A stretch of DNA of 63,876 nucleotides, counting the filler, from Collodictyon triciliatum (lineage: Eukaryota), in assembly GCA_043381765.1 (NCBI GenBank). It is 5 parts of 5 records of this genome, joined end to end, with 100 filler letters (N's around TTAATTAATTAA, not from the genome) between each part and the next. Parts side by side here need not be neighbours in the genome. Positions count along the whole stretch, not along the records: positions 1 to 23,485 come from JBHJMP010001118.1; positions 23,586 to 47,018 come from JBHJMP010001119.1; 3 more parts are not named here. The stretch is one strand, 5' to 3'. Below, piece after piece: positions 1 to 63,876 of this stretch. The notes beneath the pieces were generated by a model. The model saw only the letters and a program-made list of their open reading frames with translations. It was not told the DNA's origin and ran no database searches. The first letter of the stretch is position 1, and every line of letters begins with the position of its first letter. A program made the translations under genes and the position numbers.

Positions 1-201
1 AATAATAAAAAAAAGAAAAAAAAAGAACAAAAAAAAAAAAAAAAGTACATTAGTACTAACAAAATAAGTAAACAACACCGCAAACAAACGATTATGATAT
101 CGCAAAATTAACAAACCAGTGAGCAGACAGATTGATTGGAATAAGGATTTTATCCATTTCAAAAATATTAACCTATTCAATTACCACATACAGAGTTGAG
201 C

Positions 202-238
<37 letters not shown>

Positions 239-364
239 ATCAAAAAAGAAACAAATTAGGGAAAAAAAATCAAACAACCAATTTTTAGTGTCATCTTCCA
301 TAATCGAGTTGTCTCGCGAACAGAATGCAAATCTCATCGGAAAAAAAAATCAAATCATATATTC

Positions 365-1383
365 AGAGTCGATTTTGAGTGCGCTGACTTCAGTTGCTTC
401 ATACACTCTACAATCGAACCAACATGAATTAGTGCAGGGAGTCAACTTGAAACATAATGAACAAACTCAAGCACACTCTTCTCATTCAATGTCTGTCGAG
501 CCCATAATCGAGGTCGTTGTCACCTATATTTTATTTTTTCCGTTGCCTATCTATTTCGCCTTTTTTTTTATTCTTCCTTTCAATTATCCTTTTTGCCCCT
601 ATACAACCCCTATCTAGGAAACCCCTTGTGTTAAACATTCAAAATAATCGAATTCTAAATAATGTATTAGTCGTCTTCCCATCCCGGATATTTTGTTCTA
701 CCAACCGAAACAGACCAAAATGTATATCTTTTTTTTTTTTTGACAATACATATGATTGTAGGTCTTACTTTATGTTATTGAAAGCACTGAACGTGAAAAA
801 GATGAAATGAAATCAGCGCTAATTTTTCTTTTTCTTTTTCTTTTCATACCTTTTCACTTCCTCTCATCCTCCTTTTTCTTTTCATTGAAACTTCATCGGG
901 TTAAATGATTCTTTGGGCAGTCGAAACATTACCAGCAGCAAAATTCTCCGCAAAACGCAAAGATATCATCGGTTCAAAACACTGGTATCTCGCCCAACCA
1001 GAGCCGAATCAACAGAAGCGGAGGAGATCGTTTTACATCTCCGTCAGAGTCTTCCCCACGGTCCATCTTGTCTGCTTTGCAACAGCAATATACCCTTTCT
1101 GCACAACACCCACAGCCCTCACAACAACAACATACGCAAATTATGCACAATTACTCGCAAATGGAGGCGCAATACGCGCACCAGCCCCTGCATCATTCGC
1201 CTCAAGGGCATTTTAATTCTATGAACAGCTCTGTGTTAATCAGCAACCAAAAGATTCAACAGTATGGAAATATTCCGCCATATAAAACACAAATGCAGCT
1301 TCCACATTCCCCATCTAGTATGACGCAAAACCTGAGTCAAACTCGAAATCCTATGCCTGAGTCTATTGGTAAAGTGCATGTTT

Positions 1384-1450
<67 letters not shown>

Positions 1451-2725
1451 TAAATCACTTATAATTTTATTTAGAAATAGATCATTTACTCACATTGTGA
1501 CTCTTTGGATAGTGTCTCACTTTCAGCCTTTGGAAGTCCCTTCCTCTTTCGCTCAGAACAGACTTCAGAACCAAGGATATAGTAAGCTGGATTTTTATAA
1601 TAGCTCTTTCCCTCTCATATATTTAAAAATAAGCGTGATGTTCATAAAATGGGAGAGCAGAAAAGAAAGAAGAGAAAGAGCCAGTGTACAGTAATTGAAA
1701 TATTCTGCTTTTTTTTATATTCGAAATAATTTTTTTATTCCCCTTTTTTTTCTAAATTATAAAGGCAATACTGTTTCGGCACCATCGACAGCAGAAGATT
1801 TAATCCAAGGAGCAAATCTCATAACACATGAAAAAAGGTAAGAGCATCATAATTAATTTGAATACTGCAGAAACACGATGCGACAAGACAAGTATCTGGC
1901 TAGAAAAAAAATCGATTTATTATCCGTTTTACCATATTAACTTTGTGTTATTTTTCTAATTAAACTTGCACTTATTCTCTCCTCATCACCGATGTATTTC
2001 ATTCTAGAGAAATAATCTCTCAATTCTTGACCGGTCGTGGAAGTAAGCCCTAGATATATATACTTATAAACCTGAATATGTGATCCAAAATCTGCATTAT
2101 TGTACTAAAAAAAAAAAAAGAGAAGAAAAGATGTATACCTTTGGTTGTAAACTTGCAATATTGTGGCCGTAATCTCCTTTTGGTTACTAACAATCTCGTT
2201 TTCAATTATTTCTCAGTAAATCCTGTTCCCACAAACCCAAAATACGAGATTGTTATCGACGAAAAAGATACAGTCACGCACAAGGAATTGGTATATTTTG
2301 TTACAATGCTGTTTCCCCAAATTTATGCATTCTGCCACAGCTCAGGCTTTTTCGATTTCAGTGCCAGCCTTTTAAATCCATTTTCTCCTTATCGTACGCA
2401 GATTGTCATCGAGCTGAATTACGAGACAAATACCTACAGAAAGGTATACTTTCCCATTTTCACGCAGCTTTATAAGAAAAAAATATACCAACACCTTCAT
2501 TTTTTAATCATTTTGTTTGTTTGTCTTTTCAAATGATATTCCCCTTTCAACTTTCTAAGTCGGAAATAATATGCCTATTACCACATATCTTACGCAAGAA
2601 TTTATCATTTCTGTATGATTTATATAGTTTTTCTTTTCTTATAAAAATGATATAAAATAAATAAATAAATAAAAATAAACAAGGTTCGCAGGAAGCAAAA
2701 GAAAATAATGTACAGTGCTGCGTAA
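365..2725 (+). CDS. NELFA: NELF-A-like protein, multi-exon; 5' part uncertain or outside the window
   Basis: Q/S/P-rich exons (e.g. 921-1368) lead into GT-AG exons that splice in frame to AEDLIQGANLITHEKREIISQFLTGRGINPVPTNPKYEIVIDEKDTVTHKELIVIELNYETNTYRKVRRKQKKIMYSAA* (TAA 2723-2725). This resembles the NELF-A C-terminal domain (AN.vT..EKalIlgFmaG..eNP....FEMNY.TG.W.R). Confidence 0.6.
1386..1452 (+). repeat. Intronic (TTTA)n, listed as the first of many microsatellites
   Basis: Others: (GAAAG)n 22032-22135, (AAAAG)n 30991-31088, A-rich 33348-33660, (AAT)n 36112-36225, 44299-44403 and 50813-50922, (GAAA)n 41802-41929, (AAAAAC)n 42758-42848, (ATT)n 47161-47262, (TTTATC)n 53165-53305, (TTTGTG)n 56713-56764, (AAAAGG)n 61516-61617. 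Confidence 0.95.
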
Positions 2726-3057
2726 ACAGATATGGATGAACAGCAATGCTCTGCATTACAGCTTCTTGCAGGTAGTTGCTTCATACCTCACTGGCTTGGC
2801 TCAAAATCAAAGTTTATTATCTGTTTTCTTTTGCGTTTGTTTATGTTTGCCACATGTCCTTTTATTTGAGGATAAATATAGATTGAGAAGGGCTGCTCTT
2901 TCGTTTAAATTTCCTTTTCTTTTCTGAATCAGGTCAAGGGACTGACCTATGCAGGGTGGGTGGTCGACTTTACACTTTTGTCGACTCACACATGGATTTC
3001 TCATATATTTTTTATCTTGATTCCCGCTGCCCCTCAACATTTTCGTAGCTGTGTGCT

Positions 3058-5116
3058 TCACTCCACAATCCGGAGAACATGCTCGTTATAGCCATACTCT
3101 TCCTTGTACTTCTCAAACAGACCCACCAGGGCCTTGATATATTGTTGCTGCACAGCCTCAATATCTTGTTCTGTTGGGCTCATATTCTGTTCTACCTGTT
3201 TTCATTTTCAAGTTATTTTTCTCCACTATTAAAACACAAGGAAAGTGAAATGATTGATAGCTATTCATGTTTTGTCAATCATTTCTTTGAATGGTTTTTT
3301 TGAACATATGTCAAGTAACTTTATATACTTTGAGAAACCACAAAAATGAGAATTATGATGGTTTGAGGAGACGAAGGCATTCCAATAATAATATAATTCA
3401 AGCGAGGTTGCACATTTGCTGAAATATCAAATTGAATTGAATTGAATTGAACTGATTGAGTTGGAATTACTTTGATGGGAGGGCCGAATACGGTTGTGAC
3501 CGGGCGTCTTTGCGGAAGAACCCCGAACGAATAGTTCCAAATTCCTCGTCCAAGAATGAGCGGGATTGAATAACCAAAGACTAATGTAAGAAATGATACT
3601 TAAACCTACGCTAAATCAATAAATAAAGGTAGATGGAGATAGTCGAGGAGAAAGTAGGAAATAACCGGTAAAATAGTGACTGTTATTATGGATGAACAGT
3701 ATGAGGCGTGGCTTTATGGTGCAAACGCGAAGAAGTCAAACACAGGCAGGTTGTAGTGTGAGATATGAGGAGGGAAAGAAGAGAAAACCTCTTTTTAGGG
3801 AATCCTGCATGGACCGAAGCTTGGAACCCTGTGGGTTATCTACTTGGTCGTACAAATCAGTCTATGAATACGGGAAGCAATTGTGAAAGTGGTTCTCATT
3901 TCCTACAGTACTTATATGCAGATAATTGGATGGCAAGATTTTTTTCATTTATTCGATTCAAATTGATTGGATGACAAGATGATATAACAAAAGCTTATCA
4001 TGCTTACTTCACCAAAGGAAAATACAGGAACCAAGTTTGCTCCGTGGGCCATAGCCAGCTATATCACAATGAGATTAGGAGAAAAATGATTTTATGAATT
4101 AAACATCAATACCTAATGCTCGTGGAATGGATATTGCATATAGCAGAACAAGGAGATAGTATAAATTATAGTGTTATGAATCAGCTTTTTTTTTTTTTTT
4201 ACTTTTGGTCGAAACAAGGGTAATGTAACACCTGGTTAGGGATAATAGAAATGTGTAAAGTGCAGATGAAAGGAATATATACTTTGATGAATCCCTTTCT
4301 TCTAAAGATGGCCAAGTCGTCTTGCGCAGGGCGTGAATAGAGAGCCTCGGCTGCACCCCCAACCAGAACAAGCATGGATTTTCCGCTGTTGAGGAGATGG
4401 TCACATGACTTTCGAGAGGCATCCACAAGTCCCATAGCGAGAAGGAAATCTCTCCAGAAGGGCAGGTAAAAGTTTTGTGATATTCTATCATAGAAAGATG
4501 CTAGTCAGATTTCACTGCGCATTATTACTAATTATTTCATTTATTTATACAAATTACAAAAGGAAAAAAAATATTTTGAATTATATTTTTTCCGTTCTGT
4601 CTGCATGAAATAGTTACGTGAGCACACGAATATCAAGGCCTTTGAAAACGGAAGATATATCACATGCTTCGGACATGACTGTCGACCAAATGCCAAAGGC
4701 TACGAAAGCCAACTCATAAAGTAAGAATGGGCGAATCGCAGGCAGATCCATGAAGCAAATTACCCACCAAGAATTCCATGAGGATGCGCAGCGAAGAGAT
4801 ACTTTTGATTCGGGGGATATTCGCAGGTCTTCACGAGCCGCACAGGGAAGTAATCGGCAAAGTAGCGCCAAAGACTCCAACGCTTGACAAAGTCCACCCG
4901 CCTTCCTCCAGTTTTCGGCGTCTTGCGGTCAAGCCAGAGCCAGGCCAGGTATAATACAAAGAGTGTGCGGGTCTTTCGCCCAAAGGCACACAGGAACAGG
5001 CCAAAGGCGAAGCAGGCTGGGCCGATACTCAGGGCGAGAGCCACGGCTGCAGTTTGCAAGCGGCGGGGAAGTGGGACGCTTAGCGGCGCAAAGCGGATGC
5101 GGGAGTGCGCTTGCAT
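3058..5116 (-). CDS. DGAT2: Diacylglycerol O-acyltransferase 2 (DGAT2/MOGAT family), multi-exon
   Basis: Motifs across exons: YFPVRLVK, HPHG, LVGGAAEAL, RKGFIK, GANLVPVFSFGE, GRGIWNYSFGVLP, TVFGPPI. Last exon ends ...EHVLRIVE* (TGA at 3058-3060). Confidence 0.93.
3940..3965 (-). mobile_element. 26-bp retroposon 3'-end fragment with 15-bp TSD, inside a DGAT2 intron
   Basis: TTTTTTCATTTATTCGATTCAAATTG is flanked by ATTGGATGGCAAGAT (3925-3939) and ATTGGATGACAAGAT (3966-3980). Confidence 0.75.
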
Positions 5117-5818
5117 CGGAGATCGGCTTGAGGCGAGGGACTTTAGCTGGGCGGAGGTTGGCTTCGTGTCTTTTTATTTTACTGTTACATGTTTATGTAT
5201 GTTTCTACTAGAATTTGTGATGTGGATTATGTTGTTTCATCACCAAATTCATATGTGGAAAAAATAACATTTCATTTAGAAATAATGTCTGTGCATAATA
5301 TAAAGTATCAAATATTACATACCAAGTAATTTGTATTATTTTTGTATAAAAAATATTGCGAACCAAGAGTGGAAGTGACTATTGCAAATATTTCAAGAAA
5401 GTAAAACAAAAATGTATATACTCATTGAATGTTCTAAGCTTTCTGTTTTGTCCAATTTTTACGAAGCTTCAAAGGAGACAACAACATACAGGCTCATTAT
5501 TCATATGACGCAACCTTATCAACAACTTTCTTTTTGAGAATATCCATACACGCGCTTGGAATGGCAGATGCGTTGAAGTTTCATGAGACTTTTGGTCTAG
5601 GGTGTTAAAAGAGCTTCAGTTTATAAGTATGGCGACCTTATCCTCTTCACTCGCTGTTTGCTATAAGAACCGCCAGCGAACATGATTCTTTTGTGCAAAC
5701 AGATAACAATAGGTACGCCACGAATGAGGAGTGCAACCACACCGAAAACATAGCTTATCAACGTATCCACAGCGGAGCTCATCACAACTTGACCACCACC
5801 ATTCTATACCTGTATCAA

Positions 5819-5903
5819 TTTTTTTCCCCTTTGTTTCATTCAAAGTTCAGCAAGGTTATGCCATACAAAGGGGCAAGATAGGTACGCATGATAGAGAGCA
5901 AAC
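5819..5903 (-). mobile_element. 85-bp retroposon 3'-end fragment with 13-bp TSD
   Basis: Shares TTCAAAG...AGGTTATGCCATACAA(A)GGGGC with the reverse complement of 36689-36742. Flanked by ATACCTGTATCAA (5806-5818) and ATACCTGTCTCAA (5904-5916). Confidence 0.75.
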
Positions 5904-5935
5904 ATACCTGTCTCAAATATTTTTTTCCACGCAGA

Positions 5936-8040
5936 ATGAAGGCCACTTATGTGGGATTATTCTTATGTGCGGCATTCGTTGTGGGAGGTGCTTTGGCCTT
6001 CTCACGTCGTGACCCTGTCACCGGGCGTGCCATTTACGGAACTGACAATCGCATCGATGAATACCAAGTGACAGACAACAACCTATTAAACGCCGGACAG
6101 GCAACTGTGGCTCTCATATCAAAAGAGGCTGTAAGGACTCCAATTGCCTTCAAATTTCTTTTTCCTTTACTCATATTTTCCTCCAACTATGGTCCTTGCT
6201 GCGTTAGAAGCCTTTTATATTGTTTTACAAACAGAATTAAACTTCAGAATGTTTGGAAAGATGCACCATGGGTCAAAAACCTTGTGACCAAACTCTGAAA
6301 CCCTCCCCATGTAGCTCACCAAAGTCGGGAATACCTTTGTGGTTTCCTCAGTAACCCTGTTGAGAGATGTCGATATTACTGGCTCTGACAATGAAACTGT
6401 TTCGGTCTGTAGTGATATAAACTTCGGAAACCAGGTTAGTCTGTCTCCTCATATTGAATAGTATTATTGCTTTTCTACAAAAAAATATCATGATTAAGAG
6501 TAATATTGAAGTTGTCATTTCGTTATTTGCATTATCAAATCACTGGAAAACAAACAAAGCCTATTGTCGCCGGTTGCTCTGGGTTCTTGATTGACAATGA
6601 CAAGATTGCTACTGCCGGCCACTGGTAATATATCGAGTTGTGTTATTTCTGAAAAGTTTGTTTGAATGTATCTAAAATTACTTTTTTTGTGGGTATGTAC
6701 CAGTATCGATAACCAAATAGCGTGTGACAATGCCTACTTTGTCTTTGGCTACATCATGACTGACGAAAATATCCCCGTCTTAGTTTTTCCGATTGAAGAC
6801 GTAAAAGTTATTTGCGCCAACATTATCACATTTTGATAAACATTAACATTTAATATTTTGGATTATTTTGCGACTGAATTTGGCTTTCATGATTTTCTGA
6901 GCAGGTTTATGAATGTAAATCATTCAAAACAGTGTACGAGGGTGATTACACCGGAGCAATCGACTTTTCCGTTGTCACCACCGACCGTCCAGTGGCAGGG
7001 AGAACCCCGTTGACCATCGATGCTTCGCCAGTGAGGATATCAATATTTGACTGCATCATTTGTCCATTTCTTAACAAATATTCCGTGCAACTGATTCATG
7101 GAGAATAATTCTATCAATGTCAATCGGTGTTCTCATAACATACATATCAAGGCAGCAGAAGAGGATTCAGTATATGTTATTGGGCACCCTACTGGACTTC
7201 CTCGTAAATATGCTGACGGAGCTGCCGTGCACTACAGCCTTCCTGACGATCCCCTTTATCAGTGGATTTTTATTGCTGTAAATATTTTCTCTTATTTGTT
7301 TTGAATTATCTATTTGGAATTGTACAAAGAAATCATTCAAAATGATTAAAGGCCATTTGATTTAGGACTTGGACACATTTGGAGGCAACTCTGGCTCTGC
7401 CGTCTTCTACAGCGAGACAAATCAGGTTGCTGGAATTCTTGTTCGTGGATCAGTAGACTATGTTGTAGATACCGAGCGCGGTTGTGTCGACGCCAATGTT
7501 TGCCCTGTTATTGACATCGAGTCAGAGAACTGTTTTGGAGAACAAGTTATGGTTTCTAAAGCCATCGCACCTTTTGTTTCCCTATCGTGCCAAGACGACA
7601 ACCAATGTAATAACAATGGCGTGTGCACGAACGGGGAATGCCTCTGCAACAGCAATTATCATGTATGAGGATGACTTAATTTTTTTTAAAATAAAATAAA
7701 AAAATAACACGACTGTCAAAAATCTTGATAAATTATTCCATACAAACAACAAAGACCGTTTAGTTGACAAAACCAGTAGGCCCTTCAAAGTGATAGTAAC
7801 CTGTCCTTTAACACGTTTCGTTGGATTATTTCTAATCTGCAGGGCAGCGACTGCTCCTTCCGATGTAGCCGTGATGTTTGCAACAACCAAGGTGATTGCG
7901 TTGGTTTGTGGGAATGCAACTGTGATTCCAGCTTCAAAGGGACTCTTTGTGTCGAGAAAGCTGATCCGAGCGGAAGCCCTCCAGCTTCTGTTGCACTGGC
8001 CTTCGTTGGCGTGATTGCTGCTGCCTTCATTGCCTTCTAG
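5936..8040 (+). CDS. Secreted trypsin-like (PA clan) serine protease with EGF-like repeats and a hydrophobic C-terminal tail, multi-exon
   Basis: Signal peptide MKATYVGLFLCAAFVVGGALA, then IYGTDNR. Catalytic triad motifs: CSGFLIDNDKIATAGHC (His), IDFSVV (Asp), DTFGGNSGSAVF (Ser); also GHPTGLPRK. Two Cys-rich EGF-like repeats; ends VALAFVGVIAAAFIAF* (TAG 8038-8040). Confidence 0.88.
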
Positions 8041-8638
8041 GTATACGCAGCTCAGTGCCAAGCGCTATTCGCAGACAAATGGTTTCCCTGCCAGAATAAA
8101 TTCAACAACAAAAACACAAAATTGAAAGGAAGAAAAAAAAAATTCAACAACAAAAAACAAAAAAAACAAAAAAACAAAAAAAACAAAAACAAAAAACAAA
8201 AAAGGAAAAGGGAACAGACAAAAAAAAAACAACTCTCAGTTACAATAATCTTTACAACAGTACCTGCGACGGACAACCTGAAGAAAAATCGAGAGCGACT
8301 TACAAGGAAATGGCACTTGGTTGGTTCCTTTGGCTTGGAGTAGCTGTTGTTTCTGCTACGATGTTGATCAGCACCGTCTTTTTTTGTAAGTTATATAGAA
8401 AGAATAGACTCTGACGATGACGACGACGACCACCACCTCTACTCAAAGTAATGAATAATGAAGCTTTGAAGGAAAAGAAACGACCCTTTCCCTCGTTAGA
8501 TGTATTAATGTATCACGATGTATTCCCTCAAAACTTATCGAGCGCTCGTTTATTTCTTTCTTTATCTTGCTAGTTGATAAGATAAACCTTTTCAAATCTG
8601 AGATATATGATATATGTATATAAGTTTGCTTTTATTTT

Positions 8639-9176
8639 ATGTCCATTCTCACTGCCTTCCTGCTTCATTTCAACATCAGAAAGATTTGCTGTCATATATG
8701 TAATTTATAATTAATTTCTTTATAAAATCCCAATAATTAATTACAACCATCATTTCATCGGTATCATCCACCTATAAAGGTAGCAGAGTTCCTTGACTTG
8801 GATCAAGATTACGTGAACCCTGTGGATCTCTGTCGGAGACTGAACCCTTACATCCGCCCAAACTTCCTTATCCACACAACTCTGACCTTTCACTACCTGT
8901 TTCGCCTAAGTTGGCCAGGCCTTATTATCACTGTGCCTTTAGTTGTGGTCGGAGTTATCAGGTTTTTTTTTTCACCATTAGTTGGTTAATACTTCAGAAT
9001 CGGATGTAGTTATTATGGAATACAACACCTTATAAATGCTGAATCTACTTGGACATGTTTTCTAGATATAATATGCCTTTATTTTTAATGTTTTGCCAAC
9101 GACCAATATAGAATACAAAGGAATGAATACATGCTTGACCCAACAGAGATTTACAAATCGTCGCACGCACACCGTT
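8639..9176 (+). CDS. Cornichon/Erv14-family ER cargo receptor, partial (runs into the N gap; start uncertain)
   Basis: DLDQDYVNPVDLCRRLNPYIRPNFLIHTTLTFHYLFRLSWPGLIITVPL, and in the next exon MLDPTEIYK. Confidence 0.8.
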
Positions 9177-9827
9177 NNNNNNNNNNNNNNNNNNNNNNNN
9201 NNNNNNNNNNNNNNNNNNNNNNNNNNNNNNNNNNNNNNNNNNNNNNNNNNNNNNNNNNNNNNNNNNNNNNNNNNNNNNNNNNNNNNNNNNNNNNNNNNNN
9301 NNNNNNNNNNNNNNNNNNNNNNNNNNNNNNNNNNNNNNNNNNNNNNNNNNNNNNNNNNNNNNNNNNNNNNNNNNNNNNNNNNNNNNNNNNNNNNNNNNNN
9401 NNNNNNNNNNNNNNNNNNNNNNNNNNNNNNNNNNNNNNNNNNNNNNNNNNNNNNNNNNNNNNNNNNNNNNNNNNNNNNNNNNNNNNNNNNNNNNNNNNNN
9501 NNNNNNNNNNNNNNNNNNNNNNNNNNNNNNNNNNNNNNNNNNNNNNNNNNNNNNNNNNNNNNNNNNNNNNNNNNNNNNNNNNNNNNNNNNNNNNNNNNNN
9601 NNNNNNNNNNNNNNNNNNNNNNNNNNNNNNNNNNNNNNNNNNNNNNNNNNNNNNNNNNNNNNNNNNNNNNNNNNNNNNNNNNNNNNNNNNNNNNNNNNNN
9701 NNNNNNNNNNNNNNNNNNNNNNNNNNNNNNNNNNNNNNNNNNNNNNNNNNNNNNNNNNNNNNNNNNNNNNNNNNNNNNNNNNNNNNNNNNNNNNNNNNNN
9801 NNNNNNNNNNNNNNNNNNNNNNNNNNA
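9177..9827. other. Assembly gap (N run)
   Basis: Uninterrupted Ns. Confidence 0.99.
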
Positions 9828-10289
9828 ACATATTTTGGGGAGCAATCCTTCACTTTTTGTAGATCTGATTTCAATCATCCTGAGATAAAAATTTATTACC
9901 TAATACACGTGCATATTTGGGGTGAATTAGTTACATAAAAAAATATGCGAGTTAAAAAAAAAAAAAAACAACTAGAAAATCAGAAAATCAGAAACCATCT
10001 CAGTAATTTTCAGGGTATCCATAATGAATTCAATATCTATGTATTCTCTCAACATGATTACACACTTCATCATTAAGCCAAGTTGCATTATCCAATCTCT
10101 CTAAACTATCCAATTTTATATCGATCATGGGGTTCTCAAACTAAATGAATTTGTAAAATGAGAGAAACATCGCATATCTACCGCAATATATAGTTAGTCG
10201 TAGCCTAATGTTCATGGTGAAGTTCTTTTTTTTTTTTTTATTTAATCGAATGAAGGATGAAAAGAGATGGAATCAACGTCCAATACTTG

Positions 10290-11330
10290 TTGGATTACCT
10301 TATTGATCGTGTGGTTCTTTGGTTTACCAATTCTAGCTTGCTTAATTGCACTGAGTTGATGAGCAGTTATGGGGACAAGTTCAATATCTACGGTGCCAAC
10401 AGCAGGCAATTTCTATTTAAAGGAGATATGACCCTCAAATTATTCCATCATTGCACCAAATTTATCAAGAGCTTATTCATGATATCTTTCAGCTTTTATA
10501 TATAAGAGAAGAATAGTTATGACCACGCCTAATATTCAGAGTAATGTCAATAAGTCCCCGAATGCTTCTGAAAACTTGAAAGAAAAAAGGCAAACCATAT
10601 TCCTGATCACATGCTTTTTTTTAATATTTTCCTCCCTATATTTGAGTGACTCTTCGAAATATTTCGCCTTTTCATCAAGTAGCTAAATAAACCGTGCGTG
10701 TGGACTTAGAATACAAATAATCAAAAATTGTGCAAAATAACAATAATAGAGTATGGCAAGATATAACTATTTAAAATCATGCTACTCGATCTTCGTCTCC
10801 CATTGCAAAAAACGCTAATCTTGCAGATTGAAGATCAATGATAAATTGGCTAAATTGCATGATAGTGATTAAAATCACATCTGTGTAATTATTCGAAACT
10901 TTCATTCTGTATATTTTGTATTTTGTTATTACATGAAAGCAACATCAAATTATGTAGAGTATAGATATAATTGAAACAAAAGAAGGACTGATGAAAGTAA
11001 ATCTCAAGTGAATAGATAACTGATATTGAAAGAGACACTTTTAAATGGACGTTTTTTTTTTTTTAAAAAAAAAAGAAGATAGGTCATCTAGCCTATCTAT
11101 ATAATTATGCATGTATCATACTTCCTTATCTGCTTCATTTGCAATTCCAAATCAACTTTATGAACCCATGTCAGCGTATCCTTTCTGAGTTTAATTTACG
11201 TGGAATAAGAGAATGAGATCGAATAGACTAACGATGAAGTTAAGAATAATACATATAAATGAATGCACATTAACGTATGTAATGATGTTATCGAAAAAAG
11301 TGATGAGGATTAAATTACTATAACAGTGCA

Positions 11331-11380
<50 letters not shown>

Positions 11381-11806
11381 CATATTCGTATATACTGCAA
11401 TGATTCGGCACTTACCTGAGCGAACTGATATGTTTCTTCACCAAGAACTTTTCAGGAGATGATCGGAACGAATCCGTGACTGATGCGCTCCTCTTACTAA
11501 CAAAATTATCCATTCTGAAGGCAGGCGTATATAGTTAGAATTATATCCGAAAAAGAATCCCCTGTCTTCTCTTTGTGCCTCCCAAGGATGTTTTATTATT
11601 ATCATTATCTTGTTAACGGGGTGCTTAGGAGAGGACACAGAAAAGTGGACAGAGCCCGCAGCTTCATAAGCCGAAGCATGTTTTGTGTTTTCGATCGGCT
11701 TTGCATGCCATCTTTCGGCTGCAGTAAAAGTTTTTTTCGAAGCAGGCGAGCTGGTTGTGAGGAAAAGAAGAGACAAAAAAAAAAAAACTGTTTGTTGGTA
11801 GGGCAC
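10290..11806 (-). CDS. Hypothetical multi-exon protein with a possible signal peptide
   Basis: MPYQQTVFFFLSLLFLTTSSPAS start and several short open GT-AG-bounded segments (e.g. KDTLTWVHKVDLELQMKQIR, LLDEKAKYFEESLKY). No family recognised; 3' limit uncertain. Confidence 0.4.
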
Positions 11807-11856
11807 AACGAAGAGAGAAAGACTGCAGTAATATGTGCAAGCAACTGCGTGCTGTA

Positions 11857-12273
11857 ATGGATATCAGATATCGCTACGAAAAAGGACGTGACACTTATGG
11901 TGGACAACCTTGCCCTCAGACTCAGGATCGCCTTCCCAAGAAAAAAAAAACGCAGCTGCCTTCATTAAAGAGGGGGTCTTTCCAGCTTCTCAACCGCCAA
12001 TACATCCCCATGCCAGCAAAAACTATCACAAAGGTTGCGCACCTATCCAACATACCGCTGTCGGTTCGCTGGACTGATATTTTTAAGGCCTGCAGTGAAT
12101 ACTTCACCCCCATCAAAGTCAACTGGACAAAGCCTGGAGGAATATGCATGAATGATGCACCCGTGGCTTTTGACAAAGAACAGGAATTAATGGGGAAAAT
12201 ACCCACCTTTGCCTTCATAAAAGGTTCTACTGAAGAAGACAGCGAGCAGTTCCAAGCCTCGGGCCTACTTTAA
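11857..12273 (+). CDS. Small RRM-like protein
   Basis: VAHLSNIP (RNP2-like), helix VRWTDIFKACSEYF, TFAFIKGSTEED (RNP1-like). Alternative ATG at 12010. Confidence 0.4.
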   Translation: MDIRYRYEKGRDTYGGQPCPQTQDRLPKKKKTQLPSLKRGSFQLLNRQYIPMPAKTITKVAHLSNIPLSVRWTDIFKACSEYFTPIKVNWTKPGGICMNDAPVAFDKEQELMGKIPTFAFIKGSTEEDSEQFQASGLL

Positions 12274-12610
12274 TCGTCAGTCAGCGCAGACAGCCATTGA
12301 GTCATGCCTGTCGCACGCAGGGACAAAAGGTGGGAGGGCGGCTCTGGGTCGGCCGATGCCCTGGCTTCACAAACTCCTCCTCCTGCCTATAGATCGATTG
12401 TGTTGGGTGGTGACCGACCTGCTGGAGTGAGGGCATTACCTGTTTATGGGAGATGCCCTTCACCCACACGTAGAGGAGTGGCTTTTCGCCTTGCTTTATT
12501 GGCTGCCTCCATCGCTGTTTCCTTCGCTTCATTTTTCCTTGTCCTCGTCCTTACGCCAGACTGTGAAGATGTGGCAAATGTGATGAAGATCATGGAACAG
12601 CATCACGTGC

Positions 12611-15600
12611 TTACATGATGCTATCCAACAGTTGAGTGGGCTGGGGCGGTGGGATTTTGTTCTTTGTCATGTAGCCGACAAACTAGTCACACCCAAGGCG
12701 CAGTAAGTAGACACATATAAGATTGTGCAGTTTGTGTGTTGAAAGGATATGTCCAGACAGTGCACACGTGCATATACTTGTCTCTATTACAAAATATATC
12801 GCACCTGGGTTGGAACCTCGGCCAAGGTATACTTCGCTAGGGCGTTGAGGTCGTTTGCAGGCAGCTTATTCAGCGGGACAAACTACACGTAAGTTGGTTA
12901 AGAAGAGTATTGTCAGAGTCAAAATGGACAAGGGTATATCCTTGTCCATCAACGCACGTTTACAACAGAGTCATCTAACTTAACTCTCTGAGGATGATGG
13001 GCTTTATCATATGATATTCGTCACCTGCACAATATCTCTATCAGCCAAACATCCTCGACGGTTTCTAAGCGGCTCAGTATCTCCATCCAATCTATCCATG
13101 TTATCGAAGGTTGCATTTCCGATCCTGTTGGTGATGTTGATTGAAATTCAGACACATTTTCTGTTAGTTCGCACACGTACTTATTCGGGCCAGCTGCGAT
13201 AATCAAAGTGTTGACGAATCCTTAGTTTAGTATAAAAAATAATAATACCCAACAATGATGATGGAAATAGGAAGCGTTGACGCATCCACAATCGCATCGA
13301 CAGTATCGTTCATGTCTGTATATCAAGTTGAATTTTTTCCAAACAAGATTAATATTATTTTCAACATATATATGAAAGGGGGAAGGAAAAAGAAATTTAA
13401 ATTTCATTTGGACTAAAACATAGAATAAGGCACAAACCACTAATTTCTCCATCAGTCAAAATCTGGAATTGAATACGTATTTTGAAATAATTTAACAACG
13501 AATGATTATTTTTTTAAAAAAAAAAACCTTTTCCATTTCATAAATCGCGAGTGAAAAAAAAAACTCTCAATAAAGTATGTGTATAAATGTAGGAATACCA
13601 GTAAAATAAAATATTTTCTCTGTTCTTGTGCGACAGATGTTCTGGCTAGTTGGACGGCGTAATTAATTGACTGCATTACATGATATTTTCAATTAATCTT
13701 CCGGTATTCAATTATATACTGATTCTATAAGAAGCTTTTATTCTCCTTATGCTAAATTAAATAATGAAAAATACGGGTGCAAAGTTAGTTGGGCCAAACA
13801 GCTTGCAATTCATAACGCAGTTAGTATAGAGACCCATTACGCCTGGAATCCCTTGTACCTCTGGCTGTGATGGAAAATAGCATGATTTTTTTTTATTAAA
13901 ATAACTGCCGCATGTGTATCTTGTGGATTCAAATTTACATATGAAGGATTTCCGTTCAATGGAAATAGGTGCGACACAGGTGCATTGGGTGGGAAACATC
14001 CACCAAAACCAAAAACCTACCCAATAAAGAATTTAATTATATTATTTTTATAACCGTGCTTTCATTTTCTCATTACGAATTAATTTTTGTAATCAATTTT
14101 AAGAGGGTGTATATTAGATATGTGTGAAACTATAATATCAGTGTCTAGTATGTTCTGTGTACATACGGGAAACATTTGGTCAGAGTCATATGGCGCAACG
14201 ACGCTTCCAATCGTGTGGATAGCGAACTAAATGTAGACATGAATGATAGATGGTATGAATTATGGACCTTGAAACAGAGAGCTGATGGTTAACAAATCAC
14301 ACGATAGATGAAGACTGAGCCCAAAAGAGTTTTTATCATTATAAACATTGGGAAAAGAAGCTATATATAAAACAGAAAATGAATGTGGGAACCTGATATC
14401 CGTTCATCCTTGATGGATTGAGATGGTGGAGGGAGTTGTGTAGTCTGGGGTCGAGATTGCTCCCAGTAAAATCGATACAAAACATCTTTTTTTTTTTTTT
14501 TGTGCATTGATTTTTGTAAAATTGATTGTCTTACACCATAATTTGAAATCAAAGCAACAAACACAAAGATAATAGTTTGAAATAGAATAATAAATCACTC
14601 ACCACACTAATTTCGTATCCCCCTGTGATGTAGTCCATAAATGAGTATTCCATAGATTGATCGAAATCAACGATAGCGAAGACTCCAGACCTTTTGGCAT
14701 TTGGCTTGTTACGCCTAGAATCTTTTGTGAGGGAAAAAGTTCCCTTCTTCATTATCTCAGAGGCCGGTACCTATTATGAACAATTGTAAATTACCATTAA
14801 AAAATCATTTAAAAAACCTTTTCCAGTCAATCGTCAAGAATATGAAGAATCCTTCTTTTTTTAAAAAAAAAAAAAAATAAAGAAAAAGAAAAACATATGT
14901 CAAATAGAGAAATAAAGATGAGAACATTGACAATATATTATTTTGGAAATTACTTCAAAAGAGCCGATTGAAGTAGATTGGGTGGAACTATATTGATCGA
15001 ATACCTCCACCTGAGAAGTTAAGATGTGTTGTGAACGAAAACAAAACAAATATATCAATAAATAATAGACAATAATGCTTTAATAATAGTAACAGTAATT
15101 TTAGTAATAAAATAGCATGGCGTTAATTTACAAAATATGCATCACTCAATAGGAAAACGCCAAAAAATGGAATCAAACCCGAACAACACGGGATGGGTTG
15201 CTATTACATAAAGTCTGAAGGCTTATCTGGAAAGTGGCCCAGTTACTGCAAAGTATGGAGTATTTTCAATTAAACTTCATGAAAAGGACAAATTCACAAG
15301 AAACAATCTCTTAAACTGAAGACGCCACTTTTACAGACTTTTCAAAAAAAAATAAAGGCAAACTACACACGGATTGTTTCCAGAAAGGACTCCTGATTTG
15401 TAAACAATTTGGAATTCCTCGTCTTCATTCTGGCGACTGATTGTAAAATATGGAGCTGTCGTTTTTTTTTTTTAAAAAAAATAATAATAATAATCTAATT
15501 GTTCATAAACGAAATGAAATAATATAATAACATGCGGATAAATATGAATACGATTATGAGAACATAAATAGCACCATTGCTCCCAAAAAATCTCATCTTG

Positions 15601-16894
15601 TCAAGACCTGATGCACTCATCCTGAAACTATGAAAGATTATTAGTGCTTTAGGGCAGTAATATTATTTTTAATCAGTGAATTTGCTATGATTCTTCAAGT
15701 GCAGCATAATTAATTATTTTTTTTAAAAAAAAAGGAGTATAAAAAAAGTTACACGCACATGAGTTTCATATTAGATTGTTTCACAACTTCGCCACGGATT
15801 TGAATAAGACCTTTTGTAGGCTCACCATGTTTTTTTCTATCATTTTTCAAAATATATTGATTAATTATTACTTTAACATTGAGGTATTTTGAAAATAATA
15901 TGGTTTAGAACGAACTTGATAGATTGTCGAATTCTTTGGCCTCTTGCCGAAAGAAGATCAGCGAGGCGAAAATGCTGTTACATCGTGAGATTACAAATAT
16001 GAGCCAGAGGGTAACGACGTATTATCGGGGAAAATATGAGACTATTTAAGCATATATCTATATACTAACGTGTTCCCCAATATAATCTTGTTGTTCGATA
16101 GGTTTCCTTTCGTCATCCATGTCGTAAACCATTGCGCGAAGAGGATTGTCCTTTGGTGACATTCCCAAAAAAATAAATAATCGTCACTAGATAGAATAGA
16201 GGGAGCGATTGAAAAACATAAATAACTCACAATTTCAAAGGCATAATTGACACGAATGCTCTTCACAAAATTCGGATTTGGATTGTCTCTGGAGTTTGAG
16301 TTTGTTAATATTGAAACACATTTATTGTGGCATAGAAGAGTCACATTCATATGATAGGAAAGGCGAACATATAAAGGAGCAGAAGGATGACTACAGATTA
16401 TGATTTCCTTAGGCAACAAAAAAAAAAAAAATGAAAAGGGAATCGTATTCGAAAGGTTTCAAAAGTATCAGTCACTTTATCCATTCAGTGCGCCCAAGCT
16501 CAGTCCAGACCCCAGCAGTAAAGCTGTGCAAAACAACTATTGGGTCGCTTGGCGACAACAGATCAAGCTGCGGTAGTTCCCTTTGTTTGGGTAAACTCAA
16601 CAAGGTAAGTTACCGGCGCATATGTGTCCTTTTATCATTCATATTTATACAGAGCACTAAAACACTTCGCGAAATAAAAGCTGTGTGCGATTATCATCCT
16701 TGAATAAAAGAAAAAAGAAAAAGGAAAAGGAAAAGGAAAAGGAAAAGGAAAAGGAAAAGGAAAAGAAAATGGAAAAGAAAAAGGAAAAAAAAGGATAGAA
16801 AAAGAAAAAGAAAAAGAAAAAGAAAAAAGGATAGAATAGACCTGCAAGCAAAGAATAGATCTACGAAGCCGTGTCCTTGAACTTGGTCCTGCAT
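12611..16894 (-). CDS. Copine (C2A-C2B-vWA calcium-dependent phospholipid-binding protein), multi-exon
   Basis: Spliced motifs: VDLFFACRELPQLDLLSPSDP, ELGRTEWI, DNPNPNFVK, YSFMDYITGGYEISV, LFGPTNFAP, GIGNATFDNMDRLDGD, RDIVQFVPL, LAEVPTQFVGYM. An extra 3' exon near 12444-12560 cannot be excluded. Confidence 0.93.
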
Positions 16895-17771
16895 GCTGTC
16901 CTGATTCTGTTTGAAGTCAATGGCCAATATGCGAGCAGGAGCAGCCGATCCGTGATCTTTCAAATCAAAAGGGATGGTGTTATGTCATCTGTCGCACACA
17001 CAAAGTCTATGAAAGAATTGTGTGTTCCAGAAAAGGGCTCACAATGGTTGCTGTGCTGGCAAAAATATTGCCGTCTCTCGGAATCGAACCGAGGTTATCA
17101 CGGCCACAACGTGAAGTACTAACCACTATACTAAGACGGCTTCTTGTCGTTAGAGGAGAGAACTCACATATATAATTACATGATGTTTGTTTTCTGAGGC
17201 AGCCAAACTTGCTTCAATCCCTCGCAGCGTGAGATGCCTTTCAGTATTTCCTTACATTGATGTGGGTTCGGAAATAAATATTTCTCAGGTTATTTACTAG
17301 ATTGGGATGAAGAGCCAAGTGATATGAATGTTGTGCTGTTCAATTGGCGAATAACGCAACCGTGACACATGTTGATTAATGGTGCTTCGCCATCTGGTTT
17401 TGAAAACATCCCTTTAAATGTTGTATATATTTATGTAAAATTTATTTAATTGTTCTGGGTTTTTTACATTGTGTTTTAGCGTTTGCTGAATGTGAGGGAC
17501 TTGAGGGCGAGTACTGCTTAATCCTCTAAAATACACGAGGGTTTGGTTTTTGACATCGATGACATAGTATCGTTATCTCAGGCAACTTCGATGTGACGTT
17601 GGCAAGGGCATTATCTGGTTTGCTACAAAGTTTCATTCACGCTGTAAAGATGTAAGCAAAATAGCCCCGCGTGCATTGGAGGTTCCATTCCGTATGAATA
17701 CATCTGAACTTGTTTTCCATCGTATAGAATAGCTATGACGCGCCTGAGCAGAAGTATAGTATTGCAGTCTC

Positions 17772-17810
17772 TTTTTTTATTTCTTCCTTTATTCGATTCA
17801 AAGCATAGGG
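17772..17810 (-). repeat. Copy of the retroposon 3'-terminal motif, no clear TSD
   Basis: TTCCTTTATTCGATTCAAAG (17784-17803), identical to the core at 26912-26949, preceded by a T run. Confidence 0.6.
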
Positions 17811-18321
17811 TTGCAGCCCAACACAGCTGCCACAACGCGTCCGGCTTTGAACCTCAGCGATTCTTTTTCTGTCAAGCCATTGCCAACAAAACCATGAAGC
17901 GTGGCGCCTGGAGAAGGGAGACAACTCTGGTTCAGAGCGGCATGATTACGCGATTGTGGTCAGTCGATGGTCGGCGAAATTGGAATATTTCCTTATATGG
18001 AAGTCATCTGACCCTAAGTGCGGTTGCAACGCGTTTTTAAAAATTTAGGCTTCACACATCCGTCCAGTATAAATTAAACGTCTGCTCCAAGCGTTTTTCG
18101 TAGGGGTGAACCATCAGTCGCACTCACATCTTGAAAAAAGGACAGTAAGAAAGAAGACTATAACGACGGGTAGTACTGAAACCAAGCGCCGAACCCCGCA
18201 CTTGCCATGGGCAGGCAAACAACGAGGCAGGCAAAGGCGACGTGCCAGACAGAATTCAGACAGCGACTGACAAGCTTTTTCCTTGACCGCCACGCCGCAG
18301 GAAGCAGAGAACCAGCCCACG

Positions 18322-19317
18322 ATGTCCATCAAAGTCGCACTGTGGGGCTTCGGCGGGATGAACAAGATTGTCCTGGGCTACGTGCAGGAGAAGGGCTACA
18401 AGGTGGTTGCGGTTGTGGGACACCACAACGTGGGGGAGGATGCCGGGGTTGTTGCCGGGGGCGCAGCCGTGGGCGTGAGCGTGACTCATCCGTCGGCCGC
18501 TGCGCAGGTGCTGCGCGAGACAAAGCCGGACGTGGCGATTCTGGCGACGCGGTCGTTCCTGAAGGACCTTGCGGGCCCGATGAAGACGCTTGCGGAGGCG
18601 CGCGTCAACGTCATCACGATTGGCGAGGAGGCGTTCTACTCGTGGAACACGGAGCCGGCACTGACGCAGGAGCTGGACAGCGCCTTCCGCTCCAACGCCG
18701 TCAGCCTCACAGGGACCGGCTACCAGGATGCCTACTGGCTGTACATGGCCTCGGTCCTGGTGGGCGTCTCGCTCAAGGTCGACAGGCTTGTCTGCTACAC
18801 ACAGTTCAACGTGGACGACTACGGCGTGGCCCTGTGCGAGGCGCACGGTGTCGGCCTCAGCCCCGCCGAGTTTGCCGCAAAGTTCACGCCAGAGAACTCG
18901 GTCCCCGCCTACGTGTGGAACTCCAACGAGGCCCTGGCCGTCCGCCTCGGCTACAAGATCCTCAAGACCTCCCAGGTCTACCAGCCGCTGGTTCTGCACA
19001 AGGACATTGTCTCCAAGTCTTACGGCGCCCTGCCCACCGGCAAGGTCGGTGGCCTCAAGGCCATAGTCACCACCCTTGCCGAGACGCCCAGCGGAGACAA
19101 GGTGGAAATCGAGACCCACCAGATCGGCCAGGTCTACTACGACGACCTCGAGGACTACTGCCAGTGGCAGACCCACGGCACGCCCTCCCTCGAGCTCAGC
19201 TGCAAGAAGCCCGACACCGTGGCCATCACCTGCGCCTCTGCCGTCAACCGCATCAAGTCCGTCATTGCTGCCAGACCCGGCTATGTCACCGTTGCCGAGC
19301 TGGGACCCCTGGCCTAA
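18322..19317 (+). CDS. NAD(P)H-dependent native amine dehydrogenase-like protein (2,4-diaminopentanoate dehydrogenase/DapB-like superfamily), intronless
   Basis: Rossmann motif VALWGFGGM; ITIGEEAFYSW, LTGTGYQDAYW, TQFNVDDYG, HGVGL, YVWNSNE, TCASAVNRI, PGYVT. Single GC3-rich ORF from ATG 18322. Confidence 0.88.
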   Translation: MSIKVALWGFGGMNKIVLGYVQEKGYKVVAVVGHHNVGEDAGVVAGGAAVGVSVTHPSAAAQVLRETKPDVAILATRSFLKDLAGPMKTLAEARVNVITIGEEAFYSWNTEPALTQELDSAFRSNAVSLTGTGYQDAYWLYMASVLVGVSLKVDRLVCYTQFNVDDYGVALCEAHGVGLSPAEFAAKFTPENSVPAYVWNSNEALAVRLGYKILKTSQVYQPLVLHKDIVSKSYGALPTGKVGGLKAIVTTLAETPSGDKVEIETHQIGQVYYDDLEDYCQWQTHGTPSLELSCKKPDTVAITCASAVNRIKSVIAARPGYVTVAELGPLA

Positions 19318-20651
19318 GCCTCCTTGCCATCGTGTGGTCTCGCATCTCCCGTCTCACACCCATACTCACCCGATAATAAATCACAACAACTAAATGCACC
19401 GCTGCGGTTGGATTCGCGCCCTTCGTATTTCTGTCTGTATTCTGGATATTCTCAAAGATTGCATGCAGTATTTGCCCTTGTGGGTGGCGGTATCGCCTGT
19501 GTGTCGAGTGTGCAACGCGCAAATGTGTTTATGTGCCATTGACTTCTTGCTTGTGGTTGATTACTGGAAGGGTGAAGGTGTCCATATGTTGCTGGTGCCT
19601 TATTGAATAATTAAAGTAATGTCGGTCGTGTGATTTTTCATATACGCATTCGTATAAAGTGCATGTCTTATACATACACAAATTGTTTTTGTTATTTTAT
19701 GTTGTTTCGGTCGGCTCTGTTCTTTTCCTTGTCTTCGTGGGTGGAGTAGAATGCCCAACAATATGTGCCCCATATGCAATCACAGCGAATAGTCCTGACT
19801 TGTTCGGCGCGGGGCTGGCTCTCGTAACGCACATATGTAAAAGAGTCGCAATATCATTAATATTTGCCTGATACCTTTGATTTAGCATGCGTATATACAT
19901 TCTCTCCACGGGTATGATAAAGTCTGTACTTATCAGACGCGCAACAAAGAGGCCATGTCTGGTTTTGTTTTTGGCTTTGTTTTTTCGATTTGTTTTATAT
20001 CATTTTATCTTTATTATTGTGGTGCACGGCGTAAAATCATAGCTTCTGTTTGCCAAAGAGAGTATTGAAGCTAAGCTGTTAATAGTCTTGGGGAATGGTG
20101 AGCGATGACACAGCGAAATGTGGTAGATAGAAAAGAAAAAAGATGGAATGACAACCAACGCTTGGTTCTAGAATGGGGACTTTCGACTTCGGAGGGGCAA
20201 TCACTTGCGCATAGATAAGGATTGATTGGGCTGTAGAATAGAAATGAGGTGTTGATGATAGGATTGAGGAAAGAGAGTGGCGATTAAAAAGAGTGAGTCT
20301 GTTTCTTGATATGTGTTGCTTCCCATGTGATTGACTCAGTCAGAAAAAAATGCAGCATAAAATGTTCCAGCTGTGGTGTACGACTTTTCGTCCTAGAGTC
20401 GGATTTTGAGCCCTTGTTAGGTGACTGAAAGTCATTATAGTGCGCCATACCCTGCCTGTTTTTATCATTTGGTAAAATATTTTAAACAATATTTTGTTGT
20501 ACTTTTCTTTTTTCTTCTTCACTGATTTATTAATTATTTATGGTTTTAAGTCGCTCAAACGTGTATGAAAGTTTATCTTGCATATTTTCCCTAAAAATTG
20601 ATATGTTTGCATAAATCGTTTTGGGCAATGACTTTGTGAGCACTCACATAT

Positions 20652-23250
20652 TTAATTGTTCCCATCTTCAGGCAGGCCAAGGAAGCCTTCCTTGGGCAGT
20701 ACACTAGCACGACGAAAGCGGGAACTGAAGGGTGTGGTGTATTGATGTGTGAGTATGCGCATCATTCAATTGAAAACAAACGTTTATGTTCCCTTCTTTC
20801 TTCTCACTAAATTCGAATGAAATAGTTGGTCTATCAAGTACGTAATAATCAAATGCTTTACTTGTCCTGTTTTTTCCCGTGGTTATCCATGCGAAACAGC
20901 GACGAAGCGCGGCGTTGACGGGACTCGGAGTCTCTCGGAGGTGAGACCATGGCTGGTTCACGGACAGGCTCTTTAAGCCATGGGTGCTGCAATATGCCAG
21001 ATAAAGTAATTCTTCTCCTTTCATCAACCTGATTTTTTTAAGAGCAAAATAATTGACTTCCAATTATCTTTTTCTAATGTAATGAATAACTGAATAGTGA
21101 CGAACATTTTTTGAAAGGAAAAAAAAAAAGGGAAAAGTGGTACAAATGAATGAGTTATCATAAGATATTACAGTCAGCATTTTCTGAATCAAATCGTGGG
21201 CAGTCGCGCTTCCCTTCGTAGGGCGTGGGTAAGAAGCAGATGTAATCCTCGAGAATAGGACTTGTAAATTATCGTCATAAAAGGGGAAAGCCCCATGCAG
21301 CATCGCATACAAAATGACTCCCAGAGACCATATATCGACAGACGATGTGTAGGGCTATCCAAGTAGTAATTTTTTTTTAGTGCATAGCCAATTTTCATCG
21401 CATTCGTGGTGAATTATCACGATCTCTTATCGAATAGTCATAGTCATAGTCATAGCGGAAGACAACAAACCCTCATATTAATCATCTCGGGGGCTCTATA
21501 CACTGGAGTCCCACATACTGTGCGAGAGTCATCAATATTTCCATAGTAAGATAACCCAAAATCAGATATTTTGGCCTGTAACCGAGTTGAATGAAATATA
21601 TTTAATGCATCTTTATATTCCAGCAATTATATAAATACACCAATCCTTAAGTGCATAATAGAGCAGGAAAGCTTCTCTGAAAGACAAAGTAAGCTAACTA
21701 TTTTAAAAGTTGATATATTTGTTTTATAAAGAACGTAAATGTACATAAAAATAATAATCGTTTACTATTTTTTCTCCATTAGTCAGCAGAATATTTTCCA
21801 GTTTCAAGTCTCGATGGATAACACCCATCCTGTGAAAGTGTTGCACGCCTTCCACGATCTGTCGGAATATGGGACGGGCTATGTCCTCCTCCACAAATCC
21901 CCTTTCATCGGTGAAATCCAATAAGTCTCCGTCTTGTGCCAAATCCATCACAAGATAAATCATGTTGGAGACTTCAATGTGTTCGACGAGCTTGATGATA
22001 TTCTACATGTATCAATAATGTGAATAGCAAAAGAAAGGAAAGGAAAGGAAAGGAAAGGAAAGGAAAGGAAAGGAAAGGAAAGGAAAGGAAAGGAAAGGAA
22101 AGGAAAGGAAAGGAAAGGAAAGGAAAGGAAAGGAAACCTCATTTCGTCTCTTAAAAGTCATAAGGACACATAGTGATACTTAAAATGAGATGTTGTCGTT
22201 CAAGTAGTAATTTATGTAATATATTTTAATATGTCCATTTGTTGAGTTGATGTGCAACTACCTCATTATTTTTTAAAAGTTTCATCACATGAATCTCTCC
22301 ACGAACCCGTTTCTGAACAAGAATATATATGAATATTAGAACAAATCGGTGGTGCTTCTTTTTTTACCCATAGATTTTATCATTTTTTTTAATAAAGAAG
22401 AAAAGCTATGCCACCAAATGTAGAAGAGGGACAGAATACCAAATCATCATGCTGAATCCTGTTTTTATCGTAGGACTTCACTGCATATTCTACACCGGTA
22501 TCCACGTGGGTGGCTATTTTGACCTTCCCATACGCTCCTTCGCCAAGAGTTCGACCAAGAAGGTATCTACCCACATAAACATCATCATGCGAGGGGCTTT
22601 CTGGTGTTTTCCCCGGAAACACAACACCCAGTTTTTTAACCATGGTTCTCTCCTGGGTGGGCGTGCTAGACGGGGACATATTGGGAGACTGGTGCATATA
22701 CTGGGGAAATAGCAACGACGTTAGAAAATCTCAGTTCATCGTCCCGATGCCTTCTAACCACACATCAAAAAAATATTATCCATTGCATAAATGATGCACA
22801 CACCGGACTAGCGAGGGTGAAGGCTCGGGGGCTCGACGGATAGAGATTTGGGGCCGCCGGAGCATAAAGCGGCGCTTGGCGTGGCATATATGGACTCTGC
22901 TGCAGATTTGCCAGGGGGTTGCTGGCCACGCGCGGCCGTGCTTGGTGAGTCGGGAAGCCGTGCGGAGATGCGTAAGTGGGCGCTGATAATGGGGCTGGCT
23001 GTGCAGGGACATACCCGCGAGGCGAGGTAAGCGGGGCTGTTTGTGCTGTCGGGGCGTAGCGCGGGCTCAAGAGAGCCGGTGCGTGCTGGACAGAAACAAC
23101 AGGACTGGCCGAGCCGAGTGTGCGGGGTGATGCGCACAGAGTAACGGGGTTGAGCGAGTTTGTGGAGGCTGGCCGTTGAGCAAGGAGGCCATGGTTGCGG
23201 GGCGAGAGGAGGGCTGTGTGTGTTGGGGCTGCATAGGCGTAGTGATGCAT
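20652..23250 (-). CDS. CAMK-group (AMPK/MARK/CIPK-like) Ser/Thr kinase with a Pro/Ser-rich N-terminus, multi-exon
   Basis: LGEGAYGKVK, YAVK, HRDLKLENILL, KISDFG, CGTPVYRAPE, DIWSLGVILYAML, ILQHPW. The N-terminus has repeated SPR motifs; start uncertain because an artificial join lies just upstream. Confidence 0.92.
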
Positions 23251-23317
23251 GGCAGCGCCTGCTTGTTGGGTGGGAAGGCTGTTGAGTGGGAACCGCAAGT
23301 GCCGCACTAAAGGTTGG

Positions 23318-23452
23318 TTTATCTGTGTTTTTTTATGTGTTTTTTTATCTGTGTTTTTTTATCTGTGTTTTTTTATCTGTGTTTTTTTATCTGTGTTTTT
23401 TTATCTGTGTTTTTTTATCTGTGTTTTTTTATCTGTGTTTTTTTATCTGTGT
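23318..23452 (+). repeat. Tandem repeat, ~14-bp unit (TTTTTTTATCTGTG)n
   Basis: Directly visible. Confidence 0.95.
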
Positions 23453-23485
23453 TTTTTTTTTTTTTTTTTTTTTTTTTGTTTTTTT

Positions 23486-23585
23486 NNNNNNNNNNNNNNN
23501 NNNNNNNNNNNNNNNNNNNNNNNNNNNNNTTAATTAATTAANNNNNNNNNNNNNNNNNNNNNNNNNNNNNNNNNNNNNNNNNNNN
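23486..23585. other. Artificial contig-join spacer N44-TTAATTAATTAA-N44; also at 47019-47118, 55968-56067 and 61618-61717
   Basis: Identical 100-bp structure four times; the 12-mer has stops in all six frames. Confidence 0.95.
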
Positions 23586-23734
23586 AAAAAAAAAAAAAAA
23601 AAAAAAAAAGGCAAAAAGGCAAAGGAGTGAATCCAAACTTGAAAAAAAAAAAGGAAAATAGGAAGTAAGAAAGCGGAAACGTCCAGGCCCAGATTGGCTT
23701 GGATGCCACCTATTATCTTACCATCGTTCGGGTG

Positions 23735-24250
23735 CTACTTTGGGCTGACAGAGAAGTAGTCAGCAATCAGCAATTGCATCCTGCAGTTTGGCCTGTAGCC
23801 TGGGTCTTGTGCTTGCATGAGAGATACAAGGCGAGGTTTAATAACTTTCTCAGCCTCTTTCCACATGTCTCTTTTCACGGGGTCTGAGTAGTAGAGAACG
23901 TGCAGGTGGCGAAGGAAGCTGTTGAGGAAAGAGATTTGTATGATGTCATTCAGTCTATTATCAGGAATGAGTGGCTGGTTGTTAAGTCTTGCTTTGCGTG
24001 ATTATATGCGCGCTATCCACATAGTCCATAGCAAATGGCCTCGCGTCACTGCCCAGAATGTTTTCGCATCTGGACGCAGCTGTTGCAGAGGCCCGAATAT
24101 CGCCTGGATTGGGCCAACAGCCGCAGCTGTCTTGAGTGTCAGTCGAAGAATCTCACCGGCTGTTTCGTGCAGGTTTTGAGCGAAGGGACATTGCAAAAAA
24201 ATGTGTGCTCAATGAATTCATCACGGTTGCTGCAAAGTGTGCATTGTTGA
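23735..24250 (-). mobile_element. Decayed non-LTR retrotransposon ORF2 3' end (zf-RVT-like CCHC), copy 1
   Basis: CTLCSNRDEFIEHTF/(frameshift in T run)LQCPFAQ...IFGP...FWAVTRGHLLWTMWIARI*...SFLNS...YSDPVKRDMW...QLLIADYFSVSPK*. Intronless, with one frameshift and one internal stop. Confidence 0.8.
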
Positions 24251-24759
24251 TAGATTTAAACACTTTTTGCCTTACGTCACCTTCAGCCGCGGATTGTGTT
24301 GAAATTATTTTTTGGACAAATCTTTTTATTAGAGTGCTACATACTTTTGTTTTTTGTTTTTTGTTTAACTATTTATTATTTTCCCCTGGATTTTTGTTAT
24401 CTTCTCTGCACGATGACGAAAGTGACTTTTTGGCCAAAATGTAGTCTGTTAGGAAATCTGTCTTTAGTTTTCCTCTCTGTGTCTTTAAATCTTTGATTAT
24501 TTTTTTTTTGAAAAATATAATCATCGTGCATGCACCTTACCTTTGTCATGCGTGTTCGTTTAGCAAAGAAAAACATATAAAAGTGACCTGCACCCGAATC
24601 CAACACGCTTCACAGCTTTCAACTTAGGCGCAACAACTTCGCTGAACTGTAAAAAAATGCAAAAACTCTTTCCTTGAGCAGAATAAAGGAACAATCCCAT
24701 AAAAGTGCACACAACCAATGAAAGTATATTCCTTTTTATAAATGATTCAAATAGATTCC

Positions 24760-26842
24760 TCATGAGTATGACGGGCGCGGGGTGGTCACTGATATGGAAC
24801 GAATGCGGTTTCCTGGCGCACTCGTTGGTCTCGAGGGAGATATTTTCGGAGTATTAATCGGTGTCGCCTTTGACGGTGTCTTTGTTGCGGCAGTTTGGTT
24901 CGCACTTAAGGGGATGCACTCAGCCTGCAAATGTACAAGATGGTCTTGTTTCTAGTGGCAGATTTATCCAATTCCAACAAATAAAATAAAAAACCAAAAG
25001 TGTTTATATCAAATTAATCCAAATTTTGAATGTCGATAAGACATTATTACTTGTTCCTGATCTATTGGATGGCGAGACTCTCTTCCCTGCGCAAACGTGC
25101 ATATGGTGTTGACGAATATAATTGAATTGTGAAGGGAAGAATGTATTTCTTTGCTTGAAAATAGAATCACAGTTTAGTTATTGCTTGATATCATGATTTA
25201 TTCTACCTTGTACATTCGACCATCAATACCGACGATTGTGTATTGTTTCGATGCCATGGAGGATTCGAATACAGTACTCATATTTCTACAGAAAGGTTTC
25301 TTATTCACACCATTTTCTTTAAAAATGAAAAAAGGTATCACATATATACATGGAAGTTATTTTCTTTATAGTATTAAATATATATTATAAATGCATCTTT
25401 TACACATTAGTGGAGTCATTTTCTGCTTTGCATTGATGAAAATCCTTCCCCATCGAAAGTCGATTACACGAAAGGCATCTATAGTGCACTCGAGATATAA
25501 CGCTATTTGTTCCCTCGCTTTCGAGCAACTGACTCAATATTTCTCTGATTTCGTACAATTCCATCTAAAGAGATAACCAATTCAATATACGCACAAGATT
25601 GGCTGCAATATATGAATTGGTTCGTTACTCTTTCTGCTTTTTCGTCTAATTTGCCCATTATTTCTTGTGTTTGGAAGAGATGTGCCTGATTTTCTAAATC
25701 CTTCAAAGACTTAGAAAGTAGGAGATAAGTATGGAAGCTTTATGATGATTTCAAATAAGATGAAATGATATGTTGAAGCTATTCAAAAAAAAACCTTTAC
25801 TAGTGGCTGTATTTTACTCTCGGTAATATACGAAGATAAATTCGAGGACAATTTACTAAACGTGTCCTATAGAATTTCATTCAATTTTGTATGTTTACTT
25901 TATTTAAAGAGATAGAGACATTCATAGCTTTAGTTATTGTTCGCGGTCTCCTTTTGGGTTTCCACACGATGAATGATTTCCATAAAAAAAAAATTCCCTC
26001 TGCATCCGATATGAAAAAGTTCCATTTAAGTATCTGAGAAGGAAAACACATACATTAATCATAATAAAGTTGTCCTTCAGCACACGGAATTCTCGATCGA
26101 TTGATAAGAGCTTAGCGTCCATGCTCTTAACTTTAGAATCATCGGCCTTTCTTCCCTCCATAAAAGACAACCGTTTTTCCACGTCTGCCTTCACTTGCTC
26201 AAACGACCATTTAATTTCATCGATATCTGATTTTACCACTCTGGATTGAAGAGTTGTTTTCAAGCTATCCAAATCAGCAGGATTGACTTTCTTAACTAAT
26301 TCCAAAGAAAGGTTCTCCACAAGCTTCTCATGTCTTTCTGTCCTTCTCATGGTACTTTCTGCTATTTCGACAACCTCTTTTCGAAGCTGATCTCTGATTT
26401 CTAACTCTGTCATCATTCTGCTGATGTCAACCTTACTCTCCATCGTTTTTTCAATGGCAGAGAGCCGACTAACAATCTGAATTTCTGATGAAGCCTTATA
26501 TGCTTCATTTAGATGATGCACTTGTTGCTTTGTTTTGGACAGATCAACGCGGGTTTCCTCAATCTTATCTGTACTAAGCTTGATGTTGACCTTCGCTTCT
26601 CCGATTTCATAGTCACGATGATCACTTTTTGTTTTTAATACTTTGACTTCATATTCATGCTTATCCAACCTTTGGTGAATCCATGATTCATTTTCGTTCA
26701 GCTTCGCTACTTTCATTCTTACCTCTGTGATGGCGGCATCTTTTTGAATTAGAGCTTCTTGCAACTCATCAACCTTGGCCATCAAAGTGCGGACATTGTC
26801 TTCAAGTACGAAGACCTTCTGTAATATGGCGTGTTGATTCAT
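24760..26842 (-). CDS. Coiled-coil protein of unknown function, multi-exon
   Basis: Long first exon with heptad-like E/K/L-rich sequence; last exon is S/P/T-rich and ends ...TTPRPSYS* (TGA 24760-24762). Confidence 0.75.
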
Positions 26843-26911
26843 TCATGGGTGTTTGATGGGGGGTGAATAAGCTGGGAGGGGGTTATACATGTGTGTGTTG
26901 GTGATGAATAT

Positions 26912-26949
26912 TTTTTTTTCCTTTATTCGATTCAAAGTGTAGCGAGGTT
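26912..26949 (-). mobile_element. 38-bp retroposon 3'-end fragment with a perfect 18-bp TSD
   Basis: T8-CCTTTATTCGATTCAAAGTGTAGCGAGGTT is flanked by TGTGTTGGTGATGAATAT at 26894-26911 and 26950-26967. Confidence 0.88.
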
Positions 26950-27689
26950 TGTGTTGGTGATGAATATAATGAGAACCTTGATTTCTTCTGAGTTCCTCTT
27001 CAAAGTGGCCTCTTGAACCTCTATCAATGAAAGGATACTTGCGAGTACGTTCTCAAGAGGGTTGAATGTTATCAACTGTATATTAAGCGAGGTGTGTTTT
27101 GGGTTATTCTATTTGTCTGGAGCTGGGAAGGCGCATTCAAAGGATTGGAAAATGTGTCATTGAAAAAAATGCGTACAGATGGGAAAAGCGCTTTGATTGT
27201 CGCAGCTTTGTCTGTTTCTACCGGCTCCATAGTCCCTGTCTTCAGGGGGAAAGTTACTCAGTTCCGCATTTTTCTTGTTGGGTTTTTTGGGTTTTTTTTT
27301 GGGTTTTTTTTTGGGTTTTTTTTTGGGTTTTTTTTTGTTTCTTTCTGATCCAAAAAAGCCACCAGCATGACCTGTCTCGGGCTGGTGATGATTCTCCCCA
27401 TAAAACACGACCGTTTCATCACACAACCATAAACCAAAAAAGCAATGAAAAAAAAAACAACGCCAAAATCAGAGTCGAATCCCAAACCACACACCTCCCA
27501 ACCGCCTCCCTTCGGTTTTCCAGCACCAGAGTTAGGCGCCTGTTTCCTTCTAGGGCTGTGCTGGAGAGTTCAGGAATGATGAAGGGAAAAAAAAAGAGCT
27601 AACACGACAACCAGTTGGCGCATACGGCTTGACCCGCTTTGTAGGAAGAAAAACTGAGCTTTATTGAATCGAGTGATGCCGAAAGGAAG

Positions 27690-30600
27690 TTATGAGTCCA
27701 TCGGGTTGATGCTTTGTGGTGTGCTTCGTTTGAGCTTCCATGCGTGCGATGCAACCGGGTTACGTAGCTTCGATATGACTTTATCCCAAGTCAGCTCCAA
27801 AATAAAGACGCTCTTGCTATCCAGAAAGTCAAAAAACAGTGCAGGGGTGTCTCGGAGAACCAGCTGTCGTATGATAGGCAAAAATTAGAACAAGAGAGAA
27901 AAAGAAAATAAAAAGGAAAGGAGATTGTATCATCGGAAATAGAGTGTGATATAAAAGGATTTGGTTGGTTTGTAAACAGCTGGAAAACGTGCATGGGCTT
28001 CAGATGTTGATGAAGACAGCCTAAGTGCTGGCGAAAGCTCATGTGTACCATCTTCGGGTTGGGTGGTGGGCTGTAATTGTGTTTGTGGGTATGTGTGATT
28101 GTGAGTAATGGGATAAACTAGCACACAGGTCTAGTAGAACAACTAAATCGTTAAGGAAAAAAATATCGAGTGCGGAATACACATTAATGTTTGCAAAGAA
28201 CAGTGTGTGAGAAACAATCCGAGTATTTGCATCACAAATGTGCTTGAACTTTGGAGTGGGCGGAATCAATAACGAACCGGCGAGAGGTGGTAGCGCATGA
28301 TAAACCAAGTGTGATACGCAAAAAAGAGGGATGGATCTGATTGATCGGGAGAAATGACAAGATTCGACGCATTGTAGACAAACTTTGGTTTTGGGTTGAT
28401 GTCCGGCTCAGTTCTTTATGGATGAATGAATGTTGTTTTTTTCTTAGTTTTTTTTTTTAGAAAGATCGCATCCGATGCAAGTTTTTTTACGCAAAAAAGG
28501 TGAAGTTAACAAATTGGTCTAATTTTTTTTTCTGATTGCATTTCTGTGGGATTTTTAACCGATGAATGAAAACAGTATTACGTCGACCCAAATGGATGAA
28601 TGTGGCCTGGCTTCAATCCTATGGATTTTATGAGATTGGAAGTCGTGAGATAATGCAGTGCGAGGCTTTGCGGGTCAAACGCCATGGATAATACGCTGTG
28701 GCCACATAAGACAAATTTTGCGTTCTGTGCGACAAATTAAATCCCTTTTTTTAGAATCTCACTGGAAAAAAAAAGGATTAGGTAATTAAATCAAATAGTT
28801 TCGTTTCTATGAAATAGGGCACTGAACATATTAGGTCCTACCTCAATAACGCCGTTTTCCATCTGGTAAATACCGATATTATTCCTGACATCGGCAACTG
28901 AAATAAATTTACAGTCATTGCTGACACATCCTGATGTAATGGTATGAGCATAACCCTGGCTTGAATCCCTTCCTATTTATAAGGATGATTTTACCATCAC
29001 TAATTAAAAGCTAAAATGAATATGTGAATCCATATGTGCCAAAAAAAAAACCCTCGATTGTCAATCTAACACTAAAATGTATGCATTTTTTAGAAACTGT
29101 TTTAATGTAAAAGAAAAGAGTAAAAGGAACCTGATTGATTGGCCATGAATAGTTCTGTATGGTTGACGGTGGATAAAACAGTAATGTCGTGAACTCGAAT
29201 AATCTTTATTTCGTCGAAATTGGCACCAGTCCCAAGCAAAACAACATGCTTTCCATCACTAGTGAATACCAATTTTCTGCATGGTTGAATGCCTGTTGGG
29301 TCCAGTACGGGTTTCACAAAAGAGATAATCTAACATAAAAGATCATCTTCTTACTGATAAGCTATCAAGATAACGAAACATGATAATTATACCCAAAAGT
29401 TTTCTTCAAGGAAAGTTTATAATAGGTATGCCTTTCTTGTACGAGAGAAAAAAATATGTGCTTCTCTATGCGTGTTATTTTGGTTTAAATAAAGAAGAAA
29501 AAACAGAAAGAATACATTTTTAAAATATGAAATCTCATAAAGCCGTGTTTCTTCATTTGTTGTGAGACCGAGATACTTGCCGGAAGGAGACATAGCTGAA
29601 TCCCGAATGTTTGATTTAACCTAATTTTTTTTTAGTGGAGTGTGGGTTTAAATGTGAATATATTGATCAAATTTCACGGTATATGCTTAGCATAAAAATA
29701 AAATAAAAAAATAGACCAACCACCTCAAGTTTTTAAAAGGAAAATAATTCATTGAGTCCGAATATTGAATTAAAAAATGGACCTTTGGCATGATTTTCGC
29801 AAGGAAGCAAGCTTCAGGGCCTTGACCACCTCCTTGTTTCATTGATTTGGAATCTGTGTATAGAGGACAGATTAATGTGTGAGTCATTAGAAGAAGAAAA
29901 GTATCCTAAAGTAAGATTTTTTTTCCCTTATCCTAAGAGTAAGATTAAATGATACTCTTTCTGTTCAAAATTAGGGAGATAAACGTAATAGGGAGAAAGA
30001 TCGACATCGTTCTTATGCAAATACCTAAAGAGAGTCTCCATATATGCAACTCTCGGTTATGTCTGACCAGAAGTAGTCGTTTCTTTCTCACCAAAGACGC
30101 AATAGAGTCATTTGGAAATGGATAAGCTGGGTAGAGCTTGTGCAGCTGAAAGTTTGATATCGGAATTCCTTGTATAATAGTATCGATACCGCCAGTTATG
30201 ACAATCCCATCAACAATCTCTACAGTTCGAATATCGTGGCTGTGAGGTTTTCGGGAGAAGTTAACTGTCCATTCGAGGCCGTTCTACAGCAATTACACAG
30301 ATCAGCAGATAATCAGATCAAGTTGATAGTATAATGAGTACTTTTTCCTTTCTTTTTTTTTTTGAGATAATTTGATTGACAGTAGATATATAAATAGATT
30401 GCTAGTGAGGCACATGGCCGTTTTTTTTATCTCATGTGTTCCATTCAATTGAGTTGTTTTTTAAATGATGAATATGTGCCATCCTGGGTAATTATATATC
30501 GAGAACAAACTAGACATCATAAGAAAAGTAGAAATTGCTAGAAACCTTTCCTATTGATGATTGATACATGATCAACTGTGTGTCCACACCAGCAGAGAAA

Positions 30601-32342
30601 ATAATATTTTCTTCTTTGGATACTACCAGACTCGTTACATCGCATTCGTGTTCATGGTAGGAGTGGATTGAAGTTCCAAAGTTGCTATCCCAGAATTCTG
30701 TGAAACCTCCGGCTGACGCAGTCACGATTACGTTGGTACTAGGCAGCGAAACTTTCTTGAAGAAGAGGAAATAGAAGATACACTAAAGATGGAATGATAT
30801 TCGCGTACCTCAGAAAAAGTAGCGCCCAGACATTTCTAAATTTCGACATTTCACTTGTTTCGAATGTAACATTTATTTTGTTTGCTTCTACGTCCACGAC
30901 AGAGACCATACCTCCAGAGCTTCCGACGGCAAGCAGGTCACCCTTTGGGTGCCAACAAACAGACAATAGCCTTTCTAAATGGAGATATAAAAAAGAAAAG
31001 AAAAGAAAAGAAAAGAAAAGAAAAGAAAAGAAAAGAAAAGAAAAGAAAAGAAAAGAAAAGAAAAGAAAAGAAAAGAAAAGAAAAGAAAAAGGAGTTAGTA
31101 TGACCATAAAATTTTATGAAATCACTGCTGGGAATAGATAATAAGAATACAGAAACAAGCTTGTTCGAGTGGTGCGTATTTCCAAAAACATGAAGACAAA
31201 CAAGAAAGAAAATTTGCTCGAGACATAATCAAAATGGTGGTTCATTATTGAATGTGTATTCAAGTGTAACCTTTACAAATGGGGGTGACTTGCTTCAGCT
31301 CGAATCGGTCGGATGAAATGTCAAAAATACGAAGATTTCCGTCCTCGTATACAACCGCAATGCACTTTCCTGACGGACTAACTGAAATGCACCATATCCC
31401 GCTGCCAGACGATGGAACGGAACTCTGTATCAATAGATTTTGAGTGGCTGTCTCACTTTTTCTCTCCTTTTTATTTATCAAATATGCGACACATTATAAC
31501 TCGACAGACCGTATAATTTTTTAAAATTAGAAATATATCATGGTGATAGCAACAATAGAGTTGACTATGAAGCGAAACAGGCAGAAAATGCAATTTTCTT
31601 TTTAGTGCAGAATGATAATGATTAGTATGCTATCGGACTTTGTCCATCAAGGACTTACTTTTACAATTAGTCGCTGCAAATCCCACTCCACCAGCGCTCC
31701 AGACAATGAACCGCCAAAGAGTCTGGTGGAGAGCCCTTGTGTAAGTGAGTCCATCGTGCGGATCGGACGTTTCGAGCTACCATAAATGACCTAATTAACC
31801 AAACAACAAGATATTAGCGTTCTGAAATAATAATGCCAACAGCGACGAGGGGATAAACAATCAAGAACCACATTAGCACAAAGATTCAACAGCAACTCTC
31901 CACATTATGTCTCTTATTTTCTATTATTACTTATTAAAACATAAGAATCGTGGCTGGATGACAGTCGTTGAATGATTCAGTGATTTATGTATGTACCAAA
32001 AGTGGCTTCAATATTAAAAAGAAAATGGAAGAAAAAGAGTTTGAAAAACATAATGAACCGATAAGCGCAAAAACAAAAACAAAAACAAAAACAAAAGGAA
32101 AACAATATGACAGTGAATATAGGAAGTTGAGGGGAAAAGAAAAAAAAGAGGGATGCCCCAAAAACTAGGCCAGTGGGTTCAACCTGTGCCATTTGAAGAT
32201 AGGGTTTTGTTCGCCAAAGCTCCACGTTTCCATTCGCTCGAGAGACTGCGAAGCTTTTTCCTTGGTCCAGCCTTCTCAGGCACTCAATTCCAGACGGCCT
32301 CCAGTTCACAAACTGCCCGCGATGAAGGGTGTATTCGGTCAT
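27690..32342 (-). CDS. UTP4: U3 snoRNP WD40 protein UTP4/cirhin, multi-exon
   Basis: MTEYTLHRGQFVNWRPSGIECL...AVSRANGNVELW; GIWCISVSPSG...YEDGNLRIF; LSVCWHPKG; HSHDIRTV...TGGIDT; C-terminal LFFDFLDSKSVFILELTWDKVISKL. Confidence 0.88.
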
Positions 32343-33424
32343 TTGTTCGGGTCTGGGTGCGAAGTGGTGTGAGATTTCATGGTGGTTTCCGTTGAATAGA
32401 AGCCGGATCATCGCTTGTTAGAAAAACTGTGTGCGTTGGATTTCTCGCTCAACATCTCTTTTGTCATCATGTATATTCGAAGCTGCCGGGCTGCGTTGTC
32501 TTTGAAGCTGCTCCTCTTGTATTTCTGGCTGGCCTTCTTTCTCTCTGGATTTCGCTTCTTTGTTTGATCATATTGCGGCGCTCGTGAGGCGATTATGATG
32601 CTGGTAAAGGGCGGTGTGGTCTCTCTTCGTCGCATTTCTGGAATATATACAATAAACAGTAAATATGATTAAATTGAATCCAGGAATCATGTTTGTAACT
32701 CAATATTTATGTTGCGTTAATATATTATATATATTTTACTAGTTGATCGACGGCATTAGTCTCGACAACATCCAGAATAGGCATAAATCGGAGAAGTACA
32801 GATTCACCGGGCTTCGTTGAAAGCCGTTACTTTGATTCTATTCCAAATTAGTATTCCACATAAGGCGCTTCTGTCCTACTGAATATCCTTTTTCGCATCC
32901 CGAATCCACATCAATCAAACCAGCCACCAATCAAAATGAATCACAAACACATGATGGCCAAAGACCGAAACGAAAAACCAAAACCAAAAACCAAACTAAA
33001 ATAAAGACCAAGGGATAACTCGAAACCTGAAGGCGAAGCAAAGACTCAGCGCGCCCAAAGTCGAATCACCCACCAAAGAGACAGGACAGTCTCGCCAGTG
33101 ACAAACTGGTTCGGCTGGGCTTCTTTAGCTCGGCGCTCATTTGTTGGTGTTTTAAGTGTTCCTTTGGGTTGTATTTCTCTGGTTCAAACTCTTTTGTCCC
33201 AAGCCTGCCCTTCGTTAGTTTCGGTGTGAGTCAGGGTCTATAATAGCCTTAGCCTCGAGTCCTTCATCATAATTGAATGTAGAAAAAAAATAGGTGAAAG
33301 CTCTGCAGTGTGTTTTCATAAGTGAGGACTAAATGATGTGACCTTTTGAAAAAAGAAAAAAGAAAGAAGAAAAAAAGAAAAAAAAGAAAAAAAAAGAAAA
33401 AAAAAGAAAAAAAAGAAAAAAAAG

Positions 33425-33518
<94 letters not shown>

Positions 33519-33692
33519 NAAAAGAAAAAAAGAAAAAAAGAAAAAAAGAAAAAAAGAAAAAAGAAAAAAAGAAAAAAAGAAAAAAAGAAAAAAAGAAAAA
33601 AAGAAAAAAAGAAAAAAAGAAAAAAGAAAAAAGAAAAAAAGAAAAATGGAAATGGAAAAAAATGGGGCATTTTAGGAAATCAGCAACAAAGC

Positions 33693-36579
<2,887 letters not shown>

Positions 36580-36688
36580 CCACCCACTTAAATATAACCA
36601 TCTTTCTCATCTAGCTTTTATTATTCTGAATGCCTATCTTAAAATTCTGGCCTCTTCATCCCTTTCTCATTATCTGTTCTCTTCTAAA

Positions 36689-36742
36689 GCCCCTTGTATG
36701 GCATAACCTCGTCTCACTTTGAATCGAATAAAGGAAAAAATA
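36689..36742 (+). mobile_element. 54-bp retroposon 3'-end fragment with a perfect 14-bp TSD
   Basis: GCCCCTTGTATGGCATAACCTCGTCTCACTTTGAATCGAATAAAGGAAAAAATA is flanked by TGTTCTCTTCTAAA at 36675-36688 and 36743-36756. Confidence 0.88.
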
Positions 36743-37063
36743 TGTTCTCTTCTAAAAACAAACTATGTTGGAAAACTTTTAGCGTCAGATATTTATCAAT
36801 CCTCTTTCTATTATTTCGACTCATTTCGACTTATATCTTACTATTTGAGCTTTATTAACCTAACTCTCACAAAAGCAAATTTATCATAACCACCAGCCGT
36901 TCCATTTAAGCGTTATGACCTTTTCTTTTTTCTTTTTTAAAAATGAAACAGACAAACGTTAGCTTAACATTACAATGATTGCACGAGAGATACTTTCTAT
37001 TTTCCCTCATATTGCACCTATTTCACATGAATAAGATGACACATAAAAAAATATGATAGAACT

Positions 37064-39839
37064 ATGGACACAAAATTCGAGGGGAATCCGTCGCCCAGTC
37101 AGTCACTAGCATCCAGGTTTTCAGTCTTTTATTGCATCGAAAATATCATTTTTACCAGAGGCAGTCGACCTATGTGGATAAAGTTCCAATTAAGTGTCGT
37201 GTAATTATGTCTCCATTATGATTAGCACAACGAAATCTCTTGGGTTTATAAACCCGCCGCCTATATGAATTGAAAATTTGTACAGCTATTCTCGGCCTCA
37301 GTCATACCCGATAACCACTAACCCGACTCAGTGGCTATGTTTGTTTTTGTTTTCAAACATGAGATTTAAAAAAATCGCCTCATTTATCACTATAATCATT
37401 TATTTTTATCTTATTTTCAAATGATTTGGCCACTATACACAAATACAATATTAATATTGTATTTATGATAACTTGTGGCGTGGTATCTTCTTGAAAGACC
37501 AAATAAGCCAGGGTGACCAGGACATGCTTGCGCATGCGAAAGAACTAGGGCCAAAAATATCAATAACTACCGAGCTGTTTGTCCAGGTACTAATTCATCC
37601 GCATTTCGCGCAATCTTTGTGTTCATTGGGTATCTAGGCTGACTTGGGTGATTTCCAATCAAATTCTATATTGTATTTCTTGCTTTATCACAGCAAAAAT
37701 ATCTTGCTTGGGCTCATACAATCGACTCTGTATTTTTCACCTTCATGAAGGCGTGGAGTAGTGCCAAGAGAGAGGTAATTCCTGCAGTATGTGTATGTTT
37801 ATGTATAAACTATAAATCTAAATTCAAGTATGAATGAATGATTGAAAATGCACTTCATAATATTTTTCAGGTGGAAGAGATATTTTCCCAGATAATATGG
37901 GTTCTTTATGACATTGGGCTCTTCTATTTTGAGGCTGGTACGTACAAATAAAAACTCAGAATAATTATCCCAGTGAAATGGATAATCATTATGACCCTGG
38001 GTACTCAAATTCGTGTCGTTTGTATGTTTCGTATATGTAGTAATATTTCTCTCCTATTCTCATCAAAAGGAAATATTGAATCTGCGCTGAGCATATTAAA
38101 GAGGATGGACGGAATCACAAGTCATTTCGGCGGGCAAAGAACGAAAGAAATCAAGTACTTGATATCAAATATGGCAGCCTTTGGACTATTTAGGTATTCA
38201 TTATTTTTTTTTGTCAGTTTTCAATATCCAAAGATTTATTATGGAATTGTAAATTATTTCCTTCTTTACACTAATCCCATCATTTGTACCATGGCTTAAA
38301 ACATTTAGGCAAGAAAACTTTTCAAAAAGCTATTTGCAATTACAAAAGTCCATGCGAATTATGAATGAAAATGCAAGTTTTTTTCCTCGTTTAAGTTTAA
38401 TAATAATATGTTAGAGAAGAATGTTTCATAGAGTGCCTAATTGTTAAATATTCATTTTTTTTTAGTTCGAATGTTTCATCAAAATTATTATATGAATAGA
38501 ATCCATTAACGGCCCTTGAGACTAACTTGAGAATAGGCTTCGTGCTCACCCACTTGCGAAAGTGATGATTCTGTGTTTATGCGATTAAGAATCTAGCATT
38601 AAGGATATGAAAGGTTTAATTTTTCAAGTATGTATGTTGCATACTCAAACGGGCTCTCTTTTAGGTTCAAGGATGCCATTCAGTCAGTTAAAGCGGCACA
38701 TAAACTTTTCGATTCGTGTAGGTCACTTAAAGGTATGTCTTGCGAATTTTCCAAGTGATTTTTTTTTAAAAAGGGTGAAAATATATTGGTATTGAATATA
38801 AATTCTAGCTGGTCTATTTGTAATTGATAATATGTTCTTTGTGGATGGTTTAAATGCTCCAGAATCGGACATAACTGCATCTCAGATAAACTCTTTTCGA
38901 CGCACTGACCAAATTCTTACTGTTCAAGACATGAGATTAACAATTGTATTCAACTCTAGTATCATATATGTGAGTCAATGAATTCAAATTTCTTAACATT
39001 CTCACGGTCACGCACACATTTTATTTTTTTTTAAAAAAAGTTAATGCTTTGGGTAGTATCACGCAGGAAATGCAAGCTTGCTGACTAAAGCATTGGATGA
39101 AATAAGTTGCATCAGTGTAAACAATTTGCACAATTTGCTCGGAGGCGGCTTCTTTTTCTTCCTTTTTTTTTTTCTAGAAAAACAATAAATACCAAATAAA
39201 TAGACACTCTTCTCTCTCTCTCTTTTTTGTTTCACCCCAAGCATTTCCCTTCATATACTTATTACACGGGATTAAACTAGGCTGCAACACCCCAACCAAA
39301 TGCGTATCAGCAAGAGATATTCAAAGAATGCGAGACTCTCAAACGAGGACCTGTTGTCGTAACTATTAACATTCATAACACTTTATTATATTGCCTGTGT
39401 CATGGTTGGATAATCTTTGTAGTCTAGCAGATTGCTGTACATACGCTTGGCTTTTGGCTATGCCGTTTGTTTTTTCTTTTCTTTTGGAAAATCACTCAGA
39501 TGCTTATTCCCATAGGTCGAGCCTGTCAGCATCGCAAGCCACGTCCCAATTGCAAACGATGGTGATTTGGAGATTTGGTCTCATATAAACGATGTAAATA
39601 GAGTCATCTAAACCGAGTTTGTGTATTTGCGCATACAAAGATTCCTTGCGATATGATAGATTTTTTTCTCACAACGAATCCAAAAGTATTACCCTGTGGC
39701 CATGGTCGTGTCAATCCCTTTTTTCTTTCTTTCTTTCAACTACCCTCTGGATACTCACTAAGATTATCCGTAGCTATCGTCGTCTTCATCGCACATTTTA
39801 TCTCCATCTCAAACCGTGATGGCGCACGATGAGGCATAA
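37064..39839 (+). CDS. Hypothetical helical-repeat (TPR-like) protein with many short exons
   Basis: Spliceable segments VLYDIGLFYFEAGNIESALSILKR and FKDAIQSVKAAHKLF; last exon ends ...QTVMAHDEA*. Confidence 0.5.
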
Positions 39840-40142
39840 CGAACTCCAGGGGAAAAAAAAAAGAAAAAAAAGAAGCGCTATCGCAAGCTGGATGTATTTC
39901 TTTCTTCATCATTCTTTCCCCTAAAAAACCGCCAGTTTTTTACGCCATGTTCTGCATTACATCTTTCCCTTCCCTAATTCCTGAAATATTTTTCTTTTCC
40001 CTTTTTATATATTTATTTTTAAAAAAATAACCTCATCTCACTTTTCATCAACAATTATTCTGTGCCAGAACACTTCATATAAAGAATCGACTTGATTGAT
40101 ACGGCCTTCTGCACGAAAAAAAAGAAGAAAAAAAAGGAGAGT

Positions 40143-41830
40143 TTATAACTCGTCGTGGGCGGTCTCCTCGCTTGCCGAACCGCTTTTTGCCACTTCTTCG
40201 ACCCACTCGGTGATATCCTCCTCTTCATCACTATCGGACACGATTTCTGGCTTCTCAAAAGGTAGGCTGTTTGCAAGGATTCAATTGATTGTCATTGTTG
40301 GATAGTGTAAAAGGAGAAGAAAGTGAGGGGAAATGCGAGGTGGCGTAGAGTTAATATAGCTGAAACCAAACCCGGCATTATCGTGGACGAAAGACAAGAG
40401 CGCTTCGACCGAGTTCACTCCGTTGTATTCAAGCGGGTCACTCTTTTTATTGCTTGGATAAAAGAGGATTTTTGGAAGGATTTTGAGCTGGACTCCTGGA
40501 GGGTCGTTATTACCAACATCCAAATCGGTCTAGTGTTAAAAAAATCCTTTAATCAAAAAGAAAAAAGAAAAAAAAAGAGAAAAGAGAGAGAGAAAACACT
40601 CTTACAATCAAGACAGTATCGATTCCTTCCAGAGTTCTTGCAAGGTCTCGGAAAACCGGGATTCGTGCAGCGCATTCATCGGCAGCTAAATGAATTACAT
40701 CCTCGAGCTCAGAAAAAGATAAAGCAGTGTAATAGGTCAATCATGGCGATGGCTCTTTAGCACCATTCCTTTTATCAGAGGAAAGAGAACTCACCAACCA
40801 AGCATATTTTTACCAGAACGTCTTTTTTCGGGTCGTTCACAGTTTCAAGATAGTTTTTCCCTACAATCGTTCGGACTGGGTGGTCATCAGGCTCCGGAAT
40901 CGGGTCAGAACGAATATGGGGTGTTGCAGTTCCATCGAAAAATGCATTTAACCACTGAATATAATTCCGTATTCTTAGAGAGATAATTATTTCATTCTAA
41001 AGATGGTGGCCAAATGCAAGTATATATTCTCAAACATTTGAAATACAAACAAGGATACTTATGAAAACATATCGAAAAGTGATATTACGTTTCGAATATT
41101 TTCTTTGTCAAATGTCATATCCTCCGGCATCGCATATCGGTAAAACTAATTGTTCATATTTTTTGGCTATATAAATATTGCAACATACACACATAGAAGA
41201 CGGTGACGAATATTTTCCTTTCTTCATCTTTTATTATATAAATGAATGTTTGATTCCTCACAGGCTTGTTTGTCTGCACCACTATTGCAGGGGTGACTTT
41301 CCCTGATAGTCCCATAGCTAAGGCAAAGTCGTTTCGAACATTCCTAGGTAACATTCACAAAAGAAGAATTCAATAAATGCGCGGATGAAAAAGAAGTGTG
41401 TTAATACGTAATTACCTTTTCATATCTAATATGTAAGAAATAGACAGATTAAAGATACTATCATAAAGAATTTACATATCAATCCACAAATAGTTTGCCC
41501 GGTCGCGATATTCCATCGCGATTGGAGTAAAAGTACGAATGGCTGATTCCTTGGCTCGTTTATCAAGGTCATCAACGAAGAGGAAGAGCAGTGGTTTCAC
41601 TTCAGAGTTTAACACAATGTAATTCTCAAGAGTTGCCTCTCCCTGTAATTAATAGAAGTATGGATACTAGTTAGATAAAGCAAAGGAGGATTAAAATAAA
41701 TAAATGAAAAATAAACTAGATTAACTTCATAGAGCAGGTATAAAACAGTGAAAAAGAGAGAGAATCTGATAATTGCGGAGTATGTATTGTTATATAAAGC
41801 GAAAGAATGAAAGAAAGAATGAAAGAATGA

Positions 41831-41929
<99 letters not shown>

Positions 41930-43010
41930 CAAACAATAAGAGGCCGTGACGACTCTAAAACAAAGCGAATGATTGTTTCGATGTCGAATGCTCCTTCAAA
42001 AATCACACGACCTTCGTCAAACTTTTTCCACAAAACGATAGAGGTAGGAGTACTTAGGTCGAACCTATATGAGTTTTCGGCATATTTTAAACATGGGTTT
42101 CTACTACTTTGAGGATAAAAAAAACTATTGAAATATGGTAATGACATATAAAAAAGAAAGGGGGAAAACATATGAAGGTGCAACTTACAATGTGGAAACA
42201 GCTGTCTTGTCACTGTATGCAAAGGGAAATTTCAAAACTAATTGGTCTGCAGCTTCCTCAAATGCCTTGTACTCTTGAAATATCGAAGAAAAAAATGAGC
42301 GAGATGAAAAAGCGAAAAAAACGATGGGCGAGTAGTTATCTGAATGAATGAATACACTAATAATAATAATAATTGAAAAGAGCCATCACAGACCAGCGGA
42401 CTCCTTGGATTCAAAGAAACCGTAAATGGCTACGTTATTTGGTCCTAAGAAGGCCATCCCCTCTGCCGCATTCTCAAGGTATCTGACTGATGGTTCTAGG
42501 AGTCTAATGGAACGATTTTTTATTAATTTTTTTTTTTTTACTAACGAGATATGCAATATAAAGTCAATTTATTAAAATAAGAAAGATGATACGAAAGGGT
42601 TAACAGAGACGAATAGAACCTTTCAAATTTTTCAATGAGCACATCTTTTGTTTTATCTCCGTCATAGAATGAGAATCGTCCATTTCTGCACATAGGCAGT
42701 GGATATATCAGACATTTAAGCACATACTTATGAGTAAAATTTATATATGAGGTAAGAACAAAAACAAAAACAAAAACAAAAACAAAAACAAAAACAAAAA
42801 CAAAAACAAAAACAAAAACAAAAACAAAAACAAAAACAAAAACAAAAAAACCGACCGGACAACTACCAATGTGGGATATCCTCTAAGTGGAAACTTCCTT
42901 GCGAGTTGGGGGTTCTGTGCTGCGTTTAGCTTTAAGAATGTGAGTCGGTCCCCAAAAAACTCTGCCACAGACTCAAGAGTCGAGTCCAGCTTCTTGCAAT
43001 GCGGGCAATC
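40143..43010 (-). CDS. Protein disulfide isomerase family (a-b-b'-a'); 5' end lost in the gap
   Basis: DCPHCKKL...RGYPTL; FDEGRVIFEG; IRSDPIPE...VRTIVGKNYLETVNDPKKDVLV; MDVGNND; acidic tail ending AHDEL*. Confidence 0.9.
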
Positions 43011-43039
43011 TACTCAAATTAAATGAATAGCAAGAAGCA

Positions 43040-43474
43040 NNNNNNNNNNNNNNNNNNNNNNNNNNNNNNNNNNNNNNNNNNNNNNNNNNNNNNNNNNNNN
43101 NNNNNNNNNNNNNNNNNNNNNNNNNNNNNNNNNNNNNNNNNNNNNNNNNNNNNNNNNNNNNNNNNNNNNNNNNNNNNNNNNNNNNNNNNNNNNNNNNNNN
43201 NNNNNNNNNNNNNNNNNNNNNNNNNNNNNNNNNNNNNNNNNNNNNNNNNNNNNNNNNNNNNNNNNNNNNNNNNNNNNNNNNNNNNNNNNNNNNNNNNNNN
43301 NNNNNNNNNNNNNNNNNNNNNNNNNNNNNNNNNNNNNNNNNNNNNNNNNNNNNNNNNNNNNNNNNNNNNNNNNNNNNNNNNNNNNNNNNNNNNNNNNNNN
43401 NNNNNNNNNNNNNNNNNNNNNNNNNNNNNNNNNNNNNNNNNNNNNNNNNNNNNNNNNNNNNNNNNNNNNNNNNN
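43040..43474. other. Assembly gap (N run)
   Basis: Uninterrupted Ns. Confidence 0.99.
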
Positions 43475-46655
<3,181 letters not shown>

Positions 46656-47159
46656 GACATATATATATATATTTGATATTTGATATTGCGACACATGCAT
46701 TCTAAATTGTTTGAATGTCTCATAGAATTCAATGAGCATAGTTATGTGTATCTAGGTTGTATGAAATGAAATAAGCGGTGCTTTTTTTTAAAAAAAATGT
46801 TGCTATCATTAATTTTTTTATATATTTTTCAGAAACTAAAAAATCTTGGCACTCTTGGCATTAAATTTTACTCTAAATATTTCGTGTCTCCTCACATCAT
46901 GACCATATATGAAACGAAAAAAGAAAGGAAAAGAAAGGAAAAGAAAGGAAAAGAAAGGAAAAGAAAGGAAAAGAAAGGAAAAGAAAGGAAAAGAAAGGAA
47001 AAGAAAGGAAAAGAAAGGNNNNNNNNNNNNNNNNNNNNNNNNNNNNNNNNNNNNNNNNNNNNTTAATTAATTAANNNNNNNNNNNNNNNNNNNNNNNNNN
47101 NNNNNNNNNNNNNNNNNNTATTTACTACTATTATTATTATTTAATTGAATAAAAGAAAA

Positions 47160-47261
<102 letters not shown>

Positions 47262-47545
47262 TACAGCTCCATGAGTTGGAAGCGAAACGCAATAAGTCCA
47301 ACAATTCAAAAGTACCCATTTTTACACACTATAACAGGATTTGATTCGAAGTTATGGAAGTTTTTGGCTGGACATTTATCACGACACAAATATGGCGAAC
47401 GAATGCTTTGCCCTGGCTGACGAAATCGAAGACTACGAGAACCGAGTAAGTCTCCTGGCATCACCGATTGAAATACTTCTACTCTATTAAAATTAGTATG
47501 TGTACCATTTTGCTCAATTTGCATCCATAATACGAATTAACCGAA

Positions 47546-52222
<4,677 letters not shown>

Positions 52223-52797
52223 GAAGATGCCCTTTCCATCACCTCTTTCTATCTCCTCTTTTCATCTCTTCTAATAGACTACATCCCTCTGTTCTGTTCT
52301 GTTCTGTTCTGATTTATTTTATTTTGCTTAGCTTCTCTTCTCTTCGCCTCTGCCTATTGATTGCTCCTGCCCTTTCCTGATGGATTCTTATCGATCCTTG
52401 CAAACACCTTCCTCTTACCTTCTCTTCCCTCGTTCTTTCGCTTTTCTCTCGCTCTTACTCTGTTCTCTTCTCGCACCAAACCAAACACAAACGTAGACAA
52501 GGGCCCTTCGCGTCCGCCCCTTCCTGCTGTTTCTGTACTACTTCTCCGCCGACCCTACCATTCTAATGATACGATCGCAACATAATAAACGCCGCCCAGC
52601 AGCAAAGCAAACAGCGGCTTTGATAGTAGCAATCGAATATATATGAAACAGAACGAGAAAGAGAAAGGAAAATGGAAGGGTGCGAGGATTGAAGGAAAGG
52701 AAACTGAGTTGGAAGGATCGATCTATGCTGAGAGTGTGTGTGATCACATAGACATTGACGGGGAAGTACGCAGCTGTTTTAGAAGGCGATCGGGGAA

Positions 52798-54557
52798 ATG
52801 AGCCTTTTCCAACGCTTGTTTGCGGGTGTGAATCCGAGTCAAGAAGCCCACGACGAAGAAAGGTCGGTTGGCGAGCCTGCAAAGGAGTCGCAGCTGCTCC
52901 CGACAAAGGCCCAGAGGCGTCCCGCTGATCACTGTGTCCACGTCCTCATCACTCAGTGCATCCAGAACGACTTTATCAAACCCCTGGAGAACACCGAGCG
53001 GCTTCCGAATCAGCTTCACATTGGAGGCTCCATGGCCGATAAAATGAAAGGTTTGTATTATTCATTATTCATGATACATTATTCATTACGCTTTTACACT
53101 TTATTTATTTATTCATTTATTTATTACCACTCCTATTCATATAATTATCATTATCATTATCATTATCTTTATCTTTATCTTTATCTTTATCTTTATCTTT
53201 ATCTTTATCTTTATCTTTATCTTTATCTTTATCTTTATCTTTATCTTTGTCTTTATCTTTATCTTTATCTTTATCTTTATCTTTATCTTTATCTTTATCT
53301 TTATCATTCTATATGTGGCCGAATGATGCAATTACAGATGCACTCGTGGGATTTTTCAAGGAGGTTCGGGCGTGTAAAAGCGATAACCTGCGCATCTTTC
53401 ACGTTATTGACAAACACGATGAGCACGACGAGAAACAAACTATTCATTTGAAAGTCTTTGGGAAGCACTGCGTAGAAGAAAAAGGATATGAATTGGCACA
53501 TGACTTGCAGGTAAATCTGATGGAGTAACCTGCATGCATTCAATTACACGTCCGTCGGTGTGATGTAGAGAAAGCACATGAAAAAAAAACTATTGCGGCA
53601 TATAATCCATTTCCCCCATTTTTCTCTTCTTTTCTCTTTCCCTTATTTCAATTTTTTAGTACCTGAATGAAGAAACTTTTGATAAAACCATAATATATTA
53701 TTACTTGATTTCATTTTCTTAATGAACCTCTTTAGAAAGGAATTTCAGAGAGAGACCATCACGAAAAGCTCATCTACGCTACCGGCCTTGATGACATTCA
53801 GGAAACAACTCTCACAAATGTACACATACACATATTTAAATATATCGATCAACAATATGCAAACATTATGGTATCCTTCGGTATGTTTTTTTTTCTGTTC
53901 ACACACATTTATTGAGATATTAAAGAGCTAAAATATGATGATATACTGAAACATCATTCATGACTGGACATAGAGTCATTGATATGTATGCCCCTAACGT
54001 CCTCTCTTTGACAAGGAATTACTGGAGTTAATGGATAAATACCCTGAAGTCCGCATTGCTGTCATTGGCGTTTGGACTGACATGAAAGTGACAATATTGC
54101 TGAAGGCATTGCGAGAGCAGCTGTACGGTCATATCGTTAACATTATTTTTTTTATATAAATTAATAAACAAATGATCAATAAGTGAAAATGCCAATAATA
54201 CTAATTATGAATGGCAATTTTATGGTTTTTTTTTTTTTGCGGTTAATTAGAAAATCTGTGCTTTGTATCATGTATGAAAAGATTACAGACTACAGGGTTA
54301 TTTCTACATCCTTTCTGAAAAAGAAATCATTTAAACGCAGAGGAATCGAGAGCCTTGCAACATCTGTTGATTTGACAGCCACACCGAACCTGACGACACA
54401 TCACAAAGCACTTCGGATGCTGCAGAAGGATGGAGTCAAAGTCTTTGGGCTAGAGAATGAAGATGACTACTTAGCACCAAAGAATTCATTGCAGAATGCC
54501 ACGGATAAACAGCCGTGGCAAGAGCTGGTTCGCTGGCTTCATCCTGACTTGGGCTAG
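52798..54557 (+). CDS. Isochorismatase/nicotinamidase-fold protein with atypical active-site motifs, multi-exon
   Basis: LITQCIQNDFIKPL...PNQLHIG; FHVIDKH; FGKHCV; IAVIGVWTDMKV; DLTATPNLTTHHKALRMLQKDGVKV. Confidence 0.8.
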
Positions 54558-55164
54558 AGCCTTATATTCACAAGAGAAAACAATACTGAAGATGAAAATA
54601 AAAGCAAGCATATGAAAAGAAACACAATTCTTTTTTTATTTTCCAGAAGCATTTGGTGCAGGATTGAGGTTGGCTAGTATAAAGTGCTTAATAATTTTTT
54701 TTTCATAAATTATATTTCACTATTTATTGAAAGCTGGAATACAACTGTAAATTAATCATGTCGTGCCTATGAACTTCTATGAGAACAAGAGAATAACGAG
54801 TTGATATATATGAAATAATTGTTTTACTTTTCTTGTATTCGAATGTCAAAATACAATATAATACAAAAAGAAATAGGGACTTATTCATAAGGTATTTCCT
54901 TCATATTAGGACATAGACGAATAGTTTGGGAAGAAATGAACAACGCCATCTAAACATACATAAGATTACACGTATTGCTATATCCACGTCCAGGATATGA
55001 AATTTTATAAGGAAGCATATAAATACTACTTCTCTGCCACCCGGCCAGCAAGTAGCGTCCATGCAAACGATGGCTAGCGAACCAAAGCCAATATCTCTAC
55101 CATCCTGCACAAAATTGAAAGGAAGAATAATATATATAGGGAAGCTCATAAATGAATATAGTTA

Positions 55165-55710
55165 TATTGAAGGTGCAGGTAGTGCGCATGGTAGAGAGCA
55201 AATGGGAGTAGAAGATGGTACTAGGAAGAGGCTAGCACTGGAAAGAAGTCAGTGATAGCGAGTTGGTCAGGTGGGCGACCCAACTGGTTGATTGGTTGCG
55301 TGGGTAGCAGGGGTTGGATATGCTGCGGGAGATATCTTACGATACATTCCCACATCTCTCTTCGCTTGCGGTCAGAGTAGCGAAGAATGCGGCCGTGTTC
55401 CAGCAAGCTGTTCAGGAAGCTGTATTGCACGAGGCTTTCAAGCCTGGATACATTGATTTCTCGTTCGGTCGAATTGTTAGAGCGAGATAATGCACGCACA
55501 CTCCATAAGAACCACAGCTTATGTCCCCTTGTGACTGTTCAGAGTATTCTAGAGTCATGGTTCATTTGGTATTGTGGGCCAAACAAGATTTCGGCCTTTG
55601 ATTCTTCAATCGCAAGAAACATGGCAACGGCGCTCCATATGAAATGGGGTGATGTGAGCGGCATTCTCGTTTGTTGTTCAAGACAGCTGTAGTTTGTGTT
55701 GCATATATGG
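55165..55710 (-). mobile_element. Decayed non-LTR retrotransposon ORF2 3' end plus part of the 3' UTR, copy 2
   Basis: ILFGPQYQ...RIL*TVTRGHKLWFLWSVR...SFLNS...YSDRKRREMW...QLAITDFFPV aligns by eye with copy 1 (23735-24250). 55182-55202 matches 5882-5902 at 19 of 21 nt. Confidence 0.78.
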
Positions 55711-56067
55711 AGTGGGACGTTAGAGCATTTTTCGGCGGTGCAAAGCCCCTATCCTTTTGGGCAGTGGATTCTTGAAGAAAGCAGCTCCCTGTTCCTTCTC
55801 TCGACTCGATGACACAAAGGCCTTTTGCTCTATCCCAGCAGAATTGACCGTCGAAGACTTCATTTGAGTAGACTCACGAATTTCAGGGTTTATTTTTATC
55901 CGCATATATTACATTTTTTAAAAACCCCACAAAGGCTCACAGCAGACACGCGCATACGGCGACAGCGNNNNNNNNNNNNNNNNNNNNNNNNNNNNNNNNN
56001 NNNNNNNNNNNTTAATTAATTAANNNNNNNNNNNNNNNNNNNNNNNNNNNNNNNNNNNNNNNNNNNN

Positions 56068-56260
56068 TTATGGGGTTTTTTATGGGGTTTTTTATGGGGT
56101 TTTTTATGGGGGTTTTATGGGGGTTTTATGGGGGTTTTATGGGGGTTTTATGGGGGTTTTATGGGGGTTTTTATGCGGTTTTTATGCGGTTTTTATGCGG
56201 TTTTTATGCGGTTTTTATGCGGTTTTTATGCGGTTTTTATGCGGTTTTTATGCGGTTTTT
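56068..56260 (+). repeat. 11-bp tandem repeat (TTTTTATGGGG grading to TTTTTATGCGG)
   Basis: Directly visible at a contig edge. Confidence 0.95.
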
Positions 56261-56849
56261 GTTTTGCTTTGGTTTGGCAGAGTTGGTGATATATAAAAAC
56301 AATACGCAAAAGAATGGAACTAGTGTGAACAACGGAAAGATATCTCTTACAAAAAGCAAAATTGTTAACAAGTATTATATTTGAGAGTGTATAGATGCAA
56401 AAATCAATTTTTTATAGGAACAATCGCAATATTATTTTGTTTTCCACATATAGAGCCTTTAAATGTGCGAGAAAAACTTGCAAATTTGGTTCAGAGGATA
56501 ACAGCAATCATAGATTCCAGAATTATTCGGAATGACTGAATCTTCTGTCCTGTTCGCAGATCAGATTTGATCAACTGCCGAACGAAGGAGCGCACGTCAC
56601 ATCCGGCACAAACCTGGCGAAGTAGTTGCGGTCAGATTCCGCCCAGCCTCATTGTCCTTCTTGCGTCCAGACTGAGGGATATTTTGCTTAATGTCTCTGT
56701 TATTCAAAGGGCTTTGTGTTTGTGTTTGTGTTTGTGTTTGTGTTTGTGTTTGTGTTTGTGTGTGCGCTGCGTTTCGGAGCTTCTGCAAGTCGAGCGCACA
56801 GGGCGCAGCGAACGGGACACGCAAACTCGGCTCCAGACTCCACGGTCGT

Positions 56850-59556
56850 ATGGATTTTCGGCCGTTGAATATCCATCTGCTCTTCGCACGAGACGTGTGC
56901 TGCTTCTCCTCTGCTTCGCTTCGCCAACTTTCTGCTGCACACTTTCAGGCCATGAAGTCGATTATTGATGCTCTGGGCGCAGCCTCTGCGAAAGTGAGAA
57001 TTGGGGTCTTTTCACATATCCTTTTTTCCTTTTTTCCTTTTTTCACACATCTCTTTTCTTTGCCTTTTTTTCCTTTTTTCCCCTTTTTTCCTTTTTCCTT
57101 TTTTTTTTCACATATCTCTTACCTTTTTCCTTTTTTCCTTTTTTCCTTTTTTTTCTTTTTTTTTCTTTCCGTTGTCATCGATTCCGGTTCAGCTTCACCC
57201 TCTAAATGTGCCGCCATGGAAAGGATGCATGTAACCCCAGTTTCTCAAAATCTTCCCTTCCTCATCCCACGCCCTTCAGATGCAGAGACTCGGACAGCCC
57301 ACCACATCTACAGAGAAGCTGCTTTCCTCCGACCATCGCCTCTACGTCGCACCGATGCCTCCGTTTCATGTGCTGGGCTTCATCAAGGTCGGAGTCAAAA
57401 GGCTGGTGGTGAAGGTTTGCCTATCCTTAGGGAAATATCCTCCAATTTGTATTCCTATGAATATATATAGTCAACAGCATTTGACACTCAACTATATGTC
57501 CTTTGTCTTCTTTTTTTTTTTTTGTTTTCGCTATTTTCCTTGCTTGTTTTCGCTATCTCTCCTCTATTCACTTGTTTAGAATGAAGGGACTCCGGTAGAA
57601 GAATGTGAACCTCTCTGTGTGTTAGACTTCTTCGTTTGCGAAAAAAACCAGAGGCGGGGCGTTGGATACCTGATTTTCGAGCGAATGCTCATGGTTAGAC
57701 AAGGCTTCTTAATTCTATCCATAATACACAATGGAGTACCTCTTTACTTGCGATTCAAATTCAAAACACCGTGCAATAATTATGAATTAATATCTATCGA
57801 TACCTCTTTTGTGATTCCTTGAATATCAGTAATTATTTTTTTCTGTTGGTATTTTTTCCTTACAAAAAAAAAAGCATATTATCATATGAAAATTCCTAAA
57901 GTACGATATGTTCTTTTTATAAGTTGCATACTTCAAAACTCATATGCTTATCGATTCACAGCAAGAAAAATGCAACGCTGCAAACATGGCTTTTGACGGC
58001 CCAACACAACCGTTTCTGCGCTTTCTCGAACGCCACTTTAGGCTCTCGAAACAACTGCCACAGCCCAATAACTATGTTGTCTTTGAACAGTTTTTTAGAG
58101 AAGGTGGTTGATAATTTGCTAAACTTAATTTCTTTTATATATCCCCTCCCTCCAACTAAACTAAACTATACTATATCGTACTGAAATACAATCATCAATA
58201 CTGCACAGTTCTCTTTTGTATTTAGCATGTTTAATTGAAGAAGCTTTGTCGCTTATAATTGCCCTTCTTTCGATGGATAAGTCGACTCAAAGATGACCAC
58301 TGCGCAAGGAAAGACTTTTTCCAACGGAGACCCAACTACCTCGAACTGGATGACCCCGACGACCAGTTCTCTTCCCACAGAAATTCACAATTATGCGCCC
58401 GTTCAGGGATTGCATCTTTCAGACAGTTCGATTCAGTCATCCGGCTCTCAAACTGCTGTAACTATAATAGACATACATCCTTGAAATGATGCAGAAATTC
58501 TAATTGACAAGATGCAGATTCAGAAATCGAATACACATCCAAAAAGCTCATCCCTTTCATGTTCTCTGCAATTTTGTTATTCTTCCTAGAGGACTCCATC
58601 TGCCGGGCGAAGAAAAGGTATGCCCCAATCAAGCGATGCTGCACCTCCTCTCACACGACGTTCCTCGTCCAGGCGACTCGAAAATCGAGGGTCTAGCACC
58701 AAAGTTGATAACGCCTTTCAAAACGAGGCCCCAAAAGCCGCTATCGCATTTGAGCTGCATTCCAAGCCAATCACCCGTGGCGTCAGCCTCGCCTTTCCCA
58801 AGACATCATTGTCTATGAAAATCATCACGGATAATACCCCTTCGAATTTATCTTTCAGTTCCTCAGAGTCTATTACACCCACATTTACCAAGCCTGATTT
58901 AATCCCGCCATGGGAAACAAAAAAACCAGAAGCCTCGAATCTGCCCGATGCGAAGCAGAAGGATAAAAGAGGTCGTCCCAGTTCTGTAGGTGCAATCAAC
59001 GTTTTCCGTCGCAACGGGCCAAAGCAGGAAACAAAGTAGCACTTTTGTATTAATGTTGGATGCTTTCTATCCAAATGTATTCTATGTTGTCATATCATTC
59101 GGTCTTCACATATTTTCTTTCTTTGTAAATGAACACCGATTTTTGCAGAATGCTAAACGTCAGTTACATTAGCGACACATCAAGCGATACGCCTGGGAGA
59201 CAGACGAACAGGTTAGTAGATATGAACTGAATCACCTATTTGGTGTTATTACATTTGTGATCGTTTCTTCTTTTTTCTATAATTTTACATCTTTTTTCTT
59301 GAAAAAATGAAAACAGTACACGTTATATGAAGCTGTCTAATGAGTTTAATTCCATTCTAGCAGAGAAGAAGGGAAGGGCATTATGCAGACCCTCTCGTCC
59401 CGATTCAAGCATTCCACATCCACGTCGCCTTCGAGCAGCTCCGCATCAAATGAGTCTCCTTCAAGCGAATCTCCAATGTCCCAGACCAACGGAGGAAATG
59501 CTACTCGGTCCACATCAAACGCAAATTCGCGACGGCTCAAATCATTTTTTTCGTAG
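56850..59556 (+). CDS. ATAT1: Alpha-tubulin N-acetyltransferase (MEC-17/ATAT1) with a long disordered C-terminal tail, multi-exon
   Basis: IIDALGAASAK/MQRLGQPTTS...LGFIKVGVKRL; PLCVLDFFV...QRRGVGYLIFERML; FDGPTQPFLRFLERHF...PQPNNYVVFEQFF. Confidence 0.92.
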
Positions 59557-59666
59557 TCTCTGGTTCTCAAGTTAAAGACGGCGCGTTGTCGGCAGCGAAG
59601 AGGAAATAATGTCCCAAGCTCCCTACTTCCATGCTGTCGATGACAAGGCCATCCTTTTCAATTATC

Positions 59667-60665
59667 TAGACGAATTTTGAGGATTTTGGCCTTTGCTTTT
59701 CTTTCATTGCTTTCTTCCCTTTCATCGAGTATGACATCCCGTGCTGTTTGGTTGTGTGTTTTCTCTGGCATATTCTTCCCTCTTTTTTTTTTCAGGACCA
59801 TGCTCATCGGCTCTGTTTCAAATACGCTGCCATCATTCTCCATTGCGAAAAGCAAAGGCCACTTCCTCCATGTCGTCCACTTCCCTAATTCTTTCCTTAT
59901 TTTCCTTCCTTTCTCTTAAGTACACAAGTAATGGTGTTGCCTGGCGAGATGACAATGTCTTGGTTAGAGTACAGTGTTTTATCCGTTTAATTTGAAAAAA
60001 AAAATGCATTAAGGAAACTTTCCTATTGTTGACCCTCTAAGCTCTTCTCTCGGTTGTAAAGTAAAATAAATGAATTAATAAATAGGACAGGAAAAAAAAT
60101 AACTATGATGCTGAAAGTTAAAGTCCTTGGAACTGACACTCTTTTATTAGTATGAAACCATGGCTGCGCATAATGGAAGTCTTGATGGAAGCACGCCCGT
60201 TGAGAACAGCCAAAACAAACGTTACTGGAGTATTGTCGGAATGATATGCGAAAGTGAGAACTGTGATGATTGCTTCTATTTGTTCATCTACCAAGCACGC
60301 AGTCGCATTATAAGAGGGGCGAACTCTGACTTGAAAAAATGTAGATTCGCATGTTTGTAGTGTCATTATGGTTGAGAAACCTTCTGCTTTTGCTCATTGT
60401 CCAGGTCTGTGGTCGGAAGTTCGTCTCTTCCAAAACTGCTTGTGGAGCTGTGTATCTGCGAATCTGTTGTCAATCATAATGGCGATTGCTATACTGAGGG
60501 ACACTTTCCTTTTGCAAAGGATATTACCGTGCTGGAAAAGCAATGTTTTCACCTGTGAATGGAGATGCGAATAGTCCAGCTGCACAGTTCTGATGTTTTC
60601 TAAAAGGGGGACGAATCGGATGTGAGCACGACCACAGGAGGTGTGGGCAAGTGTCGTCTTTTTCT

Positions 60666-60698
<33 letters not shown>

Positions 60699-61514
60699 GT
60701 TTATTTTTTGCACATGTTTTAGCAGTGGCCAAGCTTACAATAGTGCGTGAAAATGTTCAGCAAATACTAAATAGCACAGAAAACGATGCTATCTATGTAT
60801 GACATATAAGAAAAAATAATTCTTTAACATGTATGCCAACCTGTTAAAAAAGTTTTTTGTGCCTTGATTGTTTCGAGATGCCGCACTTCGCTATCCCTAA
60901 TCCTCTTGAATTATTAACGCTGATTAGTCGACGGTACTTGCTTGAATTTCGTACGAACGATGAAAAAAATGTCGGTGCATTTTAATTGGTATTTCAGCGC
61001 TTCGGTGGTTTCAAAACTTGAGGAATTTATTTGGTATTTACGGAGCAGGTTTTGGTATTAAAACATACTTGCAGATCTGAAACGAGGTCTTTGGTCTTCA
61101 AAACCGATTCCTTCATCGCGCGGTTACCAACTTCAAGATTCCTTGCCACCTTTTCAAGTTTGAGATACTCATTTTCCTCACAAGAAATGGACACCCTCTG
61201 GCGAGATATATCTTCCTCGATGGTTTTTTTTCTGTCAGCGAGTTTCCTGATAGTAGTGTCCAGTTCCCTCAGTTGTTCTAGTATTTGACATTAATCGGAT
61301 TTATGTGCTCTGGACTATGATTTTTTGAATAAGGAAAAGTTGTGCATATAAATATTTTAAAACTCTACGTTCCAGTTGAAACACTTCTTGGTCGAGTGTA
61401 TCGGTTATCTTTCGCTTGTGGGATATATCGCCTTTGATCTTCTCGACCTTTTGTTCCTGAGATTCTATTGTTTTCTGAAGTACTATCCATATTACATGAG
61501 GTTCCCCACAATCT
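59667..61514 (-). CDS. Coiled-coil protein, partial (5' end beyond the artificial join)
   Basis: Open exons LQKTIESQEQKVEKIKGDISHKRKITDTLDQEVFQLE and QLRELDTTIRKLADRKKTIEEDISRQ...LEKVARNLE. 3' exons uncertain. Confidence 0.5.
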
Positions 61515-61717
61515 GAAAAGGAAAAGGAAAAGGAAAAGGAAAAGGAAAAGGAAAAGGAAAAGGAAAAGGAAAAGGAAAAGGAAAAGGAAAAGGAAAAGGA
61601 AAAGGAAAAGGAAAAGGNNNNNNNNNNNNNNNNNNNNNNNNNNNNNNNNNNNNNNNNNNNNTTAATTAATTAANNNNNNNNNNNNNNNNNNNNNNNNNNN
61701 NNNNNNNNNNNNNNNNN

Positions 61718-62110
61718 AGCAGCGTCGCAACTACAAAAACGCCCTCGACGGGTTTGCCGCGCCTCATCTTCGCGAAGAGAGCTTTCACGTCGCTGTGGAA
61801 GGTATGTAGTCAGAACACAAGGGAGGCCGCGGTGGGGTCTCCTTCTTCCTTCCTTTCCTTCCTTTCCTCTTTTCCCTTCACCTTTCCCTCCCCCGCCGAT
61901 TTCCCCCACTCTATATCCCCCGTGGTCAGCCCCTCCCACGGTCCGCCCAACTCCATTCTTCAACACTGTGGACGCGTACCAGGCCCACATCCTAAGTTGC
62001 GCGGGGTCAAAAGGACAGGGGGATACCGGGCTTCCGTTCTCCTCATACCTTCCACTCTCGGGGTTTCGCACCCCCTTCGGAGCTGTCTGCCCGGCCCAAT
62101 AAGACCAGCT
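61718..62110 (+). pseudogene. Frameshift-riddled mitochondrial carrier (SLC25 dicarboxylate/oxoglutarate-like) fragment
   Basis: QRRNYKNALDG...REE...TSLWK is read across shifting frames in a GC-rich segment with (CCTT)n tracts. Confidence 0.55.
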
Positions 62111-63828
62111 ATGTTTTAGGGCGTATACGGCATTGCTTTCTTTGAGCCGGGGTGTTCTATTTCCTGGCAGAGGCAGGCCGCACCTTGCCTTCCCTTCCTT
62201 CCTTCCTTCCTTCCTCTCCCTTTCTTCTTCCTCTCTGTCGCCTCCGCAGCTGCTGCGCGCGCCAGGGTTGGTTAAGGCCGGGTAAGCACAGGCGGGGATA
62301 CCTATCGAGTCCGAAGCGACCACGCCCCGCAGCGACCTCTTCGATGCGGGTTGACCTTTTGAATTGTCGTGGGGAGACCCTCCGAAGTGAACTAGTAGCT
62401 TAGCAGTATTTACAGGTACGGCCGAGGCCCGAGGTGAGTAAGGCGGGCAGTTCCACGGTCGTCGACTCAACTGTCAGAATGGGGGCCGACACGAACGTCG
62501 CTTAAGGCGCACCTTTTTTAGGTCGGTCGGCGACGCGCGGTGTAACAACCGGGCGCGGCTATGGCACCAGTCGGATCAGATCGATCGCCGACGGTCGCCA
62601 GTAGCGGCGGTGTGCGCACGGGACTGAGGACTTGTCCACGCCTCAGCAAAGTGCGGTCTATCCCAACGTCGGAGCCGTGTGAACGTGTACCAGGAAGAGG
62701 TAAGCGAGGCCAACTGGCGACGAGGGAAAATCGCCATGGGACTCGCACGTGATAAGTCCTTGGTGGGTGTATGACCCAGTATGGACAGCGCTTGGTTGAG
62801 GGCGTGGCTTTAGCCACGCGCCCCTTCCACGTATCACGAAACTGTGGGGGTACCTCCCAAAGCCTCACCACCGGCCTGCGCCGAAAAGAGACGGTCGCGG
62901 AAATCGTGGACCACTTATGAGGGGCGAAGGCTGCGCCCGCCATCGGATTAAGTGAGGGTGTTGCGGTGTGGGTCAAGCAAAGCGCGGGAACCCCATAGCT
63001 CTGCGAGCTATTCCGGGAATGCGAGCAGACTCCAGGCTGTCGCCGTCATCTCTCTGTCAATATGAGATATATATGACCTGCGATGATCCGATAGCAGCGC
63101 GAGAGGTAACGCCCGGAGGGCGAGGATGATCCGAGGCCCCAGGCTCTTGTCCTTCCTTCCCTTCCTTCCTTCCCTTCTCTTCCTTCCTTCTTCATTCCCT
63201 TCCTTCCTTCCGTTCCTTCCTTCCTTCCTCACAATACACACACCACATAAACAGGAACGAGGTGCACAAAGTTCAGCACTGGCTCATCACACGCTTACCC
63301 GGCAGGGTGACGGAACCGCACTTTTTCCGCGGGTACCGTGCGATGGTTGTCAACGACTAAATTAGATGAGGATACGCCGCGAGGGCTGGGTGACGCTCAC
63401 CGACGTGGCCCAGAGGATTCATTATTCCTTCATTGCCTCAACCGCGAACAGTGAACCGACGGGCCGCATGTTTATGCAGGGCTTCCCAGTCTGTCGGTCC
63501 GGAGCATGAAGTGCCAGATTGTAACGCCTGCTCAGCTCGCGCCGGGGAACGATCATCAAGACCGCGGTCCATGAACAGAAGGAGGGCCTAGGTAGCTAGA
63601 GAAACGCCAGTCAGACAGGGCAGCTCAAGGCTGCGGACCTCTTCTCTCTTTCCTCTCTTTCTCTAGGTAGGTTAAAGTGATGGCTCTTCTATGTACCGCC
63701 CAGGCACTTATTCCTACCCCCACTATAATGAGTATCACTCGTGCCGCGAGTGACAGACACCACCACGCCCTGCCCAACTACATCCGCATCGGGCCCCACA
63801 CCGTGATTGTGAGTGTCCACGCCTGCCA

Positions 63829-63876
63829 TCTATCTCACTCACTATCTCACTCACTATCTCACTCACTATCTCACTC
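63829..63876 (+). repeat. 12-bp tandem repeat (TATCTCACTCAC)n at the window end
   Basis: About four units visible. Confidence 0.9.

What the first reader, a model, noticed from the sequence alone, without database searches (positions are those of the whole stretch)
3925..36756. Family of ultra-short (26-85 bp) retroposed 3'-end tags, each with a 13-18 bp target-site duplication
Seen: a shared terminus, consensus ...GCCCCTTGTATGGCATAACCTCG..CACTTTGAATCGAATAAAGGAAAAAA (AATAAA then a short A tail). It occurs at 3940-3965, 5819-5903, 26912-26949 and 36689-36742, and probably at 35602-35624 and 17772-17810. All copies end at the same 3' point and differ only in 5' length. The four clear copies have direct repeats of 15, 13, 18 and 14 bp; two are perfect and two have one mismatch. 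Established: variable 5' truncation, an A tail and a variable TSD are hallmarks of target-primed reverse transcription. Inference: a non-LTR element here often aborts after a few tens of nt, leaving about one micro-insertion per 10-15 kb in introns and intergenic DNA. The perfect TSDs suggest recent activity. Such tags would fall below typical repeat-finder length cut-offs.
Basis: partly seen in the sequence, partly recalled or inferred. Interest (0 to 1): 0.8.

Follow-up and report, generated by a model that had tools for sequence, protein, structure and literature searches.

The report
18-base LINE tails, cut alike
This eukaryote's genome holds thousands of tiny A-tailed insertions that are only the last bases of an L1-like jumping gene, about half of them cut off at the same two bases 18-19 from the tail, likely because copying stalls early at a small RNA hairpin: an extreme form of a known process.

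Summary
Confirmed. The tags are the 3' end of an APE-RT-zinc-finger (L1-like) LINE. The 17-nt core has 2,028 exact matches in the 75-Mb genome (control 0). Of 144 sampled copies, 77 have clear target-site duplications (15-19 bp, mode 17), with median insert 26 nt. One tag inside a LINE copy has an empty site in a paralogue. Truncation is not smooth: nested counts fall 1,830 to 1,177 to 745 over two bases, so 1,085 of 2,028 copies stop 18-19 nt from the tail. These junctions show only chance microhomology, unlike truncated human L1. A sister LINE also leaves short inserts, without a single cliff. A 280-nt SINE-like element shares only these last 16-18 nt and shows a much weaker cliff. Best reading: reverse transcription aborts early, here at the foot of a weak LINE-specific hairpin; an RNA already cut at that point is the close rival. 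The scan noted this family before on other pieces of this genome (7 notes) and a similar case in another genome. New variant of a known kind.

The parts
3940..3965 (-). 26-nt tag (core plus short A tail) between 15-bp direct repeats 3925-3939 and 3966-3980
   Evidence: 1 mismatch between repeats
5819..5903 (-). 85-nt older LINE-A 3' fragment between 13-bp repeats 5806-5818 and 5904-5916
   Evidence: 1 mismatch; core has 3 substitutions
17772..17803 (-). tag starting at the modal C (-1); flanking repeat decayed (about 11 of 15 by eye)
26912..26949 (-). 38-nt tag between perfect 18-bp repeats 26894-26911 and 26950-26967; intronic position inferred from sequence only
35604..35625 (+). tag with decayed repeat, inside intron 35537-35662 (GT..AG) of a spliced + strand gene
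   Evidence: (table 5)
36689..36742 (+). 54-nt tag between perfect 14-bp repeats 36675-36688 and 36743-36756; lies in an RNA-run contig (36517-36752, no differences) downstream of the spliced gene
   Evidence: (table 8)
55183..55891 (-). internal fragment of the parent LINE family A (74-88% to L093)
23743..24259 (-). fragment of sister LINE family B (90% to L210)
55025..55130 (+). family-B 3' tag, about 106 nt
8115..8141 (+). family-B micro-tag with a repeat of about 17 bp (ends approximate)
24587..24694 (+). decayed fragment (74%) of the SINE-like partner element that shares the 16-18-nt tail

Best explanation
The tags are the last 12-60 bases, most often the last 18-19, of an L1-like LINE plus a short A tail between 15-19-bp target-site duplications, likely pasted by target-primed reverse transcription that likely aborts early and, in this family, likely stalls at the foot of a small upstream RNA hairpin. 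Steps: (1) shown: parent LINE A with APE, RT and zf-RVT and a 93-nt 3'UTR ending in the tag; (2) inferred from established L1 biology: ORF2p nicks AT-rich DNA and primes on the A tail; (3) shown: early termination is common in LINE A, LINE B and the SINE-like element, while copies that pass about 50 nt often run hundreds of nt; (4) predicted: once the terminal AUAAAGG is copied, a hairpin spanning -22 to -1 forms with its 3' foot at the modal stop; (5) shown: the cDNA end is joined bluntly or with 1-2 extra bases. Identity as truncated LINE copies about 0.95; the hairpin-stall cause of the cliff about 0.45.
For: Parent: zf-RVT E 1.6e-7, RVT_1 E 3e-26, APE motifs in a frameshifted copy; sister family B matches human L1 ORF2p at E 7.7e-45 versus R2 at 1.6e-19. 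TSDs: 77 of 144 copies, lengths 15-19 in 66 of 77, inserts of 30 nt or less in 57 of 77. Empty site: a 26-nt tag plus 16-bp repeat in L093 is absent from paralogue L078 and from one contig each in runs X1 and X2 (joint 2425-2468). Cliff: per-base retention 0.93 inside the core, 0.90, then 0.64 and 0.63, then 0.89. Junction position does not track tail length (rho -0.02, n=64). Hairpin -22..-1: -4.0 kcal/mol, pair -22:-1 probability 0.79 in isolation; the one common polymorphism (A/G at -4, 29 vs 31 of 62) keeps pairing with U-19; no sampled junction at -6..-8. The SINE-like element has the same tail but unrelated upstream sequence, and keeps 72 of 112 copies across the two bases versus 745 of 1,830 for the LINE (p 1.5e-6). 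Family B: 31 of 34 TSD-flanked inserts 57 nt or shorter, several clusters, no single cliff. A review states that stem-loops were implicated in Alu 5' truncation (PMC4859970, passage).
Against: The hairpin is weak and not unusual: z -0.47 and -0.54 for 3'-end folds. The G variant gives only -2.7 kcal/mol and pair probability 0.05-0.44, and in longer contexts the A variant gives 0.21-0.57. No compensatory pair was seen. Cliff junctions show chance-level microhomology (13 of 30 with 1 nt or more, chance about 0.44; differs from 0.8 at p 1e-5). That resembles full-length rather than truncated human L1 (PMC2912911, Results) and fits an RNA that already ended there. The SINE type still loses 36% over those two bases. 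Strong strand displacement by non-LTR RTs (recalled, no call) makes a stall at so weak a stem doubtful.
Confidence: 0.5

Rival explanations
1. Pre-cut template: the LINE RNA is cleaved or 5'-to-3' trimmed to a protein-protected 3' fragment of about 26 nt, and RT runs off its 5' end.
For: Stop is sharp: a rough correction for chance matches puts about 760-890 events at -1 and about 200-230 at -2. Junctions blunt in 17 of 33, extra bases in 6 of 33, like full-length L1 (PMC2912911). Other junctions lean to more microhomology (2 nt or more in 7 of 20 vs 4 of 30, p 0.09). The modal start coincides with the start of the tail shared with the SINE-like element.
Against: The SINE RNA carries nearly the same tail yet mostly passes this point; family B has no single cliff. 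The microhomology contrast is not significant. No small-RNA data were available.
Confidence: 0.3
2. The tags are a self-propagating micro-SINE copied from one or a few short master RNAs.
For: Very uniform 5' end and about 1,000 exact copies of the modal form.
Against: No promoter can fit in 18 nt. The modal form is embedded in a continuum from poly(A)-only and 12-nt inserts through starts inside the core to kilobase copies. Short copies are heterogeneous in the G run (2 G: 79, 3 G: 22, 4 or more: 13). No shared upstream flank among short copies except the SINE-like family.
Confidence: 0.06
3. Ordinary random truncation; the short bias comes from selection against long inserts and from collapse of long young copies in a short-read assembly.
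For: Long near-identical copies often sit at contig ends or gaps (4 of 144 censored), so long copies are under-counted and the share of short ones is an upper bound.
Against: Neither selection nor collapse can produce a 59% loss over two adjacent bases flanked by about 10% per base.
Confidence: 0.05

Closest known systems
5'-truncated insertions of L1-clade LINEs (human L1 ORF2p, TPRT)
   Same: APE-RT-zinc-finger ORF2, AATAAA next to an A tail, TSDs within the 4-20 bp range (PMC4859970, passage), AT-rich target, most copies truncated.
   Different: Median insert 26 nt including tail; half stop at one 2-nt position; tails only about 5-14 nt; chance-level 5' microhomology, where nearly 80% of truncated human L1 carry it (PMC2912911); target motif looser than TT/AAAA.
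Stringent LINE/SINE pairs sharing a 3' tail (UnaL2/UnaSINE; Chlamydomonas L1-1_CR/SINEX-3_CR; maize LINE1-1_ZM/ZmSINE)
   Same: A non-coding element with A-box and B-box-like motifs ends in the LINE's 3' sequence and has TSDs.
   Different: The shared tail is only 16-18 nt, against about 80 nt for SINEX-3_CR (PMC3747384, passage) and about 45 nt for SINE2_Gav (PMC5786205, passage); it equals the LINE's own modal insertion. No stable conserved stem-loop was demonstrated.
Structure-linked 5' truncation of Alu
   Same: Truncation clustered at an RNA structure (one sentence in review PMC4859970; primary paper not read).
   Different: Alu truncation affects a minority (45 of 322 in PMC4607524, passage) and lies far from the tail; here it is the majority outcome 18 nt into the cDNA.

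Membership tests
TPRT insertions of an APE-type LINE | Target-site duplication of variable length | tested here: met
   77 of 144 copies, mode 17 bp; 0 of 300 control pairs reach the threshold
TPRT insertions of an APE-type LINE | Common 3' end with A tail, variable 5' end | tested here: met
   5' ends run from inside the core to more than 2 kb, strongly peaked at -1/-2
TPRT insertions of an APE-type LINE | Parent with APE endonuclease, RT and C-terminal zinc finger ending in the same sequence | tested here: met
   (family-A copy L093 is frameshifted and has stops)
TPRT insertions of an APE-type LINE | Empty site with one copy of the repeat | tested here: met
   paralogous empty site, one case; no allelic empty site tested
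L1 clade | RT phylogeny within the L1 clade | tested here: inconclusive
   no tree built; best solved match is human L1 ORF2p; database hits only 22-28% identical, several with PF03372+PF00078+PF13966
L1 clade | TT/AAAA endonuclease preference | tested here: inconclusive
   T/A-rich positions -5..-2 and A at the first TSD base in 69 of 77, but short A runs; tail and TSD A's cannot be separated
L1 clade | ORF1 upstream of ORF2 | not tested
   L093 has low-complexity open frames upstream; no family scan was run on them
Typical 5'-truncated L1 junctions | Excess 5' microhomology | tested here: not met
   13 of 30 cliff junctions with 1 nt or more, equal to chance, below 0.8
SINE (for the tags themselves) | Own head with internal Pol III promoter | tested here: not met
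   modal insert is 18-19 nt of LINE tail directly after the TSD
SINE2 (for the 280-nt partner element) | tRNA-derived head with A and B boxes | tested here: inconclusive
   B-box-like motif in 10 of 26 copies (many truncated) and A-box-like motif about 40 nt upstream (box patterns recalled); Rfam E-value scan of 5 loci gave no tRNA match
SINE2 (for the 280-nt partner element) | LINE-derived 3' tail and TSDs | tested here: met
   shared last 16-18 nt; TSDs clear in truncated copies (13 of 30), weak (score 9) in two full-length copies

The most novel reading that the evidence does not exclude
The last 18 nt are a portable minimal handle for this LINE's reverse transcriptase. The LINE RNA is processed to a discrete RNA of about 26 nt that is retroposed as a complete template, and capture of one such tag created the 280-nt SINE-like element, whose shared tail begins exactly at the modal junction. 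Thousands of tags in transcribed DNA would then be seeds for new SINEs and new poly(A) signals.
Probability: 0.2. Interest if true: 0.8.

Novelty: new variant of a known kind. Interest (0 to 1): 0.55.

Why it matters
Here about a thousand natural events stop at one position, with two built-in controls in the same genome (a sister LINE and a SINE-like element with the same tail), so stall versus pre-cut RNA is directly testable with a 60-nt template. It also delimits a candidate RT-recognition tail of 16-18 nt, suggests a route to SINE birth, and shows that roughly 8,000 insertions (rough estimate) can hide below usual repeat-finder length limits.

Tried and rejected
Hairpin inside the tag (CUUUG/UAAAG) as the protected unit: -0.3 kcal/mol, z 0.24; 0 to +3.4 kcal/mol for three registers; pairing probability 0.05 or less in context. 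Not supported. Fixed-length ruler from the 3' end: no correlation with tail length, though tails span a narrow range. Splice-acceptor origin: no AG precedes -1 or -2 (sequence). A second parent as the cause of the count drop: the SINE type nearly always has C at position 0 (34 of 36) and so is mostly outside the core count; TSDs abut the cliff junctions directly. An apparently intact 1,227-aa ORF in family B is 746 aa followed by an N gap; notebook entry 1 is wrong on this, and entry 3 wrongly calls window 23741-24249 a further family (it is family B). Sequencing runs: no holder on record as RNA was listed. X1 is a guessed RNA run with spliced GT..AG joints and 365 contigs on LINE A, but contigs give no strand, ends or level, so this does not show an active master; X6 gave nothing. 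No allelic empty site was seen among the listed joints (29 were hidden). PMC9977147 (passages) was irrelevant; PMC4607524 (passages) does not mention stem-loops. Nine literature searches listed no paper on a modal 18-nt LINE-tail insertion; the library lacks most subscription papers and I read no supplements. The host lineage was not determined.

Full report
Observation. The four clear copies and their 15, 13, 18 and 14-bp repeats are exactly as described. The core TTTGAATCGAATAAAGG occurs 5 times in the window against 0.04 expected and 2,028 times exactly in the 75.4-Mb genome, with 0 for the reversed pattern. Below, position 0 is the first T of the core. The two probable copies have the core and tail but only decayed repeats.

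Parent. Extending from longer copies leads to a LINE, family A: APE motifs, an RT with YADD (RVT_1, E 3e-26) and a C-terminal zf-RVT (E 1.6e-7), then a 93-nt 3'UTR ending in the tag. The longest copy fetched, L093, is frameshifted; no intact family-A ORF2 was seen among the loci fetched. An RT search gave 128 matches from 125 scored of 292 candidates, including a sister family B (70% identical in RT) whose APE-RT part matches human L1 ORF2p at E 7.7e-45. Placement in the L1 clade rests on this and on domain order; no tree was built.

Anatomy of the inserts. I fetched the places listed for the exact core in contigs C1-C266 and the 34 extra places of a shorter pattern in C1-C209. Of 144 distinct copies in these loci, 77 have a TSD score of 11 or more and length up to 24; the other 67 were left out of junction counts. 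Mismatched flank pairs reached that score in 0 of 300. TSDs are 15-19 bp in 66 of 77 and perfect in 48 of 77. Inserts have median 26 nt, 57 of 77 are 30 nt or less and 72 of 77 are 50 nt or less. This sample under-represents long young copies, which tend to break contigs. Targets are AT-rich. A de novo scan also found a poly(A)-only insert and a 12-nt insert with 17-bp repeats (73 hits vs 12 in the control, in loci enriched by design). One tag landed inside LINE copy L093: 26 nt plus a 16-bp repeat, absent from paralogue L078 and skipped by one contig each in runs X1 and X2.

The cliff. Nested exact counts: 2,548 to 1,697 over positions +6 to 0; 2,028 at 0, 1,830 at -1, 1,177 at -2, 745 at -3, 531 at -6. 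Retention per base is 0.93, 0.90, 0.64, 0.63, 0.89, so 1,085 of 2,028 stop at -1 or -2. These losses include mutation. In the TSD-checked sample, 34 of 77 start at -1/-2, against 9 at 0/+1 (p 1.7e-4) and 4 at -3/-4. Position does not correlate with tail length. Of 33 cliff junctions, 17 are blunt, 9 have 1 nt overlap, 1 has 5, and 6 have 1-2 extra bases. After adding 3 compatible junctions and leaving out the 6 with extra bases, 13 of 30 have any overlap, equal to chance. Truncated human L1 show nearly 80%, full-length L1 chance level (PMC2912911; abstract and second part of Results read). Copies that pass the first 30-50 nt often run far: 12 of 30 loci with the -28..-11 motif extend more than 250 nt.

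Built-in controls. Family B has 1,029 exact 3' motifs; 34 of 48 sampled copies have TSDs, with inserts of 23-124 nt (31 of 34 at 57 nt or less) in several clusters. Early abortion is therefore shared, and the single cliff is specific to A. A third element shares only the last 16-18 nt with A. It is non-coding, about 280 nt, with A-box and B-box-like motifs, 106 first-look candidates of which 40 were scored, and 76-90% identity to the query; Rfam gave no tRNA match, so it is SINE-like. Its shared tail starts at -1. Its copies keep 72 of 112 across -1 to -3, versus 745 of 1,830 for A (p 1.5e-6), and 10 of 13 TSD-flanked ones end at -13 to -56. Some of its short copies may be mutated A tags.

Mechanism. 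TPRT is inferred from hallmarks and established L1 biology. For the cliff, folding predicts the terminal AUAAAGG paired with -27..-21 (probability 0.95 in a 55-nt context) and, once that arm is copied, a hairpin -22..-1 whose foot is the modal stop (-4.0 kcal/mol for the A variant, -2.7 for G). The SINE-like element lacks this hairpin. Against it: the folds are no more stable than shuffles, the G variant pairs poorly, and the junctions look like run-off from an RNA end. I give stall about 0.45 and pre-cut RNA about 0.3. Human ORF2p is reported to position a stem-loop next to the poly(A) tract (PMC12503042, passage), which makes a structured 3' end plausible but tests nothing here.

Context. 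Run X1 gives spliced GT..AG contigs for a gene at 33752-36249, placing the 35604 tag in an intron; the 36689 tag is in an RNA-run contig downstream. Two freshwater metagenomes hold short identical pieces of the window (188 and 151 nt) and LINE-A pieces. The host lineage was not determined.

Known and new. Truncated LINE copies, LINE/SINE tail sharing (PMC3747384 and PMC5786205, passages) and structure-linked Alu truncation (PMC4859970, passages) are known. Nine searches listed no report of a modal 18-nt LINE insertion; PMC4176376 and PMC1636434 were seen only as listings, and no supplements were read. Earlier notes of this scan describe the same family in this genome and a similar case elsewhere; I consulted them after forming my reading. 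The SINE-like partner, the empty site and the junction analysis are not in the lines of those notes that I saw. Verdict: real, a new variant of a known kind, interest 0.55.

Noticed in passing
L299, L295, L290 (G000 C2464, C1492, C8244); window 24587-24694: A SINE-like element of about 280 nt with A/B-box-like head that shares only the last 16-18 nt with LINE A; 8 of 30 loci also share more than 1.4 kb of upstream sequence (70-87%), so it sits inside a larger repeat there.
   Followed up: partly
window about 561-585 (-), 8115-8141 (+), 55025-55130 (+): Micro-tags of sister LINE family B; 1,029 exact motifs genome-wide.
   Followed up: yes
LINE A 3' end, positions -25..-11 and -1..+13 (window 36693-36731): Internal imperfect 15-nt repeat (12 of 15 by eye) whose second unit starts at the modal junction; unexplained.
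   Followed up: no
window 36727-36752: The tag's AATAAA lies in sense downstream of a spliced gene, and an RNA-run contig stops 20 nt after it; contigs cannot show an end, so use as a poly(A) signal is only a lead.
   Followed up: no
L162, L151, L075, L093: Nested insertions: a B tag inserted into the end of an A-type tag, and A tags inserted into LINE A copies.
   Followed up: partly
L167, L199, L045: Poly(A)-only or 12-13-nt inserts with perfect 17-bp repeats.
   Followed up: no
L156, L188: Tags with 18-20 nt of non-LINE sequence between the TSD and the tag, possibly captured flank or untemplated sequence.
   Followed up: no
window 18322-19317 (+): Intronless, GC-rich gene with a 2,4-diaminopentanoate dehydrogenase C-terminal domain (PF19328, E 2e-9) in an otherwise intron-rich, AT-rich region; possibly of bacterial origin (inference).
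   Followed up: no
window 4760-5173 (-), 51356-52222 (+), 17069-17140 (-): Diacylglycerol acyltransferase exon, RING-finger ORF and a tRNA-His gene.
   Followed up: no
window 23743-24259: Family-B fragment draws very high summed contig depth in run X1; depth of contigs is not an expression level.
   Followed up: no
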